From: an uncultured virus (IMG/VR IMGVR_UViG_3300042445_002545) | Lineage: Duplodnaviria > Heunggongvirae > Uroviricota > Caudoviricetes | Length of the DNA stretch: 64,000 nt | Virus record (IMG/VR): IMGVR_UViG_3300042445_002545 | Direction: 5' to 3' (one strand) | In this document: positions 1 to 64,000 of the stretch, piece by piece | How the letters are laid out: each line of letters opens with the position of its first letter | Numbering within the stretch: position 1 is the stretch's first letter | Position numbers and translations under genes: made by a program | Notes under the pieces: model-generated | Databases searched by the model: none | Told to the model about the DNA's origin: nothing | What the model saw: the letters and a program-made list of their open reading frames with translations, nothing else

Positions 1-139
1 ACAAGTGTTTGGCAAAAAAGCGGTTTTGGTTATTAATTTAAAGTTTGTTTTTTATTATCGTGTTCTTGGCTTCGGGAAAACGATAGTTTTTATTTATCCG
101 CTTCTTCGCCAAGCACTCGAACGTTATAAGCAATAAAAA

Positions 140-373
140 TTACTTAGTTAGCTCTTCACACCAACATCCCCATCCTGTAAATTCACCTTTCTTTCGGTAT
201 GCTTCCAAGTCATCATTGTAAAACCGCTTTCCCCAATCAGGGCAATCCATGTGATGCCATTTCCACATTGCTTCTGCCATGTCAACTGCTTTTATAATAA
301 CAGGTTCTTTTAATGATAATTGCCCTTCCGTTTCCATTCCTTTGTAAGCATACCAACAAATAAATCTTTTCAT
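140..373 (-). CDS. Cassette-borne hypothetical protein (77 aa)
   Basis: ORF fills the space between two attC-like sites. Confidence 0.7.
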   Translation of the reverse strand: MKRFICWYAYKGMETEGQLSLKEPVIIKAVDMAEAMWKWHHMDCPDWGKRFYNDDLEAYRKKGEFTGWGCWCEELTK

Positions 374-484
374 AAATCGTAATTTTTACAGCTTATAACA
401 GCACCTAACAAAAATGGCTGCTACAAGCATTTGTTTTTAATTCAGAAGTTATTACAAGCAGCCACTTCTGTTAGCTGCAAAACG

Positions 485-706
485 TTATATGCAATGCTCC
501 GACCGCACATAACCATTATCACATTTACATTGAACTTGCACTTGCACAGGGTTAGGAACTCCGCAACATCCATATTCCTTGTAGTTGCCACAGCACTCCG
601 CTTCAATTTCAATCGTGTAACCATACCCACCACAAGCACTGCATATAACATCACCTTGCAAAAATGAGGGGTTATGTGGTTCATTAATGTTTTGTTCTTC
701 GCTCAT
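485..706 (-). CDS. Cassette-borne Cys-rich putative zinc-binding protein (73 aa), copy 1
   Basis: CSACGGYG, CC, CKCDNG motifs; near-identical copy at 13301-13522 with mostly synonymous changes. Confidence 0.7.
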   Translation of the reverse strand: MSEEQNINEPHNPSFLQGDVICSACGGYGYTIEIEAECCGNYKEYGCCGVPNPVQVQVQCKCDNGYVRSEHCI

Positions 707-785
707 AATTTTGTTGTTAAAATGAAAATTTGTTCTTCGTATTCCCGCACTTCTGCAAGCTGCAAAAAGTTATGTGTAATAAAAA

Positions 786-1040
786 TTAAATCCACTTAAT
801 ACTATCTTCACCTTTTAACCAGTTATTAAATTCGGACACACTAACCAAACAAATTTTTTCAGTTTTATTTAACATATTATTTATCGGTATTGATGTATCT
901 GGTACTTGTAACAAACACCTAACAATATAGTGTTCATTTATTATACCGTAGTCATCATCGGTGTTTTTCAATTTAACATCTATAACTTTTAATAAGTTAG
1001 GTGTTTTTCTTTTAACGAAGTCAAAAATTTGTTTTTCCAT
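786..1040 (-). CDS. Hypothetical protein
   Basis: ORF on the dominant coding strand, right after the last GTT crossover of array 1. Confidence 0.6.
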   Translation of the reverse strand: MEKQIFDFVKRKTPNLLKVIDVKLKNTDDDYGIINEHYIVRCLLQVPDTSIPINNMLNKTEKICLVSVSEFNNWLKGEDSIKWI

Positions 1041-1285
1041 ATTTATTTTTGGATTTTACAAAGCCCGTCCAAGGCATTATTTATAATATAAATTTTTAGG
1101 TTTATTCTTTTAGTTTTTAAAGGTTTCTTGAATATTCTTTTTCTACTTCTTCAAATGTTTCAAATTGTAAATGCTTTCCATCTATCCAATCAATTATCAA
1201 TCCTTTCATAACACATCTATTTTAAATTATTTTATATATACAAAGATAGTAATAATATTTTACTTATGCAACTTTATTTTTTAAA

Positions 1286-3003
1286 TTAATTATTTCCCAT
1301 GTATACATTTGTGTATAACTGATACATATCTGGAGCCAAAGCATTTATAAATTCTTTATATGCATATGATATTAACTCTTCATTATTAGGATGGTATTCC
1401 AATGTTTTAAAGTATACGTTTTGTATTGCTTTAAATTTGGCATCACTTATATTAAATAATTTATTATTTTGAAAATAATTGTTAATCTCTTTCTTAAGTA
1501 TTTGGTTATATAAGGCTTGATTTTCTTTCTTAATTATGTTCATTATTTTTACCTTTATTATTTTTACCTTTATTATTTTTACCTTTATTATTCTTCCAAC
1601 GCTTTTCCACAACTTTTACAATGTGTTTTGTATCTATTATTAACAGAACCACATGAGCAATGTTGTGATTGTGTATCTTCCCAACTTTTTGTCTTGTCAT
1701 GGTATATTTTATGTTTTGCTACTGATGGGGATAAACATTCATATCTCCCTGTTCTTTTGTTTCTAATCCACATAATAATCAACTTATATAATTACAATTT
1801 ATTCGATTTTTTTTTAGATTTAATTGTTAAATTTAATTTTAGTTGTTCGGCATTGCTATTTATTCCATTCATTAAAATTATTAAATCTCTAATGGAAATA
1901 CCTCCTACAATTGTAATTCTTGTGAGGATTTTGTAATCTTCATTAGCCTTATCAATTATTGACTGTTTATTTACAGTTTCTGACCGAGTAATTAAATTTT
2001 GCATTGCTGTTTGTTTTTTCATAATATTAATTTATATGTTTATTTTTATTTATGTAAAGATAGTTATAATATTTTAATCTACCAAATATTTTTTGTATTT
2101 TTTTATAAATTCTTCCATTTCTTCAACTTCATTATTAGTTAAATAAATGGTTTTATCTAATTTATAATAATAACCCTTAGATGATTTAAAAATACCTTTA
2201 GGTCTTATTTGAACACTATCGTTATCACTTACAATTGGGAAATCATCATCTTCTTTCCAATCACGAGTAACTTCAATTAAAGCACAACATAAATATTTAA
2301 CTGAAGTTAAACTATCTGAATTCCTAAAGTATTCTTCTTCTCGTTGTAATATTAACACTCTATCACCATTAGTATAACTTATTGTCCTATTTGCTGCAAA
2401 CTTCATCTTGTGAATATTTAATTAATTAACTCATAACTGTCACTTGAATTATTTATATCACTAGCTATACTTTTTAAGTGGACCCATTCATCTCTCACCA
2501 TATTCAAATCATCCCTATCTGCATAGATTGGTATTATTACAGCTTTGTGTAAATTATCTTGACCTATAATATGTTTAGCAGCTTCATTAGCTGAAGCTTC
2601 TGTTAAATATATTTTATGTCTCCAATGTACTTCTGGAGCACTTGATTGAAATTGCCATGTTTTACCCTTATCTGAACTAGTTTTATAAGTCCAAATGTCA
2701 TATATAATATACCCAACTAATTTCTGTTCTTCTTTACTCATGAACTTCTTTTATTTTATAAGAATCAAAAATTAGCATCACCTCGTCTTCATTTGGGCTC
2801 AATACTGGATAACAATTATGTAAAATACCTGAATCACATATTTTACAATATTCGATACTTTCAGCGAAGTATGGTTTTTCATTATGTTTATTTCCCCATT
2901 TGTAAAAAAACTTTACATCTACTTCTCCATACAATGGTATGATAAATTTTCCTTCATCATTAAATCTACCCTCAAACCATTTTTCATTAATTTTTACTTT
3001 CAT
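1286..3003 (-). other. Run of small hypothetical phage genes (1286-1612, 1588-1782, 1792-2022, 2074-2406, 2418-2741, 2734-3003)
   Basis: Tightly packed co-oriented ORFs with no recognisable domains. Confidence 0.6.
1542..1592. repeat. 15-bp tandem repeat (ATTATTTTTACCTTT x3.4)
   Basis: Directly visible; reads as IIKVK x3 upstream of MNIIKK in ORF 1286-1612. Confidence 0.85.
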
Positions 3004-3174
3004 AACTTTATATTATTTATTGATAAACTTTCAGTGATAATTCTTAATCTATACATCCATTCTCCAAAATCTTCAACAACCTCTTTGTTATTTATAAAAA
3101 GTTTCTCACCATTAAAATGAGCTGATTTAATCGTTTGTTTTTTGATTTCTAGTTTACTCATTTTGGTTTGTATT

Positions 3175-3822
3175 TTATTTCCATTTAATAACTTTCATTA
3201 TACAAGTAATTGCAACTCTATAATCATCTGACAAATTTGGTGATGAAAAATGCATACAATTCTTGTCGTGTATCAAAATCTGACCTTTAGTCATTGGGAC
3301 TTTAATAAATTCTGAATTCTTATAGTAATCAGAATACAAAGAGAATCCACTTTTACCAGTTCTGGTTCTAACATTAGTCCCTATTACTTTATGAGGTAAC
3401 AAACCATGTTTATGACTTCCTGGTACATAAAACATACAAGAGTTTAGGATATTCACATCTTGCAGTGGAATCCAAAATGTAAACACATCATCATTACTAT
3501 CAAAATAAGCATTATCCTGATGAGCTGATGTCATTTTATAATTTGGTGGCTTACAGAAGTATTGGTTGTTTAAAACTATATATGATTCAGCACCAATAAG
3601 CTGCGCTAACATAGTATTTAAGCGTTTAAAATCTAAATTCTGAATCTGTTTTATGTCACCTAATTTAGTTCTAAATACATCTTCATGTTTTGAATTATTT
3701 GATACCTCATTTAAGTCAGTTGAAAAGGTACTAATCACTTTAGATATTGCTTCATCATTAAAAACTTGGAACCCTTGCTCTTTTAGTGTTTCATTACCTC
3801 TGTAATTTTTGAATTCTATCAT
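3175..3822 (-). CDS. Phytanoyl-CoA dioxygenase (PhyH)-family 2OG-Fe(II) oxygenase
   Basis: HQD iron motif, WIPLQD, VPGSHK, distal H (MHFSSPN) and R (YRVA). Confidence 0.85.
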   Translation of the reverse strand: MIEFKNYRGNETLKEQGFQVFNDEAISKVISTFSTDLNEVSNNSKHEDVFRTKLGDIKQIQNLDFKRLNTMLAQLIGAESYIVLNNQYFCKPPNYKMTSAHQDNAYFDSNDDVFTFWIPLQDVNILNSCMFYVPGSHKHGLLPHKVIGTNVRTRTGKSGFSLYSDYYKNSEFIKVPMTKGQILIHDKNCMHFSSPNLSDDYRVAITCIMKVIKWK

Positions 3823-3943
3823 TCAACATTATTATTATCACCATCTTCTTGTTCAGGTTCGATTTCGATAATAATTGTTTCTGGGAATAATTGGTTCATA
3901 CCAACACCCAAAGATACTTCTATTTTTACTGTTTCTTTCATAT

Positions 3944-6512
3944 TTAAATTATTTTATCTTCACCTAAAAATTTATTCACAATTCTACTAGCTGTAATATA
4001 CCAACATATACCCATAAAATATATTAATAGTTTGATATACAATTCACCCCAAAAACTGTAAACATTCATATCAATACCTTCGTGAATTGGTTGAATGTAA
4101 AATAATGGAATAAGTGGTAAAAATGTTAATACTAGTGTTAACACAAATCTAATTGTAAAATCTTTCATATTTCTTTATTTTTGGACTATAACTGCTATTA
4201 ATAAAAATACTAATAAAACTATTAAAATGAATGCTATTGGTATCCATAAGGGTGCAGTTACCCACCACCATGACCAATTGGCAACCTCACCAATCTTTGC
4301 TAATTTCATAACCAAAAAGATTAAGAAGATAATTGTACCTATACCTAATGAGGTATTTTTTGTTTTGTTTTCTGTCATAATTTATTTATTAAATTCAATT
4401 TTACAAACTGCTTCACCATTTTCATTATAATAAAGTGTAACTTTAAACCCACCGCTGGATACACCATTCCCAACCCAATCAAAATTATTTTCTGGAATTA
4501 GAGTAATAACACAATCTTTCAATTCTTTAATTGTTGGTGATATCTTATTATCACTCCAAAACCAATTAACTGATTTCATATACGATGAAACACTTTCCCA
4601 ATCAACGCTACCAAATTCAACCATAAAAGCATTTAATAGATGTGGGTGTTTTGTTAATAGTCTAATCTTATATGCTTGGTGTTGATTACGACAATATATA
4701 GAATACCATTTATTAAATAATTCCCTATCAAACCCAACCTTAGATTTTTTATCTATTTTATAATCAATATATTCAACCTCTGGTTTTGGTTGGTTGTCAT
4801 ATTCGGCAATTGCTAATGTTAAATCAGAAATAAGTTTATGATAATCAGTAGCCCTATCTTCAATTTCACGATAATTTGATAGTGTGGTCAACCCAAACCA
4901 ATTTAGAATTTTAATTTTCATTAATCTTACTTTTTAATTTATTAATAATTTTTTTGTGACCAAATCTAAGTACTGAGAATCTAGTTATAAATAACCCAAT
5001 ATAATCATCACGTTCAATACTATTTGTTCCAGAGTCTAAAGTGAATTTTTCATTATTATCACCATCATACCATAACCAAATACTGTATGTTACATCATCA
5101 ACCGTATATTCAAATATGCTAATTTTATCACCAGCTATATTTTCAGTTGAGAGATAAACTAATTCACCTTCATCTTTTTTAAACATACGATATAATTTAA
5201 TTCTATTAACCCAATAATGGTTATCAAAAAATAATTCATAAAAAAATATGAATGGTGTAAGTAATAAAATTACTGATAATATAATACCAATCACTTCGTG
5301 GTTTCGACTTTCTCCTTCAGATACAAAATGTTTCATTTTTATTTTAGTTTTTACAAATATAGTGATTATATTCTAATATAACAAATAATTTGTTATATTA
5401 TTTTAAATTAAACCAAAGACTATCTTTATCTTCAGTATTTTTATAAAGTTGTATATATTTTTCAGATTCAACATCATTGATTGGAATCAATATTGAAGTT
5501 GCCACCATATCTGGATATGCACAACTACATGGTTCAGTTTCATAACCATTTTCAAATCTAACATGGTGTGAATACGATGAGCCGTGAGCAAATGAATGTA
5601 AATCAGAATATGAATCAGTAACTACAGCATGTAAACCAATTAAATCAGAATATTTTTCAAGTTCAAATTCATTCATAACTGATTCATCTAACTTAACTAA
5701 CTCACCTTTAGCAAAGTAATATCCGAAATCTCTTGAGTTCCTAATATCTTCAACATTTAATGGGTCACCAATTTTAATATTACCCTTTTGGTATTCAACC
5801 CATTGGTCATAATTTAATCTAACTACCCATTTATGTCTTGATAATTCTTTGACCCTTTCATTCGTATCTTCTATAGTTCGTTTAACATTTTCTATATAAG
5901 ATTCGTAAGTACCTTTATTTAGATTTTTACCCATTTTTGTAATTTTTTCTAATTTCTAACAATATACCATTTAAATCACCACGCTTGAATGCATCATAAT
6001 CAATTTGATTATCATATGGTTTCGCATATAGATATGTTTTATTAACTTCATCCATAGGATACAACCACATATCTTTTTTGATTTTCTTTTTAATCTTTCT
6101 AGGTATTCTAAATTTACTCATCTTTTTCATCTAACATTTTTTTATATGTAAGACTGAATTCAAGTAATCCATTCATATATTGCCACCTAGGTGCTGAATT
6201 TGGATAATGACCAAACAATTCAACCAATTTAGTTTCTTGTGTTTCCCTTTCGGTTGGTATTGGTGATAACCATTCACCCTCAATATTATCTTTAGGTATA
6301 AATGTTGGTGTTACCAACATGGGATTTTTTTCAAGTATCGTGCATATAGCATCAACTATTTCTTCAGGACCAAATGATGTTTTCCAATCACATTCGTCAG
6401 ATACTTCATAAACCCAGTCCATGTACCTTTTATATAAATCTTCTCTATTAATTTCCATAACTATTTTGTTAAATAATGACCAGCAAAAAATGTTAGAACT
6501 ATTGCTAACCAA
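3944..6512 (-). other. Run of small hypothetical and membrane-protein genes (3944-4168, 4175-4378, 4382-4921, 4911-5336, 5398-5934, 5927-6130, 6114-6512)
   Basis: Co-oriented ORFs; 4175-4378 has two TM segments with WSWWWVTAPLW. Confidence 0.6.
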
Positions 6513-6635
6513 TAAAAAATACTCTTAATCTTAAATGTCTTAGCATTATCACCATCATGTAATATCTTAGATGATGTGGCAAACCATGCTGACATTAATA
6601 TAAATGCCCAAACTATTGTAAATATTATAAACATA

Positions 6636-7637
6636 TTAAAATGATAATTTTTGTTTTTCTGATGGTAAGAAAAGTATAATAGTGTCTTCTAATTTCATAG
6701 TTATATTTTTACCTTCTCTGGTTGCTTCCCAATCTGCTGATGTTATTTTGATTTCATCCCATTCTTTTGTGCTAGTATTGTAGAATTCAACAAACATATC
6801 TATAATTCTAAGTGGGTGTGTTTTGGTTGATGTGGTACCAACTTTAACACCATCGATTATAATAACAACACTATATTGTGAATCTTCAGGTCTAATGTTC
6901 AAGTATTTGATAGCTTCTTTAGCACCCTCATTGTAACTATTCATCTCACTGATAAGACCAACTAACACATCCATACTAACTATCCCTAATACATCTAAAA
7001 CTGATAATAAATCTTCAGTTTGTGCTTTATCAACTAATGTATCTTCAATAACTTCAGTGATAACAGTCTCATCTAATGAATCATATTCAGCTAGATAACG
7101 AATTCTACCAGGTCTATTTAACATATATTGGTTAATTCGGTCCTTCATGTTTGATGTGAAGATAAATAATTTCTTACCTTCAAATATACCATCAAGTAAT
7201 GATAATAATGATTGTTGTGAATCATTTTCGACATAAACTTTTTCAAATTCATCTATGAATACAACAACTTCTTGTTTAATACTATTTAAAAAACTTTTAA
7301 ATTCTTCACCTGTAAATTCTTCAGTAATTAAAATAACTGGGATATTTGATTTTAAAGCAGTTAGTTTTGCTGTTAATGATTTACCCGTACCTTTTAACCC
7401 AGTAAGTAATATCCCCATATTTTTACTACCTTCAGTAAATGTCTTAACATATCTATTAGATAGCATATCAGAATTACCATAAAGTTTATTAGGTGTGGTA
7501 AAATCTTCAGTTAACTCAAGAAAATAACAATTGTTAGGTGCATCAAACTTAGTTAAGTAAGTTCCTTTGGGTAATAAATCGAATGATTCTACATTTGAAT
7601 CGGTTAATCGTATTTGTCGATTTGTTTTTATGTACAT
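6636..7637 (-). CDS. AAA+ ATPase
   Basis: Walker A GLKGTGKS, Walker B VVFIDEFEK, TSN sensor, RPGRI arginine finger. Confidence 0.9.
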   Translation of the reverse strand: MYIKTNRQIRLTDSNVESFDLLPKGTYLTKFDAPNNCYFLELTEDFTTPNKLYGNSDMLSNRYVKTFTEGSKNMGILLTGLKGTGKSLTAKLTALKSNIPVILITEEFTGEEFKSFLNSIKQEVVVFIDEFEKVYVENDSQQSLLSLLDGIFEGKKLFIFTSNMKDRINQYMLNRPGRIRYLAEYDSLDETVITEVIEDTLVDKAQTEDLLSVLDVLGIVSMDVLVGLISEMNSYNEGAKEAIKYLNIRPEDSQYSVVIIIDGVKVGTTSTKTHPLRIIDMFVEFYNTSTKEWDEIKITSADWEATREGKNITMKLEDTIILFLPSEKQKLSF

Positions 7638-7648
7638 ATTATTTTTTA

Positions 7649-8365
7649 TTATAAAAATTTGCTATTAAGTTGAGCATCACCATCATCTGGAATTAATATC
7701 TCCAAATACTCACCATGTTCAATACAATCTATAATTACATAACCTCGGTTATTTTCAATTTTTGTTCTAATGTTTCTACCAGCCGTATGACCAACGATAT
7801 GAATATAATCCAACCCGTCCTCAAATAATGACTTTTCTCTAACCCAAAGTGGTCCTTGAGTTATATCATCGCCATATGCACTGTGGTTTTTACCACTTCT
7901 AAAATTAAATGTGTTTGGTTTAAATATCAAATACTCGTTTAAACTACGAACCAAATTATCAGTATCTATTTTTTGTTCTTCACAGAATGTTTTTGTAACA
8001 CCAGCATGAGTAAATAATAAATTATTAATTTGATGAGCAACTAATAATATATTATTTCGTATTAATTCATCTAACTCTAATCTCATATTGAATAGTGTAC
8101 TGTGGTTAAAACCACTATATGAACCTATACAAGCACTTGTATAATGAAAATCATGATTTCCAATCAAAGTAATTACCTTGTCAGGGTTTTCATTTTTAAA
8201 ATTAATAATTTCCCTGAAATTATGCATCTGAGTTAATATATCAATATCAAATGAATCAAAATAATCACCGATAAATATAAATAAATCAGCATCTGGATTG
8301 GCTTCAACTATTTTTTTCCAAATATCTCTTCCGTGCGTGTCACCTAATACTATTACTTTTTTCAT
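7649..8365 (-). CDS. Calcineurin-like metallophosphoesterase
   Basis: GDTHG, GDYFD, GNHD, THAG, GHT motifs. Confidence 0.9.
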   Translation of the reverse strand: MKKVIVLGDTHGRDIWKKIVEANPDADLFIFIGDYFDSFDIDILTQMHNFREIINFKNENPDKVITLIGNHDFHYTSACIGSYSGFNHSTLFNMRLELDELIRNNILLVAHQINNLLFTHAGVTKTFCEEQKIDTDNLVRSLNEYLIFKPNTFNFRSGKNHSAYGDDITQGPLWVREKSLFEDGLDYIHIVGHTAGRNIRTKIENNRGYVIIDCIEHGEYLEILIPDDGDAQLNSKFL

Positions 8366-8795
8366 AATACAAATATACTAAATACTTTTTATTTAAACAA
8401 CTTTGTTTCCTATTAATTTTTTCTTTTAATAATTAATTCAACTAAATCAAAAACTGACATATCATCATAATCTTCATCATCATATCCTTCAATTTCAAAT
8501 CTAAGCGCTGAATAATCAAATGGGTTATAACCATTCTCTAGTCGTAGCTCTTCAATTATTTTAATCGCTTCTGGATTATCAGAAACTAATGTAATATCAG
8601 ATTCATTTAATAAACCATATACTTCACTATGTTTACCTAATACTTCACCCCAATAAACCTCAATGTTATTTTCAATCAATACTTTAACATGTTCTTTGTT
8701 CGCAATAAAGATTCCACTTAATTCACCCATTCTACCGAAATCAACATTTAATCGGTATATTCCTTTTTCATTTCCCATAATTTATATTTATTTAT

Positions 8796-9143
8796 TTAAA
8801 ATTCCAAATCATCATCTAATTTAGGTTCCTTTTTTTCTTTTTTTGTTTTGCTTTTAATTTTTTTGGTTTCACCAGCAACGACTTTTTCTCCAATCGCAAT
8901 ACCTCTAAGATTGGTATAGTACTTACCTTGATATTGATTACCTGTTAATGTAAATGCTACCATAACTTCTTCACCATTAATAAATAAATCTAACTTTTCA
9001 CAGTTATCATTTACAAACTCAATTTTAATATCTTGAATAAACTCATCTTCATTTCTGATTATGATTTCTCGCTTTTTAAAGCCACTAGCATATTTTTCAA
9101 TAGAACCAATTTCTAGTATAATACCTTCTAATACATAATGCAT
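8796..9143 (-). CDS. DUF3127-like OB-fold protein (Bacteroidota SSB-like)
   Basis: GFKKREIII, F..D.C..LD, G.EV.V.F.L.G, KYYTNL and acidic tail DDDLEF. Confidence 0.7.
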   Translation of the reverse strand: MHYVLEGIILEIGSIEKYASGFKKREIIIRNEDEFIQDIKIEFVNDNCEKLDLFINGEEVMVAFTLTGNQYQGKYYTNLRGIAIGEKVVAGETKKIKSKTKKEKKEPKLDDDLEF

Positions 9144-9158
9144 ATCAATTGTTTTATT

Positions 9159-9536
9159 TTATAAATTGTAATACTTATCAGTATTGATATATTCAACCTC
9201 AATACCATGTTTAATTGCAATTTCAATTTCTTCCTTAACACCAACTGAGTTTTCCCAACCTGGCATTTGACATACAACTATTTTATCACATTTTAACAAA
9301 AATGTTACACAGAAATTAAACCAAAATTCCCAGTCAGTTGGCATGTCTTTAAATGATATTAGATTATGACCATAAGATATTGGTGAGAAGGCTACATCAC
9401 CATTAAAAACCATATCTGCCGCAATATTGGATACAACAATATAATTATCTTCTCTTATTTTATCATCAGGGTTACCATACGGTGATGCTAAATATATTAA
9501 CTTTGATTTTTTAACTTGCTCAATTTTATTCTCCAT
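9159..9536 (-). CDS. DUF1937 / nucleoside 2-deoxyribosyltransferase-like protein
   Basis: IYLASPY, FSPI..GH, GWENSVGVKEEI. Confidence 0.75.
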   Translation of the reverse strand: MENKIEQVKKSKLIYLASPYGNPDDKIREDNYIVVSNIAADMVFNGDVAFSPISYGHNLISFKDMPTDWEFWFNFCVTFLLKCDKIVVCQMPGWENSVGVKEEIEIAIKHGIEVEYINTDKYYNL

Positions 9537-11615
9537 GTTTTATGTTATTTATTTTGTTCTTTATAATCTATAAAAAACCCAATAGCGACAATTGTATTCA
9601 TACCAACTGAGGCTAATACTTCCATAATATCTTCATATACTGTAGTCATTAAATGAATATGCCCAACCATCCAAAATGGAATTGCTAGATTTTGTGATAT
9701 CCAAACAATTAGGAATTTTAAAAATTTCATTTTAATAATTGATTTCTAAGTTTATCTAAGATTTCATTATTTGACTTAAGTAAATTATCAATTATTTTTA
9801 ATGGGTCTTCACCATCAAGTAATGAATATATTATAGTATGAAATAGTGGGTCGGTTCTAAATCTATCTTCACCGTTTGTAAATTTTGATATTAAATCTTC
9901 TTTATTCATAATTACAATGTAATAATTAATGCAAATACTAACCAACCCCAACCAAGTGTTCCTTGTGAAGCTAAATAAACAATACCAATTATAAGTGCTA
10001 TCTGCACAATACTTAAATTATCAAATTTTTCTTTCATATTTTATTTTGTTAAGGGGAAATTTCTATCAAACCATTCAACTACTGATGTGTCTGAATTATA
10101 GTTATCATTACTCATAACTGCAAATCTATTTTTAACTTCTATTAATAAGTTTTTAACAGTTTCTCTATCAAATGTTTCATTGATTGGATTAGAGTTTGGT
10201 ACTATTGATGAAATTTTAGCTACTTCAACTTCAATATTTTCGTAGTTTAAACAGTCGTTTATACCCGATTTAACAAAGAACTCACATTTATCATAATCAT
10301 CAATACTACAATGACAAAGTGATTTATGGTCATTCTCAGTTGATAGTTCAAATATGACATTAGCACCAATGTATAATTGATTTTTATACATTATTTTATT
10401 AAACCTGGATAATGGTATCGATTTAGTAAATGAAAGCCCATATGGGTCTTCTAATCTATAACGTACTATCCAATCGTTTCCCTTAATTAAATCTAAAATT
10501 CCTTCCATAATACAAAGATAGTTATAATATTTAAATTATTCAAATAATTACATAGAATTATTTAATTAACAAATATTTAAATTTATTTTTATTTTTGATA
10601 ATTGTATCACTTAAGAAATATCTCAAATAATACGTATTAATTTTGTCAAATGTCATTGGGTCATACATACTTAGACCTTCAAAATATAAATCATCAGAAC
10701 AATAACATGGGAAGATATTAATATCACTATCTGGATAATTTTCTAATATTTTTTCAATGTCACCAATAAATGCTTTATGATGCACGGTAGACATACATTT
10801 TGAACTAGATTCATGAAATACAATCCCATGTGGAACTCCTAGAATATTAATTCTTTTATTTTTTTCAGCATCTTTAATTTTTATAATCATTTTTTAACAT
10901 AAAACTTTGATTGTTATATAATTTATATTCATTATTTTCAGTTTTAAAATGAACAAAATTATTGGTTTCTTCAATTATTTCAGTAACTGAAGTGGTCATC
11001 CAAGTAAAAGAATCATTAAATGGGCTCATCATTAAGCTATAACCAATTTGTGGCTTTTCATGCATACTTTTACCTCTACCATTTTCAAACTCAATCCAAC
11101 GTATATCAGCTGAATGTTTTTCAAATAGCTCATCACCAATTTTAATTAAGGTACAAAACCCATTCATCTTTGAACACTTTGTACATACCATAGCGCCACC
11201 CATTATTGCTGATAGCTTAGGTGTATGCTTAATTACTTTATTGCAGCCAGTACAATATAATTTATTGTTCGTTTTCATTAACAATAGCTTTAGTCAATAG
11301 ATTAATTAATCCAAGCACCTTACTCATATCGTAAAACCTAACGGGTATTTCAGTATTAAAAAATTCAACAAACCATTTATCATCAATAATTTCATTGTTA
11401 CTATTACTGATAAGTTCCAAACCTGGAACAACAGTATGTGTGTAGTAGTAAAATGGTTCATCACCACTTTCTTCTGCGGATACATCAATTTTAGTAAATC
11501 TAAGTAACTCTAATTCTCTTTCTGTCATAACTTATTTATTTGATTATTAATTCACTAAACTAGATATTGCTACAGTAATCATCTATAGTTTATTGTAGCA
11601 AATTCTTGTTTATTA

Positions 11616-12023
11616 TTATTTTATCCAACCTGTTCTAATTAATTCATCTCGCATTATAACCCAATCAATGAATGGTCTGTTAGAATAAGTTGGGTCATAT
11701 TTTAACGGAGCAAATGCCGCAGCATCATCAATGATTAATTGACCGTAAGCTTTTGGTGAATCAGTCCATTCATGTTGTGTTGGATTAGTTTGAATACCAA
11801 ATAATGGTATATCATTTTCTTTATACCAATTTACTGCATCAGTTAAACCACTTTTAAATTTACCACTCTTAACTCCCATGTCACTTCTCATGGTGAATAA
11901 AATTAGCTGATGACCATTAGCCACTAATTCTTTTAAAACTGGAACTGAACCAATATCTTTACCCATCATTGGGTACTCATGTGTAACAACACTTCCATCA
12001 AAATCAACTACTATATAACCCAT
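11616..12023 (-). CDS. HAD-superfamily hydrolase (BT0820-like)
   Basis: VDFDGS motif I, LFTMR, K...IIDD. Confidence 0.8.
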   Translation of the reverse strand: MGYIVVDFDGSVVTHEYPMMGKDIGSVPVLKELVANGHQLILFTMRSDMGVKSGKFKSGLTDAVNWYKENDIPLFGIQTNPTQHEWTDSPKAYGQLIIDDAAAFAPLKYDPTYSNRPFIDWVIMRDELIRTGWIK

Positions 12024-12071
12024 TATAAATCTATTTTTAGCAAATATACTATTTAATCATTTAAATAGCCA

Positions 12072-12479
12072 CTAATTTTGTTGTTTTTTAAATGATTTTA
12101 ATAATCCATTTATATTTTCATAACCAGATGGGTTTGCTGAATGAACAATAAAGTCTGGTAGTTTTAAATCATTATCAATACAATAATCAACTAACCATTT
12201 TGCTGAATCCATTCCAGTATATTCTCGGTTATTGTCAATATCAAACCATTCCTCAATTGGTAGAACCCCCTTTAAGTTTGTATCATCACCCAAGTCATGG
12301 TCAAATGAAATTAAATCAGGTAATCCATTTTTTTCAATCCATTTAACGAATTGACCATGTGACCTAACAATATCCCATTCTTCATAGTATATGTTTAAAT
12401 CAGAAACCCTATAACCCATGTAATGGATTTTAGGACAATTTAATGGTACTCTTAAGTCATCCAAAAATAATCTTTTCAT
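12072..12479 (-). CDS. Cyclic-phosphate-processing receiver-domain protein
   Basis: LFLDDLR, ISFDHDLG, TGMD, VHSANP signature. Confidence 0.75.
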   Translation of the reverse strand: MKRLFLDDLRVPLNCPKIHYMGYRVSDLNIYYEEWDIVRSHGQFVKWIEKNGLPDLISFDHDLGDDTNLKGVLPIEEWFDIDNNREYTGMDSAKWLVDYCIDNDLKLPDFIVHSANPSGYENINGLLKSFKKQQN

Positions 12480-13043
12480 TAGTTTTCATTTTGGTAATAC
12501 TCAGCACCTGAACCTTCAACATACTTAACTGAATTACCTATCTGTGCAAACATTGGTTTTTCAGTATGTGAACAAATATGTATTTCTCTAGTATTAATCT
12601 TCATTTTCAATATAGGTATTCTAACATCATTTATTAATGTTAGTTCTAAACCTTCTAAATCAATATTATCATCAATTAGAATATGAACACAATGTTCAGT
12701 ATCAGCACTAACTGACCAGCCTTTTTGTAGCATATTATTCATTTATAATTTCCGTAATTAAAACCCATTCATCACATGTTGGTGAACTCTCTTGAAAGTC
12801 AGCATCAAAATGTCTTATTAAATATTCTGGCTCTAAACCGTAGTCACCAAATAAAAACTGAACAACCGCAATGTATTGACCATCACCACCATCAACAAGT
12901 GTTTCATAGACTTCTTGGTCTTCAGTATATTTCTTACTAACTTGCCAGTCTTCATGCGGGTCAAGAATATTAGCAATTCTGATTAATTTATCATCAGAAA
13001 TATTTTTAATCATTTCTCTTGTTAAGTTCATATATTAATTTTT

Positions 13044-13253
13044 TTAAAATGGACAATTAGTTTTTTTAATCTTTATTAAATGGGTTCTAAGGGTTTTTAA
13101 AGAATAAAATTTACCCTTAATATTGTATCCAACTGTATATCCATGAAGACATTGTTTTATTTGTTTACCCGTTAATAAATTGAAACATCTACCCTCTTTT
13201 GTGAAGACATAATTTTCAGCAAAATCTATATACCAAATATAACTATAACTCAT
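13044..13253 (-). CDS. Small basic hypothetical protein next to the head of cassette array 2
   Basis: 69-aa ORF reading away from the array, starting 47 bp from the first GTT. Confidence 0.65.
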   Translation of the reverse strand: MSYSYIWYIDFAENYVFTKEGRCFNLLTGKQIKQCLHGYTVGYNIKGKFYSLKTLRTHLIKIKKTNCPF

Positions 13254-13300
13254 TGATTATTAATTTATTTTAGTGATGTGTTATGAGGGTTAGCCATTAG

Positions 13301-13522
13301 TTATATGCAATGCTCCGACCGCACATAACCATTATCACATTTACATTGAACTTGCACTTGCACAGGGTTAGGCACTCCGCAACATCCGTATTCTTTGTAG
13401 TTACCACAGCACTCCGCTTCGATTTCAATCGTGTAACCATTTCCACCACAAGCACTGCATATAACAGCACCTTGCAAAAATGCGGGGTCTTGTGGTTCAT
13501 TGATGTTTTGTTCTTCGCTCAT
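13301..13522 (-). CDS. Cassette-borne Cys-rich putative zinc-binding protein, copy 2
   Basis: Paralog of 485-706. Confidence 0.7.
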   Translation of the reverse strand: MSEEQNINEPQDPAFLQGAVICSACGGNGYTIEIEAECCGNYKEYGCCGVPNPVQVQVQCKCDNGYVRSEHCI

Positions 13523-13591
13523 AATTTTGTTGTTAAATTGAAAATTTGTTCTCCGTAATCCCGCACTTCTGCAAGCTGCCTTCCGTTATCT

Positions 13592-13873
13592 TCAATTGTC
13601 ACTTATACTCGGTTCGACCTCAATAAATAAACTATTAATAACTTCTTCGTCATAAAAGAATGACTGACTTTCTCCAATAATTTTAAAAGATACACCTTCA
13701 TAGTCAGCTGAATTAATTTCAATTAACATTTGTTGACCATTAATAAGAGAAAGTAATCCTTTAGTTCCTTTTTCTATTTCATCCCAATCGGAACTATCTA
13801 CTTCTTGAATAAACATTTTTTGAATTGAACCGTTACCCAATTCCATTTCTACTTCTAAAATTTCATTTTCCAT
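13592..13873 (-). CDS. Cassette-borne acidic hypothetical protein
   Basis: ORF fills cassette B. Confidence 0.7.
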   Translation of the reverse strand: MENEILEVEMELGNGSIQKMFIQEVDSSDWDEIEKGTKGLLSLINGQQMLIEINSADYEGVSFKIIGESQSFFYDEEVINSLFIEVEPSISDN

Positions 13874-13998
13874 TTTTATACTATTTATTAAATTATACTT
13901 AAAAACAACTAAAGATAACAGTGGTTACAATCAAACGGCTGAATCAACCATTATGCTCAAGCCGTCTGCTCGTAGCCACAAAACGTTATAAGAAATAG

Positions 13999-14193
13999 CT
14001 ACGATTCTTTTTCATAAGCAACTATTTCCTCTAAAAAAATGCAATCCGTAGGGTATTCATCAATATTGTAAGATTGACCTACTAATTTACAACTTACACA
14101 ATTTGCCCCCATATCAAAAGACCATTCAATATATTCAGGGCAATTTTTACTTTTACAAAATTCGTTAAAGCATTTTTTTTCATTCGTTTCCAT
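13999..14193 (-). CDS. Cassette-borne Cys-rich hypothetical protein
   Basis: ORF fills cassette C. Confidence 0.65.
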   Translation of the reverse strand: METNEKKCFNEFCKSKNCPEYIEWSFDMGANCVSCKLVGQSYNIDEYPTDCIFLEEIVAYEKES

Positions 14194-14358
14194 AATTACG
14201 TTTGTTTAATGAACCGCTACTTCTTATAACAAGTGTTTGGCAAAAAAGCGGTTTTGGTTATTAATTTAAAGTTTGTTTTTTATTATCGTGTTCTTGGCTT
14301 CGGGAAAACGATAGTTTTTATTTATCCGCTTCTTCGCCAAGCACTCGAACGTTATGCG

Positions 14359-14643
14359 TCATTGCAATCCATCCCACAATGCCAGTGCCGACATCGTTGC
14401 AAATAATAATTGTCGTGGATACCATAAATACCATCTGCAATTAACCATCTTTATTCCGCAAGGCACTGTCAACCACAACGCCATCACACACCCATACACA
14501 ATACTACTGCACCAAGCACCTGTTATTATCTGTAATAACAATATCGGAAGTGCAGCGTATTTTCGCCAAGCCACAACCACGCTATGCAACGAACGCATAA
14601 CACGGGTTTGGCAAAATGGCTGTTCGGTAATTCTATCAATCAT
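14359..14643 (-). CDS. Cassette-borne membrane protein
   Basis: Hydrophobic ORF starting inside the attC-like site of cassette D. Confidence 0.55.
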   Translation of the reverse strand: MIDRITEQPFCQTRVMRSLHSVVVAWRKYAALPILLLQIITGAWCSSIVYGCVMALWLTVPCGIKMVNCRWYLWYPRQLLFATMSALALWDGLQ

Positions 14644-14737
14644 TTGTTTTTAATTTTAAGTTCAGTAATTCTATCAAACATTCGGTTCAGCCACTTCGCC
14701 AAGCCCGATAACGTTAGGTTCAATTAAAAACATACAA

Positions 14738-14923
14738 TCATCTCCAATTAAGTGTTTTTAATAAGTCTTTACCATCTATAATATAGAATAATTTTTTATA
14801 GGTCTCAAGTAAATCCATACTAAAAGAACCACACAAACCATATTCGGTTTTATAACCTATCATTGTTCCATTGAAGGAACTACTCCTTTCCTCTCTTATC
14901 CAAAGAATATTTATATTTTCCAT
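14738..14923 (-). CDS. Cassette-borne hypothetical protein
   Basis: ORF fills cassette E. Confidence 0.65.
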   Translation of the reverse strand: MENINILWIREERSSSFNGTMIGYKTEYGLCGSFSMDLLETYKKLFYIIDGKDLLKTLNWR

Positions 14924-15008
14924 TAATATTTTAAATTTATTTCTAAATGTTTTTAACTAAACCTAACAAATGATAAACAACATTAAAACGATTGTTTATC
15001 ATCAGACG

Positions 15009-15257
15009 TTAGCAAACATTAAAGAAAGCCTTTGCATTATCAACACTACCGTTTTTAACATAATTTGGATACACAACATCGTTAAAATGTTTTAACTGTT
15101 CTTTGTACCAATTGCCACTTTCTCTATTTAACACAGACATTGCAGTAGTTCCGTCAAAATCTTCATTGTCTGTGTATCTCATTTTTTCATCAAGATGTTC
15201 ATCAGCATAACAAGTAGCTATCCACCTTGCAAATAAAAACATTTTAACTTCATCCAT
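15009..15257 (-). CDS. Cassette-borne hypothetical protein
   Basis: ORF fills cassette F; its stop codon is the TAA of the crossover GTTA. Confidence 0.7.
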   Translation of the reverse strand: MDEVKMFLFARWIATCYADEHLDEKMRYTDNEDFDGTTAMSVLNRESGNWYKEQLKHFNDVVYPNYVKNGSVDNAKAFFNVC

Positions 15258-15520
15258 AATAATAAACGTTTGCTAACAAGGTATATACGCAATACCCTAT
15301 TAAGGTTTGTACTAAATTTAAAATTTCTCCATCGGGTACTGCGTATATACCCAATCGTTATGTAACATTAAAACGCTTACATAACATCAAGTATAAGAAA
15401 TTGGGGGTTATGAGTCTATTGAGAACTTCGGCTTCTATAACTGACCCGATTCGATGAACCCACGCCAACTTTTTCAAGTCCCCAACTTTTTATACTTGCG
15501 ATACGTTAGGTCCAATTAAA

Positions 15521-15718
15521 TTATTGTTTTGAGTTTATTTCTTTAATAAAGAGTTCGTAAGCCTCTTCTTGTACCTTATTACTCATACTCCAAAAATCAT
15601 CTAAAACTTGTTGATTGCTCACCCACTTAGCAAATTCTATTGCGAGTGATTTTGGATTTATATATATTTCTACATCGCCCTTTGCTGATATACCTGGTGA
15701 TTCAAATTTATTTTCCAT
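15521..15718 (-). CDS. Cassette-borne hypothetical protein
   Basis: ORF fills cassette H. Confidence 0.65.
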   Translation of the reverse strand: MENKFESPGISAKGDVEIYINPKSLAIEFAKWVSNQQVLDDFWSMSNKVQEEAYELFIKEINSKQ

Positions 15719-15813
15719 ATTTTCTATTTTTTTAATCGGTAAAACAATAATTTAACTAAACCTAACAAATGATAAACAACATTAAAACGATTGTTTATCA
15801 TCGGACGTTATGC

Positions 15814-16026
15814 TCAAGTGCTTTCAATTTCTATAACCTTTAACTCGTAGCGTTTTCCACCTAAAGAAAACTGAAACCGCTCGTCTGTCTTTAATAAGTT
15901 TTCAGCAACACTAGCAACAGCATCTTCAGTTACATCATGCTTTTCTCCAATCCACATTCCTTTTTTAACTTTACCTACGTAAATTCTACTCGTTAAAGGT
16001 GAGCAACCTATTTTAAAATCTGACAT
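15814..16026 (-). CDS. Cassette-borne small phage protein
   Basis: ORF fills cassette I (GCSPLTSRIYVGK..K.DVT). Confidence 0.7.
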   Translation of the reverse strand: MSDFKIGCSPLTSRIYVGKVKKGMWIGEKHDVTEDAVASVAENLLKTDERFQFSLGGKRYELKVIEIEST

Positions 16027-16130
16027 TTCTGTTAATTTATAAAGTTTATTTTTCTATCTCGCACCTAAGCATAACAGCATCTTAGCGCAACTTTCAGTAT
16101 GCGCTAAGTTGCCTACCGTTATAAACCATA

Positions 16131-16337
16131 TTAAAAGATGAACCATCCAAAGAACTTTTCTAAATATGGAAGTATTCCTAACCACATTATTAGCTTAAAT
16201 AACCCTATACCAATCCATTTACCAACATTCGCTGATACTACCACAATCAATAAACCAAAGAAAATACGGCTTATAACAGCACCTATATTCAATTGCGGTT
16301 TTTGTGGTTCATTCAAGTTTTCATTTTCTAATTTCAT
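16131..16337 (-). CDS. Cassette-borne membrane protein
   Basis: Hydrophobic ORF starting inside the attC-like site of cassette J. Confidence 0.6.
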   Translation of the reverse strand: MKLENENLNEPQKPQLNIGAVISRIFFGLLIVVVSANVGKWIGIGLFKLIMWLGILPYLEKFFGWFIF

Positions 16338-16509
16338 TTTATCTTAATTTAAAGTTTTCGTTTTCAAAGTTCGCAACTAAATATAGCTGCAAAACGTTAT
16401 AAGTAATAAAATAAAAATTATGAGTTTTTTATTTGTTCACCTCTGTCTTTTATAACCAAATCAAATTTACGTTCAACACCATGGTTTGTTTTTTCCATAA
16501 TTTTATTTT

Positions 16510-17043
16510 TTAATCCCACCATCTATTGATTTTTTTGGACATGATTCTAAATACTAAATCCTTAGCTTTTTCTTGTCTTAAGTCACCCATAATCATAGCA
16601 ACTAATTTTTTATCATTATGGTCAGTAGTAAATCTTTTTTGATTTTCTTTAATAAAGATAATTGCTCGTTTATGCCACGTTGGAAACTTTCTAAAATACG
16701 AATCAAAATCTTCACTGATAGTATTAATATTTATTTCACTATAACCTGGTTTATCTTCAATATCTGTAAATATCATTTCACTTTCATGGTAATCAGTATA
16801 TTCTGAATCGTAATAAGAGTCTTTAACTTTATTAATTAAATCAGCACAAATTAACATATCTTTAGCATCTTCTTGTGCCCTGGTATGTCTATCCTTACTA
16901 CCGATATAATTAGATTGTCTCCTTAATTTAAATTCAATAATCTGATATATAAACCAAGAGTCCCAATCCCTATCTTTCCAAATTATAGGTAACCAAGCCC
17001 ATAGATTACTAATTCCTATTTTTAAGGTTCTAAATATTCTCAT
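16510..17043 (-). CDS. Hypothetical phage protein
   Basis: 177-aa ORF with WLPIIWKDRDWD and C-terminal WWD. Confidence 0.7.
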   Translation of the reverse strand: MRIFRTLKIGISNLWAWLPIIWKDRDWDSWFIYQIIEFKLRRQSNYIGSKDRHTRAQEDAKDMLICADLINKVKDSYYDSEYTDYHESEMIFTDIEDKPGYSEININTISEDFDSYFRKFPTWHKRAIIFIKENQKRFTTDHNDKKLVAMIMGDLRQEKAKDLVFRIMSKKINRWWD

Positions 17044-17823
17044 TTAATTATTATTTCTATGGTAATCTTTTATTTTATCAAGTAATGCTTGATTGAAATT
17101 TGTAAACCATTTTGGGTTACACTCTTTTGGTGTTATATGTGCTAATTCACCAGATTTATAAGTGGAACGAATACCACCTTTATAGTATCTAATAGAACCA
17201 TCAGCTTCAATAATTTGAGTTGGTTCATCTTTGTGTTCAAAACCCATTACTGAATCGAAAACTAAAAAACTGCTTCTTGACATTTTTACTTAATTTTAAA
17301 TTTAATATTATCGAATCCTGAGAATCCGTTTAACTTATCATGTGTTGTTGACATAAACATACCAATTAGTTGAGATATGGCAACGCAAAGCATCTCATTG
17401 GTGTATTCGGTTGGTGGGTATATTAAAACCTCGTTAGATAGGTCCGTAGTGTATTCAAATGTAAAACCATTGAATTCATCAAGTACCCTTTGTTTTCTTT
17501 CAACCTCTGTTAAATATTTCATAATACAAATATACTAATAAATTATTAGTTAACCAAATTTTATTGAAACATTTTCTTCAATTCAGCTAAATCAGCATCT
17601 CTACCTTGTACATTACCGTAGTAAAGATATGATGAACAGTCTTCATCAAACTCAATAGAGTTACCACTGATTCTACCTTTAGTTGGTTCCCAACCTTTCG
17701 CTACCAATTTGCTAGCTTCTTTTCTCAATTCTAAATTTACAAACGTATACATAACTAATTGTTTTATTGTTTATACAAATATAATGATTATTTTTCAATT
17801 AACCAAATTTAATAAGAATATTT

Positions 17824-18513
17824 TTAATCTCGACCAATATATTCATCATCGTTAGGTTGTTGGTAATTGTAATTACCTCTACCATGTTCATGTTTTTCAA
17901 TCTCGTCATCTAAATCCATCATTTCTTCTTGATTCGGGTCCTCAACACTTTCTACGTCATCCATCACACCATCACCAGGTTTTGGAATATATTGTGTTGT
18001 TATCGCTGGACTCAATGATTTACCTATTGGTATCAATATTTTATTTGATAAAAATAAAATAAAAGCAAATGCGGCTAATCTAATAATACCATGTTGTATT
18101 TCATTGAACAATCTATTACCAAAAAACATTAGGAGAATATTCAATATAACTAACGCTGTATTAATATAACATAATTTATCAACAAACTCAGCACCAAACA
18201 TTTTATAAAAGAATAACCAACCAACAAATCCGAAGTGGTAATCAATCATAAAATATACATAACCAGCAATTGCGAATATGTTAACTCTAACTCGGTCCAA
18301 TTGCATTTGTTCCCAATTACCAAATAAAAGTAAAAATGCATATACAAATAGCATTATTATTGGGAATATAGATGCTAGCACACCCAATAATAATATCATA
18401 ACAATCAAGGTGCCACCCTTTACCATTATTAAATCACTAAACGTTAATTTGTTTACCCCTATAGTACCACCGAATCCGAATACTTGGTAAAATTTGATTC
18501 CATCATTTTCCAT
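17824..18513 (-). CDS. Multi-pass membrane protein with acidic tail
   Basis: Several hydrophobic segments; own promoter at 18533-18564. Confidence 0.7.
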   Translation of the reverse strand: MENDGIKFYQVFGFGGTIGVNKLTFSDLIMVKGGTLIVMILLLGVLASIFPIIMLFVYAFLLLFGNWEQMQLDRVRVNIFAIAGYVYFMIDYHFGFVGWLFFYKMFGAEFVDKLCYINTALVILNILLMFFGNRLFNEIQHGIIRLAAFAFILFLSNKILIPIGKSLSPAITTQYIPKPGDGVMDDVESVEDPNQEEMMDLDDEIEKHEHGRGNYNYQQPNDDEYIGRD

Positions 18514-18607
18514 ATCTCTTATTTTTATAAAACAAAGATAGGGTAAATAAATAACATTTCCAAATATTATGACAAAAAAAAATCCACTTTCGTGGATTTA
18601 TTAATTT

Positions 18608-19183
18608 TTAACCTACTTTACCCCCGCCAGGATATTTAGATAATACTGTTCTAACTCTATCTACTTCATCTTTTGTGAATCGATAAGTACCACCTTCTTC
18701 ATTTTGTTCTTGATTTAATTTTTTGTATGGTAATCTAGTGTAAATTTCTTTTTCACTGAATCCAGCTTCTCTGAATATACCAACTTGTTTGATTGAATCG
18801 TGTTTTTTAAAGAAGTTTATAATATCATCATATTCAACTTTAGTTTCACCATCACCTTCTTTATCATCGTTGGTATCATCACGTTTGATTTTAGGTTCTT
18901 CTTTATTATCTTCGAATAAACCATTCAATGATTCTCTTAACATTTTTTTAATATCAGACTCACCCAGATTTTTAAGGGCCTTTTCTTTTGTTACCCAACC
19001 ATGACCCTCTTTTTCATCAAGAATGTATTTTAATACATCTATTATTTCTTCTTTACTTGAAATTGAATCTCTAATAACTGACTTTAAATCGTTATATAAT
19101 TTATTATTTTGAATATCTTCTTTAATAATTTTTTGTGCCGATTTATCCAAGTCTTGTTTATTAAGTTTGATTATGTTTTTCAT
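18608..19183 (-). CDS. Hypothetical protein
   Basis: 191-aa ORF with TATTTATT motif upstream and terminator 18574-18599 downstream. Confidence 0.65.
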   Translation of the reverse strand: MKNIIKLNKQDLDKSAQKIIKEDIQNNKLYNDLKSVIRDSISSKEEIIDVLKYILDEKEGHGWVTKEKALKNLGESDIKKMLRESLNGLFEDNKEEPKIKRDDTNDDKEGDGETKVEYDDIINFFKKHDSIKQVGIFREAGFSEKEIYTRLPYKKLNQEQNEEGGTYRFTKDEVDRVRTVLSKYPGGGKVG

Positions 19184-19261
19184 AATTAGTGTATTATTTT
19201 ATTAATAAATATCTATAAGTTACTAAAAACACAAATAAAAAAACCCCATAAGGGGTTTTAA

Positions 19262-20149
19262 TTAATTCTGAAATAATTCCATTTTGATGCCTCTTCGATT
19301 CATATTTATTTTCATGATTTTTAAAGCTTTCTTTCTAACTTGTCTTACACCTTCTCGACTCATGTCAACTTTATGACCAATTTCAACTAAACTTAATGGT
19401 TCATAACCATTTAATCCATAAGTTAGTGTTATAATTTCTTTTTGTCTACAATCAAGAGTTGTCATGATTGAATCTAATACTGATTGTAAATCATTATTGT
19501 TAACTAAATGGTCAGCACTTAATGAATTACCGTTTTCAAGTACATCAATCATTGAACCACTATCCGAATCACTAGTGAATGGTGTGTCTAATGACATAAC
19601 TGACATAGTATCTAAACTTAATAACATATTAATGTTATCAAAATTCAAATCAGAACCTTCAAGTCCAACCAAATCTTGAGCAGCTGTTGGTCTTTGGTTG
19701 ATTTGTTCTAGACCAGACATTTCTCTCTTAAGTTTATTCAACTCAGTAATTCTATTTATTGGAATTCTAACAGTTCTAGAATACTTGTTCATGTAATCTG
19801 TCACATTTTTTCTTATATACCAAACAGCATAAGATATGAATTTGAAACCACGACTTGGGTCGAACTTTTGAGCAGCTTCAATTAAGCCATAGTTGCCCTC
19901 ATTAACCAATTCTTCAAGTGGTGATTTAGCATTGGTATATTGTTTAGCCACACTAATTACAAACTTTAAATTTCTCTCAATCAATTCATTTAAAGCATCA
20001 CTATCCCCATTGAAAGCTTTAATCGCACATTGATATTCTTCATCTGCGGTTTCAAATGATTTGATTGCTCTAACATCCATTAAGTATTGAGCGAATGCTT
20101 TTGATGATGTTCTGTCTGTAATTTTTTGGCTAATTTTTAATTGTCTCAT
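19262..20149 (-). CDS. RNA polymerase sigma-70 factor, RpoD/SigA-like (Bacteroidota type, no region 1.1)
   Basis: MRQLKI..IT start, NLKFVISVAKQY, EGNYGLIEAAQKFDPSRGFKFISYAVWYIR, region 4 SREGVRQ. Confidence 0.92.
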   Translation of the reverse strand: MRQLKISQKITDRTSSKAFAQYLMDVRAIKSFETADEEYQCAIKAFNGDSDALNELIERNLKFVISVAKQYTNAKSPLEELVNEGNYGLIEAAQKFDPSRGFKFISYAVWYIRKNVTDYMNKYSRTVRIPINRITELNKLKREMSGLEQINQRPTAAQDLVGLEGSDLNFDNINMLLSLDTMSVMSLDTPFTSDSDSGSMIDVLENGNSLSADHLVNNNDLQSVLDSIMTTLDCRQKEIITLTYGLNGYEPLSLVEIGHKVDMSREGVRQVRKKALKIMKINMNRRGIKMELFQN

Positions 20150-20158
20150 ATATTTATT

Positions 20159-20599
20159 TTAAATTTTTACGTTAAGTTCTCGTTCTAAATCACGTTTTTT
20201 AATTGTATCACGTTTATCGTGAAGCTTTTTACCTCTACATAGTGCTATTTCAATTTTTATTAAACCTTTGTCGGTAATAATAACACTAATTGGTACTATT
20301 GTCAACCCTTTTTGCTCTACATTTTCATTTAATTTTATTATTTCTTTTTTGTTCAACAATAATTTCCTTAACCTGGTTGGTTCATGATTCGTATGAATAC
20401 CACTTTGTTTATATTCAGATATATTCATACCTTTAATAAACAGTTCGTCATTTTTAATATAACAATAACCCTCAGATATTGACACCTTATGATTACGTAT
20501 TGATTTTACTTCACTACCAATTAGTTTGATACCAGCTGTTAGTTTATAAATAAACTCATATTCAAATGAAGCTTTTTTATTTCGTGTTATAACTTCCAT
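20159..20599 (-). CDS. smpB: SsrA-binding protein SmpB
   Basis: NKKASFEY, AGIKLIGSEVKSIR, RKLLLNKKEI, GKKLHDKR; start moved to ATG 20599, downstream of promoter 20612-20643. Confidence 0.95.
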   Translation of the reverse strand: MEVITRNKKASFEYEFIYKLTAGIKLIGSEVKSIRNHKVSISEGYCYIKNDELFIKGMNISEYKQSGIHTNHEPTRLRKLLLNKKEIIKLNENVEQKGLTIVPISVIITDKGLIKIEIALCRGKKLHDKRDTIKKRDLERELNVKI

Positions 20600-21553
20600 A
20601 ATTAATTTTGACAAAGGTAAGGATAATAAAGACATTATCCAAATATTTTTAATGTTTTTTTTATTTAAAATGTAATGTGGATGTTTCGGTAATCCTAATC
20701 ATCTCATTTTCATACCAATCAATGATAATTCTTTCGATGAATTCGTTTTCATATTTTTGTTTAAAACATGTGATTATATCACATTCATTTACTATTTTAC
20801 CATTCAATTTTGAAATTACCCAAGATGTTGGACCTAATGTTACTTTATATTTGTATTTTATATAATCCAAAATATCAGATTTAGCCTCTATCTGTTTATT
20901 TTTAAACCAGCTTAATAAGTAATTATTTAATGATTCACCATCTAATATGTCAATACTAATAGATTTTTTAACTTTATCACAAAAAGAATTAAAATTAATA
21001 CTATGGTTATCATGTTGATATTTATATCTCATAGTTAAACCATTAAATAGGTAATGTTTATTAACATACCATAAAACAAATTCAGATTCGGTCATAAACC
21101 TTTAAGTATGTTATTAATTTCTATACAAGTTTCGTAATCTTCAATGCGTTCAAAATAAGCAATTGAAAAGTTTAAGTGTGATGACCAATCTGATTTTTCA
21201 ACGTTTATAGTAATGACATCATCATTAACCATTAGGTTGGCAACATTGGCTATTTTTTCATTATTTTTTATTGAGTTTTTAATTTCATTTAGAGTTTCAG
21301 TAAATAATAAATCCTTTTCATTTTGAATGAAATTAATAATTTCTCTATAACTTTCAAATTCAAGATTTATAGCCACTAATTTAAATTAAAATCAACCCCG
21401 TTATCATCACCATCATCATTTGATATGTAAACCCCTTCAATTTCATCACCAAATTCATCTAATACACTAACATCTATCTTACCATCACCATAATACGTGA
21501 TGTGTACGATGTATTCGCCAAAATCAAATTCTTTGGTAATAGGTTTGTTCATA

Positions 21554-21937
21554 TTAATAAATATCTAGCACACTCATGTTAATTTCTTTTTTTTCTAAAT
21601 CTACTGTCTTAATAATAATTTTTATTTCATCACCTAATCTCATTTTTCTACCAGTTATTTCTTCAATAAAACAATGGTTTTTAACATCAGGTGTCCAAGT
21701 TCTATAACCTATATCTGATGATTTAACTAACCCCTCACAACCATTTTCTGGTATTTCAACGAATATACCATAGTCTTGAACTGAAGTTATTACACCAGTA
21801 TATATTTTACCTAATTTATCCATCAAGTATTGACATTGCTTATACTTAATGCTATCTCTACTAGCTTTTTGTGCTACCCTTTCTCTTTGAGAAAGATGTG
21901 CTGCCATTTTTTCTAATTCATCAGATTTATACTTCAT
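21554..21937 (-). CDS. rnr: RNase R C-terminal part (last RNB helix plus S1 domain)
   Basis: SQRERVAQKASRDSIKYKQ, GVITSVQDYGIFVEI, CEGLV, LGDEIKI. Confidence 0.85.
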   Translation of the reverse strand: MKYKSDELEKMAAHLSQRERVAQKASRDSIKYKQCQYLMDKLGKIYTGVITSVQDYGIFVEIPENGCEGLVKSSDIGYRTWTPDVKNHCFIEEITGRKMRLGDEIKIIIKTVDLEKKEINMSVLDIY

Positions 21938-22002
21938 TTTGCAAATATACTAATTTAAAATCAAATTATCAATATTTTTAATATAAAAAAAGATATTTAT
22001 AA

Positions 22003-23046
22003 ATGATGAGAATTATGACATTTGAGAATATCAATAGATTAAGTAGTATGTACTACTTAAATAAAGCAATTAATGAATCTAAATTGCTTGTCGAATCATA
22101 CCCAAATGTTAATTCTTTATTATTAGAAGCTGATGATGATTCAGCATCTTATGAATGGGATTTTGTTAATAATAAATTCTATGATAGAGTAAATAATATT
22201 GAAACTGATATTAAAAAATCAGCATCATATGTTAGAACAGCTGAACAAGGTATAGATTTCATTAAGACATTAGTTGCTAAAGTTGCTGAATTACCAGATA
22301 AATTAAAATCTCGTGTTGTTAAGGTAGCAATAGCATCAATGGCATTAACAATGGGTTATAATCAATTGGTTGATGTTGATAGCAAAGTAGATGCTTTACC
22401 TAAAAACAATGTAGTAACGATGGTTGGTGACCTATTAGATAATGCTATAACTAAAAAAGAAGTACCACAAAAAGCCGAAAAACCTGTAGTAAAAGAAAAG
22501 TTTTCAAATAAAATAATTGATTTATTAAAAACTCATGAAGGTATTGGTGGTAAACCAGTACTTACCGCTTATAATATTGGTGACGGTGCATATACAATTG
22601 GATACGGTCACGCTGTATTTAAGGATATTTCTAGAGGTGATAATAGTAGTAGTTATGATTTCTTAGTATCATACGATGAGTATGAAAAAATGAAACAAAG
22701 AGGTGAAAAGGTAACCATAACACCAGAACAAGCTGAACAATTATTAAAAGATGATGTTAAAATAGCGGCTGAAGGTTTAGATAGATTGTTGAATGAATGG
22801 AAAGCTGATGGTGTTAACCCTAAAATAACTCAACCTATGTATGATGCTATGGTTTCAATGATTTATAATATGGGTGTTACCACATTTAGAAAAAGTGAAT
22901 TTATTCAATTAGTAAAACGTGGTAAATTTAAACAAGCTGCTGAAGCAATTAAAAGCACCAGCAGCCAAATGTTTAGAAAATATCCAGGATTAATAGTTAG
23001 AAGAGGTGATGAGTCTCAAACATTCACAGGTAATTACCCAACGTAA
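22003..23046 (+). CDS. GH24 lysozyme-domain protein with long N-terminal extension
   Basis: HEG...AYNIGDGAYTIGYGH, YDAMVSMIYNMG, GLIVRR. Confidence 0.85.
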   Translation: MMRIMTFENINRLSSMYYLNKAINESKLLVESYPNVNSLLLEADDDSASYEWDFVNNKFYDRVNNIETDIKKSASYVRTAEQGIDFIKTLVAKVAELPDKLKSRVVKVAIASMALTMGYNQLVDVDSKVDALPKNNVVTMVGDLLDNAITKKEVPQKAEKPVVKEKFSNKIIDLLKTHEGIGGKPVLTAYNIGDGAYTIGYGHAVFKDISRGDNSSSYDFLVSYDEYEKMKQRGEKVTITPEQAEQLLKDDVKIAAEGLDRLLNEWKADGVNPKITQPMYDAMVSMIYNMGVTTFRKSEFIQLVKRGKFKQAAEAIKSTSSQMFRKYPGLIVRRGDESQTFTGNYPT

Positions 23047-24575
23047 CCATCGTTACCCAATACACCACTAATTATTCTATGGAATATTAAATCAGGATAT
23101 CTTCTGATTGGGCTAGTTGTATGCATATAAAACTTAACACCTAAACCATAATGTCCTATATTTTTAGTTTGATAATTAGCTTTGGTCATGCATCTAACTA
23201 CTAAATTATTAATTATATTTTCTTCTGGTGTATCTTTAACTTCCTTAAGTAACCCATTTAGTTTATCCTTAATCTTATTATCATCAGATAAGTCTAATTT
23301 ATAACCAATCAATTCTATAAATGTTTTTAGTGATTCTAATCTAGTTGGGTCTGGTTCATCATGTGTTCTATGCAATGTCACAACACCTTTTTTTGTTACG
23401 TATTCACAAACTTGTCTGTTTGTTAAAACCATAAATTCCTCAATCAACCAATTTGATTCTTTTTGCTCAGTAAAATAAACGCCAAGTGGGTTTCCATTTA
23501 AATCTAAATCAAACTTAACTTCAGAACCTCTAAATTTTAATGAATTTTTATCACTTCTAATTTTTCTTATTTTACTTGCGTATCGATTCAAATCTAATAT
23601 AGCTCTTTTTAACTCTTTATTATAGATGTCACCACCTTCAATTACTTTTTGAACTTCAGTATATGTTAATCGGTAATTTGAATTGATTATACCACGACAA
23701 AACTTTTCTTTAATTACTTTACCATTTTGGTCAAGTGTGAATATAAATGAATAAACTAATTTATCAGTATGTGGGTTAAGTGAGCAAAGATTATTACTTA
23801 ATTTTTCTGGTAACATCGGTACAACTCTATCAACTAAATAAACCGATGTACCACGTTTATATGCCTCATCATCTATAGCTGTATTTGGTTTTACATAATA
23901 AGATACATCCGCAATATGAACAGCAACTTCAATATTACCATCAACCCATTGTACTGATAAGGCATCATCTAAATCTTTAGCTGTTTCACCATCAATAGTA
24001 AAAGTTAATATGTCACGCATATCTAATCTTTTAGCTATTTCTTTTTCTGAAATAACATCTGATATTAATTCAGACTCATTAATTACATTTTGTTTAAATT
24101 CATATGGTAGATTATATTCTTCCAATATACTATGAATTTCAACATCATTATTACCTGATTGACCTAATACTCTAATTACTTCACCATTAGGGTTTTTCTG
24201 ATTATCACCCCAAGTTGTCATTTTCACAACAACCTTTTCACCATTAGATGCACCCATTGTTTTATTTAATGGGATGAATATATCAATATTCATTCGTTTA
24301 TTATCTGGTATTAGAAAAGCATGCTTTAATGATATTTGCATAGTACCAACGAACTCAGTCTTGAATCGTTCTACAATCTCAATTACCTTACCTTCAAATT
24401 GACCATTATCAGTTTTGGTTAATTCAACTTTAACTATATCTAAATGCAATGCTTTGTTTACACTACCTTTATTGATATGTATACCCTTTTTTATATCTTG
24501 GTTTGTAACATAACCTGAACCGAATCCCGTAAGACCAATTTCACCAGTTACAATATCTCCTTTTTTAAACATCAA
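23034..24575 (-). CDS. rnr: RNase R N-terminal part (cold-shock domains plus RNB catalytic domain)
   Basis: TIDGETAKDLDDALS, HIADVS, RGTSVYL, PMLPEKLSNNLCSL, HTTSPIRRYPDL. Confidence 0.92.
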   Translation of the reverse strand: MMFKKGDIVTGEIGLTGFGSGYVTNQDIKKGIHINKGSVNKALHLDIVKVELTKTDNGQFEGKVIEIVERFKTEFVGTMQISLKHAFLIPDNKRMNIDIFIPLNKTMGASNGEKVVVKMTTWGDNQKNPNGEVIRVLGQSGNNDVEIHSILEEYNLPYEFKQNVINESELISDVISEKEIAKRLDMRDILTFTIDGETAKDLDDALSVQWVDGNIEVAVHIADVSYYVKPNTAIDDEAYKRGTSVYLVDRVVPMLPEKLSNNLCSLNPHTDKLVYSFIFTLDQNGKVIKEKFCRGIINSNYRLTYTEVQKVIEGGDIYNKELKRAILDLNRYASKIRKIRSDKNSLKFRGSEVKFDLDLNGNPLGVYFTEQKESNWLIEEFMVLTNRQVCEYVTKKGVVTLHRTHDEPDPTRLESLKTFIELIGYKLDLSDDNKIKDKLNGLLKEVKDTPEENIINNLVVRCMTKANYQTKNIGHYGLGVKFYMHTTSPIRRYPDLIFHRIISGVLGNDGYVG

Positions 24576-24610
24576 TTTTTATTTTTTTACAAATATACCA
24601 ACAATAAATG

Positions 24611-24636
24611 AAAAAAGCCACACTAGGTGGCTTTTT
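24611..24636. terminator. Intrinsic terminator
   Basis: AAAAAAGCCAC-ACTAG-GTGGCTTTTT hairpin with A/T tails. Confidence 0.75.
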
Positions 24637-24638
24637 AT

Positions 24639-25238
24639 TTAAATTATATCAGTACTTTCTAGTAACGTATATGAGAATTTGTTTCCATGAATTTTTGCAG
24701 CTTTCTTACATATTTTCATAAATTCATCAAAATCTTTTACTCGTTTAAACACTTGACAACCTTCGCTCCAATTTTCTACCCATGTTGAATCTTGACCAGC
24801 TTTATGAATGTTAATCCCAAACATACCTGTATCAACTATAGCTTCAGAGAATACATTATTCTTATCACCATCACGATAAACCTTTACGTTACCATTTCTT
24901 TGACAAAGTGCTTCGTATTTACCTTGATGTTTATCAATTGTCCAAACAGAACGATATTGTCCAGGTACTAACCTAGCAACACCTTTAGAATTATGGAATT
25001 GTTCAACCCCTTTTTTACCTGGGTCTGTTGTATTATTCCAGATATAGAATTTCCAAACACCATTTTCTTTAAAAGATAGTGTAATGAAATCATCAAATAC
25101 ATTTGTTACCTTATCAGCAACAGATGGTGCATTATTTCTTACCCCTACGATGTTTACATCATAGTCTTTAGCTCCTTCAAACCAAGTATAACCTTTAGAT
25201 TTGACAGCCTTTTCAATTTGTTCTTTAGTATAGCTCAT
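24639..25238 (-). CDS. Putative L,D-transpeptidase/YkuD-like cell-wall enzyme
   Basis: INIHKAG...WSEGCQV His/Cys motif; next to lysozyme. Confidence 0.55.
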   Translation of the reverse strand: MSYTKEQIEKAVKSKGYTWFEGAKDYDVNIVGVRNNAPSVADKVTNVFDDFITLSFKENGVWKFYIWNNTTDPGKKGVEQFHNSKGVARLVPGQYRSVWTIDKHQGKYEALCQRNGNVKVYRDGDKNNVFSEAIVDTGMFGINIHKAGQDSTWVENWSEGCQVFKRVKDFDEFMKICKKAAKIHGNKFSYTLLESTDII

Positions 25239-25245
25239 TTTTTTA

Positions 25246-25704
25246 TTATTTATTAAAGTATAATTTAACTTCAGCTTCTCTTCTTCTAACTAAACCTTTA
25301 AGTGTTTTACCACCAGCTTTAGTCCATTTCATAAATTCAGCTTCAATCGTTATGTCATTTGGGTTTGTATTAACTTTTTTAAGAAGTGTACTAGATTTCA
25401 AATTAGATGGTCCTAGATTATAACAAAATGAAACTAATGCATCAAATTGACTTTGAGTAACCGTATCAATACAATATGAATCAACATATTGCTCAAACTT
25501 AATCAACATGCTTTTTAATAACTCAATAGCTTTTTCTTCTGTGATTGGTGAATCTTTCATTGTAACTTTTTTACCGTTTGGGTAAAATGTGGCACCATAT
25601 CCAATTGTTGGAATTTTTGCTGGACATAAATAAGGTTTTGAACTAAAGCCTTCGAATGATTTAATTAAATCAATACCTTTACTTGTAATCTTTGTAACTT
25701 TCAT
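25246..25704 (-). CDS. Phage lysozyme (GH24 endolysin)
   Basis: LIKSFEG, PTIGYG, QFDALVSFCYNLG, GLVRRREAE. Confidence 0.93.
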   Translation of the reverse strand: MKVTKITSKGIDLIKSFEGFSSKPYLCPAKIPTIGYGATFYPNGKKVTMKDSPITEEKAIELLKSMLIKFEQYVDSYCIDTVTQSQFDALVSFCYNLGPSNLKSSTLLKKVNTNPNDITIEAEFMKWTKAGGKTLKGLVRRREAEVKLYFNK

Positions 25705-25765
25705 TTTAAGCGTTTATTATAAATATTACTTAAAATGAAAAAGGGAACCTATTGGCTCCATTTTT

Positions 25766-26380
25766 TTACTTTGTTGCATCCGTTATATGATGAACAATTA
25801 CTTTTATTTTTTGTTTACTGGCCCAGTCTTGGAATACTGGTAAATGGTCATCCCTATCTTCCCAGATTTCAATTTCTTCTAGGCTTGGGTTGTTATTAAC
25901 TAATTTATTCAATACTTCTATTTTAAAGTCAGCAGTATCTAAATTACCAGTTTTATAGATATAATCGTTAAACTTTAATCCCTTACTGTTTAATATATCA
26001 GTAACCAATTTACCAACACCAGCATGTCTACCAGTTAATAATAATACCATAGTATCTGGTCTACTAGATTGTTCTTTATAAGCTGATAATGTTTTTGGTA
26101 TTGGGTTATTATCAAAAATATTTCGTTTAAGACCAATTTCCTTTAAACCTGGTGCTAATTTAGTGTCTTTTTGAAAATAAATTCTACTATCTAGACTTTC
26201 AGGTCTACCCCACCAACCTTTAAATGGCCATTCAAATCCAAATTCTTTTTGCCACAAAGGTTTACCACTTTCTGGTGTATCAGTATCAATTAATGTTCCG
26301 TCAAAATCAAATATAGCTACTCGTTTGATAGTTTCATCAATAACACCTTCCCTTAATATCATTCTAATTTTATCTTTCAT
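25766..26380 (-). CDS. HAD-family phosphatase (RNA-repair HAD-like)
   Basis: FDFDGTL, LLTGR, K, IWEDR. Confidence 0.75.
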   Translation of the reverse strand: MKDKIRMILREGVIDETIKRVAIFDFDGTLIDTDTPESGKPLWQKEFGFEWPFKGWWGRPESLDSRIYFQKDTKLAPGLKEIGLKRNIFDNNPIPKTLSAYKEQSSRPDTMVLLLTGRHAGVGKLVTDILNSKGLKFNDYIYKTGNLDTADFKIEVLNKLVNNNPSLEEIEIWEDRDDHLPVFQDWASKQKIKVIVHHITDATK

Positions 26381-26403
26381 TTTACAAATATACAAATAAA
26401 TAT

Positions 26404-26973
26404 TTAATTTTCAAAAGGATACTCCTTTTTTGTTCCATCAGCCATTGAATAAACCACTTTAGTTACAACAACCTCAACTGGTTCAATGTCTTTAAATTTA
26501 TCAACATATTTATCAATTTTATCTGGTTTGATATAGGCAATCGTTGCGTGTGGGTGGTAATCTGGGTATGATGTGGTATGTGGGAATTTAGTAAACTTTT
26601 TATTTTCACTATGTAAATCTTCACTTTCCACGTCAAATTTTAATACACCAAATTTTGGATTATTAAATGATGATACTTTTTGCATCTTCAATTCTGGTTT
26701 TTTTAAACCATTAATAACCTTTTCAATATCTTCTAATGGTATATCACTATGTAATCCATATAACACTGTAACATGTGGTTCAGTTTCAAACCCATATCCT
26801 CTATCACCATCTTCACCAAGATATAAATCATCTTTATCAATCATTGATTCAAGATTATCCCAATCTTCTTTATTCACATCTAAAAATACCATAACACAAC
26901 CGTATTCAAACTTATCGCTGTGTTTACCTTCATTTAATTTTTTTCTAAATATACTTTTAATAAAATCTTTCAT
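26404..26973 (-). CDS. 2H phosphoesterase (LigT / Acb1-like)
   Basis: Two HxT motifs, PHVTV and PHATI. Confidence 0.8.
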   Translation of the reverse strand: MKDFIKSIFRKKLNEGKHSDKFEYGCVMVFLDVNKEDWDNLESMIDKDDLYLGEDGDRGYGFETEPHVTVLYGLHSDIPLEDIEKVINGLKKPELKMQKVSSFNNPKFGVLKFDVESEDLHSENKKFTKFPHTTSYPDYHPHATIAYIKPDKIDKYVDKFKDIEPVEVVVTKVVYSMADGTKKEYPFEN

Positions 26974-27322
26974 ATTAATAATAATACTATTAATGAACCA
27001 ACTATTAACCCCCAAATAAAACTATTGAAATTTGATTTAGTTTTTGGTTTTGATTCTTTGTTTGTTATTAGTGCACCAGAAATCCTTTTTGTAGCACTAC
27101 CTATTAGTTTCATATCAATAGGTCCGTGAGCATTTATTGTTTGTCTTAAAGCACCTTTTATTCTATTTCGCTCAACTACTCTTTCTTTATTTAACTTCTC
27201 AATAGATTTAATATTAATGTCCTCATATTTCATGAAGACATTAATAATTTCATCGCTAGTAATTGTTTTATTTTTTAATAATTCCTGAACTTCAAGGTCA
27301 ATTTTTTTTACTCTCCTACTCA

Positions 27323-28909
27323 TTAGTTTAAGGTTGTAAATTCTCCATTTATGAAGTTTATGTGTTGAGCTCTACCGTCTGTATGTATTATAATATGTGA
27401 TTGTAACCATGTACTTGCACCTTTATTATAACCAACTCTTAATTTAGTTGATGTTCCAACTGCGATTGCACCATCTTTTCTACCTGGACTATGATAATGA
27501 CCAACAACAATTTTAGTATTCAATCTACGGAATTGTAATAATGAACCACGACTACCATTAGAACCGATATCACCATGTTGTCCAAGTTCCCAATCCTTAA
27601 CTCTATAAGATTCACTTCTACCTAACGTTTTAAATTTAGGGAATCTCTCATTTATAATTGATGGGATAACACCTTTAACACTATATGGGTCTCTACCATA
27701 CTGCTCAAGTAATAAGTCACTATATCGCATATATAATCTTGAGTTCTTGAAAGTTGGTTGTTTCTTCCAGTCTTCATTCTTCAACCATCGGTCTAAGAAA
27801 TCATCATGGTTACTTCTAACAACTACAACATTATCATATTTTTCAAATGCTTGTAACCCAGTTAACATATTTTCAACCTCTTTTTCCAAATCATTAGTAC
27901 CAGCAATTTCTTTACCGTATTGAATAAATGGGTCTTTCATTTCGTGATGTGATATTGAATTACCATCAAATACATCATGTAAAATAACATGTTTAGGTAC
28001 TAGTTTATCCATTAGTACCATAGTTGAATCAAGTACTACTTGGTCATGATGACCATAGTGAATATCACCCAATACTATAGCTGAAACTTTATCCAATTCT
28101 TTAATTAACCCATTTTCAACTCTAAAGTATAAATCACTAAAGTTACCAGTTTTGTCATCAGCAGTTACTTGTCTAGTAAAGAAAATTTCATCATCTTTTA
28201 TTTCAACAATAACAAACCCAAAGGTATGGTGGAAATCACCAGTTTTACCAGCTTTAGAGTCAGTATAGTTCTTTTTAGTAATAGAACCAGTAGTTAGCAT
28301 CATTTTTGGTCTACAACCTTCTAAAACTGGTATCATTTCTAATTGTACTTTTGGACTACCAAAGACACATGAATTAACACCACTCAAAGCCTGTAAACCA
28401 GTCATTGGATTTACCGCTGTTGGTTGAATTTTAATATCTGATAATATTGATACAAACTCATGGATATCATGTCTATTAGCATCTAAATACTTAATGACTT
28501 TACTGTCCCAATTTTCCTCTTGTTCTTGGTTTTGTGACCATATTGATGTTGGATTTTTATATCTACCAGCAATAACGTGAATATCAGCGTTGATATAATC
28601 AGCATATGCTTCAATATTCTTAAGGAATCCAGAATGTACTGGAGTGTTATTTTGAGCCCATGTGATGATAAATCTTTTTTTGTTTTCATCATGTACTCTA
28701 GCTTTGGCTTTTACATACTGTTCTGGTTCAATATCAACCTTTTCTTTTAATGATAATCTTTCAGAACACCATTTACGTATTGTTCGTTCACTAACACCGA
28801 ATTCATCACCAAGCATTGCTGCTCGTTTTTCCCATGATGTGGAGTCTTTGTCATTGTAAACTTCACGTATACGGTCCTTCTGACTTTCAGTTAAATTTTT
28901 AAATTTCAT
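27323..28909 (-). CDS. HTH plus metallophosphoesterase-fold protein, resembling the T5 A1 family
   Basis: N-terminal HTH (FGVSERTIRKW), ITWAQNNT, GDIH, HD, SNHD, QHGD, GHYHS. Confidence 0.6.
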   Translation of the reverse strand: MKFKNLTESQKDRIREVYNDKDSTSWEKRAAMLGDEFGVSERTIRKWCSERLSLKEKVDIEPEQYVKAKARVHDENKKRFIITWAQNNTPVHSGFLKNIEAYADYINADIHVIAGRYKNPTSIWSQNQEQEENWDSKVIKYLDANRHDIHEFVSILSDIKIQPTAVNPMTGLQALSGVNSCVFGSPKVQLEMIPVLEGCRPKMMLTTGSITKKNYTDSKAGKTGDFHHTFGFVIVEIKDDEIFFTRQVTADDKTGNFSDLYFRVENGLIKELDKVSAIVLGDIHYGHHDQVVLDSTMVLMDKLVPKHVILHDVFDGNSISHHEMKDPFIQYGKEIAGTNDLEKEVENMLTGLQAFEKYDNVVVVRSNHDDFLDRWLKNEDWKKQPTFKNSRLYMRYSDLLLEQYGRDPYSVKGVIPSIINERFPKFKTLGRSESYRVKDWELGQHGDIGSNGSRGSLLQFRRLNTKIVVGHYHSPGRKDGAIAVGTSTKLRVGYNKGASTWLQSHIIIHTDGRAQHINFINGEFTTLN

Positions 28910-28914
28910 AATTT

Positions 28915-29502
28915 TTAATTAAAACTATTGTTATAATGCTGAAGTAGTTTAGAAAGCTTTAATTTAGCTTTAAGTAAGTTAGTTTTTGATGTACTAACAT
29001 TAATACCGAGTTTATCAGCAATTTCATTGTGACTATAATTTTCAATATAGTATAATTGGAATACTTTTTTTTGTTTTGGACTTAGGTTTGATATCGCAAC
29101 ATTTATATCGTTAGACATAATTTCTTCAAAATTATCAATTACATCTGTATTTATAAAATATGAATTGAGGTTATTCAATTTATCTTCAGAAATATCAGTG
29201 GTATCTCGTCTTTTTCGTATAGAATCTATAACACTATTTTTACTAACCATCTTAACCCATGCGGAAAATTGTGCTGGTGATTTACCTTTAAATGTGTCTA
29301 ACTTATTCATTAACTTTAAGAATATATCTTGCGTTAAATCTTCAGCTTCATGTAAATTACTAATATATTTTTTACAAACATTTAAAACAGTGTAATAGTA
29401 TTTTATATATAATGCCGATTGGTAAGATTTATCATTATTTTTACAACCATCTATGATTTCAAAAATATCAGTTTTGTTATTAACAAGTAATTCTCGAACC
29501 AT
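28915..29502 (-). CDS. ECF-type sigma factor
   Basis: AEDLTQDIFLK, FSAW, region 4 LSPKQKKVF..YSHNEIADKLGI. Confidence 0.9.
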   Translation of the reverse strand: MVRELLVNNKTDIFEIIDGCKNNDKSYQSALYIKYYYTVLNVCKKYISNLHEAEDLTQDIFLKLMNKLDTFKGKSPAQFSAWVKMVSKNSVIDSIRKRRDTTDISEDKLNNLNSYFINTDVIDNFEEIMSNDINVAISNLSPKQKKVFQLYYIENYSHNEIADKLGINVSTSKTNLLKAKLKLSKLLQHYNNSFN

Positions 29503-29956
29503 ATATGTCTTTTAACATTTCACAAGCTTCTTCTTCTGTTTGTGGGTTTCTTTTAATAACACTTAGTGCTGCGCTTAATATTGAACACGCTGATTTAAGA
29601 CCAGCTCTATCATCTAAGAATATATTATAAAATAATTTACCACTACCACCATGTAATTCAATTATGTTTTCATTTATTGTATCAAATGGTATATTGTTTG
29701 AATTTAAATATTCACCCATTTCACCATATCTACTGACTGGTGAGCAACTATATACTATAAATTTAGCACCATATTTTTTAGATTCTGTCAATAAATCAAT
29801 AACAAAATCAAACTCATATCCAAGATTATGATAATCAAATACTGTATTATCATAATCATATGCTATGATTAATGATTTATGGTTAACCCATTCTTTAACT
29901 AATCTTTGTATTGCTACTATATCAGCAACATATGGGTCTTTATTTTTATTTCGCAT
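29480..29956 (-). CDS. HAD-like hydrolase
   Basis: YDYDNT, K...FLDDRAG. Confidence 0.7.
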   Translation of the reverse strand: MRNKNKDPYVADIVAIQRLVKEWVNHKSLIIAYDYDNTVFDYHNLGYEFDFVIDLLTESKKYGAKFIVYSCSPVSRYGEMGEYLNSNNIPFDTINENIIELHGGSGKLFYNIFLDDRAGLKSACSILSAALSVIKRNPQTEEEACEMLKDIYGSRITC

Positions 29957-30557
29957 TTTTGATTCTATCTAAATTTTGTATAGTAATAATTTCTTTCACT
30001 TCTTGATATGAGATTGGTCTAAAACCATTTGAATCAACACCAATGTCCATTTGATTTGGTGACAATCTTTTGTCACCATCTAACATACCATGAACATGGC
30101 CAAATAATTGCCATGAACCTCTATGTGATTTATTCCAAGATAACATTGGGTAGTGACATAATATGATATCTTGAAAACCATCTGACACTTCTTCATCTAA
30201 TACCCTGATTTCTAATAAATCATAAATACCAGCATCAAAGTATTCTTTAGCTTCCTTACTACCAAGCACAGCTTTTTCGTGATTACCTTTAATTAATATT
30301 TTATAACCATTCAATCGATTTAATATCATAATAGCATTATTTGAACTACCAAGTGAAAAATCACCATCACAAATAATCAAATCATCTTCAGCTACCACCA
30401 TGTTCCAATTATCAATCAAAGTTTGATTCATCTCTTCAACATCTTCAAATGGTCTTTTACAATATTTGATGATGTTGCTATGATTAAAATGTGTATCAGA
30501 TGTAAACCAAATCTTATTAAATGGTATACTTTTTAAATCAAAATGTGTTCGATTCAT
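29946..30557 (-). CDS. Calcineurin-like phosphoesterase
   Basis: SDTHFNH, GDF, GNHE, CHYP, GHVH, DIGVD. Confidence 0.9.
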   Translation of the reverse strand: MNRTHFDLKSIPFNKIWFTSDTHFNHSNIIKYCKRPFEDVEEMNQTLIDNWNMVVAEDDLIICDGDFSLGSSNNAIMILNRLNGYKILIKGNHEKAVLGSKEAKEYFDAGIYDLLEIRVLDEEVSDGFQDIILCHYPMLSWNKSHRGSWQLFGHVHGMLDGDKRLSPNQMDIGVDSNGFRPISYQEVKEIITIQNLDRIKNAK

Positions 30558-31495
30558 ATTTAAACTTTTTTTACGTAATATACCCAACCATTCTCAGAAT
30601 TATTCTCAAATAAATCAGCAACACTTTGTGCTTTTTCTTCAGTATCAAATTCTAATATCTCATTATGACTATTCACTAAGAATATGTGTTGCGGTTTTCC
30701 ACCTTTTTTTGTTAAAACTTTAACAATAATGTAAGCATCTTTAAATTCACTCATACTAATTTCACTTTTGGTTCAAATTTAACCCAATTTCTATCATACC
30801 ATTTAGATTTATAGTGACCAGGTTCAAATTTAGTTGTGTATAATATAATATCTAATGCTGTTGGTAATTCATCAAATAATATTTGCATATCAACTATTTG
30901 AGATTCTGTTAGTATAATATTTTCATCATTTAATGGGTCGAAGTTCTCTGGTTTACCATTTAATATAGTATTCATATCTTCAAATAAATCATCACCACCG
31001 AATGGTGAATCACCATGTTCTTCATTATCATTACCCCTAGATAATATCTGATTATCTGTAGTCATTGACCATTTTAAATGCTTTATAAGCTTAATGTGGT
31101 CTTCTTTTAATTCAAATTTTATTAATGCCATACTGCAAATATATTATTTATATTTTATAAAAGCACACTTTTCTTGAAAAATATTACAAAAATCTAATTT
31201 TTTCATAGAAAAGTAACTATCACCCACTTTAAAGAAAACAGTTTCACCAAAGAATGATAATTTTTCTGGGTCCCATTTTTCCACAACAGCTAGTGGCATA
31301 TTTTGTTGACCCTCGTTTGCAACTGCAACTAAAACAGATTTACTCATTATTGATTATTTTCTTCGTTTGTTAGTTCATCAAGTTGTTGATGAAGTTTTTT
31401 AACGTATAATTCTAATTGAGGAGTTGTCTGTGCTAACCCCTCATAGAACTTTATAAGATTTTTAATATCTTCAATTAATCTTTCGTTACTATCCA

Positions 31496-31924
31496 TTACG
31501 CAATAGAGTCAGTATTTGTTAGTAAGTCTTTAACCATTTGAGATAATACTTTACCATCATATTGACCAGCAAAATTTTGATTAAAATATGCCATAATTTT
31601 ACCCATATCTTTTGGTGAGTTATACCCTTGTAGACTTCTAAGTAATGAAAATTGAAAATACATATCATCAAAACTCATTTGTTTTGGCATATACTTTTCA
31701 AGTACAGCAACTTCTAATTGGTCACCACCTGTTTCAATAATACCATCAATTGATTTTTTAACTAATTTAACAATATCCGCATCTGATAACTCAATCTTAC
31801 CATTTGAAGATTGCTCACCCCTTTGGATTTCACCTTTTAATACTCTTAAGACTTTTAATGTAATTGTGTCTTTCGCTTTCATTGCAGTAACTAAATCTGC
31901 ACTGATTTGTGATTGTAATCCCAT
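31496..31924 (-). CDS. GatB/YqeY-domain protein
   Basis: AMKAKD...LRVLK, LEKYMPKQMS, KDMGKIM, DGKVLS. Confidence 0.85.
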   Translation of the reverse strand: MGLQSQISADLVTAMKAKDTITLKVLRVLKGEIQRGEQSSNGKIELSDADIVKLVKKSIDGIIETGGDQLEVAVLEKYMPKQMSFDDMYFQFSLLRSLQGYNSPKDMGKIMAYFNQNFAGQYDGKVLSQMVKDLLTNTDSIA

Positions 31925-32774
31925 ATAACTATTTTTTAATTTTTAAATAGTATTGATACCCATTATCGTTATCAATACCGTAAAACATCCATTTAAGTAA
32001 CCCTTGTTTAACTTTTTCAGTTATCTCAGCCCTTTTTACTAAATCACCAAAAGCTTTGTGCCTTTCAAACCTATTGTCAGTTGTTGATTTTCTTTCATCA
32101 ATTTTCTTTTCAATAGGTTTAATTTCAGCTTCAATTTTTTTAGTTGTTTGTTTAACAACAGGTCTAAGTTTTGGTTGCTCTTCAATAGGTTGAATGAGCT
32201 CAGCTTGAACTTTAACTCGTTTTTTTGCCATTATCTAACTAGTTCATTCAACCTAGTTTCTAAAATAAACAATCTTTTATCAATATCTGCAATTGACATT
32301 TCAGTCTCTTTTGACATGTTTATTCCAGCGTTTTCAGCTTTTAATTTAGATTTTTCTCTGTTCAATCTGTCTCCTTCTGAAACGATTGCCTCATACATCA
32401 CTGCTTTCTCCTGATTTGTCATACTTTTCTTTTAATAATTTACCAATGACATTATCTAATATCACCGATTTATCCCAAAAACCTAATTTATGGGCTTCAC
32501 CAATTAATTTAATTAAACCATCTGTTAATAAATCAACATCTAAATTTAACATTTCCACCTCAATTACTTTATCAGTTGGTGCTTCTTGGTTTGGTTTACC
32601 AATTCTTATTTCATTACCATCCCTATCCGAATCGTAATCTAAAAATATTATGTTTTTCATAATTACAAATATACAATTAAAAAAACAAAAAATCAACCCT
32701 TCAGTTGATTAATATTTTATTATAAATATCGTATTTAATATTTGTCTTATATATTTATTTGTAAAATTATAGTT

Positions 32775-32921
32775 ATGGCAAAAGCAACTAAATCTAGTAA
32801 CGCATCATCTTCATTAAGAAAGGTTACTAAAAAGAGACCAGGTATTCATTCGACTTCTAAGTACTCTAAACTTAAAAGTTCTAAACATTATAAAAAATTA
32901 AATAAAGGTCAAGGAAGATAA
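32775..32921 (+). CDS. Small very basic protein (48 aa, MAKATKSS...KKRPGIHS...YKKLNKGQGR); not in the ORF track
   Basis: Translated by hand; TATTTAT motif upstream; its C-terminus is duplicated at 33841-33900. Confidence 0.7.
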   Translation: MAKATKSSNASSSLRKVTKKRPGIHSTSKYSKLKSSKHYKKLNKGQGR

Positions 32922-32987
32922 TTTTTTTCAATTATTAATCTTTTAATAATTTTGTACATATTTATTGTAAAGCAAAAAATTTACAAT

Positions 32988-33143
32988 ATGGAAGAAAAAG
33001 AAAAAAAAGTTTTAATTAATATCAGAATTGAAAAGGATGTAATTAAAAATTATAAAATACATTGTGATAAAAATGGGTATTCATTATCTAAAAGAATAAG
33101 AACACTAATAAATAAAGATTTAGAAAATGGCATACGTTTATAA
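32988..33143 (+). CDS. Small ribbon-helix-helix-like DNA-binding protein
   Basis: LINIRIEK beta strand followed by helices (YSLSKRIRTLI); directly upstream of the endonuclease. Confidence 0.55.
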   Translation: MEEKEKKVLINIRIEKDVIKNYKIHCDKNGYSLSKRIRTLINKDLENGIRL

Positions 33144-33900
33144 ACATATTAGATTAGACACAAATGACGTATTTTACATTGGTGTTGGTTCTGATAAATA
33201 CTATAGTAGAGCAAATTCTAAACATTCAAGAAATAAACATTGGTTAAATGTAGTTAATAAAGTTGGTTACAAAGTTGAAATAATTATAGATAATATCAGT
33301 TTTGATTTAGCTTTGAAGAAAGAAATTGAATTGATATCAGGGTATAAATTAATTTCAGAAGGTGGGTGTTTAGTAAATTATACTAAAGGTGGTCAAGGTC
33401 GATTAGGTTTCACACCATCACATGCAAAAAAAATATTTAGTCAAAATATTTTAACTGAAGAAATAATTGAATTTAATTCAATATTAGAAGCTTCTGAAAC
33501 TTTAAAAATCGCTAGAGCGAATATTTTAGCTGTTTTAAATAATAAAAATAGATATGCTAAAAATTTTATTTTTAATTATGATAAAACAAAATTAAACATT
33601 AATATAAGAAACACTAAAAATAATAATAAAGGTTGGTTACCCGAAACACCAATTTATATCACTAAAATAGATGAATACAAGCCACAATATTTTAAAAGTA
33701 TTTCAGAATGTATTAAAACAACGGTTTTTAATTTTTCTAGTAGTAAATTATCTAGAGTTAAAAATGGTTTACAAAAAAAACATAAAAACCATATAGTAGC
33801 AAATACATTACATGAGTTAAAAGAAAAATTTTTAAACATTACATCTAAAAGTAAAAACTCAAAGAACTATAAGAAAGAATACGCATCTCAAGGTAGGTAA
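33127..33900 (+). CDS. GIY-YIG-like homing endonuclease with NUMOD1-type repeats
   Basis: YVYKH...FYIGVG..R, E..LI, N.TKGG; FNSILEAS and FKSISEC repeats. Confidence 0.8.
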   Translation: MAYVYKHIRLDTNDVFYIGVGSDKYYSRANSKHSRNKHWLNVVNKVGYKVEIIIDNISFDLALKKEIELISGYKLISEGGCLVNYTKGGQGRLGFTPSHAKKIFSQNILTEEIIEFNSILEASETLKIARANILAVLNNKNRYAKNFIFNYDKTKLNINIRNTKNNNKGWLPETPIYITKIDEYKPQYFKSISECIKTTVFNFSSSKLSRVKNGLQKKHKNHIVANTLHELKEKFLNITSKSKNSKNYKKEYASQGR

Positions 33901-34149
33901 TTAACCGCCTTTATATCTTTCAATATTTACCCATATGTACTCCTTTGGACCATCTGGGGTAGATATTCTTTGACATACTTCAGCCCTTATTACATTAAAC
34001 ATTGGGTAATCAATTAAGAATCTATCAAAACATTCTCTAGGTATAATTCTATTTGAATGATAATCTACTAAACCATCATCACCAACAATAAATTGATGTG
34101 ACTGTGCACGATGTTGGGTGTGTAAAAATAATACTGTTAGATTTTCCAT
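33901..34149 (-). CDS. Hypothetical protein at the end of tRNA operon 1
   Basis: Start moved to ATG 34149 because the longer call overlaps tRNA-Lys. Confidence 0.6.
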   Translation of the reverse strand: MENLTVLFLHTQHRAQSHQFIVGDDGLVDYHSNRIIPRECFDRFLIDYPMFNVIRAEVCQRISTPDGPKEYIWVNIERYKGG

Positions 34150-34163
34150 TATAAATAATTTAG

Positions 34164-34236
34164 TGCACCTGGAGGGCCTCGAACCCTCTACCTTCCCGTT
34201 AAAAGCGGGAAGCCCGTCCACATGAGCTTCAGGCGC
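34164..34236 (-). tRNA. tRNA-Lys(TTT)
   Basis: Cloverleaf; anticodon arm TCCCG-CTTTTAA-CGGGA. Confidence 0.9.
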
Positions 34237-34271
34237 ATAACATAGCCATTTATTGTGTCTATGTGTCTATG

Positions 34272-34344
34272 TGCGCCCGACAGGGTTCGAACCTGTGACT
34301 CGTAAATTAAAAGTTTACTACTCTACCAACTGAGTTACGAGCGC
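34272..34344 (-). tRNA. tRNA-Lys(TTT)
   Basis: Cloverleaf; GTAAA-CTTTTAA-TTTAC. Confidence 0.92.
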
Positions 34345-34387
34345 ATATTTCTTCTTATGACACTCGTAACTTTTACAGCCGAGTGCC

Positions 34388-34432
34388 CTAACGTTTCTTC
34401 TTCTTTTTTGAAATGATTGTTAAGTTTTTCAT
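34388..34432 (-). CDS. Poly-Lys leader peptide MKNLTIISKKKKKR
   Basis: Five consecutive Lys codons; ORF ends 43 nt upstream of tRNA-Lys and is followed by alternative pairings. Confidence 0.75.
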   Translation of the reverse strand: MKNLTIISKKKKKR

Positions 34433-34466
34433 AATGTTTAATTTTTATTGTTTTATATTATTTTAG

Positions 34467-34617
34467 TGGGGCTGGGGGGAATCGAACCTAGGTTACCCTA
34501 TCTACTTCGCTTCAATGATTTGTTTGTCGACCAACGCCTCATATTCACTTTTTGACCTTAGCTGCTATAGCACCGCCTTATCGTGGCGGGTCGGTTCACC
34601 TCACCGCAAGCAACCCC
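34467..34617 (-). ncRNA. 151-nt tRNA-like RNA
   Basis: GGGGTTG/CAGCCCC-A terminal stem, TTCGATT loop, internal GC hairpins, no anticodon arm. Confidence 0.5.
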
Positions 34618-34622
34618 ATGTG

Positions 34623-34694
34623 AGCAGACGGCCAGAATCGAACTGGCATCCTCGATTTGGTAAACCGATGCACTAACCGTTGTGCTACGCCCGC
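34623..34694 (-). tRNA. tRNA-Gly(ACC), unusual A34
   Basis: TCGGT-TTACCAA-ATCGA; acceptor GCGGGCG/CGTCTGC, U73. Confidence 0.85.
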
Positions 34695-34741
34695 ATTCTA
34701 TTTTTTACCTCTATCATAAGAGCTTAAAATATAACAGCCCG

Positions 34742-34818
34742 TGGAGCGGGTGGTGGGGCTCAAACCCACAACCCCCAGCTTGGAAGGCTAGTGCTCTAAT
34801 CAATTGAGCTACACCCGC
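34742..34818 (-). tRNA. tRNA-Gly(TCC), CCA encoded
   Basis: CTAGC-CTTCCAA-GCTGG. Confidence 0.92.
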
Positions 34819-35047
34819 AATTTGTGCCTCTCTCTGCACCCGTCATACCCCTTTGTATTCTGTTAATCTCCTAAAGCCTCAGCCCTTATAAGGATTTTCC
34901 TAACGGTAAAGCGGTATCAAAAACCAGTATTCATTTAATAACGTCAGTAGGACTTAACTGGAACCTCTCATTTATATCCAATCATCAACGGGTAATTAAC
35001 CCATAAGGCGTAATCCATACATTGCTGCACGTCTATCCTACCTATTG

Positions 35048-35119
35048 AGCACTCTCCCAGAATCGAACTGAGTTATCTGATTTACAAGACCAGTGCATCA
35101 CCGAGTATGCTTAGAGTGC
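35048..35119 (-). tRNA. tRNA-Thr(TGT)
   Basis: CTGGT-CTTGTAA-ATCAG. Confidence 0.9.
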
Positions 35120-35187
35120 AAAATGATTTTTATTTCCCCCTTGAAAAGCCAAGTACAAGTCAAAAATCTAAAATTTACCCTAGCGAG

Positions 35188-35268
35188 TCGGAGCGGAGGG
35201 ATTCGAACCCCCATGCCGTTAGGACTTGATTTACAGTCAAGCGAGCCAGCCAATTGCTCAACACTCCG
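35188..35268 (-). tRNA. tRNA-Tyr(GTA)
   Basis: CTTGA-CTGTAAA-TCAAG, long variable region. Confidence 0.9.
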
Positions 35269-35335
35269 AAATACAGGATGGTACACTGTTCCAAATTAAA
35301 AGTTTGATAGTATATATTGCTGTAACCATCCTTTG

Positions 35336-35409
35336 TTATCCGAGAGGGCTTCGAACCCCCAGATTCTCCCTTCAAAGGGGAGTGACTTTGCCAGTTTGTC
35401 TATCGGACA
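35336..35409 (-). tRNA. tRNA-Gln(TTG)
   Basis: CTCCC-CTTTGAA-GGGAG. Confidence 0.9.
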
Positions 35410-35458
35410 ATAACTTCCCATAACTTATTTTTTTAATGGCTTATGGAAACCATATCAG

Positions 35459-35532
35459 TCGAGATTGGAGGAATTTAACCTACCATTCAACACCCCCCAT
35501 GAGTGTGGTCTTAAACAATAGACGAAATCTCG
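35459..35532 (-). tRNA. Degenerate tRNA-Pro-like gene
   Basis: Acceptor CGAGATT/AATCTCG-A; loop CATGGGG lacks U33; T-loop TTAAATT. Confidence 0.5.
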
Positions 35533-35535
35533 TTG

Positions 35536-35609
35536 TCGAATAGGCTGGATTCGAACCAGCGTGCTCGGCATTCCAAATGCCGCTAGATAAACCGCTCCTA
35601 TACTACTCG
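35536..35609 (-). tRNA. tRNA-Pro(TGG)
   Basis: CGGCA-TTTGGAA-TGCCG. Confidence 0.9.
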
Positions 35610-35711
35610 TTAAATTACATTCCTACTAGAGTTTATGTATAACTTAATTACCCAACATGTCAAAGAACATATAAACTTTATTTTTTGTCCCGTTTATAAA
35701 ATTATGGACAT

Positions 35712-35747
35712 AAAAAAACCCGAACTGCAATTAGCGATTCGGGTTTT
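35712..35747 (-). terminator. Attenuator terminator of tRNA operon 1
   Basis: AAAACCCGAATCGC-TAATT-GCAGTTCGGGTTTTTTT on minus strand. Confidence 0.85.
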
Positions 35748-35770
35748 AAATATCTTGTTAAGTTTAATGC

Positions 35771-35875
35771 TTAAATAAGCTTATCACTTTCAACTTGATA
35801 TGACACACCCGTCACACTAGGCTTCCCGCCTTGCGTATACTGTTTCGGTTGATATGTCGTACCTGTTGTTTTCAT
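35771..35875 (-). CDS. Leader peptide 1 MKTTGTTYQPKQYTQGGKPSVTGVSYQVESDKLI
   Basis: Lies between promoter and terminator; residues 2-19 are only K/T/G/Y/Q/P. Confidence 0.85.
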   Translation of the reverse strand: MKTTGTTYQPKQYTQGGKPSVTGVSYQVESDKLI

Positions 35876-35907
35876 TTTATTTTTTTTAATTATTTTTTAC
35901 TGTTTCT

Positions 35908-35950
35908 ATTAAATATATGCAAATATACTAAAAGTTTATAATATATGCAA
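35908..35950 (-). promoter_or_regulatory. tRNA operon 1 promoter (30-bp repeat, copy 1)
   Basis: TTG-N20-TATATTTG; ATTAAATATATGCAAATATACTAAAAGTTT is identical at 48300 and 50546. Confidence 0.85.
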
Positions 35951-35974
35951 CTTTTTTTAAATTATTTTTTTTAG

Positions 35975-36045
35975 AAGCGGATTCAGGACTCGAACCTGGC
36001 TATGGGGTTATGAGCCCCTTGTGCTACCAATTACACCAAACCGCA
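35975..36045 (-). tRNA. tRNA-Met(CAT), initiator-like
   Basis: GGGG-CTCATAA-CCCC anticodon arm, 1:72 mismatch. Confidence 0.8.
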
Positions 36046-36050
36046 ATATG

Positions 36051-36123
36051 TTCACCATAAGGGACTTCAACCCTCATCTCCACTCCCAAACGGAATGGTG
36101 CACTTACTTTGTGCTAATGGTAA
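36051..36123 (-). tRNA. Atypical tRNA-like gene, anticodon unresolved
   Basis: Acceptor, D and T arms present; anticodon arm CCATTCC-GTTTG-GGAGTGG abnormal. Confidence 0.5.
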
Positions 36124-36679
36124 ATAATGTTAGCCAGAATCATCTTTTTTTCCATAAACGAATTTTTGAATTTGCTGAACTGATTCTTATGCTAATTTTT
36201 TGAGACTGTCCAGATTTAATACTTACCTTATTCCCCTTAAATATGCGGTGATTAAATAGTTTATTCACCGCAAGGTTGTTGTGGCAGTGTAACCCTGTCT
36301 CGTAATATCTTTATCCCAAAATGATTTTTTGTGTTTTTCATCCCAGCGGATTAACCCGTTTTACGTCTTCGGCTTTGCTTTGGCGAGAGTCTACTGTTAT
36401 TCGACTGCATCCTACTTGCACCTGTTGGGGTGGTCTGACGTTTAACCTTTTTTTTATATGGAAGTCTTACCATTGTTATTAATTCCGTAGTTCCAATGAT
36501 ACAAGTACCATCTTTCCTTACCAATTAACATCTCATGTAGTTTGTCTGTTTGGTTGCAGAACTCATTTTTTTGGATAAATGTTTTATAATAAATTAAAGA
36601 ACGTTTTCTTATTTGTTTTACAAAGATAGTAACTATTTTTTGATTTGTCAACTACTTTATGAAAATATTTTAATATTTT

Positions 36680-37090
36680 TTAAAAATTCCACTCATTATT
36701 TGGTTTAACATCTTGATTATCAGTTAAATCAGTAATAAAAGTTTTTTTATTAATATCATCTCTAATTCTAGCTGCATCTTCATATCTTTCTTCAGTAACG
36801 GCTAACTCAAGTTGTTTTTGTAATGGTAATTCTTTTTTGACACCAGAAGTTTCAAGTGGTGAACCCACCATTTCAATTTTAACTATAGTACCATGTTCAT
36901 TTTCCCATTCAGTTCTTTCAAATGTGTAACCACCATCTTCATACCTAGATACCGATTTAGGTTCACCTAATTCACTTTCATCATCATTTTTTAATGATTC
37001 TCTCATATTCATTAAAGTTTTAATGAATTTTTGTAATTTCTCATTTTTCTTATTCCCATTATTAAAGGATTCGTCAAAATTATCAAACAT
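36680..37090 (-). CDS. UvrB/UvrC-motif protein
   Basis: LQKQLELAVTEERYEDAARIRDDI. Confidence 0.75.
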   Translation of the reverse strand: MFDNFDESFNNGNKKNEKLQKFIKTLMNMRESLKNDDESELGEPKSVSRYEDGGYTFERTEWENEHGTIVKIEMVGSPLETSGVKKELPLQKQLELAVTEERYEDAARIRDDINKKTFITDLTDNQDVKPNNEWNF

Positions 37091-37700
37091 AACTATTTTT
37101 TATTTATTGATTTATTATAATTTATATTGTCAAGTAAAATGCCAAATAATATTTAGTGACATTTAGTCATTAAATATCTATTTTTAAAAAATCTTAACTG
37201 ACAATTAGTCAGGTATTAATTTTTCTTAACTTTTTTAATTAGGTGTTTAATAGGGTTTACCTTAGAAAAGTGAAAATAAAGACCAAAGCAAAATGCTGAT
37301 AATAGGTAAAAAATAAATGTGGTAATTCCATAAGAACCTGTTAGTTGAAATATCATGTAAAATAGTATATCGAAACCCATCGGATTGAAGAACATTCCTA
37401 GCATTAGCATTATTATCGATATTTTTCTGTTTACTGGGGTCACTGTCCATAATTGTTTTAATTTTTTAATATTATAAAAACCGCTACATATAAATATATA
37501 GCGGTTTTGGTTTATTTAAGTTATTTTTTAATACCAACAAGTTATCATAGATACTCCTGGTACTAAACCAATAGCGTGAATTATTTCCTCTTTCCAAACT
37601 GGACCTTCAAAGTCACAATTTAATAATTTCACGATGTTTACAATCCAAGCTATTAAAACGTAAGCCCAAATTAAAAATGGTATTAAAGCTAATTTTCTCA

Positions 37701-38249
37701 TTATTCAAGTGTAAAAGTTAAGTTAGATTTTCTGATTCTAAGTGGTCTTTCAGAAATATGTAAGTATGTCCCACCACTTGGGTAATATTGATGATAGTTG
37801 TCTTGTGCATCAAACCAGAATAAATAATTTCCAGATTCACCATATGCACCACCATCATCTAATACTTCATCTGTTGTATATTGTGTACCACCAATGTATA
37901 CATAATTTGAATTACCTGGACTTTCATATCCATCACCATTTACAGTTTTAGGACTTAAACGTTTGCCACCTGAGGTAACTTTACCTTTAACTGTTGAGTA
38001 TTCTAATACGTCACCAGAATAAGATGAAATAACATACAAGTGTTTTACTTCACCAATTTGGTTGTCTCGCTGCAAACGTTCAATAATGTTTGTTTGTTCA
38101 ACTGTATGCCCTTCAGCATCAGTTTTAATGTGGGTTGTTGCTTTAATAGCACCAGAATCAGATTTTTGCTGTTTCCCATCTCCACAACCTGAAGACATAA
38201 GTACCAATGCAATCATTGATACACTCATTAATTTAAATAATTTTTTCAT
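37701..38249 (-). CDS. Putative lipoprotein
   Basis: Signal peptide ending SSG-C. Confidence 0.7.
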   Translation of the reverse strand: MKKLFKLMSVSMIALVLMSSGCGDGKQQKSDSGAIKATTHIKTDAEGHTVEQTNIIERLQRDNQIGEVKHLYVISSYSGDVLEYSTVKGKVTSGGKRLSPKTVNGDGYESPGNSNYVYIGGTQYTTDEVLDDGGAYGESGNYLFWFDAQDNYHQYYPSGGTYLHISERPLRIRKSNLTFTLE

Positions 38250-38260
38250 TTTTATTTTTT

Positions 38261-38677
38261 TTAATTAATTGATAAAATATATGGTTTAATCTCTCTAGGT
38301 AGAGGTTCTAGATTCGAAGCTGGTAAATCACCTTTATTACAAAAGGCATAGTTAAATTTACTCATTGCTGAGTTATATTCAGAACACAATGAATTGTGCA
38401 TTGAAATTAGACCCATCATTTCAGCTTGTGATTGTTGAAACTGAAAACTTTCCTGGTCTTTAATTGTTGATATTTGCGTTTTGTAAACATCAATGTTTGC
38501 TCTTTTCTCATCAATTGCTGCTGACACATCTTTGAAGTATTCATACTTCTTCAACATTGCTGATGGTGAGTACTCTTTTTGAATTACGTTTGATGCATCT
38601 CCACACATGTTTAATACAAATACCGTTGGTACGATTAAAAACATAATGACTGCAACTACTTTTAAATAAATGTTCAT
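38261..38677 (-). CDS. Membrane-anchored coiled-coil protein
   Basis: N-terminal TM segment followed by helical region. Confidence 0.65.
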   Translation of the reverse strand: MNIYLKVVAVIMFLIVPTVFVLNMCGDASNVIQKEYSPSAMLKKYEYFKDVSAAIDEKRANIDVYKTQISTIKDQESFQFQQSQAEMMGLISMHNSLCSEYNSAMSKFNYAFCNKGDLPASNLEPLPREIKPYILSIN

Positions 38678-38888
38678 ACTTTTTCTATTTTGTTTTTACA
38701 AATATATGTATAATTTTTTAATTAAACAAATAAAAAATGATTTATTTTTTAAGGTGAAAACAGGACTCGAACCTGTGGGTACCAACGATGTGATAAATCA
38801 CAACAATTTCACCCTAAAAAATTATCCTCTATTATCTGGACCATTCATGATTATATAGAAAAATATAAGAATAATAATGATTGCCATA

Positions 38889-39707
38889 TTATGAATTTAT
38901 TAAATCATTTTTAATTTCATTAACTAGATTTAAATGTTCTGTACCAAATTTTTCCCAAGCTAAGCCCATTTGTTTCAAATCGTAATGTTTAACTACCGTA
39001 CTATAATCTTTAATACCATCTTTATGACCAATCACATAGATACTATCAGCCAATTCAACAGCCAGGTTAATATCATGTGTTGAGAATATGATAGTATTCA
39101 ATTCATGACTCTCTTGAATTAATTTAAATGCTGATTTAACATTCTCAATGTTACCAACATCTAAACCACTGAACGGTTCATCAAATACCATAAAATGACC
39201 TGATGATAACAGTTGTTCAATAATCGCAGTTCTTTGTCTTTGACCACCAGATAATTCACATGGGTATTTATCCTTATGTTCAAATAATCCCCAATCAGTT
39301 AGATACTTATCAATCAATGTTGATTTCTCATCTTTAGTGATACCTTTCTTTCTCAATGCATAATTACAGATTTGTGTAATTGTTTTGTGTCTAAACAATG
39401 TATACTTTTGGTCAACAAACCCAACATCACCTTCACCTACTAATTTAGCATCATCTTTATTAACACTACCTATATCAGTAATCAACACTCTACCTGTTGT
39501 TGGTTTAATCAAACCAGTCAAAGCTTTGAATAATGTTGATTTACCTCTACCAGAACGACCAACTACTGCGATTGTCTGACCAACTACAGAACCTTCCGAA
39601 ATAACATCGTGTTCAGTAATATTAATATCTTTAATAATTGTTTTACCATCATATGCGACACTAATGTTGTCAAGACATAAAATTGTTTCTTTAATTTCGT
39701 ATTTCAT
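38889..39707 (-). CDS. ABC transporter ATP-binding protein (NitT/TauT type)
   Basis: GRSGRGKST, LSGGQRQR, VFDEPFSGLD, STHD. Confidence 0.93.
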   Translation of the reverse strand: MKYEIKETILCLDNISVAYDGKTIIKDINITEHDVISEGSVVGQTIAVVGRSGRGKSTLFKALTGLIKPTTGRVLITDIGSVNKDDAKLVGEGDVGFVDQKYTLFRHKTITQICNYALRKKGITKDEKSTLIDKYLTDWGLFEHKDKYPCELSGGQRQRTAIIEQLLSSGHFMVFDEPFSGLDVGNIENVKSAFKLIQESHELNTIIFSTHDINLAVELADSIYVIGHKDGIKDYSTVVKHYDLKQMGLAWEKFGTEHLNLVNEIKNDLINS

Positions 39708-39709
39708 AA

Positions 39710-40477
39710 TTAGATTTTTGAATATCTGAATAAACGTTTTCTGATGAATGTTAATGTGAAGTCCATAAATAGACCAACTAACAAGATGATTAACTGCAAT
39801 GCAATGATTCGACCATGATTCATGAACTTATCAGAATTTTTAATAAGAAATCCTAAACCACCAGCAGCCGCTAATATTGATTCAACCGTTACTAACATCA
39901 TCCACACAATTGCTAGATTTTGTCTAACTACTTCAATAACGTAGTCCACACGACCTTTAATTACAACTTCCCATAGAATCTCCCATCTATTGCAACCAAG
40001 TGCTCTAGCGTGGTCAAAATCCTCTTGTGGGATATCTTTTAGCATTGCTAATAATGATGTTGTTAAATAAGTTGTCATAAATGTTACCAACACCCAAACT
40101 TGAATTGCTCTACCATCAGTTAATAATATTGATATGTAAAATGAAATTCCAGTTAAAGGTAGGTATCTAAATTTACTTAAAATATTAGATATCGGTGATA
40201 TTACTGGTAGTGTTGATAGATACGCAAATACCAAGGATATTGATATTGCAATTAATACAGCTTTACCACATAGTGCTAATGAACTAAATATGTGAACAAT
40301 TAATCCCTCTTTATAAAGTTCAGATACACCACTAAATACTTGGCCTGGTGTTGGGAACATATGTGTAGTCCCAAGACTAGATAAAACCCAAAGTGTTATA
40401 ATGGTTAACAACCAACCTAATCCTATAAAAAGTTTAGTTTTTTGGGTTATATTCTCGAAAGGTTTAAAAATATTCAT
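39710..40477 (-). CDS. ABC transporter permease (NitT/TauT type)
   Basis: Multiple TMs, EAA-like loop DHARALGCNRW, GGLGFLI. Confidence 0.9.
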   Translation of the reverse strand: MNIFKPFENITQKTKLFIGLGWLLTIITLWVLSSLGTTHMFPTPGQVFSGVSELYKEGLIVHIFSSLALCGKAVLIAISISLVFAYLSTLPVISPISNILSKFRYLPLTGISFYISILLTDGRAIQVWVLVTFMTTYLTTSLLAMLKDIPQEDFDHARALGCNRWEILWEVVIKGRVDYVIEVVRQNLAIVWMMLVTVESILAAAGGLGFLIKNSDKFMNHGRIIALQLIILLVGLFMDFTLTFIRKRLFRYSKI

Positions 40478-40482
40478 ACTGA

Positions 40483-40986
40483 TTAGAAATTGTAAGTAAG
40501 TCCTGTACTGATATAATCAATACCATCCCAGTTGCTTGATTGAATAAAAATACCGTATTTTTTGATACTTACTGACATCCCAACACCATATTCAATGAAT
40601 AATTGTTTTGTTGAAATATAATTACCAATACCAAATATACCATAGACACTAATTGGTCCAATTGGTTGATTAAATGATGTTTTAACTTCATACCAGTAGT
40701 TTTGAATTGCATCACCATGGAAATCTAAATTACCTCTACCAGCAACTAAACCTAAACCAAAGTTGTCATACATACCACCAAATTCAATTGATGGGTAAGA
40801 TGTTTTACCAAATGTTGATGAACCAGTGTTTGAAATTGAGATACCAGCTGATAAGTAATAACAAACTTTAGCTGAGTCAGAACCTTTTAATTCTGAATTA
40901 TCAAAGTCAGTTGTAGTCCCTAATTTAATTTGATTGAATGATGTTAATGACACTAATAATGATAATACTAATAATAAATTTTTCAT
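40483..40986 (-). CDS. Secreted / outer-membrane beta-strand protein
   Basis: Signal peptide, alternating beta strands, C-terminal YNF. Confidence 0.55.
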   Translation of the reverse strand: MKNLLLVLSLLVSLTSFNQIKLGTTTDFDNSELKGSDSAKVCYYLSAGISISNTGSSTFGKTSYPSIEFGGMYDNFGLGLVAGRGNLDFHGDAIQNYWYEVKTSFNQPIGPISVYGIFGIGNYISTKQLFIEYGVGMSVSIKKYGIFIQSSNWDGIDYISTGLTYNF

Positions 40987-41056
40987 TTTGTTTTTTTTAA
41001 GGTTAAAAAATGGGGTAAACCTTAGATTTACCCCATTTTAATGTTTAATTTTAAGA

Positions 41057-42883
41057 TTACTGTAGTAATGTGATTTCTACTCGTCTATTCTTAGCTTTAC
41101 CTTGCGCCGTTGAGTTATCAGCAACTGGTCTAGAATCACCTTTACCATCTACCTCTTGAATACGTGATTTAGGAATCCCACGATTTTCAAGGTATTCAAC
41201 TACCGCATTTGCTCTACCTTTAGATAAGGTCATGTTGCTTGATGGGTTACCAACGTTATCAGTGTGACCTACAATTCTTAATTTAGAATCTTCCGCTTGC
41301 ATTAACAAGTTATAGATTTTCTCTAAATCTTTATTTGATACTTGTTGAATTGTAGTACTTCCAGTTGCAAAGTTAATATTCCAGTTACCACTAGCCATAA
41401 CGTGTGTTTTGTTTTTTGAGTAATCAGATTTTTCGACCATACCTACATCAATATCATCAATGTTTTTCAAGTAACGTAAGTTTACAGCTTCATCGTAAGG
41501 TACAATTCTATCAACTGATTGCATAAATCCGTAAGGATTCAATTCACTTAAGTACGTTGATACTTGGTTATATACTGACTCATAACGATTGATACCATCA
41601 CTGATACCGTAGTATTGCATAGCATCACCATAGTTAAGTACTCTTGACCCACCCATGTTGTATACAAGTCCGTTTTTATTACCTTTCGTACCTTTGAACA
41701 TTGTGTACCAGTATTCAGGTGTTTCCATATCAAATGTCTTTGCAACACATTCAGATGCTTTTACTCTCCATGAATCATATTGTTTCATTTGGTTAGATGC
41801 GGTCAATGCTGATTTAAGGATATTACTTACGATTTTAGGGTGTTTTGCCGCCCATTCTTTAACACCGATTAAAGTAGTTGCCATTTGATTTCTAAATTCA
41901 TGTGTTGATACAACATCAGTAAATCCAGTCAATGCATCAAATACAATCTTATCACCAGGTGTCCATGTAGCACAACCATCAATTTTCTTATTGATTGTCT
42001 TACCAGTCAATTTACCATCTTTAACCTCTTTCAATTCAACAGTGAAACCATTCTTTTGAGATTTGATTAATTCTTTTGCAGAGTTAATATAGTCATCATC
42101 TTCAGATGGGTAAAAGTTTACAGCTTCAGGGTCATATGTTGTTACATCAGGATTAACTTTCAATCCATTAGCAAAAACGTAGTTTAATGAAGTTACCCAG
42201 TCACCATCACCAATAACAGTTGAGATAAGAGCACCTTTCATTGATTGTGGGTCTGTTTTCCATTCTTTAGGTCCGATTAATTTATCTTCACCATCTGACA
42301 TACCGAAACAACCTTGAACCTCTACGTGATATTTACCTTCACCAAATTTATCATCTAATGCTGATTGCATAGTAGAGATGTAATATGGTGCACCATCACC
42401 CATTATAATAACACCATAAGCTGATTTATTAGATTTAGGATATTCAACACCACGGTCCATTTCCTCAATAAACTTCAACTGCATATTCTTTAATTCGGTA
42501 ACCCAGTCTTGTCTGATGATTTCCAAATTAACACCGTTTGCCTCCATAAGGGAACCTTCAGTTGTTTTTGGACCACCATTTGCTACGATGATACCAGATT
42601 GGCCATTCCAAGCGTATCCAGCAATTCGTACTACTGATTTATCAGACATTTCACTTGATAACTCATCAGATGGTAAATCAATCAAAGTACTTCTCATACT
42701 GTTATCGATATTATCATCACTCAATTCCATTCCGTCTAGTGTTTTAGATTCATCTACACGAAGTCCAGGTGCTAAGAAATACACACCAGTTAAAACGATG
42801 GCTAAACCAGCCGCTAAAATAAAAATTTCAAATCCTGTAGTCAAACCTTGATTTGGATTTTTTCTGTTAAAAATTCTTCCCAT
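41057..42883 (-). CDS. Substrate-binding-like protein fused to a C-terminal OmpA peptidoglycan-binding domain
   Basis: N-terminal TM; FATGS, GHTDNVG, LSKGRANAV, NRRVEI. Confidence 0.85.
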   Translation of the reverse strand: MGRIFNRKNPNQGLTTGFEIFILAAGLAIVLTGVYFLAPGLRVDESKTLDGMELSDDNIDNSMRSTLIDLPSDELSSEMSDKSVVRIAGYAWNGQSGIIVANGGPKTTEGSLMEANGVNLEIIRQDWVTELKNMQLKFIEEMDRGVEYPKSNKSAYGVIIMGDGAPYYISTMQSALDDKFGEGKYHVEVQGCFGMSDGEDKLIGPKEWKTDPQSMKGALISTVIGDGDWVTSLNYVFANGLKVNPDVTTYDPEAVNFYPSEDDDYINSAKELIKSQKNGFTVELKEVKDGKLTGKTINKKIDGCATWTPGDKIVFDALTGFTDVVSTHEFRNQMATTLIGVKEWAAKHPKIVSNILKSALTASNQMKQYDSWRVKASECVAKTFDMETPEYWYTMFKGTKGNKNGLVYNMGGSRVLNYGDAMQYYGISDGINRYESVYNQVSTYLSELNPYGFMQSVDRIVPYDEAVNLRYLKNIDDIDVGMVEKSDYSKNKTHVMASGNWNINFATGSTTIQQVSNKDLEKIYNLLMQAEDSKLRIVGHTDNVGNPSSNMTLSKGRANAVVEYLENRGIPKSRIQEVDGKGDSRPVADNSTAQGKAKNRRVEITLLQ

Positions 42884-42990
42884 TTTTTTTCTTTTTTTTT
42901 TGTTATTAATAATTGTTTTTAAATTTTACCTTACAAAGATAAGGATAACTTTTCAATTATCCAAATCTTTTTTGATTTTTTTTTGATTAA

Positions 42991-44094
42991 TTAAAATAAT
43001 TCACCAAATCCACCACTTTTCAACTTATCATCACCCGTTAATTTGTATTCTGGGTTGTTATAAGCTTTAGCTGAAGGTACAGTTTCAGTACCGATTCTAA
43101 TTTGATTAGCTAATGTATCTAGATTTGTATATAGTTCATCACTATCCAATGAATATTTACTTGTTAAAGTATCAATATCATTTAAGTTACCAGCTGTGAT
43201 TGCAATATCTTCAGCAATTGTACTTGTTACAACATCTAATGCGTAATCAAGTTCCCAGCTCTTAGTAAACAACATTGCTGATTTTGCACTTTCTGTAGCT
43301 TCTCTAGATTTTTGAGCAAATGCATAATCTTTCTTCAAGATTTCAATTGTTGCATCAAAGTCTAATACTTTAATATCCATACTTGTCTCAACCATTATCA
43401 ATTTTTGACCGAATTTCTTCATGATATTGGCTCTTGTACCATATTTAGTAACAAAATCTTTAGATTGTACCATTTGGTGACCTACACGTTGCGCTTCAGA
43501 TAGTAACTTCATCAATTCAGCGTTACCATTTACATAGTCGTCAGAACCTCTAGCAGCCGCACCATCCTTAGCAACCATTTCATCTAATTCAGCTTTTAAT
43601 TTCTGAGCTTTACTTTGTAATGAAATAATACGGTTTTGCATTTCTTTAGCATCTTTCTCCGATTTATCAGCTTCAACTTCCATATCTTGTCTAAGATTTG
43701 AAATTTTACCTTTAGATAATCTAAAATTTTGCTGATTAGCAATCATTAATTGTCTTTGTTTTTCCAACTCCATAAAAGGGTCATGTTTTATAATTGCCTT
43801 ATGTAAGTTTCGTGTTAAAACTCGAATACCTTTCAATATAACTGGCATAGCAATCACTAAACCAACCAATAGTATTCCAGTTGCAGCAACTGCTAAAAAT
43901 TGACCAATAGCTAAGAACAATGGTGGTAATACATATACCCATGTTAAATACCCCAATCCGATTAATGCTCCTAATTTCAAGAACCAGAATAATCCTTTTT
44001 CACCTTTTCTGAACTTGTCGATTTTGTTTGAAATCTCACCTTCAGAGAAGTGTTTCATAATAGGGAGATTCATGTACGTGTTTTGTGTTTCCAT
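42991..44094 (-). CDS. Membrane coiled-coil protein (PspA/IM30-like)
   Basis: Two TMs followed by a long coiled coil. Confidence 0.55.
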   Translation of the reverse strand: METQNTYMNLPIMKHFSEGEISNKIDKFRKGEKGLFWFLKLGALIGLGYLTWVYVLPPLFLAIGQFLAVAATGILLVGLVIAMPVILKGIRVLTRNLHKAIIKHDPFMELEKQRQLMIANQQNFRLSKGKISNLRQDMEVEADKSEKDAKEMQNRIISLQSKAQKLKAELDEMVAKDGAAARGSDDYVNGNAELMKLLSEAQRVGHQMVQSKDFVTKYGTRANIMKKFGQKLIMVETSMDIKVLDFDATIEILKKDYAFAQKSREATESAKSAMLFTKSWELDYALDVVTSTIAEDIAITAGNLNDIDTLTSKYSLDSDELYTNLDTLANQIRIGTETVPSAKAYNNPEYKLTGDDKLKSGGFGELF

Positions 44095-44096
44095 TT

Positions 44097-44792
44097 TTAC
44101 TTTAAATTATTAGTTAAACCTTGTTTTACTGCGTTAATTGATGACAGTATTTTATCTTTAGCTACATCATTAGCCATTAATTTGCAATCTACTTCAGTTA
44201 ATTCGTTTGCATATTTATTATCAATTTCCGAAAGTGATGATTGTTTTGATACAATTTGATTGCTGATTGCTTCCATTTGCATTTTCAAACCATCAAGTTC
44301 ACTAGACAATTGACTTCTTTCGTTTTCTTTAGTACTTAACAACTGATTTTTCTTAGTTGTACCGTTATCAACGTAACTTTTATGAACTTTCATAATCTCA
44401 TCAAAATAGTATTGAGATTGAGATAATAATGATTCTTTAGATACATTACCATCCATAGCTTTACCCATACTTAAGGCCATAGCATAAACTTGTGGATTAT
44501 CAATACCACCACTAACCACAGCTTTATAGAATTCATAGAAATCATAACCAGCTTGATTCAAACCATCAAAACCAGATTCATATAACTGAATGATTTTTTC
44601 TAAATGTGGTTGACATGAAGGGTTATTAATAGATGCAACTGTTGGTGTTACATTTGGAAATGTAGTGGGTGGTATCATATTCGAAGTTTCGTTTACCCCT
44701 GGAAACTTAACTGCTTCTGTTACGATAGGTGCAACAGTTTCTGGTTTTTTTTCTTCCTCATTGTTAATAAAGAACAAATCTTTTAATCCCAT
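44097..44792 (-). CDS. Coiled-coil hypothetical protein, first gene of the ABC/OmpA cluster
   Basis: Promoter at about 44834; GYDFYEF motif, C-terminal coiled coil. Confidence 0.65.
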   Translation of the reverse strand: MGLKDLFFINNEEEKKPETVAPIVTEAVKFPGVNETSNMIPPTTFPNVTPTVASINNPSCQPHLEKIIQLYESGFDGLNQAGYDFYEFYKAVVSGGIDNPQVYAMALSMGKAMDGNVSKESLLSQSQYYFDEIMKVHKSYVDNGTTKKNQLLSTKENERSQLSSELDGLKMQMEAISNQIVSKQSSLSEIDNKYANELTEVDCKLMANDVAKDKILSSINAVKQGLTNNLK

Positions 44793-45241
44793 TTTTTTTC
44801 TTTTTTTCGTTAATAATATTTTTAATTACCTGACAAAGATATGTATAATATTTCAATTAAACAAATATTTTTTAATTTTTTTTGATTTTTGTTGAGTGAA
44901 GAGGAATTGAACCTCAAGCATCTAGTATAAGAGACTGCCGTCCCCGCCTCGTCCAGAGCACCCAATGGTTTAAATTAAACTTTTTCCCAATAAGTTTTAG
45001 TTATCACCTTCTCTTTCTTTTCAACCCTATTAAGTTCTGTGATATCACTATCCTCTCTACCATAATCAGAATCAAAAACATAAGTATTAGTTTCCCAATA
45101 ACCATCTAATTCTCTAGGTAATTCTGGGAAATATTTTTCAGATATTTCAGTTATTGACCTGGTAAAGAAGTTAGAACCCCTTCTATGTTCTTCATAACTA
45201 TCTTCTTGAAAGTCTTCAATTAAGATATCAAAATCAATACC

Positions 45242-45322
45242 TAATTCTTTTGCGATTTGTCTTGTTATTTTATTAATCATAATTCTTTTGCGATTTGTCT
45301 TGTTATTTTATTAATCATAATT
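45242..45322. repeat. 38-bp direct tandem duplication covering a gene start
   Basis: TAATTCTTTTGCGATTTGTCTTGTTATTTTATTAATCA x2. Confidence 0.9.
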
Positions 45323-46851
45323 TTAATAGGTTGATTGGAATTTACTTTCTTCTAAAAAAGAACCTACTGTTTCCTTACTTTGCATTATTAAATCTTTAGC
45401 TATCTTTTCAGATATTACTTTATAGATAACATTTAAAATAGCATCCTGATGTGAACCATCTTCAAAATACTCTTTAAACTTTGTTTTAATACCAAATAAA
45501 TCAATAGTATCTTTCACATGAAACTCTTTACCATTTAATACAAACTTACAATGCATAATTATAGTATTTTCGAAGTGAGTTCCATAAGAAGTATTTATAA
45601 AAAACCCTTCAGCTGTTATAATGTTATCATTTAATTTAAAATGATGCATTATATTTTCAATTGCTTTTTCTTGAAACTCATTTAATAATTCTACACTTTT
45701 ATCTGTTGGTGCTTTATGCTCATGTACAGTTTTTTCGTAAGGTACTAAACGTTCTGTATAAGTGTGTGTATTTTTACTCATATTTTAATTTTTATCTACT
45801 TCTTTAGCTCTTTTAGTACCTAATGATATCGGTAATAAGGCCCAACCAAATACCCATGCTACTAAAAACCCTTGTAGATTAATTCCAGCTTTTTGATACA
45901 TGTCCATACCTATGACATATAAAGTACTGAAAACCCAGTATAAAAATAATAAATTATCCATAATTTTTAATTGTTAATAAGAACAAACATTCTTTTTTTA
46001 TTTGATGGTTTTTTAAATAAATCAGCAAATCTATCATTGAAACTATCTAATTCAGAATAATCTATTACTGCAACTGAATGATTAACGTAATCATCTTCAT
46101 CTACTACATCTAAATCTTTAATTGGTGTTAAATAGCAATCATAATCGGCTATTTCAGTAAAAATAAAACAATCACCTTTATGCTGATATTTCCATTCACC
46201 AATTTGACTATTCAAACCCTTACCTATTGGTATTGCAGCAGTATCGAAATCAATATCATGTTCACTTAAATCTGGTAATACTAATAACATATCACATTCA
46301 AGCATTGGTTTATGGGAATAAGACCCACCTTTAAATTCAACTAACTCAATATCAAATTTAGAAAGTCTAACCCTGACGGCCATTAGGTCATCAGGGTTTA
46401 CCTTATTAGATTTGGCTAAATATATCTTAGTTTTCATTTTCAGATACGAACCATTCGTTTTTAATTTCATTGGCAACTTCCAATTCAATAGCTTTCAACT
46501 TAATTTCCATCTTAGTGTCGTGCAATTCATTCATCCATCTTGATGCATCAAAATCTTTGCTACCTGGACGTAAACTGTATGTGTTGTCTGGTGCCAAATC
46601 AGTTAAACTAGTTAACTTATTGTTTAATTTTGAAAGCTCACGTTTCAATGTATTGATAAATGTATCAACTTCCAAGATTGTGTCTTCAGCTAATTGTTTA
46701 GCTCTTGTTTCTTTAATTGTATTATCAGAAGCTGATAACATGTTTACAAATTTACTCATAGTTTATTATTTTAATTATTAATTAATCAGGATGCAAATAT
46801 AATATCTTTTTTTTAATTACGCAACTTTTTTTAAACTTTTTTTGATTTTAG

Positions 46852-46924
46852 TTGAGATAAGGGGTTTCGAACCCCGTGTTTCCACCCGTCTAGGTGGCGT
46901 TCTAACCAATTAAACTATATCCCA
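46852..46924 (-). tRNA. Atypical tRNA with a 6-nt anticodon loop and G3.U70
   Basis: Good acceptor, D and T arms; CCACC-TAGACG-GGTGG. Confidence 0.55.
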
Positions 46925-46929
46925 ATTTG

Positions 46930-47058
46930 TCGATGTTAAGGGACTCGAACCCATGAGCGGATGCCTCCTATTGTGTTACCTATTATTTAACGTGGACTCG
47001 AACCACACAGCCACCAAGACCAAATCCGAATCGAACGGAATACTCGCCAACAACACCG
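46930..47058 (-). ncRNA. tRNA-like RNA with three T-loop hairpins
   Basis: CGGTGTT/AACATCG-A closing stem; TTCGATT, TTCGAGT, TTCGAGT loops. Confidence 0.55.
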
Positions 47059-47061
47059 TTG

Positions 47062-47204
47062 TGGAGGATACAGGACTCGAACCTGTGGCCATGGGGTTAT
47101 CCCCACATCTATTTATCAGGCTAATTCATTGTACTTCTGAATCTCAAACACCCTATCTTCAATGGTAACTATAGTTACTACTCTACCAACTGAGCTAATC
47201 CCCC
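47062..47204 (-). ncRNA. 143-nt Ala-acceptor tRNA-like RNA with the anticodon arm replaced by a long insert
   Basis: GGGGGAT/ATCCTCC-A (G3.U70), canonical D arm and T arm. Confidence 0.7.
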
Positions 47205-47248
47205 AAATAAGATTTTTGTAATTACCTGGAATCTTGTAACCAGTTATG

Positions 47249-47322
47249 TGGAGCTAGGGGTGTATGATACCCCATCTCCGCATTGCAAGTGCGGTGTGTT
47301 AGCCAGTTGTCACCATAGCCCC
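47249..47322 (-). tRNA. tRNA-Ala(TGC)
   Basis: CCGCA-CTTGCAA-TGCGG, G3.U70; atypical T-loop ATCATAC. Confidence 0.85.
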
Positions 47323-47456
47323 AAATTAAGCTAAATAAATAAGTCTTCGTCTCTCCTAGCTGGCCCACTTGAAGATTTAATCTTCGTGCCCGACTCGAAC
47401 GGGAATGCTAGCGACTCAATCCAGCTTGCCCATAAATGGGTACTTATTTAACTTAG

Positions 47457-47528
47457 CGGTCCCACGGGTAATCGAAACCCGAACTCTGCCGTGACAGGGC
47501 AGCATTATTGCCGTTTAACTACAGGACC
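47457..47528 (-). tRNA. tRNA-Asp(GTC)
   Basis: CTGCC-CTGTCAC-GGCAG, G73. Confidence 0.92.
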
Positions 47529-47594
47529 AAAGTTACTTTTTCTTTCTCAGCTATTCAGCGTCTAGGAAATATAAAAGTATAAAACCCTACATCG

Positions 47595-47664
47595 TATTGG
47601 GTATGGGACTCGAACCCATATCAACCGCTCACTGCGGCCATCCTGACCATTAGACGAACCCAAA
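47595..47664 (-). tRNA. Degenerate tRNA (Glu/Asp-type D arm, anticodon unresolved)
   Basis: T arm ATGGG-TTCGAGT-CCCAT; anticodon arm GCCGC-AGTGA-GCGGT. Confidence 0.5.
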
Positions 47665-47735
47665 AAACCAACTTTATCTGACTGCAATCATCAATCATTG
47701 GCTCTCTTGCAAGTATTGCAGTACTTGCTTGATAG

Positions 47736-47807
47736 TCACCCATACGGTAGTCGAAACCGTGTTTTTAGGTTGAAAACCTAACGTCCTAACCACTAGACGA
47801 ATGGGCG
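47736..47807 (-). tRNA. tRNA-Glu(TTC)
   Basis: TTAGG-TTTTCAA-CCTAA. Confidence 0.9.
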
Positions 47808-47943
47808 TGTTAAATGTACTAATTCCTTATAGGTGACTAGATTTATCCTTTCGGACTAGATGGGTAGCCTAGCGACTTATCGACACAATTATCGATGTCC
47901 TTTTTCTAATACTTCATATCACGTTTACCTTCAATACATTTTG

Positions 47944-48017
47944 TGGTACCAGTGGGACTCGAACCCACGACACCTAGAGCTTCAATCTAGTGCTACTACC
48001 AACTGAGCTACAGTACC
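47944..48017 (-). tRNA. tRNA-Phe(GAA)
   Basis: CTAGA-TTGAAGC-TCTAG. Confidence 0.9.
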
Positions 48018-48029
48018 ATTATTGTTTTA

Positions 48030-48061
48030 CAAAGATATGAATAATTTTTTAATTATCCAAA
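48030..48061 (-). promoter_or_regulatory. Internal Bacteroidota-type promoter just upstream of tRNA-Phe
   Basis: TTTG-N20-TATCTTTG. Confidence 0.7.
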
Positions 48062-48131
48062 TTTTTTATATTTTTTTTTAATTTAATATTTCAAAGAACG
48101 TGAAACCGATGTTTCTGTTATTGTTATAAAC

Positions 48132-48164
48132 AAAAAAAGCTCTGATTTTTAGGTCAGAGCTTTT
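48132..48164 (-). terminator. Attenuator terminator of tRNA operon 2
   Basis: AAAAGCTCTGA-CCTAAAAA-TCAGAGCTTTTTTT on minus strand. Confidence 0.85.
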
Positions 48165-48187
48165 ATCAATTATGTTAAACGATTACG

Positions 48188-48277
48188 TTAACTTATGACA
48201 ATAGTTGACCTTCCCAAGCTTTCATCCGCCTCGGCTGCAAAAAATGCAAAATCAAATATGTTAGTTAATGTTCTCAT
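48188..48277 (-). CDS. Leader peptide 2 MRTLTNIFDFAFFAAEADESLGRSTIVIS
   Basis: Residues 8-19 are only F/D/A/E. Confidence 0.85.
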   Translation of the reverse strand: MRTLTNIFDFAFFAAEADESLGRSTIVIS

Positions 48278-48299
48278 TGTGTTTTTTATTCGTGTTCTA

Positions 48300-48342
48300 A
48301 TTAAATATATGCAAATATACTAAAAGTTTTTTTATTTGTCAA
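48300..48342 (-). promoter_or_regulatory. tRNA operon 2 promoter (30-bp repeat, copy 2)
   Basis: TTG-N20-TATATTTG, identical 30-mer. Confidence 0.85.
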
Positions 48343-48361
48343 GTTTTTTTAAAACTTTTTT

Positions 48362-49012
48362 TTATTTTCTTATTTTACCTAGGAAATCCTTAGTATTATT
48401 AATACCTATAGCGTTTACTATTTGTCTTAAAAAAGTTTGTCTACTTTCAGTATTACTTTCTTTATACTGATTTATAAGATTAACAACTTCTTGCTCTTTA
48501 TCTCTAGATAATTTTGTTTTATAATCAGCAACATCTAATATACTCATGTAATAGTAACCATCAATTAATTCAGCACTATCTAAAATTTCATTTGTTGACC
48601 TAACTCTTACATCAGCATATGAACCTCCAGCTTTTGATGGGTCCCAAATAGTAAAAGCTTCAATTGAACCGTCTGATGTTGGTCTATATATACCACCATT
48701 TTTTAATTCTTCCTGTAGTCCAGCATTTATCCAAAGTTGCTCATCTGGTATCACTATATCTAAATCACCAATAGTACCACTTAATCCAAATGCGTCTCTT
48801 AATTTGGGGTACAAATACAATCTAGCTGACCCACCAATGAAGTACGATTTATTATTGGGTACTATACCAAATTTTTTAAAAATTAATTCATCAGCTCTAC
48901 TTAATAATGTATTTAAACCACTAGTGTCAACTTCATTTACTAAATCCTCACTTACGTTTTTCCAAAATTCTTTTAAAAAAAATTCGTTTATATAAATCTC
49001 ACTTAATCTCAT
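48362..49012 (-). CDS. Nucleotidyltransferase-fold protein
   Basis: FIGGSA...GDLDI motif; K..LSRDK. Confidence 0.6.
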   Translation of the reverse strand: MRLSEIYINEFFLKEFWKNVSEDLVNEVDTSGLNTLLSRADELIFKKFGIVPNNKSYFIGGSARLYLYPKLRDAFGLSGTIGDLDIVIPDEQLWINAGLQEELKNGGIYRPTSDGSIEAFTIWDPSKAGGSYADVRVRSTNEILDSAELIDGYYYMSILDVADYKTKLSRDKEQEVVNLINQYKESNTESRQTFLRQIVNAIGINNTKDFLGKIRK

Positions 49013-49514
49013 ATTCTTTTAATCTATCAATTACTTCTTTATTATATTGACATTCAATTGTCAATTTTTTAAATGATAGAAACATACTTAATGGTCTTGG
49101 TCCATTTAGAAATAAGAAATTATAAGCTGACCATTCACTAGTCACATAATAACTTTTTCTATTTTCCATTATATCCAATAAACACATTGGGTGTTTATTG
49201 ACATATTTCCAATCATATTTGTAACAAAGTTTAGATAAATTTTTCATAAATAATCTAAACTCAATAATTCTAGTGATTAATGTTACTAGAACAAACCCTA
49301 AAAGTGTAATTACTATCATATTATAAATATTTAAACTTTATCAAATATAATAACTATTTTTGTACTATCCAAATTTATTTGATTATTTTTTTGATTATTT
49401 AAACCATAAGCATCACATGATGTTTTTGTTGTTGCACAAGATGCTAGTATTATCGCTAGTAATATTAATTTTTTCATATTAATAAATATGTTGATTATTT
49501 TTAAAATAATTAAG

Positions 49515-49594
49515 TACCTCTGGCGGGACTCGAACCCGCAAGAACTCGGTTTCTAAGACCGTTAGCTGTGCCAATTTACATAAGTCACAGAGGC
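49515..49594 (-). tRNA. tRNA-Leu(TAG), short variable loop and enlarged D region
   Basis: CGGT-CTTAGAA-ACCG; A73. Confidence 0.8.
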
Positions 49595-49602
49595 ATATTT
49601 TG

Positions 49603-49685
49603 TACTCCAAGAGGGGCTCGAACCCTCACGCCCTACGGGCACAGCATTTTAAGTGCTGCGTGTCTACCAATTCCACCATCGGAGC
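49603..49685 (-). tRNA. tRNA-Leu(TAA)
   Basis: CAGCA-CTTAAAA-TGCTG, long variable arm. Confidence 0.92.
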
Positions 49686-49731
49686 ATTTTGCACTTCCTA
49701 CCCATCCATATCGTATAGTGCTAACCGCTAG

Positions 49732-49805
49732 TACACCCTGTAGGATTCGAACCTACGACCCTTCGGATGTAAACCGAATGCTCTAACCAACTGAGCTAAA
49801 GGTGC
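49732..49805 (-). tRNA. tRNA-Val(TAC)
   Basis: TTCGG-TTTACAT-CCGAA. Confidence 0.92.
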
Positions 49806-49816
49806 ATGTGGTAGGT

Positions 49817-50146
49817 TTAACCCACCTTTATAAATGTTTCATTCTTTATGGATTTACTAATCCATCTGTTAAGCTCGGAGCCCCTCATTTCACTGTAGAA
49901 AGTAGTTGTTCCAAGGTCTTCAGACAATGTTGTAAACACATCTGACTCCTTAACTTCTGCACCAACTTCTAAAGTTGATACATGATATCTAACCTTTACA
50001 TCAACTGTTGAAATTGGAAACTCGTATATATCACCAAACACTTCAATGTTGTAATACAAGTTACCAGCAATATAGTGACTAAACTTAGCCATTGCTTTTG
50101 ACTTAAATAAGTCTTTTTTTATTTCAGTTTCATTAAACATAACCAT
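49817..50146 (-). CDS. Hypothetical protein embedded in tRNA operon 3
   Basis: 109-aa ORF between tRNA-Cys and tRNA-Val. Confidence 0.7.
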   Translation of the reverse strand: MVMFNETEIKKDLFKSKAMAKFSHYIAGNLYYNIEVFGDIYEFPISTVDVKVRYHVSTLEVGAEVKESDVFTTLSEDLGTTTFYSEMRGSELNRWISKSIKNETFIKVG

Positions 50147-50305
50147 TTTTTTTTCTTCGTTTAAAGAGTAACTTTATAGTATTTAAACTAATCTTATTAT
50201 TTTTATCAGCTCTAACATGTCTAAAATTTTCATATGACCCTTTATATGTTCCCGTTAATACTACTTTCCCCTCATTATCTTTTCTTTCCATAATCTATCT
50301 TTTTG

Positions 50306-50378
50306 AGCTGGGAGAGGGATTTGAACCCCCGTATGTGGATTTGCAATCCACTGCCTAAAGCCACTCGACCATCCCAGC
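50306..50378 (-). tRNA. tRNA-Cys(GCA)
   Basis: GTGGA-TTGCAAA-TCCAC, U73. Confidence 0.92.
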
Positions 50379-50385
50379 ATTAAAC

Positions 50386-50417
50386 AAAAAACCCGAAGTG
50401 ACTAATCGCTTCGGGTT
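50386..50417 (-). terminator. Attenuator terminator of tRNA operon 3
   Basis: AACCCGAAGCGA-TTAG-TCACTTCGGGTTTTTT on minus strand. Confidence 0.85.
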
Positions 50418-50446
50418 GTGAATATTGTTTATTTATTATTAAACTA

Positions 50447-50521
50447 TCAACACAGCCCAAAACTGACTACCACTAAAAGTAGACATAAGTTAAGCACCAA
50501 AATGTTGTTAATTGTTTTCAT
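50447..50521 (-). CDS. Leader peptide 3 MKTINNILVLNLCLLLVVVSFGLC
   Basis: 11 of residues 8-19 are L/V/C. Confidence 0.85.
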   Translation of the reverse strand: MKTINNILVLNLCLLLVVVSFGLC

Positions 50522-50545
50522 CGTATTAATTTTTTAATCGTTTTA

Positions 50546-50588
50546 ATTAAATATATGCAAATATACTAAAAGTTTTTTAATTTGTCAA
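50546..50588 (-). promoter_or_regulatory. tRNA operon 3 promoter (30-bp repeat, copy 3)
   Basis: TTG-N20-TATATTTG, identical 30-mer. Confidence 0.85.
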
Positions 50589-50650
50589 GTTTTTATGTAA
50601 AAATATTTTTTTTATTTACAATTTAATCAAATTTGATTATAATTTACCCG

Positions 50651-50962
50651 ATGGATAAGGTATATTTACTAGCAAATGAAGAATGGACACAATTTAAAAT
50701 TGGTGTCACAAAAAACGTAACTAATAAACGAAAAAGTGATTTACAAACTGGTAATGGTTCTGAAATAATTATTGTTAATACTTTTGAAACTAGATTTTCA
50801 AACAAAGTTGAGAAGTGGTTACATAGAAAATATAATTCAAAGCGATTAGTTGGTGAATGGTTTGCGCTTAATGACAATGATATTACTAATTTCATATCTG
50901 ATTGTCAAAAAGCGCATGATACATTCCAATGTTTAATCGATAGTGAGAATCCTTTTATTTAA
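50651..50962 (+). CDS. T5orf172/MUG113-type GIY-YIG domain protein
   Basis: VYLL..FKIGVT..R..LQTGN..EKWLHRKY..GEWF. Confidence 0.85.
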   Translation: MDKVYLLANEEWTQFKIGVTKNVTNKRKSDLQTGNGSEIIIVNTFETRFSNKVEKWLHRKYNSKRLVGEWFALNDNDITNFISDCQKAHDTFQCLIDSENPFI

Positions 50963-52173
50963 GAATCGAATCTAACTTCTAAAGTTGTATAATCTTGTTT
51001 TATATTATAGAATTCTTTTCTAATATAAATTAATAAAGCATTTACCAAACCTTGGTCAACCTTTTTAGGTAAATCTGAATTATCAAATATACTATCCATT
51101 TCTTCAATAGCCTGGTCAGCCATTGCTATTAAATTTTCCAAATCAACTTCACCACGTCTAATTGCAAGTAACTCTTGAGCATCTTCTCTACGAACATTAA
51201 TACCTTCACCTCTACCAATCTCTTGGGCCATTCTAATAAGTCGGATACAATGCATCATATTCTTACCATCGATGCGTTGACCATGTTCTTGCGTTTCAAC
51301 ATAACGAGTATCATTACGGTTTTCCAACCATTCTTGGTATTCTCTATAATCTTTGCAGTGCACAGTGTAACCGTCTTTGTTGTAGATAATATTACAAATA
51401 GGTGTTTCACCTTTTGGTATGCTTGAAAGACGTAGTTGGTTGGATTCAGCCGCATTTGTACCTTCACCAGACTTGACTAAACCTTTATAACCAAATCCTA
51501 ATGGCAAATTGTTCTTAGTTCTATTTTGTTTTGCAGACTCCCTTACATTTTCAGGAATTGATTCACTAAAACACAAAGTTGCTAACATATCAAAGTAAAC
51601 AGCATAAACGTCTCTTGCATTTGGAACATTTACAACCCCAATAAATTTTTCTTCGTAGTTGTAATCCTCGTTCCAAACTTTCCATGGAATAGATTTTTCA
51701 CCTTCAATAACATAACAGAAATCCAATACATCTTTACGAGTCACTTTGTCTTTCTCCCAGTTTTGTTTCTTATCAAGACCTTTCGCCTTCTTGATTTGTT
51801 GTCTAGCGTAGCCACCGAATGAATCCTTACAAATCTTTGTAATAAACTCATCCTTATGCGCAATTATAACATCAAACAATGGATGTTTAGATACAATGCA
51901 ATCTTCAGGGCTATTAAGTAATTCTAAAACTGTTGGGTTATTGCTACCCATTAGTTCTAGGAAACGTCTAATTTCCCACCCAACGTAATCTTTATTTACG
52001 TTTATTTGTTCAACATACCCAGTACCTAAGATATAATCTTGTGGTAGTATATATACAAATTTTTTGTCTATATCAGATGTTGGTGTCTGCGTTCCATACG
52101 CTTGTGACCCAACTATTGTTTCAAATAGGATTAACCCATTTTCAACTAAAAATTCATGCGTTATTTGTTTCAT
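50959..52173 (-). CDS. Pol-beta-superfamily nucleotidyltransferase (YcgL/RlaP-like)
   Basis: GSQAYGTQTPTSDID, NNPTVLELL, KNMMHCIRL, LLAIRRGE. Confidence 0.85.
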   Translation of the reverse strand: MKQITHEFLVENGLILFETIVGSQAYGTQTPTSDIDKKFVYILPQDYILGTGYVEQINVNKDYVGWEIRRFLELMGSNNPTVLELLNSPEDCIVSKHPLFDVIIAHKDEFITKICKDSFGGYARQQIKKAKGLDKKQNWEKDKVTRKDVLDFCYVIEGEKSIPWKVWNEDYNYEEKFIGVVNVPNARDVYAVYFDMLATLCFSESIPENVRESAKQNRTKNNLPLGFGYKGLVKSGEGTNAAESNQLRLSSIPKGETPICNIIYNKDGYTVHCKDYREYQEWLENRNDTRYVETQEHGQRIDGKNMMHCIRLIRMAQEIGRGEGINVRREDAQELLAIRRGEVDLENLIAMADQAIEEMDSIFDNSDLPKKVDQGLVNALLIYIRKEFYNIKQDYTTLEVRFDS

Positions 52174-52689
52174 AATTCTTTTTTAAATTTAAATTACTAA
52201 TGAGTATTTGTTGAACGTACAATATTTTCATGTTCATCATCACCACCAAACCTTACTTCGATATAATCACAGTAATTATCTTGCTCTGAATCCAACCACT
52301 TACAGAATTGTTCTCTGGCTATATCACCATTTTTAGAAGTGTCCCAACCCTCTTTACTACCATCTGGTGCAATAAAGAAAGAAGATTGTCCATTGGTTAA
52401 ACCAGATATAATTTCACCAATTAATTTACTACCATGACGCTCAATAAGCTCACCGCTAAATTGCTCTTCAAATATTTCAATAGCTTTATTTCGTGCCTCT
52501 AGTACTTTATCTCCTTGCCACCCAGTAACTATAATCGCATTATGTTTAATATACCCCATTTTAATTTACTTTTTTACAAATATACTAATAATTCTTTAAT
52601 ATACCAAAAATTTTGCAAATATAATATAAAAAAAATCAAAATAAATAGTATTTAGTATTATTAAAAAATATTTATAATAAAAGACTATT

Positions 52690-52950
52690 ATGGTGTGGTA
52701 TAAAAAAGTTAGTAACTGGATAACGGGGTTATTTAAAGATGAAAAGGGTAGTCCTTCATCAAAAAGATTTATTGGTATTATATGTGGTTTATCTTTATGT
52801 GTTTCATTATTTATAAACCAATATACAGGTCATAAACCATCTGATGCCTTGGTTGATTCTGTTGCACTATTAGCATTTGGTTGTTTAGGTTTATCTTCAG
52901 TCGATAAAATATGGGCTAAAAGAGATGGTAAAGTAGAAGAAAATAATTAA
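52690..52950 (+). CDS. Small two-TM membrane protein (holin-like)
   Basis: SSKRF followed by two hydrophobic helices; TATTTATA upstream. Confidence 0.5.
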   Translation: MVWYKKVSNWITGLFKDEKGSPSSKRFIGIICGLSLCVSLFINQYTGHKPSDALVDSVALLAFGCLGLSSVDKIWAKRDGKVEENN

Positions 52951-53603
52951 TTATTTTTTTCAGAAGCATATTTAACACCCATTATTGTCCCCACAATACT
53001 AAATGCGTTGGTTAATAATATACCAACGATATTACTCCATGTTGAGCCTACAATTGCTGTATCTCTATTTGTAAGTAAAGAAATAATAAAGACACCTGTG
53101 GTTATAATACCTACGCTGATAATAATCCATAGTGCAACTTTAACAATTGACCCTATCAATTCAAATTGTGACTTCTTCTGTAATAATTCTAAATCATTTT
53201 CAACTGAAGCTCTAGCATTTTCAGCTTCACGTCTAGCTATTTCAGATTCTTCTCTGGCATTTTCAGCTTCTATTTTTAAATGTTCAGCTTCAAATCTAGC
53301 TGATTCAGCTTCATTTTTAGCACATTCATTTTCTTTTAAACTATGAATTAATTCTTCTTGTATTCGAATATTCTCTTCCTTCCAGGTAATTAATTCATTA
53401 TTTTGTTTTTGAATTTGTTTTGTGATTTCCAACCTTTTTTTTCGGGTTGTCATATCTTTGTCAACACAACTTTTGATATATTTTTCAAATAGTTCATCAC
53501 CATCAGTATCAATAACTTTAAGAATATTACCCTCAAGTGAAATCTTTTTAGTTTTATGTAACTGAATTAATAAATCTTTAGTCTTGTTGTCAACTTTAAT
53601 CAT
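52947..53603 (-). CDS. Coiled-coil protein with two C-terminal TMs
   Basis: AENAR-type heptad repeats; overlaps the stop codon of the receiver gene. Confidence 0.7.
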   Translation of the reverse strand: MIKVDNKTKDLLIQLHKTKKISLEGNILKVIDTDGDELFEKYIKSCVDKDMTTRKKRLEITKQIQKQNNELITWKEENIRIQEELIHSLKENECAKNEAESARFEAEHLKIEAENAREESEIARREAENARASVENDLELLQKKSQFELIGSIVKVALWIIISVGIITTGVFIISLLTNRDTAIVGSTWSNIVGILLTNAFSIVGTIMGVKYASEKNN

Positions 53604-54037
53604 TTATATACTTTAAATTTGTTCGTTCTATTCTTATAACCATCATAATCATTTCTAAATTCTTCCAATCTAGGTTCTATTTCATCAGATTTAATAATCC
53701 AGAATTGAGCACCAGCTTGTAACGCTTTTGATTGTTCTTCAGCTTCATCACTTGATGATATTATTCCTATTACAACATGATTACCATATTCGAAGTTTAT
53801 TTTTCTAACTAATTCAATACCATCAAATGATGAACCAATTATATTTAAATCTACAAATACGCATTCTGGTTTGTCATGGATATTATTAGTGTCAAACCAT
53901 TCTTTAAATAGCTTTTCAGCTTCATCTGCACTAGTCAGACTTTCTAATGATAATGTGATATCTAATAAGCTGCAAGCATCTTCAAATACTAAATGGAATA
54001 AATCTTCATCGTCCACTAATAAAATTGAGTTAATCAT
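53600..54037 (-). CDS. Single-domain response regulator (receiver)
   Basis: LLVDDE, FVDLNI, DGIELV, ISSS, IIK. Confidence 0.9.
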   Translation of the reverse strand: MINSILLVDDEDLFHLVFEDACSLLDITLSLESLTSADEAEKLFKEWFDTNNIHDKPECVFVDLNIIGSSFDGIELVRKINFEYGNHVVIGIISSSDEAEEQSKALQAGAQFWIIKSDEIEPRLEEFRNDYDGYKNRTNKFKVYK

Positions 54038-54048
54038 AATTGTTTTTT

Positions 54049-55476
54049 TTATTTAATTTTTATTTTTGTCCCTTGTGACATTTTTTCTACTGTTATACTA
54101 AACCCATGTTCTTTAAGAATTGCTTTACAGATGTTTAAACCTAAACCTGTACCAGTTTCTTTTTGACCTTCTTTTCTTACATACGGTTTTGATAACTCAT
54201 CAAATTCCTTTTGTGTAATACCTCTACCATTGTCCTCAACACAAATATAACCATCTTCTAAGTATATTTTAATAAATCTACTCGGACTGTCATTATATTT
54301 TAAACCATTTCTTATTAGGTTATCTATTGCTGTACAAAATAATGCTTCATTAACTTCAATTGTGGGTAAATTATTATCCAGTAAAACTTGTGATTTATAT
54401 GCTGTTGCTGATAAGTAATCTTGGAGGATGTCTTTGATATTGTATTCACCCTTATTTAAGGTTGAGTCTTTTTTAACTAGGTTTGTGAATTCATATACAC
54501 CTTTATAAACTTTTTGTGTATGCTTTAGTCCCTCTTTAATCATTTTAAGTGGTGCCTCAATTTTAAGGTTATTAATATCTTCTTGTGTTAATCTCCTTTC
54601 TAATGAAGAAAGACCTCTGGGCATATAAGTATTAATACCAGAATGCATATCATGTCTTAAAATTTTAGCAGCATGTTCTAGATATGTGTTTTTCTTTTCA
54701 ATTTCTTCAGATTGTAAAATTTTATCTGTAACATCAATGGCAATTTTCATAATTTTAACCACCTTTCCATTATCATCTAGAATTGGGTTATATGTTGCTT
54801 GTAGCCAAATTATTTCACCACCATGTTTAATTCTAGAAAATCTAGATGATATAAATTCACCTCTACTAAGTTTAACCCAAAATTCTTTATAATCCTCACT
54901 TTTTGAATACTCACTATCAACAAATATACTATGGTGTTTACCGATTAATTCTTCTTGAGAATAACCCATGATATGACAAAAATTATCATTAGCTAATATT
55001 ATATTACCAAATAAATCAAATTCAATAACCGCATTTGATTGGTTAATAGCATTAATTATATTTTTAATCTCTAATTCATTTTTTTTAACTAATGTAACAT
55101 CATGCCTAATTGAAATAAAACCCATTAATTTGCCATTAATATCAAATTCAGCTTTTATATAGGTATCAACATAGTAAAAATCACCGTTTTTAGTTTTATT
55201 TGTAACAACTGAGTTCCAGATACCCTTGTCAACTATAACAGTCTTATACATGTTTGACCAAAAATTTTTATTATGAATCCCAGAATTAACGATATTATGG
55301 TTTTTACCCACAACTTCTTCTAATGACCACCCAGAAACTTCTTCGAATTTTTTATTAACATATGTGATGTTACCTTTAGCATCTGCTTTAGAAATTAAAA
55401 CTGAACTATCAACAAATTGACTAAAGTCATATAATTCTTTATTTAAGTCATTAATTTTATCTAAAGGGTCTTGCAT
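54049..55476 (-). CDS. PAS-PAS sensor histidine kinase
   Basis: Two PAS/PAC domains, LRHDM H-box, DNLIRNGLKY, DNGRG, GTGLGL. Confidence 0.92.
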   Translation of the reverse strand: MQDPLDKINDLNKELYDFSQFVDSSVLISKADAKGNITYVNKKFEEVSGWSLEEVVGKNHNIVNSGIHNKNFWSNMYKTVIVDKGIWNSVVTNKTKNGDFYYVDTYIKAEFDINGKLMGFISIRHDVTLVKKNELEIKNIINAINQSNAVIEFDLFGNIILANDNFCHIMGYSQEELIGKHHSIFVDSEYSKSEDYKEFWVKLSRGEFISSRFSRIKHGGEIIWLQATYNPILDDNGKVVKIMKIAIDVTDKILQSEEIEKKNTYLEHAAKILRHDMHSGINTYMPRGLSSLERRLTQEDINNLKIEAPLKMIKEGLKHTQKVYKGVYEFTNLVKKDSTLNKGEYNIKDILQDYLSATAYKSQVLLDNNLPTIEVNEALFCTAIDNLIRNGLKYNDSPSRFIKIYLEDGYICVEDNGRGITQKEFDELSKPYVRKEGQKETGTGLGLNICKAILKEHGFSITVEKMSQGTKIKIK

Positions 55477-55577
55477 TTAAAAAATGTGTTTAAAACTTAT
55501 TTATAACAAAAAATGCGGACATCTATGTTTAATTATAAATAGTCCGCATTAATTCAAATGTTAATAAATTTTAATAT

Positions 55578-56168
55578 TTATTTTATAAATCCATCTTTAT
55601 ATAAAGTATGTAAATAAATTGAGTGCTCTACGCACATTTCTTTAGCTTTCATAACGCCAATTTCAAAATCGTCTGTTGTATAATCAACAGCTCTACCAAT
55701 CGACATGTGTAATCCAAAATAAGGTTTACCTAACCCCAATTCTGAACGTATCATTTGTAATTCTTCTCTATCCTCATGTGGAATATTAAACCACCAGTGA
55801 TAATCACTATTTGGTTCAGAAGAATCAGTTTTTGGTGATAGGTCTATTATAACCTCAATTTTTTTACCATTCCATTTAGTTTTTATTTCTTCCCATTTAC
55901 CATTCATATCTGAAGCTCTATCATTTATGAATGTTATATGAGCACCTCTTAATGGTTTATGCAACTTTAAATTATATCGCTTCTTAAGAAACCACATATA
56001 GTATTCGCAAACATCACCAGGTATAACAACCATAGCTACTTTCTTCCAAGAAGATTGTTTGCTGTGTTTTAAAGTCTTATCTTCTGGGTCAAAAACTATT
56101 TTACCAGTTAACTTAACAGTATTAGTTTGCCAATTTGAATTTTGGTAAGAATTCTCTAAGGAATGCAT
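55578..56168 (-). CDS. Second 2H-phosphoesterase-like protein (start uncertain)
   Basis: AHITF and LHMSIG motifs. Confidence 0.6.
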   Translation of the reverse strand: MHSLENSYQNSNWQTNTVKLTGKIVFDPEDKTLKHSKQSSWKKVAMVVIPGDVCEYYMWFLKKRYNLKLHKPLRGAHITFINDRASDMNGKWEEIKTKWNGKKIEVIIDLSPKTDSSEPNSDYHWWFNIPHEDREELQMIRSELGLGKPYFGLHMSIGRAVDYTTDDFEIGVMKAKEMCVEHSIYLHTLYKDGFIK

Positions 56169-56898
56169 TTTTTGGTCCACCGATTTTTTCAACCCATTTT
56201 TCATAATTAATTGCGTTTCTTTTTTCTAATTCTTCTATTTTTTTATCACTAGGTCTTGTTCTAGAATATGGTAGCACTTCTTTCTCAAAGTTTGGATAAG
56301 TTTCTTTATTAAACACTCTCTCATCAACCAAGAACACAACAGCTGTTAATGTGTCATTTAAATCTGGTTCATAAAATTCTGAAAATAACACACCGTTCTC
56401 ATATAACGTATCTCTACTTTTTTGTAAGGAACCATACCATCTATCATCCTTTGAATTATTCGTTGTTCCACCATTTAATATAATAAATGTCTTATCTTGT
56501 TTTCTCCATTTATTAAACCCAATCTGATTTGATTTTAACAATGCTTCACCAAAGTTAATACTACGACAAATATGATTACCATCAAACATCAAATTATTAT
56601 ATTCTTGAACAGCATGTCCATATTGAATCGCTGATTGTATAGAACTAATATTATATGGTACTAAACCATACATTCTATATTCCAAATACGATTCACCTTT
56701 TCTAGGTTGTGAATTTGGTTTTACAGTGCATGATGTAATCATTTGTAAAAACTCAACCCTACCAACAAAATACATTTCAAAAAAATGTCTTTCTTTTGAC
56801 CCATAGAATTCTTCTGGCCACTCATTTAAATCAAGTGGTCTTATGTTATATTCAACACACCATTCATATGGTGTTTTAGTTTCTTCTACGTTTTTCAT
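56122..56898 (-). CDS. Peptidyl-tRNA hydrolase 2-like protein
   Basis: AIQYGHA, KTFIIL, FYEPDLNDTLTAV. Confidence 0.5.
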   Translation of the reverse strand: MKNVEETKTPYEWCVEYNIRPLDLNEWPEEFYGSKERHFFEMYFVGRVEFLQMITSCTVKPNSQPRKGESYLEYRMYGLVPYNISSIQSAIQYGHAVQEYNNLMFDGNHICRSINFGEALLKSNQIGFNKWRKQDKTFIILNGGTTNNSKDDRWYGSLQKSRDTLYENGVLFSEFYEPDLNDTLTAVVFLVDERVFNKETYPNFEKEVLPYSRTRPSDKKIEELEKRNAINYEKWVEKIGGPKNAFLREFLPKFKLAN

Positions 56899-57049
56899 AT
56901 AAAATTTTAATTATCAAAGCCAACCCAATTGTTGCCAATATTATAAATAAATAATAAAGTAATTTAAGTGTTATAACCACACATATAAAACTTAAAATTA
57001 TTAGTAATCCCCAGTAAAACCCTTTTTTTAATCTATCAAACATACTTTT

Positions 57050-57448
57050 TTATTTTCTTCCAAAATCAGCTGGAATTTCACCCCATTCTTTAGTCAACCA
57101 TTTATTAATTTTAATATCTTTGGTCTTTAAAAATTTACAAGCTTTATCCATCCTCCCAATTATATCACCAGCAGCTGATGATTTGTGTTTTTTATCCCTA
57201 ACCCAAGCAATGGCAGTTACACTGTCTGACCAAATGTTTGGTTCAATCCCCTTTTTATCACAATAATGAATTGCATGACATATTGCTAAAAATTCAGCAA
57301 CATTGTTGGTTCCAGGTCCCAAATGTTCTTCAAATATGATTTGACCCGTTTCCAAGTCAACACCACGATAAAAACATGGACCTGGATTACCTACAGTACC
57401 ACCGTCAACACATATACCACTTGTTGGTTTAGAATTGTCTTGTGTCAT
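57050..57448 (-). CDS. rnhA: Ribonuclease HI
   Basis: VDGG..GNPG, TNNVAEFLAI, WSDS.TA..WV, WGEIPADFGRK. Confidence 0.9.
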   Translation of the reverse strand: MTQDNSKPTSGICVDGGTVGNPGPCFYRGVDLETGQIIFEEHLGPGTNNVAEFLAICHAIHYCDKKGIEPNIWSDSVTAIAWVRDKKHKSSAAGDIIGRMDKACKFLKTKDIKINKWLTKEWGEIPADFGRK

Positions 57449-57649
57449 CTACAAATAAATTAGGGTTAGCTTCAATCCAATCTATAATTGGTTTTTGAAA
57501 CATCGCTCGAAAACCATGCATGTATAATACATCAGCAACAATGTGGAATTCTTCACCCATTGTGAATGTTAGTGGTTGTGGAACACCATTAAGTGTTACT
57601 TCCATAGCTTTCTTTAATCTGAAAACTTTATTCGAATATTTTACTCTGC

Positions 57650-58708
57650 TCATAATCCTACTAATTCATTTAATTTTATTAAAAACATTTCTCTCGTTTT
57701 AGTTGAAATGTATTTATTTATTTCTTTGGGTTCAAGATTATTCTCAATCATGGTATCCATTTCTTCTTTGATAACATCATTTACAACCCATCTAATTACG
57801 TCACCCATTTTCTTAACATCTAATGGTTCTTCATTAGGGAATACGTTTTCGATTGCTTGGTTAACACGACTTTCGGTAACCGAATATTCTACAAACTCTT
57901 TAATTGAGTTTAATTTTTCAACATCAACAGTTGCTAAGGTTTTAACTTTAGAGGAGCTATGTAATTCACCCTTCACCTTGAACCTATGTACAACATTTTG
58001 AAATTCACAAGACCAAACGATACCTTCACCAATCCCTGAGAAGCCAAATGCTTTCGCTACAGGACATTCTTCCTCAACTGCAATAGTCAACTCGGATAAT
58101 TGATTTTGAATCAACTGAGGCATGTTAAAATCGATATCAATTGAATACGTTTCATAATCATCGATATTGTAAATTTTAACCTCTGGTGCTCTCAAGTATG
58201 TTGAATCAACCCAATAAGCTGGATTAGCTTTTAATTCTTCTTCAGTTTCAGTATGTGGTGTAATTTTAACACCAAATATGAAGAATGATTTAGGTAAGTT
58301 GGAAATACCAACACCTTTTTGAATATTACCACCAGCCCATTCACCATAAATACTAATAGTATTATTGTTTCTATTAATATTTTCTTTTTCAGCAACATGT
58401 AACATTAAACCATAAAAAATATCCTTATTTGATTCCACAAAGAATGCAAATCCAGCGTTATCTTTTTCTGGTGTGATGATATTCTCACGAGATTGTGCCC
58501 ACAAATCATCTTGACTATTATAAGAAACACCAGCATTAGTACCATGTAATTTTATAGTACCTTTAAAGGTTAATACTGGTTTAGGTAAATTTGGGTCATA
58601 AATCGCCTCACCATTTTCATCTAAACCAACAAAATTGTATCGTCTATTAACATTAGAAACAACAGTTCTAAATTGTTCAATAGACGGAAATTTAATCATT
58701 TTTTTCAT
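57650..58708 (-). CDS. RNA ligase, Rnl2-like
   Basis: KLHGTN, QSR, YGEW, FFIFG, EGIVW, FKVK. Confidence 0.85.
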   Translation of the reverse strand: MKKMIKFPSIEQFRTVVSNVNRRYNFVGLDENGEAIYDPNLPKPVLTFKGTIKLHGTNAGVSYNSQDDLWAQSRENIITPEKDNAGFAFFVESNKDIFYGLMLHVAEKENINRNNNTISIYGEWAGGNIQKGVGISNLPKSFFIFGVKITPHTETEEELKANPAYWVDSTYLRAPEVKIYNIDDYETYSIDIDFNMPQLIQNQLSELTIAVEEECPVAKAFGFSGIGEGIVWSCEFQNVVHRFKVKGELHSSSKVKTLATVDVEKLNSIKEFVEYSVTESRVNQAIENVFPNEEPLDVKKMGDVIRWVVNDVIKEEMDTMIENNLEPKEINKYISTKTREMFLIKLNELVGL

Positions 58709-58718
58709 ATTTTTAAAA

Positions 58719-60107
58719 TTAATTTAAACCTTTTGCCATATTTTCAATTGCCATTATTGATTCCAAAGAATCGCACGTATCTTTATCGTCACGTAGTTGT
58801 TTGAACACTGGGTGTAGCAACGCATAGTTACCATTTGAGTCATGTGATAATCCAGAACATTTAACTTCAATAATTGTCCCCATCAAAGATTCTTGGTTTT
58901 CTGTGATATGTTGCATCAAGCTCTCATTCATACCAGTTGGTCTCGTAAATAATTTACCATCAGCTGATTCAGCATTTACAGATGAGATTACATGCTCATT
59001 TTTACCTGTTCCATAGTTAAAACCAACAATACGTAAATCAACATCCATTTCCAACTTCATTTTTATTTGCCAATTTGGTTTACCATCTTTCCATGTACCC
59101 TTTATATCTTTAAGAATAGTACCCTCTTGACCAGTAGCTAGTATATCTTGGAAATGTGACATAGCTTCATCATATGTGTAAACCATAACCGCATCAACTA
59201 TTGAAACCATAGATAACCCTTTAGTGTTAATTAAAATGCCAGCTTTATTAGCTCGGTTCAAATAAGGTACATCTGATTTTTTATCGAAATATTCATCAAC
59301 AGTAATTGTATCCCAAATAGTGTATCTAATCGAGTTCAAAGCTGTTTCAAAGTTACCATGTTTTTCCTCAAAAGCTGCTAATTTTTTACCATTTTCGACT
59401 TCTGTTCTAGAATCTCTCTTACCACAAATATCAATAAGTGATGCAATGATACCATTAGATTCATAACGAGATACATTATCTATAGTTAACTCACCATTAA
59501 ATACACAATCATCCAAAGATGATAATTCATCGATAAATTTAGCTCCAGTAACAATTGTTGGTTCGCCTTGACGACTTTCTAATTCAACTTCACCACCACG
59601 AATGATTGCATTACAATAACGACCATCCATTTTAATTTGTGACACACCAACACCACCATTTTCGAATATTTTACGAGCTTTCTTTTCATCAAAAGATACT
59701 GCACCCATATAAGGTGTATCTTCAATAAGTCCCTTGATTACTTTATTCATGTTTGAAGTACCCATACCGATTTTACAATCTTTCTCAATAATTCGTTCGA
59801 TGATATAAGCATTGTCAGAATCCACACTAGCCAACAAATCACGCAAGAAGTTAAGTGCATCACCACCAGTTACATGTCTATCAATTATGTGTTGTAACTC
59901 ACTAACTGCAAAATCTAATGAATTATTTTGGTTAGCATTCCTAGTATATGTTGGGAGTTGTTTAATATAAAACTTAATTCGTTTTGAATTAGCCAAATAT
60001 AATACACGTTTCAATAATTCGTTGTCAGCGTATTTTCCTAAAATAACCATCTTTTGGTTAGTGCTACTCTCAGCAGCGATTTCATCAAAAATTTGTTTAA
60101 TATTCAT
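58719..60107 (-). CDS. ATP-dependent DNA ligase
   Basis: KMDGR, SRQG, NGEL, EGTILK, KMK, C-terminal OB fold HPVF..LRDDK. Confidence 0.92.
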   Translation of the reverse strand: MNIKQIFDEIAAESSTNQKMVILGKYADNELLKRVLYLANSKRIKFYIKQLPTYTRNANQNNSLDFAVSELQHIIDRHVTGGDALNFLRDLLASVDSDNAYIIERIIEKDCKIGMGTSNMNKVIKGLIEDTPYMGAVSFDEKKARKIFENGGVGVSQIKMDGRYCNAIIRGGEVELESRQGEPTIVTGAKFIDELSSLDDCVFNGELTIDNVSRYESNGIIASLIDICGKRDSRTEVENGKKLAAFEEKHGNFETALNSIRYTIWDTITVDEYFDKKSDVPYLNRANKAGILINTKGLSMVSIVDAVMVYTYDEAMSHFQDILATGQEGTILKDIKGTWKDGKPNWQIKMKLEMDVDLRIVGFNYGTGKNEHVISSVNAESADGKLFTRPTGMNESLMQHITENQESLMGTIIEVKCSGLSHDSNGNYALLHPVFKQLRDDKDTCDSLESIMAIENMAKGLN

Positions 60108-60349
60108 AGCTTATTTTTTTACTGGTGGGTGATACATTTCTCTCATTTTTCTAATTATGAGAATGACATAAGCATCATGTTCAGGTGAATTAATAGATGA
60201 ATATAATGATTCTTTAATTTGAGTCCAATTATCATCATCCTCGTCTATAATTTCCATTTTAGCCTTTTCTTCAGCAGCTTTTCTAATTGCTTCAGTACCT
60301 TCTCTCATAGCAGCTTCAGCTCTTTCATTTTTCCAATCTTCACTCATAA

Positions 60350-60859
60350 TTATACAGTTTCTAATTTATTAATACCTAATAAAGTATCTAAGTGCTCCCA
60401 CATTCTTTTACCATCAGACGGTGTATTCAAATATAGGGCACCTTTGAATTCTTGGTATTCTTTTGCATACATATCAATCTTACCACCATGTTCAATGTTG
60501 GCAATTCTATCAGCCAATTTAAGAATAATTGCATCAGGGTTAGCAGATGTTTTAGGCAATGTTTTAACTTTTTTCTCTTTTCTAGTTCTACCTTGCTCAT
60601 CAGTTACATCATAAACCATCTCAGCAACCTCAATACCAAAATGCTTTTTGATATCGTTGTATGATATACCATCATCCTCTATGCTATCATGCAAATAGCC
60701 AGCAACAATATACTTTCCAGAGAAGCCAAATCTTTTTAAGACATCAACAACATCATCTAAGTGTTTTTCATAAGGAAAAATTTCATCATATGATTGATTA
60801 GAGTGTGCTTTAACCCCAACCATTCTAGCTTCTTTGTAAGTTTTTTCTGTATAGTTCAT
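60350..60859 (-). CDS. HD-domain hydrolase (SpoT/MESH1-like)
   Basis: AH..Q..PY..H, LHDSIED, VTD, LKLADRIAN. Confidence 0.88.
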   Translation of the reverse strand: MNYTEKTYKEARMVGVKAHSNQSYDEIFPYEKHLDDVVDVLKRFGFSGKYIVAGYLHDSIEDDGISYNDIKKHFGIEVAEMVYDVTDEQGRTRKEKKVKTLPKTSANPDAIILKLADRIANIEHGGKIDMYAKEYQEFKGALYLNTPSDGKRMWEHLDTLLGINKLETV

Positions 60860-61397
60860 ATTTAATAATTTGTTTGCATTTTATGAATAATTAATTCACC
60901 TTCTTTATCATTTCTAACATCTAATTTTAGATAAGGTCTGTCAAATTGTAAATCATGGTCATATTCGTCAATAACATTTGTATAAAAATCATCGTGACCC
61001 ATAAGTATTGGTCTACGTCTTCCTTTACCTAAAACACCTTTTTTAGTTAGAAATAAGTTTTCTTCAATAAGTGTTGATAATCTATCTTCTAGATTAAGTA
61101 TATCATTAGCAAATCTTGTCCTTAGATTTGTGAATTCTTCTTCGGTTGGTGCTGCTTCATGTAGTTCTCCCTTTCCACCACTTGTTCTATGGTTATCCAC
61201 ATAATTTTCTCTATTATATGGAATGTTATTAACTTCATTCACTAAAGCCTCTAAATCATATCTTACTGTTATCCCTAATACATTAATTGTTTTCATATTA
61301 CAAATATACGAATAATATTTCAATTTCACAAATAAAATAATAAAATATTTTATTTTTTATTAAACCAAAAGATATTTATTAATAAATCTATCAAAAC

Positions 61398-61718
61398 GTG
61401 AAAGTAAAATATATAATTAACAATTCTGATGAAGTATTAATTGGTCAAACAATAAACGGAAGTTTATCTATTACAAATAACGTAACTGGTAAAACTGTTT
61501 ATTCAGAATACTTTATTGGTGATGGTTCTCAATTGGGTGGGGTAGTTGGTTTAACTTATACTGAAATGGGTTTTACCATAACATCACCAGCACCATCAAC
61601 TATAAATCAAAATGTAGTTTTACCTTATAATTCAACAGTAACATACCCAACACCATTAACTATTGGTAGTGGTTTTAGTGTAGTGGTTTCAAGTGGAACT
61701 ACTTTAACAATAATTTAA
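61398..61718 (+). CDS. Probable virion/tail-associated beta-rich protein
   Basis: FIGDGSQL motif, T/S/V-rich; TATTTATT upstream. Confidence 0.55.
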   Translation: MKVKYIINNSDEVLIGQTINGSLSITNNVTGKTVYSEYFIGDGSQLGGVVGLTYTEMGFTITSPAPSTINQNVVLPYNSTVTYPTPLTIGSGFSVVVSSGTTLTII

Positions 61719-61736
61719 AATTTAAAATTAAAAAAA

Positions 61737-62849
61737 ATGAGTCAAATAAACGTAGACATTATCACACCAAATGTGACAACAAATTTAACATTAACAGCTC
61801 CTGTTCAACAGGGGAACACAACCGCTAGTGGTTCTGATTCATCATCATGGGGTAAAAGTACAGCCGCAATCGGAGATTCCTCTCATGCTGAAGGTAGTCA
61901 AACAACCGCAACTGGTGATGCATCGCATACTGAGGGTAGTTATACAGCTGCTAGTGGTGCTGATTCACACGCTGAAGGTGAAAGTACAACGGCTAGTGGT
62001 AGTGCATCACACGCTGAAGGTTATTTATCAATAGCTAGTGGTAATTATTCACATGCTGAAGGTAGAGCTACAACTGCTAGTAAGTTGTATTCGCATGCTG
62101 AAGGTTATTTATCAATTGCTAGTGGTAACACATCACATGCTGAAGGTAGTAGTACAAGAGCTGGTGGTGATTCATCACATGCTGAAGGTAAAGGTGCAAT
62201 AGCTAATGGTGGTAGTTCGCATGCTGAAGGATTTGTTACAAGTGCACTTGGTGATAATTCTCATGCTGAAGGTAGATTAACATACGCTGGTGGTGATAAT
62301 TCACATGCTGAAGGTGATACAACATATGCTATTTTTGCTAACTCACATGCTGAAGGTTATGCTACAACTGCTGAAGGTGAGGCATCACACGCTGAAGGAT
62401 ATGAAACAATAGCAAGTGGTATTAATTCACACGCTGAAGGTAGTAGAGCAATAGCAAGTGGTGCTAATTCACATGCTGAAGGTAATGGTAGTGATGCTAT
62501 TGGTCTTGCGTCACACGCTGAAGGTCAACAAACAACGGCTAGTGGTGACTATTCACATAGTGAGGGTAATTTAACAATAGCTAGTGGTAGTTTTTCACAT
62601 GCTGGCGGTACAAATTCAACTGCTAGTGGTCTTTCATCATTTGTACATTCATATAGTTCAACAGTTAGTGGTGCTAGAAGTGCAATTATCGGTGGTGCTG
62701 GTATTATTGGTACAGCGGATGATACAGTTTATGTTCCAAGTCTTGAAACTAACGTGGTTGGTGAAGGTGTAATAATGAAAAGTCCAAATGGAACTAGATA
62801 TAAAGTAACTGTTAGTGATGCTGGTGTATTAACTGTAGTTGCAGCTTAA
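61737..62849 (+). CDS. Adhesin/tail-fibre-like protein with 14-aa SHAEG repeats
   Basis: About 18 tandem T.ASG..SHAEG units (42-bp period). Confidence 0.8.
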   Translation: MSQINVDIITPNVTTNLTLTAPVQQGNTTASGSDSSSWGKSTAAIGDSSHAEGSQTTATGDASHTEGSYTAASGADSHAEGESTTASGSASHAEGYLSIASGNYSHAEGRATTASKLYSHAEGYLSIASGNTSHAEGSSTRAGGDSSHAEGKGAIANGGSSHAEGFVTSALGDNSHAEGRLTYAGGDNSHAEGDTTYAIFANSHAEGYATTAEGEASHAEGYETIASGINSHAEGSRAIASGANSHAEGNGSDAIGLASHAEGQQTTASGDYSHSEGNLTIASGSFSHAGGTNSTASGLSSFVHSYSSTVSGARSAIIGGAGIIGTADDTVYVPSLETNVVGEGVIMKSPNGTRYKVTVSDAGVLTVVAA

Positions 62850-62870
62850 ACGTAATAAAAATAAATTAAT

Positions 62871-62900
62871 AAAAACCACAGTTTTCTGTGGTTTTTTTTT
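62871..62900. terminator. Bidirectional intrinsic terminator
   Basis: AAAAACCACAG-TTTT-CTGTGGTTTTTTTTT between convergent genes. Confidence 0.8.
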
Positions 62901-63139
62901 GTTTAATACTTTTTATTCTTTATATCTAAGTTTATTGAGTAAAATTGTTGTTGATGATTCAGGTAACATACTTTCACCACCACGTAAACTTAGTACTTTT
63001 TCACCATTGGTGATGAACATCATTTGACCTTCTAACCCTTTAGTAGTTTTAACCAAAGTATCTCGATTACCATTTATAAGTATTAACTTATGTTTCTGTA
63101 TTAGCTCAGCTAATTCTGTATAAAATTCTCTTGTCATAA

Positions 63140-64000
63140 TTATAACATTTTATATAATGACTTATCGTCATAGTTTAACATATATTCATTTACTGATGGT
63201 ATTTTACCATCAACTAATCCAAAGCACATTCCTGTGAAAGGTTTTAAATCATATTTATCACATAACTCAAATACCTTAGCAGCATATCTCTTTTTTTCAG
63301 ATGCTATTATACTATTAGGTTTATGCAACTTTAATTCTTCCCACAAAAACTTTAATCTATTAACCAAATCATCATAACCTTCTTTTAATCTCAATAATTC
63401 ATCTTTTCTATCTGGGAAAGTTGAAATGAATTCTTCAATTTCATTGGTTTTAACAATCACCATAATATTGTGTTCAGCAGTTTTACCTTTTAAGTGGTGA
63501 ACGGCCAGGTAGGCTGGATTTTTGATTTTAACTCTATTGTCATCAGCATCTCTAACCACATAGCCTTCTTCAGACCATGGCATGTTTTCAAATGTCTTGA
63601 TTAATGTACCAGCATTCTTAGCATTTAAATCATAAGATTTAACCAATGGTATTCCTAATGATACCGAAACCATAAATAAATCATTGTATGGTATTTCTTT
63701 TAATGTTAATCTATTTCTAACAGCCAATAATTTAGATGATGATTCACCATGTGGTGTTACAACAATATTATATGGTGTTGTTAATTCAAAAACATATACA
63801 TGGTCCTTATCTAATAGACAAGTGTTAAATGAATACTTTGAAATAACAGTGTCCCAAAATAATTCATTAAATGTTGTCCCGTATTTGTTATTAACTTCCC
63901 CTTCACCTTCAGCAGTACCCGTAGTTGCCGCAAACCAAATTTCTTTATGCCAATCCCAATAAACTTGAATCATTGTACCATCTTCTTTATTAAGAACATG
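63140..64000 (-). CDS. RNA ligase, T4 Rnl1-like (5' end outside the window)
   Basis: Frame is open to the window edge and includes motif I KEDGT; FELT, EGYVV, VKIKNPAY. Confidence 0.85.
   Translation of the reverse strand, partial: HVLNKEDGTMIQVYWDWHKEIWFAATTGTAEGEGEVNNKYGTTFNELFWDTVISKYSFNTCLLDKDHVYVFELTTPYNIVVTPHGESSSKLLAVRNRLTLKEIPYNDLFMVSVSLGIPLVKSYDLNAKNAGTLIKTFENMPWSEEGYVVRDADDNRVKIKNPAYLAVHHLKGKTAEHNIMVIVKTNEIEEFISTFPDRKDELLRLKEGYDDLVNRLKFLWEELKLHKPNSIIASEKKRYAAKVFELCDKYDLKPFTGMCFGLVDGKIPSVNEYMLNYDDKSLYKML

What the first reader, a model, noticed from the sequence alone, without database searches (positions are those of the whole stretch)
13300..16402. Integron-like gene-cassette array inside a phage genome
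Ten consecutive units each begin with G|TT and end in a roughly 55-140 bp imperfect palindrome TAAC..GTTA. The bases after each GTT are complementary, over about 13-19 nt, to the R'' end of the NEXT palindrome rather than the one they touch. Examples: GTTATAAGAAATAGC 13985 vs GCTACTTCTTATAAC ending 14230; GTTATGCTCAAGTGC 15807 vs GCACCTAAGCATAAC ending 16075. This is the signature of circular cassettes integrated at G|TT, as in attC recombination. Most mismatches are A.C on the plus strand, hence G.T on the minus strand, matching the known bottom-strand folding bias of attC sites. No tyrosine recombinase is present in the window.
Basis: partly seen in the sequence, partly recalled or inferred. 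Interest (0 to 1): 0.85.

Follow-up and report, generated by a model that had tools for sequence, protein, structure and literature searches.

The report
Integron-like gene cassette array in phage
A 3-kb stretch of this large freshwater phage is a row of ten swappable mini-gene cassettes joined by folded DNA sites, working like a bacterial integron but built differently, and it shows how such phages trade small accessory genes.

Summary
Confirmed. Window 13300-16402 holds ten consecutive units, each G|TTA + 15-nt arm, a small minus-strand ORF, the complementary arm + TAAC, then a 40-120-nt hairpin. A second short array lies at 1-776. All arm mismatches are A.C on plus, so G.T on minus, and the minus strand folds better in 12 of 12 sites.

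Cassette turnover is seen directly. A joint skipping exactly two cassettes (13300-13984) occurs in 4 of 4 lake metagenomes laid and in an IMG/VR relative. Other 99-100% identical relatives switch to different cassettes exactly at TAAC. 80%-identical relatives have no array. Four of four indels among Muminvirus phages are bounded at GTTA.

The same hairpin family occurs in at least 123 Bacteroidota genome loci. There it sits beside a Xer/IntI-like tyrosine recombinase that lacks the IntI-specific insertion. Some phage contigs carry a short form of this recombinase next to their arrays. None is in this window or in the fragments of its relatives.

Verdict: an integron-like system that is not a classical integron. 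In phages the genes have mirror-image polarity. A G.T wobble at arm position 11 is found in 46 of 46 units.

This scan noted the same system before on other DNA (six notes). Qi et al. 2023 reported phage CALINs, including one in a Polaribacter phage.

The parts
13254..13299 (-). Flank at the array end that, in phage contigs with a recombinase, faces the recombinase (attI-like position). Holds three further GTTA/TAAC words.
   Evidence: Relatives L213 and L214 and the metagenome joint all break exactly at 13299/13300.
13300..13584 (-). Cassette 1: arms 13300-13314 / 13451-13465, ORF 13301..13522 (73 aa, Cys-rich, start codon inside the hairpin), hairpin 13466-13584.
   Evidence: A paralogous copy lies at 484-773 (270 of 290 identical). 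Absent together with cassette 2 in natural variants.
13585..13984 (-). Cassette 2: arms 13585 / 13919, ORF 13592..13873 (93 aa), hairpin 13920-13984.
13985..14350 (-). Cassette 3: arms 13985 / 14230, ORF 13999..14193 (64 aa), hairpin 14231-14350.
   Evidence: The arm and leader family is shared with two Muminvirus cassettes that carry other genes. The hairpin is identical to window 1-127 (127 of 127).
14351..14712 (-). Cassette 4: arms 14351 / 14601 (one bulge), ORF 14359..14643 (94 aa, hydrophobic by eye, no topology prediction run; longest ORF starts in the hairpin), hairpin 14602-14712.
   Evidence: The hairpin is 91% identical to one between DNA methylase genes of Muminvirus phages, with homology starting at TAAC and ending at GTTAG.
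14713..15007 (-). Cassette 5: arms 14713 / 14967, ORF 14738..14923 (61 aa), small hairpin 14968-15007.
   Evidence: The hairpin region 14954-15011 is repeated at 15753-15810 (57 of 58).
15008..15356 (-). Cassette 6: arms 15008 / 15277, ORF 15009..15257 (82 aa), hairpin 15278-15356.
15357..15504 (-). Cassette 7, empty: the arms pair directly (15357-15385, no ORF), followed by a 119-nt hairpin 15386-15504.
15505..15806 (-). Cassette 8: arms 15505 / 15766, ORF 15521..15718 (65 aa), small hairpin 15767-15806.
15807..16117 (-). Cassette 9: arms 15807 / 16075, ORF 15814..16026 (70 aa, DUF7446 / phrog_1578), hairpin 16076-16117.
   Evidence: The gene body is 99.6% identical in relative L217 but has different hairpins on both sides.
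16118..16395 (-). Cassette 10: arms 16118 / 16277, ORF 16131..16337 (68 aa, hydrophobic by eye, start inside the hairpin), hairpin 16278-16395.
   Evidence: Relatives L215 and L216 diverge from the window exactly at 16118.
16396..16402 (-). Terminal half-site GTTATAA. On the gene strand the array opens with ..CTTATAAC.
   Evidence: The same opening word precedes a different first hairpin in L217.
1..776 (-). Second, cut-off array: hairpin copy 1-122, cassette 123-483 (ORF 140..373), cassette 484-768 (ORF 442..684, paralogue of cassette 1), terminal GTTATGTG at 769-776.

Best explanation
The region is an array of ten mobile gene cassettes of an integron-like site-specific recombination system that is spread through Bacteroidota and their phages.

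Structure. On the plus strand each cassette runs G|TTA-arm, gene (antisense), arm'-TAAC, hairpin, G|. If circularised, the two arms and the hairpin form one long imperfect hairpin, like an attC site. From base to tip it has a ~15-bp stem carrying the crossover word, a 4-5-nt one-sided bulge, a 3-bp helix, a 12-19-bp helix and a variable loop.

Mechanism. The window's minus strand is the folding strand, because every arm mismatch is G.T there. The crossover lies at TAA|C on that strand. A Xer/IntI-like tyrosine recombinase, encoded in host chromosomes and in some phages but not in this window, is inferred to excise and insert cassettes on single-stranded DNA. In this phage the array is therefore a recombinase-less cluster, like a CALIN, whose content is turning over in nature.

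Shown here: the anatomy, the strand bias, the breakpoints of natural variants and the genomic association with the recombinase.

Inferred: catalysis by that recombinase, the single-stranded substrate, and the hairpin upstream of each phage gene supplying its expression signals and sometimes its start codon.
For: Anatomy and chance. The minus strand is more stable than plus for 12 of 12 circularised sites.

Arm position 11 is non-Watson-Crick in 46 of 46 curated units from the window, Muminvirus, one chromosome and four viral contigs; 48 of the 66 mismatches seen at any arm position are G(5' arm).T.

Own lineage:
- The joint 13299>13985 skips 685 nt, exactly two cassettes, with 6 shared letters. 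It is seen in 4 of 4 runs laid, with no differences from the window listed for the long bridging contigs of X7 and X8.
- L214 shows the same deletion.
- L213, L215 and L216 diverge exactly after TAAC.
- L218 and L219 lack the array.

Muminvirus: 4 of 4 indels or replacements are bounded at GTTA, and the hairpins at the two ends are non-homologous.

Internal duplicates are bounded at the cores.

Hairpin family: at least 123 genome loci; 11 of 23 pairs show compensatory changes in 115 copies; 23 of 151 Flavobacterium species genomes against 0 for the reversed-pattern control.

Recombinase:
- In Arundinibacter the order is recombinase, SSB, attI-like repeats, then at least 4 cassettes.
- Homologues were found in 14 further loci, eight with long matches and six fragments only; they lie beside the hairpin in six examined.
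- Arrays abut a short recombinase in 5 of 80 viral loci.
Against: No recombinase was found in the window. None was found in 6 fragments of close relatives or in 5 large, more distant relatives, one of them 100% complete. Activity in this phage therefore rests on an unseen enzyme.

No circle junction or biochemical test is available.

Two module sharings break at the hairpin|GTTA junction, which a single fixed crossover does not explain. These are the hairpin at 14602-14712 against Muminvirus and the DUF7446 gene body against L217.

The crossover can only be placed within 4-8 shared letters.

Tyrosine recombinases are common in Bacteroidota, so some adjacencies could be chance. No background rate was computed.
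Confidence: 0.8

Rival explanations
1. It is a classical integron fragment (a true CALIN). On this view the sites are ordinary attC sites served by a genuine IntI integron integrase of the host.
For: G|TT core, own-arm complementarity, and folding strand opposite the top strand. Qi et al. 2023 (PMC9892861, passages read) report that IntI1 recombined the bottom strand of a site from the methylase CALIN of Polaribacter phage P12002L. That phage has sites of the same small-hairpin family.
Against: All 8 array-adjacent recombinases tested score below the integron-integrase cut-off: TIGR02249 gives 101-214 bits against a cut-off of 265. All match it in two stretches split at the IntI insertion.

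Against VchIntIA the query has 35 residues where IntI has 77.

The second position after GTT is mostly T, not R. The arms are 15 bp, not 7. In the window the genes are on the folding strand.

I could not confirm which P12002L site was assayed, because the supplements are closed.
Confidence: 0.1
2. The elements are regulatory promoter and stem-loop cassettes, like the PeSLs of T4-type phages. Genes are shuffled by ordinary homologous recombination between similar intergenic motifs.
For: PeSLs flank small non-essential genes in hyperplastic regions and give indels and mini-circles (PMC2839356, abstract read). Here too, hairpin families recur between unrelated genes.
Against: Breakpoints sit at a 4-8-nt core between hairpins that are not homologous to each other (only AACGTTA is shared). 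Homologous exchange does not explain the gene-flanking arm complementarity or the invariant G.T at position 11. The sites are associated with a tyrosine recombinase.
Confidence: 0.06
3. The pairings are RNA structures of the polycistronic mRNA, serving processing, stability or termination, and have no role in DNA recombination.
For: In the phage the G.T (G.U) strand is the mRNA-sense strand, and every gene is enclosed by a stem.
Against: In bacterial loci the folding strand is antisense to 110 of 126 neighbouring ORFs of at least 100 aa. The strand bias therefore follows site polarity, not transcription. The DNA indels are bounded at the cores. Rfam gives no match at E up to 1.
Confidence: 0.04

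Closest known systems
Integrons and CALINs (IntI, attI, attC-bounded cassettes; sedentary chromosomal integrons such as the Vibrio superintegron, recalled)
   Same: - Promoterless-size cassettes arranged in a row.
- Imperfect palindromic sites with AAC...GTT cores.
- Crossover at G|TT.
- Each cassette's first bases pair with its own far arm.
- One strand folds preferentially.
- Site families are conserved while the genes differ.
- In chromosomes, a recombinase sits at one end next to a repeat-bearing attI-like site.
   Different: - The recombinase lacks the IntI-specific insertion and scores below the family cut-off. Long forms carry a ~290-aa N-terminal extension.
- The arms are ~15 bp with an invariant G.T at position 11.
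- There is a one-sided 4-5-nt bulge in place of the classical spacer and extrahelical-base layout.
- The large hairpins have ~70-nt loops with direct repeats.
- In phages the genes lie on the folding strand, with the site upstream of its gene.
Phage CALINs of Qi et al. 2023 (Front Microbiol 14:1091391; PMC9892861)
   Same: Clusters of attC-like sites without an integrase in virulent phages. They include a Flavobacteriaceae (Polaribacter) phage whose cassettes are DNA methylases. Recombination was bottom-strand specific in an IntI1 assay (passages read).
   Different: That study found 17 CALINs in 10,705 genomes using integron models. Its main text does not mention Flavobacterium or Bacteroidetes (0 occurrences), a Xer-like recombinase (0 occurrences of 'Xer'), long arms or inverted gene polarity. 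Its supplementary tables could not be seen.
PeSL mobile regulatory cassettes of T4-type phages (Arbiol et al. 2010, PMC2839356)
   Same: Small accessory genes in hyperplastic phage regions, each flanked by a stem-loop motif. Indels between close relatives occur at the motifs.
   Different: PeSLs are a promoter plus a terminator and recombine by homology. Here the breakpoints are at a fixed short core, the arms pair across the gene, and a tyrosine recombinase is associated.
Xer-dependent dif modules of Acinetobacter plasmids (recalled, not read here)
   Same: Gene modules bounded by inverted sites and moved by Xer-type tyrosine recombinases.
   Different: dif modules use conserved 28-bp duplex sites. 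Here only a 4-nt core is conserved in sequence, and what is kept is base-pairing within one strand.

Membership tests
Integron (sensu stricto) | IntI integrase with the IntI-specific insertion in the catalytic domain | tested here: not met
   None in the window. The 8 array-adjacent recombinases score 101-214 bits on TIGR02249 against a cut-off of 265, always in two stretches. There are 35 residues where VchIntIA has 77. The insertion is called essential for integron function in PMC8138268 (passage).
Integron (sensu stricto) | Cassettes bounded at G|TT of a core site, with the first bases of each cassette complementary to its own inverse core | tested here: met
   10 of 10 units in the window. 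Natural indels are bounded within the shared GTTA(TA).
Integron (sensu stricto) | Core consensus RYYYAAC / GTTRRRY | tested here: inconclusive
   The cores are (T/C)AAC / GTT(A/G). The fifth base is T in 7 of 11 window sites and so departs from R.
Integron (sensu stricto) | One (bottom) strand folds and recombines | tested here: inconclusive
   Folding bias: minus is more stable in 12 of 12 sites, and all 16 arm mismatches are G.T on minus. Recombination itself was not assayed.
Integron (sensu stricto) | Extrahelical bases and unpaired central spacer of attC | tested here: inconclusive
   A constant one-sided 4-5-nt bulge and a 2x2 internal loop are predicted. Their equivalence to the extrahelical bases cannot be judged from folds.
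Integron (sensu stricto) | Gene on the top strand with attC at its 3' end | tested here: not met
   Window: 9 of 9 cassette ORFs lie on the folding strand, with the site upstream. Bacterial loci do meet the feature, with 110 of 126 neighbouring ORFs on the top strand.
Integron (sensu stricto) | Sites called by attC covariance models (IntegronFinder, HattCI) | not testable with these tools
   No attC model is on hand. Rfam gave no match.
CALIN | Two or more attC-type sites in a row with no integrase nearby | tested here: met
   11 sites in 3.1 kb and no recombinase in 64 kb. This holds only if these sites are accepted as attC-type.
PeSL regulatory cassettes | Exchange by homology between similar promoter and stem-loop motifs | tested here: not met
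   The hairpins at the two ends of the indels are non-homologous, and only 7-8 nt are shared.
Xer/dif modules | Conserved duplex XerC/XerD binding arms around a 6-bp spacer | tested here: not met
   Arm sequences differ between units. Only the GTTA/TAAC core and the position-11 wobble are constant.

The most novel reading that the evidence does not exclude
Bacteroidota and their phages run a second, IntI-independent kind of integron. A Xer-like recombinase, in long forms with a triple N-terminal repeat domain, reads long single-strand hairpins whose strand choice is set by an invariant G.T one helical turn from the cut. Phages keep a mirror-image cassette pool in which the recombination site lies upstream of the gene and doubles as its promoter or leader. 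Lytic and jumbo phages without any recombinase therefore restock anti-defence genes, such as DNA methylases, by borrowing the enzyme of the host or of a co-infecting phage.
Probability: 0.45. Interest if true: 0.9.

Novelty: new variant of a known kind. Interest (0 to 1): 0.78.

Why it matters
Integrons are regarded as bacterial devices defined by IntI. Here the same logic appears with a different recombinase lineage and a different site design. It is abundant in Bacteroidota: at least 123 genome loci, and 23 of 151 Flavobacterium species with one narrow pattern.

It is also active in virulent and jumbo phages in lakes. In Muminvirus the cassettes include the DNA methylases that Nilsson et al. 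2020 linked to plating efficiency (PMC7077304, passages read). The system therefore probably drives rapid exchange of anti-restriction and other accessory genes.

It offers a culturable test bed, the Flavobacterium LMO strains and their phages. It also offers a natural experiment on how strand and orientation are chosen in single-strand recombination.

Tried and rejected
- Rfam on 12800-16800 at E up to 1: no family.
- The window's own assembly is not held. The nearest record, G001, does not cover the region and has no PF00589.
- PF00589 or the recombinase profile gave nothing in G006-G010 (fragments, 7-41% complete) or in G011-G015. Fragments cannot show absence.
- The records of L144, L157, L191 and L135 are not relatives of this phage by the RNB protein.
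- A strict arm scan of Polaribacter phage P12002L gave chance level, 4 hits against about 5 in shuffles. By eye its methylase region does hold decayed sites of the same small-hairpin family.
- No RNA holder was listed among the sequencing runs, so expression is untested.
- Other joints with short sides (20-48 nt) were set aside as repeats or other organisms.
- IS200/IS605-type and other transposase explanations: no such Pfam family in 98 ORFs.
- Paper searches for this system found no description: 'Flavobacterium phage'+attC; Muminvirus names; integron+attC+Bacteroidota; integron-like+Bacteroidetes+gene cassettes+tyrosine recombinase. Subscription journals and supplements were not searched.
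- A sigma-70 promoter scan was not run, because Bacteroidota promoters differ.
Full report
**Setting.** The window is part of a large AT-rich phage (29% G+C). Its genes lie almost all on the minus strand. It carries 19 tRNA genes, two sigma factors, SmpB, an RNase II/R homologue and RNA-repair enzymes. Related IMG/VR fragments of 24-52 kb are rated 7-15% complete by CheckV. Dividing their lengths by that completeness gives a genome of roughly 350 kb.

**Observation.** Reading 13000-16800 on both strands shows ten consecutive units starting at 13300, 13585, 13985, 14351, 14713, 15008, 15357, 15505, 15807 and 16118, closed by a last GTTA at 16396.
- On the plus strand each unit is GTTA plus about 11 further bases, then a small minus-strand ORF (61-94 aa; one unit is empty), then the complement of those bases ending in TAAC, then a hairpin of 40-120 nt that runs up to the next GTTA.
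- A 15-nt arm scan finds 17 pairs in the whole window against 4.9-6.0 in shuffles. Ten of them (9 of the 10 units, plus a cross-match between the two near-identical small hairpins) fall in these 3.1 kb, and two lie in a second, cut-off array at 123-776.
- In the 10 gapless units the arm mismatches are 16 A.C and 0 G.T on plus.

**Fold.** I joined each unit's two arms to its hairpin, as a circular cassette would have them, and folded with DNA parameters.
- The result is one repeated design: a stem of about 16 bp, four unpaired bases on the 5' side only, a 3-bp helix, a small mismatch, a long helix and a variable loop.
- The minus strand is more stable than the plus strand in 12 of 12 sites.
- I curated 46 units: window 10, Muminvirus 12, a bacterial chromosome 4 and four viral contigs 20. 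In all 46, position 11 counted from the G of GTT is non-Watson-Crick. Of the 66 mismatches at any arm position, 48 are G in the 5' arm opposite T.
- The units were chosen by number of pairs, not by mismatch position.

**Unrelated phages.** The hairpin at 14598-14717 is 91% identical to an intergenic element of Flavobacterium siphoviruses of the genus Muminvirus. Homology starts at TAAC and ends at GTTAG.
- The 8-kb early region of those phages is built the same way. It has at least 12 units, several of them DNA methylases.
- Five Muminvirus genomes are about 99.9% identical apart from four insertions or replacements. All four are bounded inside the shared GTTA(T/TAAG).
- The moved unit is always arm, gene, arm', hairpin.
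- The hairpins at the two ends of an inserted unit share only AACGTTA.
- No integrase is annotated in the 68 genes of filifjonk9-1.

**This phage's own lineage.**
- *Metagenome contigs.* I laid contigs of four lake metagenomes from four studies on 12000-17800. All four hold a joint from 13299 to 13985 that skips 685 nt, which is exactly cassettes 1 and 2, with six letters shared by both sides. For the long bridging contigs of X7 and X8 (sides of 246-249 nt; one contig is 975 nt long) no differences from the window are listed.
- *IMG/VR relatives*, found through the flanking gene 16510..17043 and compared:
  - L214 (100% identical) has the same deletion.
  - L213 (99.8%) is collinear down to 13300 and then differs directly after TAAC.
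  - L215 and L216 (99.1%) are collinear down to 16118 and then carry other cassettes directly after TAAC.
  - L217 (96.6%) opens the array with the same word but holds five other cassettes.
  - L218 and L219 (about 80%) have the two flanking genes adjacent, with no array.
- *Duplicates inside the window.* Window 1-127 equals 14229-14355 (127 of 127), with identity ending at GTTAT. Window 484-773 matches 13300-13589 (270 of 290), while the flanks are unrelated.

**Bacterial counterpart.**
Nearly all are Bacteroidota, many lie on large chromosomal contigs, and the elements are about 116 nt long. The same pattern occurs in 23 of 151 Flavobacterium species genomes. The reversed control pattern occurs in none.
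- *Structure support.* In 115 distinct copies, RNAalifold predicts 23 pairs, 11 of them with compensatory double changes. Nine pairs lie in columns fixed by my pattern and say nothing.
- *One locus in detail.* In Arundinibacter roseus the order is:
  - a 558-aa tyrosine recombinase;
  - an SSB gene;
  - a region with two direct repeats and an inverted repeat ending at G|TTGGCAG;
  - at least four cassettes with the same arm rule, including the position-11 mismatch.
- *Other loci.* tblastn finds homologues of the recombinase in 14 further loci, eight with long matches and six fragments only. They lie beside the hairpin, either co-oriented or divergent, in six that I examined.

**The recombinase is not an IntI.**
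- I tested eight array-adjacent enzymes, four bacterial and four from viral contigs plus one more viral. Their best NCBIfam match is the XerA type (155-218 bits, cut-off 220).
- Integron integrase TIGR02249 follows at 101-214 bits (cut-off 265), always in two stretches.
- Against the VchIntIA structure sequence the alignment breaks where IntI has 77 residues and the query has 35.
- The alignment of seven enzymes shows no insertion there.
- Smyshlyaev et al. 2021 state that this insertion is essential for integron function (PMC8138268, passage read).
- Two long forms have an N-terminal extension of about 290 aa with three similar W...W.(I/V)P segments.

**Phages with a recombinase.** At least 578 viral contigs encode relatives of the catalytic domain. 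In the best 80 loci (945 kb) strict units number 32 and 46 in the two orientations, against 13 in one shuffle. In L144, L153, L154, L157 and L164 an array runs up to a co-oriented recombinase of 223-298 aa.

**Polarity.**
- In bacterial loci, 110 of 126 neighbouring ORFs of at least 100 aa lie opposite the folding strand. This is the classical arrangement.
- In the window, in Muminvirus and in the viral contigs the genes lie on the folding strand.
- In loci around the relatives of gene 16510..17043, G.T-only units outnumber A.C-only units 52 to 13 on the gene strand.
- The strand bias thus follows site polarity and the recombinase end, not transcription. That argues against a pure RNA reading.
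- In phages the site lies upstream of its gene. In 3 of 9 window cassettes the longest ORF starts inside the hairpin and reads through the core. Cassette 1, its paralogue at 442..684 and cassette 10 have similar leader peptides.

**A complication.** The DUF7446 gene body (15805-16079) is 99.6% identical in L217 but has different hairpins on both sides. The hairpin at 14602-14712 is shared with Muminvirus between unrelated genes. The hairpin|GTTA junction has therefore also been a breakpoint. A rare exchange on the other strand would explain this. That is inference.

**Literature.**
- Nilsson et al. 2020 describe the Muminvirus phages and their variable methylases. Their main text has no occurrence of palindrome, cassette, hairpin, inverted repeat or integron (PMC7077304, find mode).
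- Qi et al. 2023 report 17 CALINs in 10,705 phage genomes. One is in the virulent Polaribacter phage P12002L and carries two methylases. IntI1 recombined the bottom strand of one of its sites (PMC9892861, passages). The methylase region of that phage has decayed sites of the same small-hairpin family. Which site was assayed is given in supplements that I could not see.
- Four searches found no description of a Xer-like, IntI-less cassette system in Bacteroidota.
- Six earlier notes of this scan describe the same system on other DNA.

**Conclusion.** The array is a recombinase-less member of an integron-like system with its own recombinase lineage, its own site design and, in phages, inverted gene polarity. 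What is not shown is catalysis, the single-stranded substrate, and where this phage gets the enzyme.

Noticed in passing
window 34163-36123 and 46851-50378: Two clusters with 19 tRNA genes in all, every one on the minus strand. They include three tRNA-Lys(ttt) and one with an odd anticodon loop.
   Followed up: no
window 20159..20635, 23034..24575, 21554..21937: Phage-encoded SmpB (PF01668, 179 bits), an RNase II/R-type RNB nuclease and an S1-domain protein. This is an unusual translation-rescue and RNA-decay set for a phage.
   Followed up: no
window 25766..27015, 50959..52173, 57650..60107, 63140..63973: An RNA-repair kit: a HAD/PNK-like protein, a 2'-5' RNA ligase/Acb1-like protein, an RlaP nucleotidyltransferase, two RNA ligases and a DNA ligase.
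   Followed up: no
window 53600..55476 and 12072..12479: A PAS histidine kinase with an adjacent response-regulator receiver, and a separate cREC_REC domain protein just beside the array.
   Followed up: no
window 13466-13522, 16278-16337, 650-684: Three long hairpins encode similar N-terminal leader peptides (..NEPQ.P....G.V|I) that read through the hairpin's 3' arm and the GTTAT core into different cassette bodies.
   Followed up: partly
A4 alignment; for example L020 5991-6116, window 14602-14712: The ~70-nt loops of the large hairpins hold two to four direct repeats, for example AGCAC..AAC spaced about 18 nt apart, and TGATAGAATTAC.GAAC twice in the window copy. These may be binding sites for an accessory domain.
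   Followed up: no
window 14910-15103 and 15686-15879: Summed contig depth at the two small hairpins reaches 255 and 458 in run X8, against roughly 0-29 in most other bins (peaks of 24-79 at other hairpin-bearing bins). This suggests the element is very abundant in other contexts in lake metagenomes.
   Followed up: no
L020 4185..4532: An SSB gene lies between the recombinase and the first cassette in Arundinibacter. I did not test whether this is general.
   Followed up: no
window 8796..9143 and L004 13419..13763: The window phage and the unrelated Muminvirus both encode a DUF3127 protein (annotation).
   Followed up: no

Follow-up and report, generated by a model that had tools for sequence, protein, structure and literature searches.

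Predicted leader-peptide attenuators in front of the tRNA operons of a lake-water jumbo phage

The tRNA operons of a lake-water jumbo phage are very probably governed by ribosome-mediated (leader-peptide) attenuation, with one attenuator in front of each cluster, and a given tRNA set is probably made only when the ribosomes are short of that set. Leader-peptide attenuation is textbook knowledge for amino-acid biosynthesis, whereas the usual account of tRNA genes is promoter control. The case was built by computation on a stretch of 64,000 nucleotides from an uncultured virus (IMG/VR record IMGVR_UViG_3300042445_002545, here called the window) and on its relatives, and it comprises the architecture, the match of leader composition to amino acids and anticodons, the alternative pairing and the compensatory changes that conserve it, and leaders that co-vary with tRNA content. 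The leaders are presumed to be translated, and stalling within them would be expected to raise read-through into the tRNA genes; the trigger would presumably be the loss of host tRNAs in infection, caused by host shut-off or tRNA-cleaving defences, and not amino-acid starvation. The logic of ribosome-mediated attenuation was put forward in a preliminary description of this DNA and is supported here; all computational tests proposed there were favourable.

The three clusters share one minus-strand layout of promoter, leader ORF, terminator and tRNA genes (Table 1), as had been described, and this is borne out by the block search, the ORFs, the folds and the tRNA calls. The 27-nt promoter core is present in three exact copies in the 64-kb window, all on the minus strand (35908-35934, 48300-48326 and 50546-50572), with 0 matches in 100 shuffles of the sequence; three extra common bases extend it to the identical 30-bp block claimed earlier, confirmed by exact-match search and by the sequences of all three units. 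Leader ORFs start 21-32 nt past this block, with the start codon between promoter and tRNA genes, and their lengths of 34, 29 and 24 aa agree with the 24-34 aa given before. The phage promoters are of the Bacteroidota type. The U-tailed terminators between leader and tRNAs were recovered at all three units, as a GC stem with a U tract at 35747-35715, 48164-48135 and 50417-50390; their local folds lie between -13.9 and -17.1 kcal/mol, and 6-7 U come after them. Across all 64 kb of the window the minus strand yields only 8 terminator-like hairpins, and three of these are the attenuator terminators. The common layout needs an addition at cluster 2, which also has a second promoter (48060-48030) past terminator 2, arranged in the same way in the sequences of the relatives; because this promoter lies downstream of the terminator, cluster 2 can be made without passing the attenuator and the control is not exclusive. 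A tRNA-Met and a tRNA-Lys (36123-35974) are situated upstream of promoter 1, outside every attenuator. With several clustered tRNA genes in a viral genome the clusters constitute a phage tRNA array, and the window also encodes phage lysozyme and other phage-type genes as well as RNA-repair-type proteins (RlaP, RNA ligase, HAD_SAK_1 and a 2'-5' RNA ligase-like protein).

Table 1. Features of the predicted attenuator units and tRNA clusters in the window
Feature	Position	Strand	Description
Promoter of attenuator 1	35908..35950	-	TTG (-33) ... TAnnTTTG (-7); contains the identical 30-bp block
Leader ORF 1	35771..35875	-	34 codons; codons 2-19 (35872-35819) solely K T G Y Q P
Antiterminator strand 1	35804..35821	-	Codons 19-24; pairs with 5' arm of terminator 1
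Terminator 1	35712..35747	-	GC stem, 7 U; local fold -17.1 kcal/mol
tRNA cluster 1	34163..35609	-	Pro, Pro (second at lower ARAGORN threshold), Gln, Tyr, Thr, Gly(tcc), Gly(acc), Lys, Lys
Promoter of attenuator 2	48300..48342	-	TTGACA-17-TATATT, also TTG...TAnnTTTG; contains the identical 30-bp block
Leader ORF 2	48188..48277	-	29 codons; codons 8-19 (48256-48221) solely F D A E
Antiterminator strand 2	48197..48214	-	About codons 22-27; pairs with 5' arm and loop of terminator 2
Terminator 2	48128..48164	-	GC stem and U tract
Second, unattenuated Bacteroidota-type promoter	48030..48060	-	Directly upstream of tRNA-Phe, after terminator 2
tRNA cluster 2	46851..48017	-	Phe, Glu, His, Asp, Ala and two odd tRNA candidates
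Possible intron-bearing tRNA, cluster 2	47061-47204	-	
tRNA with abnormal anticodon loop, cluster 2	46851-46924	-	
Promoter of attenuator 3	50546..50588	-	Contains the identical 30-bp block
Leader ORF 3	50447..50521	-	24 codons; codons 8-19 (50500-50465) L, V, C and one N
Antiterminator strand 3	50450..50470	-	Codons 18-24; pairs with 5' arm of terminator 3
Terminator 3	50385..50417	-	GC stem and U tract; U tract starts 14 nt before tRNA-Cys
tRNA cluster 3	49514..50378	-	Cys, 109-aa ORF (49817-50146), Val, Leu(taa), Leu(tag)

Codons 2-19 of the leaders are rich in the amino acids of their own clusters, with 18/18 own-set residues in leader 1, 12/18 in leader 2, 11/18 in leader 3 and 16 or 17/18 in a fourth leader type seen in relatives (binomial P of 6e-10 to 2e-4, the reference being the window's own protein composition). 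All amino acids of each cluster are present in its own leader with the sole exception of His, the tRNA for which sits in cluster 2 although His codons are absent from leader 2. With the four leader types taken together, a matching leader codon exists for 24 of the 25 distinct own-cluster anticodons, that tRNA-His being again the exception, and the two isoacceptors each of Gly, Leu, Arg and Ser are among those sampled; in leader 1, own-cluster anticodons read 17 of the 18 tract codons under strict wobble. It had been claimed that the tracts match their own clusters with no cross-matching, and the match stands but the second part is too strong: in codons 2-20, residues from the sets of other clusters number 7 in leader 2 and 8 in leader 3. 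They lie mostly in a common N-terminal M-K/R-T-I/L-N-N-I stretch, the first six or seven codons of both leaders being outside their own sets. The tract end at codon 19 and the serine at codon 20 were found in all three leaders, as reported before. Leader 3 is hydrophobic. Among relatives, 24 of 32 replacements at in-set tract positions remain in the set, and tract composition is kept in peptides that are free to diverge towards their C-terminal ends.

RNA folding, one of the checks proposed earlier, gave a terminator and a mutually exclusive antiterminator, the upstream strand of which begins directly after the tract; the anticipated pairing of post-tract codons with the 5' arm of the terminator is seen in the folds and in compensatory changes of diverged relatives. 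When folds end before the 3' arm of the terminator, the 5' arm is paired upstream in all four types, and this pairing disappears after the A site moves beyond codon 18-20. In equilibrium folds leaders 2 and 3 lose the terminator with a ribosome in the tract, and in types 1 and 4 the terminator remains formed (P about 0.96) at any ribosome position, for which reason the switch of these two types would work only under a kinetic, co-transcriptional model. Upstream pairing of the 5' arm also persists in the shortened folds when no ribosome is placed (P 0.45-0.85 for the window's leaders, 0.19-0.85 for all variants), and in full-length folds the tract pairs with strand 2 and the terminator is kept; since the antiterminator forms without a ribosome in the former, termination in the absence of translation would depend on the earlier-made tract:strand-2 hairpin of the latter. 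Antiterminator duplexes of 18 variants have a mean of -15.0 kcal/mol for cognate against -9.2 for non-cognate pairs, and for 35 variants, both huge phages described below included, the values are -12.1 and -8.6 +/- 0.38, with 0 of 20000 permutations reaching the observed one; as relatives within one family are not independent of each other, such counts of variants overstate the number of evolutionary events. The terminator stems are wholly different between relatives, and the leader strand changes along with the stem.

The proposed co-variation check had a positive outcome too, as leader composition tracks tRNA content in the relatives (viral contigs of IMG/VR, among them a complete one that has terminal repeats) and in two distant, differently grouped huge phages. 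The fourth leader type of the related contigs uses N I H R M S W and its unit is absent from the window; in the phage family the four types together cover all 20 amino acids without overlap. In the complete relative (G002, 287,855 bp) no tRNA for F, D, A, E, L, V or C is present, and of the leader types it yielded types 1 and 4 only. When leaders and tRNA sets of the window family are paired in all 24 possible ways, no other permutation does as well as the true one. The tRNAs of the huge phages LR745206.1 and LR756502.1 are grouped differently and the leaders follow the grouping; the 7 leaders of LR745206.1 allow 5040 permutations, among which the true pairing again stands alone at the top, and LR756502.1 has orthologous units with diverged peptides. 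Some huge-phage leaders match loosely, the first leader of LR745206.1 having 8/19 own-set residues. In the same phage a leader with Asn and Arg codons, followed by a terminator, is located upstream of an asparagine-tRNA ligase (NF003037, 414.1 bits, cut-off 414) and an ArgRS-like gene (PF00750, 26.4 bits, cut-off 23.3).

The following course of events may be proposed. Transcription would be started by the strong Bacteroidota-type promoter and a ribosome would start on the short leader, where codons 2-19 (or 8-19) would poll the amino acids that the tRNAs of this operon carry, and in all but one case every anticodon. If an aminoacyl-tRNA is scarce, the ribosome would wait in the tract, leaving codons about 19-27 free to pair with the 5' arm of the terminator, and the polymerase would read through to make the tRNA set. 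If decoding is fast, the ribosome would cover the antiterminator strand, or the tract would re-pair with that strand behind the ribosome, and the terminator would form and stop transcription. The outcome would be a closed supply-on-demand loop for each tRNA group, with four such loops covering all 20 amino acids in the phage family.

It could be argued that promoter, short ORF and terminator are a small transcription unit by themselves, either a micropeptide gene or an insulator stopping upstream transcription, that the tRNAs have their own promoters, and that the composition match is without regulatory meaning. The canonical promoter between terminator 2 and tRNA-Phe speaks for it, hydrophobic leader 3 could pass as a membrane micropeptide, and the type 1 and 4 terminators are always formed at equilibrium. 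Such a unit is nevertheless highly improbable, as it leaves unexplained the tracking of the downstream tRNA set across groupings (best of 5040 and of 24 permutations), the sampling of nearly all anticodons, the kept complementarity of the post-tract strand to a changing terminator arm, and the free C-terminal divergence of peptides whose tract composition is kept; at cluster 3 there is moreover no space for another promoter, because the U tract of terminator 3 almost reaches tRNA-Cys. It is also very unlikely that the leaders sense decoding speed with an output other than termination, where stalling would alter how the precursor RNA is processed or how stable it is, RNase access to the tRNA precursor's 5' end being one example, or would act through Rho. 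A canonical intrinsic terminator, U tract included, is present in each unit, and complementarity kept specifically to the terminator 5' arm is an antiterminator signature for which a processing model has no need; this outweighs the lack of equilibrium switching in types 1 and 4, the 59-codon ORF between terminator and tRNAs in type 4 and the conserved spacer of ~110 nt at that place in cluster 1, all of which speak for such a model.

A different question is what the attenuators would respond to. The mechanism may be the same and the signal ordinary amino-acid starvation or matching of the host growth rate, and not tRNA loss by infection or host defence. Because a leader peptide reads aminoacyl-tRNA, it cannot distinguish uncharged from missing tRNA, and the AsnRS/ArgRS-like unit of LR745206.1 is a classical starvation-type arrangement. 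Amino-acid starvation is, however, not cured by extra tRNA, and therefore the loop would bring an advantage only where the supply of tRNA itself can fall short; the presumed RNA-repair genes of the window would fit tRNA damage as a selective force. A starvation or growth-rate signal is regarded as rather unlikely.

Leader-peptide attenuation in front of tRNA genes has several known counterparts. The thr leader (Thr and Ile) and the ilvGMEDA leader (Ile, Val and Leu) are multivalent leader-peptide attenuators of enterobacterial amino-acid operons, and the phage units, whose leader translation is predicted, share with them the promoter, the short leader with clustered regulatory codons, the intrinsic terminator, the competing antiterminator and the use of several amino acids per leader. 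In contrast to these leaders, which regulate biosynthetic enzymes, the phage units would regulate tRNAs, sense up to seven amino acids and sample nearly all anticodons of the operon, and they have Bacteroidota-type promoters and no Shine-Dalgarno sequence. None of the Rfam covariance models for leaders of amino-acid operons (His, Thr, Leu and Trp) matched, the only leader-family signal being a sub-threshold S15 match elsewhere, and the phage elements are analogues, not sequence relatives, of these families. In the pheST leader of E. coli an aminoacyl-tRNA synthetase operon is attenuated through Phe codons, that is, a translation-supply gene is placed under a leader reading the cognate codons, exactly the arrangement of the AsnRS and ArgRS-like unit; in the window the product is the tRNA itself, and sensed molecule and product would belong to one pool, with direct feedback on tRNA supply. 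T-box riboswitches (RF00230) also let the charging state or supply of a specific tRNA decide between terminator and antiterminator, but they bind uncharged tRNA directly and need no translation, whereas the phage units contain an ORF, and a search of 30000-55000 at E up to 1 gave no RF00230 match. Phage tRNA arrays are known from T4, vibriophages, mycobacteriophages and huge phages; they resemble the present clusters as clustered tRNA genes in a large phage genome and differ in their described control, which is by promoter and time. For huge phages, tRNA genes are reported to number up to 67 per genome and tRNA repair genes are mentioned (PMC7162821), and in that article (Al-Shayeb et al. 2020) "attenuat" and "leader" both have 0 occurrences. 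The literature search found no description of attenuation of tRNA genes.

With decoding speed at given codons as the sensed quantity and the tRNAs reading those codons as the product, a direct feedback loop would be closed, and this four times in the phage family. It would be a concrete and testable answer to the long-standing question of when and why phage tRNAs are expressed, it would connect phage tRNAs to current work on tRNA-targeting defence systems, and it may provide a natural and compact model for building codon-specific sensors. For a case built by computation alone, the comparative signal is unusually clean, regrouped tRNAs having matching leaders and replaced terminators having matching antiterminators. 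It can tentatively be proposed that jumbo and huge Bacteroidota phages may run their translation supply as autonomous sensor-actuator loops, in which each tRNA group and at least one aminoacyl-tRNA synthetase pair would be gated by a leader polling exactly its anticodons; the phage would detect which host tRNAs are lost through host shut-off or tRNA-cleaving defence nucleases and replace just those, a demand-driven counter-defence that would evolve by co-editing of leader and array.

The three tRNA clusters, all on the minus strand of the window, share one layout as had been claimed, since a promoter, a leader ORF, a terminator and tRNA genes were found at all three (units, leaders and clusters are numbered 1 to 3 by position; coordinates are collected in the table). 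In this AT-rich window (G+C 30%) an exact 27-nt sequence occurs three times, on the minus strand only and with 0 matches in 100 shuffles, and it becomes the claimed identical block of 30 bp once three further common bases are counted. Inside the block there is a TTG...TAnnTTTG arrangement, which we take to be the Bacteroidota promoter consensus, and two of the three copies read TTGACA-17-TATATT too. The gap from the block to the ATG of the leader ORF is 21-32 nt, and each leader ORF is followed by a GC stem with a U run and then by tRNA genes; a simple scan of our own over the full minus strand returned eight terminator-like hairpins for the window, three of them belonging to the units. ARAGORN predicted 19 tRNA genes and 18 tRNA matches lay above the Rfam gathering score, while a lower ARAGORN threshold added a second tRNA-Pro and a tRNA-Leu(tag), together with a doubtful intron-bearing tRNA detected at that threshold only. 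The genes of tRNA-Met and tRNA-Lys are placed upstream of promoter 1. Between terminator 2 and tRNA-Phe a second canonical promoter is located, as it also is in relatives, so cluster 2 also has an input that is not subject to attenuation.

Some smaller features were recorded in the same region. The identical block ends with 12 nt that are downstream of the -7 box; in diverged relatives (stretches L056, L060 and L063) this AT-rich motif stands ~30 nt downstream of the promoter, still just upstream of the leader start, and distant huge phages carry a similar one. It looks like a 5'-UTR element rather than promoter sequence. A short conserved motif downstream of terminators 1 and 2, which also occurs in 5' regions following other promoters in the phage family (L021, L060), could be a processing or binding site. 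Behind another promoter, ~400 nt before tRNA-Lys/tRNA-Met, there is a 13-codon ORF without a terminator of the attenuator kind; the 422-nt stretch before these tRNAs folds no better than shuffles (z = -0.57), and a similar small ORF is found ahead of a tRNA-Met in stretch L030. One tRNA-like gene of the window (Rfam 43 bits) belongs to a kind to which ARAGORN assigned a 2- or 4-base anticodon, meaning an abnormal anticodon loop, and such genes occur at a conserved place in relatives.

Coordinates of the described features (window positions unless a stretch or accession is named)
Feature	Coordinates	Strand	Remark
27-nt promoter core, unit 1	35908-35934	-	
27-nt promoter core, unit 2	48300-48326	-	
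27-nt promoter core, unit 3	50546-50572	-	
Last 12 nt of identical block	35908-35919, 48300-48311, 50546-50557	-	AT-rich
Leader ORF 1	35875..35771	-	ATG, 34 codons
Leader ORF 2	48277..48188	-	ATG, 29 codons
Leader ORF 3	50521..50447	-	ATG, 24 codons
Leader 1, second half	35819-35848	-	
tRNA genes (ARAGORN)	between 34163 and 50378	-	
Second tRNA-Pro	35458-35532		lower threshold
tRNA-Leu(tag)	49514-49585		lower threshold
Intron-bearing tRNA	47061-47204		doubtful
tRNA-Met and tRNA-Lys	36123-35974		
Second promoter, cluster 2	48060-48030		
Motif after terminators 1 and 2	~35650-35690, 48090-48110	-	
13-codon ORF	36524-36565	-	
Promoter of 13-codon ORF	36651-36621		
Stretch before tRNA-Lys/Met	36124-36545		
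tRNA-like gene, abnormal loop	46851-46924	-	
Same, relatives	L060:3906-3977, L071:1565-1638, L072:937-1024		
tRNA with anticodon CTA	L065:938-1009		contig G003
RlaP-like nucleotidyltransferase	50959-52173	-	
RNA ligase	57650-58708	-	
HAD_SAK_1	25766-26380	-	
2'-5' RNA ligase/Acb1-like	26404-26973	-	
RNB-domain RNase	23034-24572	-	
Sigma-70-family factors	19262-20149, 28915-29502	-	
ORF with UVR motif	36680-37090		Pfam
101-aa ORF	44975-45280		
38-bp tandem duplication	45242-45317		family D19
ABC transporter ATPase and permease	38889-40477	-	
OmpA-domain protein	41057-42883	-	608 aa
PAS histidine-kinase-like protein	54049-55476	-	
Leader and terminator, synthetase operon	L073:76-195		LR745206.1 390300-393300
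Synthetase genes	L073:223-2599		LR745206.1 390300-393300

The codons of each leader reflect the tRNAs of its own cluster. Codons 2-19 of leader 1 encode only K, T, G, Y, Q and P, and the cluster comprises tRNAs for Pro, Gln, Tyr, Thr, Gly and Lys; codons 8-19 of leader 2 encode only F, D, A and E before tRNAs for Phe, Glu, His, Asp and Ala; codons 8-19 of leader 3 encode L, V and C with one N before tRNAs for Cys, Val and two for Leu. Within the fixed stretch of codons 2-19 the own-set residues number 18/18, 12/18 and 11/18, respectively (binomial P = 6e-10, 2e-4 and 1e-5 against the protein composition of the window itself). Counting four leader types, 24 of the 25 distinct own-cluster anticodons have a leader codon, including both isoacceptors for Gly and Leu and, in type 4, for Arg and Ser. 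The postulated match of leader to cluster held in composition and down to single anticodons, that of tRNA-His of cluster 2 being the only one not sampled. The accompanying statement that there is no cross-matching was too strong, because leaders 2 and 3 open with six or seven out-of-set codons; their common beginning, M-K/R-T-I/L-N-N-I, is found again in almost every relative. Within its second half, leader 1 has the residues Q, Y, T, a further Q and G, G, K in parallel with the gene order Gln, Tyr, Thr, Gly, Gly, Lys, a possibly fortuitous parallel seen in leader 1 only.

The promoter core was present in 18 stretches of IMG/VR viral contigs, and a 21-nt part of it in 24. These relatives possess the same three leader types and a fourth, absent from the window, in which 16 or 17 of the 18 codons 2-19 are drawn from N, I, H, R, M, S and W and behind which tRNAs for Asn, His, Trp, Ser, Ile, Met and Arg are located. 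Combined, the four tracts (the leader codons sampling the amino acids of a cluster) cover 6 + 4 + 3 + 7 = 20 amino acids with no overlap. A complete related genome of 287,855 bp with terminal repeats (G002) carries leader types 1 and 4 only and is without tRNAs for F, D, A, E, L, V and C. All four types are found in a more distant 86-kb fragment (G005) with 34 tRNA matches, a promoter different from that of the window and diverged leader peptides. At in-set tract positions 24 of 32 replacements among relatives remain in the set, although, the sequences being related, these cannot be counted as independent; towards their C termini the peptides drift freely. A 126-kb related fragment (G003) holds a tRNA with anticodon CTA, which reads UAG and may indicate stop-codon suppression or recoding in that phage. 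The small protein downstream of the type 4 attenuator was considered as a lead and discarded: it has a homologue in the huge phage LR745206.1, but there are no tRNAs there.

Megablast of the window against cultured and deposited phages returned only a 54-nt tRNA match, and the nearest cultured relative, Tenacibaculum phage PTm1, was identified by one protein at 38% identity; PTm1 has no tRNA genes and was therefore ruled out as a cultured model. Pfam contained no family for 10 of the 11 small ORFs within and between the clusters, and a UVR motif was found in one ORF. Elsewhere, a perfect 38-bp tandem duplication adjoins a 101-aa ORF, and the ABC transporter, OmpA-domain and PAS histidine-kinase-like genes are unusual phage cargo.

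More distant comparison was offered by the RlaP-like nucleotidyltransferase, the best deposited matches of which (~50% identity) are in two uncultured phages, LR745206.1 (634,780 bp, 61 tRNA matches) and LR756502.1 (642,428 bp, 50 tRNA matches). Judging by their length, both presumably belong among the genomes over 634 kb for which passages of Al-Shayeb et al. 2020 (PMC7162821) give predicted Bacteroidetes hosts. The tRNA genes of LR745206.1 are grouped quite unlike those of the window, a leader and a terminator of its own being present for each group. Ahead of the tRNAs for His, Phe, Trp and Lys the leader is rich in H, K, F and W, and ahead of those for Arg and Ser in S and R. The Glu/Tyr group follows a leader with Y and E, the Ile/Gly/Met/Ala group one with I, G and A, the Pro/Asp group one with P, Q and D, and the three tRNA-Gln one with seven Q. 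The remaining leader, with 19/19 of codons 2-20 in the set, stands before twenty tRNAs (for Asn, Arg, Leu, Val, Ile, Thr and Met). Co-variation of leader and tRNA content in homologous loci, named beforehand as a point on which the interpretation could fail, was found: among the 5040 permutations possible for the seven leaders of LR745206.1 the true pairing alone scores best, and in the family of the window it is the best of 24. Orthologous units of LR756502.1 have diverged peptides with an unchanged composition logic.

It was also claimed that the tracts end at codon 19 and that the following codons pair with the 5' arm of the terminator. Full-length equilibrium folds without a ribosome keep the terminator (P about 0.95). 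With a modelled ribosome, which masks everything up to 10-13 nt past the A-site codon, and the A site in the tract, leaders 2 and 3 lose the terminator at equilibrium but leaders 1 and 4 keep it, so equilibrium folding alone gives no switch for types 1 and 4. Since attenuation is decided kinetically, transcripts cut immediately ahead of the 3' arm of the terminator were folded too, and here in all four types the 5' arm pairs with the codons after the tract. This pairing collapses when the A site is beyond codon 18-20, which accounts for every tract ending at codon 19; the proposed geometry was borne out in the cut transcripts for all types and at equilibrium for two of them. In cut transcripts the antiterminator forms also without a ribosome (P 0.45-0.85 for the leaders of the window, 0.19-0.85 for all variants), hence termination in the untranslated state must rest on the tract first pairing with the antiterminator strand behind it, a pairing seen in the full folds.

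The terminator stems of relatives are entirely different, and the strand after the tract changes alongside. Because the paired segments are replaced wholesale, an alignment-based count of pairs was dropped in favour of comparing cognate and non-cognate duplex energies. For 18 variants the antiterminator duplexes averaged -15.0 kcal/mol when cognate vs -9.2 when non-cognate; with 35 variants picked up automatically, those of both huge phages and one artefact among them, the energies were -12.1 vs -8.6 +/- 0.38, and 0 of 20000 permutations reached the observed value. The artefact, an overlapping out-of-frame ORF in L079, was retained and works against the attenuator reading. The best cognate duplex has its upstream strand at about codons 18-31 in the majority of the 35 variants. 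Such compensatory change of stem and leader strand provides the strongest support for the predicted switch.

LR745206.1 also has a leader of 16 codons, three of them for Asn and two for Arg, with a terminator after it, upstream of two 392-codon genes. The first encodes an asparagine-tRNA ligase (NF003037, 414.1 bits vs a cut-off of 414; TIGR00457, 394.5 vs 342.6) and the second a divergent class I synthetase with arginine-tRNA ligase as its best match (PF00750, 26.4 bits vs 23.3; TIGR00456 under its cut-off). Leader-peptide control of synthetase genes is known from E. coli pheST, and the phage arrangement is of this kind. Gene order and leader codons mark this as an aminoacyl-tRNA synthetase operon of a phage, with predicted leader-peptide control, and it shows leader peptides in use by these phages as putative amino-acid-specific sensors.

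By architecture the units are leader-peptide attenuators, four of the six defining features having been found computationally. At the three units Rfam (E up to 1) returned tRNAs only and no leader, T-box or other cis-regulatory family, so they are neither sequence relatives of the Rfam leader families nor T-boxes. All 20 sequencing runs containing the stretch are listed as DNA, mostly from lake water; translation of the leaders and regulated read-through are inferred from sequence. Slow decoding of any codon of a set would let the polymerase enter the operon supplying the matching tRNAs and restored decoding would close it, each unit being a closed loop. The leader peptide would sense aminoacyl-tRNA, a missing and an uncharged tRNA being indistinguishable to it. 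Since the loop would be useful only if the tRNA itself runs short, this points to an infection-specific loss of host tRNA as the trigger, through host shut-off or tRNA-cleaving defences. The RNA-repair-type genes of the window (RlaP, RNA ligase, HAD_SAK_1 and 2'-5' RNA ligase-like) fit such a trigger but do not show it. An RNA-turnover type gene, for an RNB-domain RNase, is encoded as well. The RlaP gene lies directly upstream of attenuator 3. Two phage sigma-70-family factors are encoded, one of them ECF-like, and either could serve the conserved attenuator promoter.

The preliminary description knew of no attenuators controlling phage tRNA genes, and no attenuation of tRNA genes was described in the literature searched, mostly at abstract level; the huge-phage paper PMC7162821 contains neither 'attenuat' nor 'leader'. 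It can be said that these phages appear to apply a known mechanism to a new class of target genes, and that the comparative support for this is strong.

Follow-up and report, generated by a model that had tools for sequence, protein, structure and literature searches.

A very short, lysine-rich open reading frame immediately in front of a pair of phage tRNA-Lys genes raises the question of what such a frame might be doing there, and whether the RNA that separates it from the first tRNA could tie the decoding of lysine codons to the making of the tRNA that reads them. The locus lies in a window of 64,000 nucleotides (the whole stretch of DNA that was analysed), an A+T-rich piece of a large lake-water phage with approximately 29% G+C and an A-rich coding strand. 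Nearly all genes of the window are on the minus strand, and ARAGORN finds 19 tRNA genes in it. The leader frame, MKNLTIISKKKKKR followed by a TAG stop, occupies 34432-34388 on the minus strand, with the ATG at 34432-34430, 14 codons in all and the TAG at 34390-34388, which is where the preliminary description had placed a lysine-rich frame just before two tRNA-Lys genes. The gene behind the leader, tRNA-Lys(UUU) number 1 (34344-34271, minus), is called by ARAGORN, scores 68.6 bits against the Rfam tRNA family and does not encode its CCA. Directly downstream, with no protein gene in between, is tRNA-Lys(UUU) number 2 (34236-34163, minus; called by ARAGORN, 46.2 bits). This neighbour has no leader of its own, which counts against reading the leader as a switch for tRNA-Lys.

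The surroundings of the two genes have oddities of their own. On the opposite strand a homing-endonuclease-like gene with an I-HmuI NUMOD-like domain (33127-33900, plus) abuts the tRNA block. tRNA-Lys number 2 has A in place of U at position 8, and a 19-nt string from its D arm recurs exactly in 45 tRNA-like loci among 47 IMG/VR hits (L017-L063), the other two hits falling in coding sequence by chance. Loci that share the string differ freely in their acceptor and anticodon stems. Directly upstream of the leader lies a tRNA-like element of approximately 150 nt (34466-34615, minus), whose acceptor-like stem is 7 bp long (GGGGUUG/CAGCCCC) and whose T arm reads GGUUCGAUUCC. It is not called by ARAGORN even with introns allowed, has no match in Rfam and has a fold z-score of only -0.96. 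Among contigs from RNA libraries of relatives, one of run X15 covers 34476-34619 and one of run X18 covers 34476-34570, the latter at a depth of 119 and with adapter letters at either end. The element may be a stable small RNA. Two further tRNA calls in the window are unusual, a tRNA-Gly with the anticodon ACC (34622-34694, minus) and a 'tRNA-???' with a two-nucleotide anticodon (46851-46924, minus).

Six of the 14 codons of the leader frame encode lysine (three AAA and three AAG), and the mean lysine content of the phage proteins is 8.9%. Such a composition is rare in small frames of the window: on the same strand only one of the 265 ATG frames of 10-16 codons holds five or more lysines, and that one is the leader. 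Likewise, a small frame rich in cognate codons is found upstream of only one of the 19 tRNA genes. The region in front of the leader is A-rich, as are the upstream regions of the phage genes, and its start context is typical for the phage. A Shine-Dalgarno-like word precedes one of the 55 long frames of the window, as against 10.8% of random windows, and this rarity suggests a host with Shine-Dalgarno-independent initiation, presumably a Bacteroidota-like one. No sigma-70-type promoter was found near the leader on the minus strand.

Between the leader stop and the tRNA, the RNA can pair in two mutually exclusive ways through a shared strand. Segment A (34387-34377, minus) starts with the first base after the stop codon; its first part, GGCACUCG (34387-34380), forms eight pairs with CGAGUGUC (34366-34359), and the GCU that follows in A extends the helix. 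Segment B (34371-34359, minus) is the shared strand. Besides its pairing to A it can form 12 contiguous pairs, two of them G.U, between AGUUACGAGUGU (34371-34360) and GCGCUCGUAACU (34344-34333). The latter is segment C, positions 1-12 of tRNA-Lys number 1, spanning the 5' strand of the acceptor stem, positions 8-9 and the first D-stem bases. The B:C helix closes a 15-nt loop, most of which is an A-rich spacer (34358-34345, minus) that ranges from 5 to 18 nt among the versions of the element described below. In the folded tRNA the partner of C is segment D, the 3' acceptor strand CGGGCGC (34279-34273, minus). Both the hairpin at 34359-34387 directly behind the leader stop and the 12-nt anti-tRNA complementarity with its G.U pairs had been proposed earlier from the letters of this DNA, and both are borne out. 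The same holds for the lack of a U-tailed terminator: no terminator-like site was found in 33900-36300, where 1.8 are expected from shuffles, and a T run after either helix is absent in all 20 versions. A cmscan of 33800-36600 against Rfam, run with E up to 1, found nothing in 34345-34465.

The same layout was found in 71 loci, on 29 IMG/VR contigs and three metagenome contigs, which together represent 20 distinct versions. One of the 29 IMG/VR contigs is nearly identical to the window, and eight of the leader-bearing contigs span 205-362 kb. The IMG/VR scans were anchored on the tRNA 5' end, on the D arm of tRNA-Lys number 2, on the hairpin and on the start, end and middle of the frame. With a 24-mer of the tRNA 5' end, 14 loci were obtained, and the leader was present only in near-identical relatives; the nearest record, G001, shows 100% identity across 621 bases and hence brings no comparative information. 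The metagenome scan returned at least 118 loci, of which at least three are real (L128, L177 and L184); 38 of its loci have shorter flanks. A scan of genome contigs with the hairpin pattern gave a tRNA-Lys downstream in none of 120 among the matches listed, which does not prove that bacteria lack the element. By blastn against the annotated phage genomes of INPHARED, 45 records match through tRNA genes only and none covers the leader. Contigs from four metatranscriptome runs cover part of tRNA-Lys number 1, tRNA-Lys number 2 and the tRNA-like element; they stop short of the leader and, being contigs, cannot show RNA ends. Identity among the relatives starts at ATAATATAAAAC, upstream of the frame, and the sequences that flank the leader module differ. 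In one relative (L004) there is no adjoining tRNA-Lys number 2.

Failure of the complementarity to be conserved had been named beforehand as an outcome that would refute the proposed control of tRNA-Lys. When the test was run on the 20 versions the complementarity proved to be conserved, with changes on both sides of the pairs. For A:B, 96.8% of the cells are paired (shifted-register controls 32-51%) and five of the eight pairs have changes on both sides. For B:C the corresponding values are 89.5% (controls 29-45%) and six of 12 pairs, in 14 cells, while the acceptor stem, as a positive control, is 100% paired (controls 32-61%) with both-side changes in five of its seven pairs. Unguided, RNAalifold recovers A:B, grown by three to 11 pairs with a 2-nt bulge, together with the cloverleaf. 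Three versions illustrate the compensation. The tRNA of L248 starts with UCCCUCGAAGC and has A at position 8, where U is usual; the matching U is present in its strand B, GUUUUGAGGGG, giving 11 contiguous B:C pairs, and arm A is changed to CCCUCAA. In L246, where the tRNA starts with GGCUUCAAAGC, the hairpin arms are CCUUCAA and UUGAAGG, and in L128 a C at tRNA position 5 is met by a G in strand B. The match is imperfect elsewhere. Twelve of the 20 versions lack the pair to tRNA position 3, B:C is reduced to approximately eight pairs (-5.7 kcal/mol) in L246 and L249, and a C at tRNA position 5 is unmatched in B in L099. The compensatory changes are confined to a few lineages, chiefly L248/L246/L249 and L128; independent events are few, and the rows are related to one another. 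Several versions were found by patterns that fix arm A or B, and there the conservation of the arms is partly forced; only the frame-anchored scans put no constraint on the hairpin or the tRNA, and the hairpin scan put none on the frame or the tRNA. A pairing of A with D that appeared in the single-sequence fold was discarded, as it is 77.1% paired across the versions and 150 of 500 shuffles reach as high a value.

Could such pairing and such a frame arise by coincidence? At 29% G+C and with an A-rich coding strand, both a run of complementarity and a poly-lysine frame might be thought to appear by chance. As controls we took 378 distinct leaderless tRNAs with 140 nt of upstream region from the fetched phage loci. 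The longest run of complementarity between the upstream 60 nt and the first 14 nt of the tRNA reaches 11 in four of the 378, and a run of 12, as in the window, occurs in none. The duplex energies of the controls average -7.9 kcal/mol (sd 2.7), compared with -17.7 kcal/mol for the window and a mean of -13.4 kcal/mol for 22 leader-bearing items. Invasion by the leader of at least seven of the first 14 tRNA nucleotides is predicted for 18 of these 22 items and for 21 of 360 ordinary tRNAs. Folded as a single sequence, 34440-34271 has a z-score of -3.0, none of 200 shuffles matches its stability, and the anti-tRNA helix is part of its minimum-energy structure. With these controls, the scarcity of small frames with five or more lysines and the conservation of the element in 32 contigs, an origin of both features by chance can practically be dismissed.

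The element is also attached to one kind of tRNA. The preliminary description had noted the leader beside tRNA-Lys, and this adjacency recurs whatever the sequence of the tRNA: the gene after the leader is a tRNA-Lys in all 20 versions, 19 with the anticodon UUU and one with CUU. Every real hit has frame, hairpin and tRNA-Lys together, including those from scans anchored on the frame or the hairpin alone. The tRNA-Lys genes concerned have at least eight different acceptor strands, and one has a long variable arm and another lacks the usual T-loop sequence. Among tRNAs that share the L248 D arm there are three real cases of the leader, all before tRNA-Lys(UUU), and none among 30 tRNA-Thr; the scan with this D arm covered 61 loci and gave no new version. 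That the leader follows tRNA-Lys across such differing tRNAs ties the element to lysine identity and not to one tRNA sequence. The association does not run the other way, since 57 of the 83 distinct tRNA-Lys items in the fetched loci are without a leader, which counts against reading the element as a switch. The version with the anticodon CUU, L254:270-430 (minus), has the same leader, MKTIINIKRKKKD followed by a stop, and likewise counts against such a reading. A crude small-frame filter flagged two of 26 tRNA-Thr(UGU), and both were rejected by eye, having neither a post-stop hairpin nor an anti-5'-end strand. A third 'tRNA-Lys' called by ARAGORN in the window (36123-36050) has no such leader and no Rfam support.

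By comparing the frames themselves we could separate what is kept from what drifts. There are 15 distinct homologous frames, of 11, 13, 14 or 15 codons, all starting with ATG and all open, with 4-7 lysines per 11-15 codons across the 20 versions. Their lengths differ only in multiples of three. The +1 frame is interrupted by one to three stops in all 15 and the +2 frame by stops in 12, and composition shuffles of the leader frame are open in 34% of cases on average. The stop codon lies 0-3 nt from A in all 20 versions. Counted from the stop, lysine is found at codons -2 and -4 in all 20 versions and at -6 in 17, and codon 2 is lysine in 19; at these fixed lysine codons both AAA and AAG are used, and the wobble base varies between A and G only. 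The remaining residues drift, with 121 non-synonymous against 37 synonymous codon differences between pairs of frames. Classical leader peptides have only their regulatory codons fixed, and the phage leader likewise fixes only its lysine codons. A sensing leader would predict just this, with frame, start, stop position and lysine codons kept and the peptide free to change, and a functional peptide would not; the lack of conservation outside lysine argues in particular against a specific arrest peptide. Arginine codons are conserved as well, the frame ending Lys-Arg-stop in 14 of the 20 versions. This counts against the switch in so far as the switch leaves it unexplained.

The same data bear on two simpler accounts of the locus. 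In one the frame is a real gene for a small basic peptide, A:B is a hairpin that stabilises the 3' end of its message, the tRNA does no more than supply the RNase P cut that ends the message, and B:C is a by-product. An open, ATG-started frame with an A-rich upstream region like that of real phage genes would fit a gene, as would the retained richness in lysine and arginine, and the complementarity could follow from the likeness of A to C (GCACUCG and GCGCUCG). The drift of all residues other than lysine speaks against a peptide with a function. Mimicry of the acceptor does not predict five extra pairs to tRNA positions 8-12 that show compensatory change; these are paired in 93 of 97 cells, and a B:C helix that reaches so far goes beyond what a hairpin copying the acceptor stem explains. 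The exclusive link to tRNA-Lys over at least eight unrelated tRNA-Lys sequences is left unexplained too, and we think a peptide gene quite unlikely. In the other account nothing is translated: A:B is the acceptor minihelix that remained when a tRNA-Lys copy was deleted, or else a decoy whose mimicry serves to bind a tRNA-recognising enzyme; an A-rich spacer precedes it, and the frame is fortuitous. A deleted copy would leave an A like C and a B like D, both of which are seen, tRNA genes are shuffled and duplicated among the relatives, and composition shuffles leave the frame open in 34% of cases. Yet all 15 frames are open and keep their ATG, with lengths that change by threes and a stop codon 0-3 nt from A; the third base of the fixed lysine codons is confined to A or G; and within the L248/L246 clade, whose sequences are quite different, hairpin and tRNA co-vary. 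A relic or decoy is accordingly improbable in our estimation.

We consider instead, with slightly better than even confidence, that the element is an attenuator-like, translation-coupled switch in which the place of the '3:4' helix is taken by the tRNA's own acceptor stem. Ribosome speed on the lysine codons probably decides whether tRNA-Lys can fold and mature. Taking the frame to be translated, we infer the direction of the switch and RNase P maturation as its output. With the stop codon in its A site, a ribosome extends approximately 9 nt past the stop and so over A, as known from the toeprinting literature. When Lys-tRNA is plentiful, the ribosome would reach the stop and cover A while the polymerase makes B and C. 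With A covered, B would capture C and so withdraw the 5' strand of the acceptor stem together with the first part of the D stem, and tRNA-Lys could not form its acceptor stem. RNase P requires an acceptor stem, so the B:C form should mature poorly; such a precursor would be a poor substrate for the enzyme or might be degraded. When Lys-tRNA is scarce, which could follow attack by an anticodon nuclease, the ribosome would lag on the upstream lysine codons and A:B would form first, locking B away and leaving tRNA-Lys to fold and mature. The net outcome would be feedback control of the phage tRNA-Lys supply. A ribosome waiting four or six codons before the stop would leave A free. One at codon -2 would cover only the first bases of A and blur the two states, which would count against the switch.

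The predicted energies are compatible with two states close to balance. When the stretch running from the stop codon to the tRNA 3' end is folded either with the acceptor stem forced to form or with B:C forced to form, the two best folds lie 0.5-7.6 kcal/mol apart in all 20 versions. Unconstrained, the predicted fold has A:B together with the acceptor stem in 11 versions and B:C in nine. When the 10 nt after the stop are masked, as they would be under a terminating ribosome, B:C is predicted in 18 of the 20; masking does not switch L099 or L248. The geometry of hairpin and anti-tRNA strand suggested in the preliminary description is thus consistent with these folding models, in which masking shifts the prediction to B:C, and with lysines at -2, -4 and mostly -6. 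The nine versions with B:C as the unconstrained fold sit badly with a tRNA that 'folds by default', energies here excluding the tertiary terms of the tRNA.

These nine versions also point to another possibility, that the same conserved switch has a different output or polarity, with B:C as the productive form (a double-stranded processing site), or with protection of the 5' end or stability of the precursor as what is controlled. In the window B:C is the more stable single helix (-14.6 kcal/mol against -10.9 kcal/mol for A:B), a starved ribosome at the lysine of codon -2 would presumably cover part of A, and the phage has its own enzyme of the RNase II/R family (an RNB-domain nuclease by PHROG/Pfam, 23034-24575, minus). 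A helix of 12 bp is, on the other hand, short for RNase III, and what B:C sequesters, tRNA positions 1-12, is incompatible with a cloverleaf that is 100% conserved. It would seem unlikely, therefore, that B:C is the productive form or that the output is of this other kind.

Within the preferred reading, in which a lagging ribosome lets tRNA-Lys fold, the leader might serve more specifically as an attack sensor: a nuclease of the PrrC or PARIS type would destroy tRNA-Lys, the ribosome would stall, and a nuclease-resistant phage tRNA-Lys would then fold. We offer this tentatively and hold it to be rather doubtful. Lysine decoding is plausibly a battleground for the phage, and its T4-like RNA-repair genes are context for that view and not evidence. 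By PHROG/Pfam these comprise a polynucleotide kinase-like gene (25766-26380), three RNA ligase-like genes (26404-26973, 57650-58708 and 63140-63973) and an RlaP-type nucleotidyltransferase (50959-52173); a gene matching a 'tRNA amidotransferase' PHROG (31496-31924) is found as well, all on the minus strand. The window also holds cargo that is unusual for a phage (38889-40477, 54049-55476, 19262-20149 and 28915-29502, all minus), namely an ABC-transporter ATPase/permease pair, a PAS-domain histidine-kinase-like protein and two sigma-factor-like genes.

In the usual view, bacterial and phage tRNA levels depend on transcription and decay and not on switches that sense the ribosome. A switch of the kind favoured here would extend the logic of attenuation from terminators to the folding of a non-coding product, would couple the decoding of a codon, directly and by feedback, to how much of its tRNA is supplied, and would bring a further level of regulation to phage tRNAs, which are seen at present as countermeasures to tRNA-cutting defences. 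Were the attack sensor true as well, a tRNA precursor with its own ribosome-read switch would be a counter-defence triggered by the defence itself, and this would be the first tRNA with maturation set by translation of its own codons. The element is approximately 90 nt long and modular, and is directly testable in synthetic constructs.

Leader-peptide transcription attenuators are known for amino-acid operons and for pheST in E. coli (trpL, hisL, pheL, thrL, leuL and pheM). Like a trpL-type attenuator, the phage element has a short frame enriched in codons of the amino acid presumed to be sensed, and where the position of the ribosome picks 1:2/3:4 or 2:3 in the former, A:B and B:C share strand B in the latter. 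Unlike it, the phage element has no terminator hairpin and no U run, sits in phage tRNA clusters and matches no Rfam leader family. The downstream gene is in all 20 versions a tRNA-Lys and not a set of biosynthesis or aminoacyl-tRNA synthetase genes, so that what is presumably regulated is the tRNA by which the regulatory codons themselves are read, and the '3:4' helix would be the acceptor stem of this tRNA. In translational attenuation of the ermC/cat type, a drug- and peptide-dependent pause unmasks a ribosome-binding site. There, as proposed here, a ribosome pausing in a leader frame refolds the downstream RNA without a terminator and the output is access to what lies downstream; the element masked in the phage RNA is instead tRNA positions 1-12, and the presumed signal is the supply of Lys-tRNA. 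T-boxes use no leader frame; they bind uncharged tRNA directly, and at their end lies either a terminator or a ribosome-binding site that is sequestered. The phage element resembles a T-box riboswitch as a cis-acting RNA that would report on one tRNA species and control the same amino-acid system, and the Rfam cmscan of 33800-36600 gave no T-box match.

Polynucleotide kinase (Pnk) and RNA ligase 1 (Rnl1) of phage T4 repair tRNA-Lys cut by PrrC. The locus shares with counter-defence phage tRNA-Lys genes a phage-encoded tRNA-Lys(UUU), unusual tRNA sequences and RNA-repair genes in the same genome. According to their abstracts, T5 tRNA-Lys neutralises PARIS, which cuts tRNA-Lys (PMC11464382), and phage tRNAs evade anticodon nucleases (PMC10264068); neither abstract mentions a leader frame or alternative pairing in front of the tRNA, such as the present locus has. 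Searches at the level of titles and abstracts likewise turned up no publication in which a leader frame or an alternative pairing precedes a tRNA gene. The principle of leader-peptide attenuation is described in the abstract of PMC1183508. This sensing principle is classical; to have the fold of a tRNA as its target, as proposed here, is not.

Follow-up and report, generated by a model that had tools for sequence, protein, structure and literature searches.

A candidate leader-peptide attenuator upstream of a tRNA gene cluster in an uncultured lake phage

Leader-peptide attenuators of enterobacteria respond either to a single amino acid, as for the trp, his, leu and pheA leaders, or to several at once, as for the multivalent thr (Thr/Ile) and ilvGMEDA (Ile/Leu/Val) leaders. 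In E. coli, the pheM leader attenuator controls the pheST operon, which encodes phenylalanyl-tRNA synthetase. T-box riboswitches, on the other hand, bind uncharged tRNA directly and require no translation. It has long been asked why phages encode tRNAs; suggestions include a match to codon usage, the replacement of host tRNAs that have been degraded and evasion of defences that cleave tRNA. In the literature searched, no report describes tRNA genes controlled by a leader peptide. Analysis of 64,000 nt from an uncultured lake phage (the window) reveals the parts of an attenuator, their conservation in relatives, alternative RNA folds and a match between leader codons and downstream tRNA genes. 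Judged from the sequence, this unit, T1, is quite likely an attenuator of the ribosome-mediated (leader-peptide) type, through which transcription of a phage tRNA cluster is gated and coupled to decoding capacity. As in the enterobacterial leaders, a short codon-rich ORF is combined with 1:2, 2:3 and 3:4 hairpins and an intrinsic terminator in front of the regulated genes, and, as in thr and ilvGMEDA, one leader would sense several amino acids. Unlike in these systems, the regulated genes would be phage tRNA genes instead of biosynthetic enzymes, each leader would sense six or seven amino acids, four leaders jointly use all 20, and the host type appears Bacteroidota-like from the form of the promoter; there is no sequence similarity. 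A cmscan search of positions 33000-51500 (E up to 1) gave no match to the Rfam leader families (His, Thr, Leu, Trp etc.) or to the T-box, returning tRNAs and weak unrelated hits only. With pheM, the unit shares a leader with cognate codons that would control decoding machinery, so that expression tracks the supply of charged tRNA. However, pheM is cellular, acts on a synthetase gene and senses one amino acid, whereas the product here is the tRNA itself, which would close a direct feedback loop. T-box riboswitches likewise use a terminator/antiterminator switch that answers to a specific tRNA pool, but T1 has a putatively translated ORF and lacks T-box motifs. The elements of T1 are as follows.

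35908..35950, minus strand: T1 promoter, with TTG (-33) at 35950-35948 and TATATTTG (-7 box) at 35927-35920
35933-35908, minus strand: 26-nt promoter block, TTTTAGTATATTTGCATATATTTAAT
35771..35875, minus strand: leader ORF of 34 codons plus stop, peptide MKTTGTTYQPKQYTQGGKPSVTGVSYQVESDKLI
35819..35872, minus strand: putative sensor core, codons 2-19
35846..35868, minus strand: segment 1 (leader nt 8-30, codons 3-10), predicted anti-antiterminator that pairs with segment 2 without a ribosome
35813..35837, minus strand: local hairpin within the ORF, UACGC-AGGC-loop-GCCU-GUGUG
35791..35811, minus strand: segment 2, CGGGUGUGUCAUAUCAAGUUG, codons 22-29, predicted partner of segment 1 or segment 3
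35734..35761, minus strand: segment 3, predicted 3' side of the antiterminator, with UUAAC at 35761-35757, GAUAU at 35754-35750 and ACCCG at 35744-35740
35712..35747, minus strand: intrinsic terminator, AAAACCCGAA-ucGCuaauuGCag-UUCGGGUUUU, U tract at 35718-35712
35657..35668, minus strand: motif GTTCTTTGACAT, between terminator and tRNA-Pro, inside the conserved block GTTCWTTGACATRTTGGGTAA
34163..35609, minus strand: tRNA cluster Pro(UGG), Gln(UUG), Tyr(GUA), Thr(UGU), Gly(UCC), Gly(ACC), Lys(UUU), Lys(UUU)

The T1 promoter fits the pattern TTG-N17-23-TAnnTTTG. Allowing up to three mismatches, its 26-mer occurs exactly three times in the window, at three leaders only (0 expected). A 20-mer core of the promoter also precedes tmRNA genes in metagenome loci and, since the same core drives tmRNA genes elsewhere, the promoter is probably very strong and of the stable-RNA type. 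One of four leader types follows in 22 of 23 viral-contig loci that contain a 23-mer of the promoter and in 17 of 40 metagenome loci that contain the 20-mer. Short post-promoter ORFs were followed by a hairpin and a U (T) tract in 26 of the 27 cases examined. Tiny ORFs (MGVLGY etc.) behind the same promoter were considered as a fifth leader type and rejected, since each is the 5' end of a tmRNA gene.

The leader is a short ORF that begins just past the promoter, with its start codon 33-34 nt downstream of the conserved block, and it is kept in all four distinct T1 variants. Its A-rich untranslated leader lacks a Shine-Dalgarno sequence, which is the expectation for Bacteroidota-type hosts. The original prediction, that residues 2-19 are drawn exclusively from the six amino acids Lys, Thr, Gly, Tyr, Gln and Pro, is borne out by the translated ORF (18/18). 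These six are indeed the amino acids of the downstream tRNAs, as had been proposed; all eight tRNAs were located by ARAGORN and Rfam. With a background frequency of 0.302 for this set (66 window ORFs, 13,472 residues), the chance of such a run is 0.302^18 = 4e-10, and when the whole window is translated in six frames (118,115 residues), the longest run is that of the T1 leader (18), followed by one of 8. Under strict wobble, 16 of the 18 core codons can be read by the downstream anticodons. It had further been suggested that the varied synonymous codons sample several isoacceptors. The core contains more rare G/C-ending codons than expected (7/18 observed vs 2.5 expected, binomial p = 0.008), but the sampling idea is weakly supported, because the complete relative G002 has A/T-ending synonyms in place of GGC, GGG, AAG and CAG, at least one of these swaps is a compensatory hairpin change (AGGC:GCCU to AGGU:ACCU) and most of the phage tRNAs here carry U34, which reads A- and G-ending codons alike. 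The hairpin in question is the one inside the ORF, possibly a pause hairpin, which G002 preserves by a two-sided C-G to U-A change at synonymous sites (GGC to GGU, AAG to AAA). Most differences in the core among relatives are either synonymous or exchange one cognate amino acid for another, and peptide tails vary freely: between window and G002, the T1 core differs by five synonymous changes and one non-synonymous change, the tail by one synonymous and four other changes. For the fourth leader type (T4), the cores of L009 and L016 differ by two synonymous and four within-set changes vs one other.

Folding of the T1 leader RNA yields -46.5 kcal/mol (z = -4.60), a stability that none of 200 shuffles reached. 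The 1:2 pairing is part of the minimum free energy (MFE) structure both of the full leader and of growing transcripts 76-132 nt long, with a layout common to all four T1 variants. As the transcript lengthens, the predicted series runs from 1:2 to 2:3 and finally to 1:2 plus terminator. Likewise, the full-length MFE contains 1:2 and the terminator in 4/4 variants, and removal of the terminator's 3' arm results in 2:3 in 4/4. A competing antiterminator fold, on whose existence the original prediction had staked itself, is thus present. The positions given there for the two pairing strands are correct (GUGACGGGU at 35815-35807, ACCCGAAUCGC at 35744-35734), and the proposed helices CGGGU:ACCCG, AUAUC:GAUAU and GUUGA:UUAAC all appear in the MFE fold of a transcript that ends before the terminator's 3' arm. 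The proposed GUGA:UCGC extension is absent from this fold, because GUGUG is taken up by the local hairpin. The antiterminator consists of three 5-bp helices with internal loops between them and is predicted to barely exceed the 1:2 pairing in stability (-30.0 vs -29.4 kcal/mol). Segment 3 overlaps the 5' arm of the terminator, a G/C-rich hairpin with a 7-U tract that lies between leader ORF and tRNAs. A simple terminator scan of 33800-37200 with a loop limit of 8 found none, missing this hairpin because of its 13-nt loop region; it was defined by folding instead. Together, the folds predict the classic 1:2 / 2:3 / 3:4 attenuator layout for T1. The nucleotides of segment 2 are unchanged in the window, L001-type and G002 variants despite the variable peptide tail, and L071 rebuilds the antiterminator helix as GGGUUUGU:ACAAACCC. 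The case for T1 is made from folds of individual sequences and named compensating changes, since four distinct variants are too few for column-wise covariation; a scan of viral contigs with the conserved segment-2 string returned seven loci, all on already-known contigs, and no new T1 variants.

The original prediction had called for folding with ribosome-occluded segments. In a partition-function profile model of ribosome masking, which ignores steric effects, segment 3 is engaged upstream as long as the A site is on core codons (11/11 variants), and this engagement falls within a few codons past the end of the core (11/11). The modelled profile therefore switches at the core end in all 11 variants, so that a masked stalled ribosome is predicted to free the antiterminator only with its A site on matching codons. 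Complementarity between segments 2 and 3 also appears to co-evolve: the duplex energies of cognate pairs total -215.6 vs -155.9 (sd 10.1) with permuted partners, and none of 20,000 permutations matched the observed value.

Three such units (T1, T2 and T3) are present in the window and a fourth type, T4, occurs in relatives; the identical 26-nt promoter is common to all. The two further units of the window are listed below.

50386..50571, minus strand: unit T2, with promoter at 50571-50546, leader MKTINNILVLNLCLLLVVVSFGLC at 50521-50447 and terminator at 50417-50386
from 50378, minus strand: T2 tRNAs, tRNA-Cys, then Val, Leu(UAA), Leu(UAG)
48132..48325, minus strand: unit T3, with promoter at 48325-48300, leader MRTLTNIFDFAFFAAEADESLGRSTIVIS at 48277-48188 and terminator at 48160-48132
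after the T3 terminator: tRNA-Phe, Glu, His, Asp, Ala and others

The enrichment of T1 for codons of the amino acids of its downstream tRNAs is repeated in T2-T4. Among residues 2-20, the cognate share amounts to 18/19 (T1), 11/19 (T2) and 12/19 (T3) in the window and to 17/19 for both T1 and T4 in the complete genome G002, with background expectations of 0.30, 0.15, 0.25 and 0.31 for the T1, T2, T3 and T4 sets. Every leader scores highest with its own tRNA set, and in six frames each window leader is the longest run for that set (18 vs 8 for T1, 8 vs 7 for T2, 12 vs 7 for T3). T2 and T3 leaders have non-cognate residues near the N terminus (INNI in T2, LTNI in T3). The match is lower (9/19) in L066, where a T2 leader is followed by tRNAs for Cys, Val, Asn, Ile, His, Arg, Arg and Trp and no Leu tRNA was found within 2 kb; several short loci also gave low cognate counts, partly from little downstream DNA. 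The folds of T2-T4 contain the terminator in 16 of 17 full-length sequences and 2:3 in 15 of 17 truncated ones, the pairing being absent from the truncated MFE of the window's T3 type (L019) and of L016. An antiterminator that uses the terminator's 5' arm is thereby predicted for 4/4 T1 and 15/17 T2-T4 variants, with modest support at the alignment level. In the T2 alignment, the terminator is 98.3% paired with five compensatory pairs (0/500 shuffles), and the antiterminator is 80.1% paired vs 26-49% when slid, a level that 30 of 500 shuffles reach. In divergent variants the helix is re-formed with a different sequence, both in T4 (CUAGGUC:GACCUAG vs GAGACG:CGUCUC) and in T3 (AGGUCA:UGACCU vs GUGGUCGG:CCGACCAC).

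The position of the tRNA genes bears on whether they depend on read-through. On the minus strand, the stretch from 35920 to 32666 is free of TAnnTTTG promoters, and the same scan, which other promoter types may escape, detected no consensus promoter in the interval from terminator to tRNAs in either T1 or T2. For T2, tRNA-Cys starts 7 nt past the U tract in the window and 7-15 nt past it overall, so that it would be made only by read-through. For T1, the conserved 102-nt spacer before tRNA-Pro contains the motif GTTCTTTGACAT, which presumably resembles a boxA-type element and could alternatively represent a promoter of an unrecognised type. Its only exact matches are here and past the T3 terminator, and the surrounding block GTTCWTTGACATRTTGGGTAA is kept in 4/4 T1 variants, in which the flanks diverge. 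T3 has a second promoter, TATCTTTG, which ends at 48030 directly upstream of tRNA-Phe. Library contigs cover T1 in two cases: X15 matches 35687-35837 as one 151-nt piece with no differences, extending 23 nt beyond the U tract (bridging threshold 31), and in X17 a single 469-nt piece, which belongs to a relative (22 differences), covers everything from promoter to spacer but also 111 letters ahead of the promoter, and may derive from DNA. The four RNA-labelled runs, available as contigs only, are silent on transcript ends, read-through and termination.

From this arrangement we infer leader translation, stalling and conditional read-through. Transcription would begin at the strong stable-RNA-type promoter and a ribosome would translate the 34-codon T1 leader. 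If usable charged tRNA is scarce, it would stall on the Lys, Thr, Gly, Tyr, Gln or Pro codons between codon 2 and about codon 17 and disrupt the 1:2 pairing; the freed segment 2 would pair with segment 3, the terminator's 5' arm, no terminator would form and RNA polymerase would continue into tRNA-Pro, Gln, Tyr, Thr, Gly, Gly, Lys and Lys. With fast decoding, the ribosome would cover segment 2 and the terminator could form; without a ribosome, 1:2 pairing and terminator would both form. The phage thus probably makes these tRNAs only when ribosomes read the matching codons slowly, and the new tRNAs would make decoding faster and so close the unit by negative feedback. T1-T4 are four paralogues, each of which would sense the amino acids of its own cluster. 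More tentatively, the four leaders might form a complete 20-amino-acid sensor of decoding capacity, in which each opens the tRNA set whose host counterparts became limiting (e.g. through anticodon nucleases or host tRNA decay during infection) and closes once decoding is restored. Phage tRNA genes would then serve as an inducible counter-measure that limits itself, and not as a constitutive supplement to codon usage.

If T1 works as proposed, leader-peptide attenuation would reach beyond the operons for which it is known, those of amino-acid synthesis and one for a synthetase, to tRNA genes, to viruses and to the simultaneous sensing of six or seven amino acids. A sensor for exactly the amino acids of the gated tRNAs makes the question of why phages carry such genes testable, as the conditions that open each switch would reveal the purpose of its tRNAs. 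With their identical promoters and differing sensor cores, the four paralogues would also lend themselves as natural orthogonal codon-speed reporters.

As a signal, the supply of usable tRNA and amino-acid starvation are equally likely, and the sequence cannot separate them. A related but unlikely reading, that of the original prediction, retains the same hardware and has it answer to host amino-acid starvation instead of tRNA shortage or damage, any of the six being low leading to more tRNA. The design is that of amino-acid attenuators and, as charged tRNA determines whether a ribosome stalls, starvation would also be a trigger, but extra tRNA could hardly relieve a missing amino acid and the response would be useless to the phage. 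Moreover, the nearby genes for tRNA maturation and repair, a CCA-adding nucleotidyltransferase and two RNA ligases, fit a concern with tRNA integrity. The CCA-transferase is most similar to those of two uncultured huge phages (51% and 49%), followed by that of Tenacibaculum phage PTm1 (38%), which are the nearest relatives by this measure; ARAGORN found no tRNAs in the 41-kb stretches around these genes, which makes them uninformative on the spread of the design, and a megablast of 34000-38000 against named phages gave no match.

Less probable still is a constitutive damper or general translation monitor with fixed low read-through, in which the codon match is an ancestral leftover. Such a damper would suit a promoter that is probably very strong, as well as the second T3 promoter beyond the terminator and the now poorly matched leader and cluster of L066. 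It does not sit well with four leader types that each follow their own tRNA set, substitutions that remain within this set, a core that stops where stalling is predicted to cease being productive (11/11 variants) and compensating changes that maintain the 2:3 complementarity. That the short ORFs encode functional peptides, or that the RNAs are small regulatory RNAs with their own terminators next to independently transcribed tRNAs, is very improbable. The hydrophobic T2 peptide resembles a membrane peptide, each unit has its own promoter and terminator, and the conserved spacer block before tRNA-Pro might conceal a promoter. Yet T2 variants conserve composition and not peptide sequence, tails vary while their nucleotides retain pairing, the gap between T2 terminator and tRNA-Cys leaves no promoter space, and the match to the tRNA sets would be left unexplained. 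Short ORFs are common (50 of at least 20 aa overlap 33800-37200), but an accidental ORF in an A/T-rich spacer beside tRNAs is effectively refuted by the promoter count, by the run statistics and by the recurrence of the pattern in three further units, 15 viral contigs and 17 metagenome loci.

In G002, 18 of 22 tRNA matches fall into two leader-headed clusters and four lie outside; a Met/Arg tRNA pair at 37 kb lacks a leader, and its promoter is an ordinary one.

T1, one of three promoter-leader-terminator-tRNA units in the window, is probably a ribosome-mediated attenuator, linking transcription of its Pro-Gln-Tyr-Thr-Gly-Gly-Lys-Lys cluster to the decoding speed of those codons. A ribosome slowed on the cognate codons would allow transcription of the cluster, tying tRNA output to decoding rate, and the tRNA products would exert negative feedback on the attenuator. 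The unit comprises the following parts:

35950-35908, minus strand: promoter of the Bacteroidota form, TTG (35950-35948) and TATATTTG (35927-35920)
35875-35771, minus strand: leader ORF with ATG start, MKTTGTTYQPKQYTQGGKPSVTGVSYQVESDKLI, separated from the promoter by an A-rich 33-nt leader
35747-35712, minus strand: terminator hairpin AAAACCCGAA..UUCGGGUUUU with seven U, 23 nt past the ORF stop
35609-34163, minus strand: eight tRNAs, Pro(UGG), Gln, Tyr, Thr, Gly(UCC), Gly(ACC), Lys, Lys

The gap between the terminator and tRNA-Pro(UGG), the first of the eight, is 102 nt. The original prediction counted 18 of 18 leader residues as drawn from the six amino acids of these tRNAs, and both this count and the pairing coordinates proposed with it are borne out by the sequence. 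Across 66 long window ORFs (13,472 residues), the six-amino-acid set has a frequency of 0.302, giving a chance of 0.302^18 (about 4e-10) for an 18-residue run. When the whole window is translated in six frames (118,115 residues), the leader is the longest run within this set (18), and the runner-up reaches 8. For the leader RNA, the predicted folding energy is -46.5 kcal/mol (z = -4.60), a value equalled by none of 200 shuffles. Directly upstream of the promoter (35974-36123, minus strand) lie a tRNA-Met and an ARAGORN-only 'tRNA-Lys' without Rfam support, and a terminator is absent between these calls and the promoter; transcripts from a promoter at 36621 would continue into the T1 leader. 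Within the cluster, tRNA-Gly(ACC) (34622-34694, minus strand) carries a wobble A, unusual for bacteria-type tRNAs, and is also kept in three related loci (L003, L013, L071).

The leader RNA can be divided into three segments, of which 1:2 pairing forms an anti-antiterminator and 2:3 pairing an antiterminator, with segment 3 overlapping the 5' arm of the terminator. In the growing T1 transcript, segment 1 (nt 8-30, codons 3-10) is predicted to pair first with segment 2 (nt 65-85, codons 22-29), enclosing a local hairpin. Once segment 3 has emerged at 140-148 nt, the antiterminator becomes the minimum (-30.0 vs -29.4 kcal/mol for 1:2), through the helices CGGGU:ACCCG, AUAUC:GAUAU and GUUGA:UUAAC. 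The competing antiterminator proposed from the sequence is thus recovered, and the layout is kept in 4/4 T1 variants. At full length, the minimum combines 1:2 with the terminator at -46.5 kcal/mol. For T2, T3 and T4, a fourth type present in relatives only, the full-length minimum contains the terminator in 16/17 variants, with L012 favouring the antiterminator, and the truncated-transcript minimum contains 2:3 in 15/17, the pairing being missing in L019 (the window's T3 type) and L016. In addition, ribosome occupancy was modelled by masking a footprint of -15 to +12 nt around the A site, codon by codon along the truncated transcript, steric effects being ignored. Segment 3 is engaged upstream while the A site lies on the core, i.e. 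the cognate codons of the leader, and this engagement drops sharply a few codons beyond it, both in 11/11 variants of the four types. Therefore, the matching codons appear to stop where stalling would cease to be productive.

The unit is a member of a family. A 26-nt block, TTTTAGTATATTTGCATATATTTAAT, occurs in exactly three window copies at <=3 mismatches (0 expected), each leading into a short ORF, then a terminator, then a tRNA cluster. The other two leaders are:

50521-50447, minus strand: T2 leader, MKTINNILVLNLCLLLVVVSFGLC; followed by Cys, Val, Leu(UAA), Leu(UAG)
48277-48188, minus strand: T3 leader, MRTLTNIFDFAFFAAEADESLGRSTIVIS; followed by Phe, Glu, His, Asp, Ala and others

Searching viral contigs for exact copies of the promoter 23-mer returned 23 loci on 15 contigs, 22 of them with a leader of one of the four types. 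The T4 leader, M[RI]TNNIHRMSISNWRRNS.., is absent from the window; in a complete relative genome (G002, 287,855 bp) it lies ahead of Asn, His, Trp, Ser, Ile, Met, Arg, Arg, Ser. A metagenome scan with a 20-mer yielded 40 loci. Leaders of the four types are present at 17 of these, divergent variants of T1 and T2 among them; the remaining 23 comprise three tmRNA genes, several loci ahead of tRNA-Met and otherwise unrelated or truncated ones. Since this 20-mer directly precedes tmRNA genes (L050, L060, L063; Rfam 54-76 bits), the leaders use a promoter of the stable-RNA type.

Each leader matches its own cluster. Scored over residues 2-20 against the amino acids of the tRNAs that follow, 18/19 (T1), 11/19 (T2) and 12/19 (T3) are cognate in the window, and 17/19 for both T1 and T4 in G002. 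Cross-scoring of four leaders against four sets gives 0.95, 0.58, 0.63 and 0.84 on the diagonal and at most 0.32 elsewhere. The T2 leader of L066 reaches only 9/19 ahead of Cys, Val, Asn, Ile, His, Arg, Arg and Trp, and several short loci score 1-7/19, at least partly because they contain little downstream DNA. Across the same residues, the four leaders jointly use all 20 amino acids.

Comparative data support the antiterminator. Over 14 variants, duplex energies of cognate segment 2:3 partners sum to -215.6 kcal/mol vs -155.9 (sd 10.1) for permuted partners, with 0/20,000 permutations reaching the cognate sum. The cognate partner ranks first in 7/14 and first or second in 11/14; T1 of G002 ranks 12th because the segment-3 window used left out the GAUAU helix. 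The helix is rebuilt across divergent variants of T4 (CUAGGUC:GACCUAG vs GAGACG:CGUCUC) and likewise in T3 (AGGUCA:UGACCU vs GUGGUCGG:CCGACCAC); in T1 of L071 it reads GGGUUUGU:ACAAACCC. An 11-sequence alignment of T2 gives 98.3% pairing and 5 compensatory pairs for the terminator (0/500 shuffles). For the antiterminator, pairing is 80.1%, compared with 26-49% in slid positions, and 5 pairs are two-sided; this support is modest, as 30/500 shuffles reach 80.1%. Leader cores change mostly synonymously or within the cognate set, while tails vary freely: between T1 of the window and G002, the ratio of synonymous to other changes is 5:1 in the core and 1:4 in the tail; in T3, 4 synonymous and 2 within-set changes stand against 1 in the core, and 3 against 6 in the tail; in T4 (L009 vs L016), the core shows 2 synonymous and 4 within-set changes against 1. 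Such a pattern would be expected of a core that is read codon by codon and a tail maintained at the RNA level.

The varied synonymous codons of T1 had been attributed to sampling of several isoacceptors. Rare G/C-ending codons are indeed enriched in the cores of T1 (7/18 vs 2.5 expected, p = 0.008) and T2 (7/17 vs 2.7 expected, p = 0.011), and no such enrichment was detected in the T3 core. Under strict wobble, downstream anticodons can read 16/18 (T1), 8/12 (T2) and 11/12 (T3) core codons. However, in T1 of G002, A/T-ending synonyms stand in place of GGC, GGG, AAG and CAG, and one swap is part of a compensatory change within the local hairpin, so that the rare codons seem structural at least as much as a means of isoacceptor sampling.

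Most tRNA genes belong to such units: 18/20 calls in the window (19 by ARAGORN, one Rfam-only) fall within the three clusters, and 18/22 Rfam matches in G002 within two leader-headed clusters. Outside these two, the Met/Arg pair of G002 at 37 kb is preceded by an ordinary promoter and lacks a leader. Scanning for TTG-N17-23-TAnnTTTG gave 28 minus-strand sites, all of them outside the T2 cluster and outside the stretch from the T1 terminator to its tRNAs. One site, ending at 48030, lies directly ahead of tRNA-Phe, so T3 cannot be the only route to its tRNA cluster. As tRNA-Cys starts 7-15 nt past the T2 U tract, it would be made only by read-through. RNA-labelled runs cover only small parts of the window, as contigs. 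The T1 spacer block GTTCWTTGACATRTTGGGTAA is kept in 4/4 T1 variants, and past the T3 terminator lies a similar GTTCTTTGAAAT. The shared spacer motif may be boxA-like, boxA being an element of ribosomal RNA antitermination:

35657-35668 and 48088-48099, minus strand: GTTCTTTGA[CA]AT, downstream of the T1 and T3 terminators

GTTCTT strings resembling this motif also occur just past the leaders' promoter in the metagenome tmRNA and tRNA-Met loci.

The sequence shows the parts of the units, their recurrence, predicted competing folds, co-variation and codon-level selection; leader translation, stalling and conditional read-through are inferred. The natural trigger may be either starvation for amino acids or a loss of usable tRNA, which are inseparable by sequence. 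A phage concern with tRNA integrity is plausible because genes for a CCA-adding enzyme and RNA ligases are nearby:

50959-52173, 57650-58708, 63140-63973, 54049-55476, minus strand: tRNA maturation/repair-type genes adjoining the tRNA region, namely a nucleotidyltransferase (CCA-adding type), two RNA ligase families and a kinase-like protein

This class of mechanism is already known, which is not so for the regulated target (viral tRNA genes) and the many-amino-acid, four-unit design. No account of leader-peptide control of tRNA genes was found among the titles and abstract openings returned by full-text literature searches.

Further genes were noted in the window:

19262-20149: phage sigma factor
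27323-28909: T5 A1-like DNA transfer protein

Directly past tRNA-Cys in the T2 unit lies a small basic ORF of 52 aa (..KVVLTGTYKGSYENFR.., 50291-50133, minus strand), also kept in L036 and L066, and T4 units carry a conserved ORF of ~60 aa (ME.LVRTLGTVKV..) between terminator and tRNA-Asn; the attenuators of these units would control both ORFs. At ~47060-47204 (minus strand), sequences resembling tRNA 5' and 3' halves lie ~70 nt apart and may represent an interrupted tRNA, with only a weak Rfam tmRNA match (15.5 bits vs a cut-off of 47). Finally, a tRNA-like gene at 46851-46924 (minus strand; Rfam tRNA 43.1 bits) receives a two-letter anticodon, '(ga)', from ARAGORN, and its anticodon loop is therefore unusual and short; it also follows the T3 cluster in two relatives (L002, L019).
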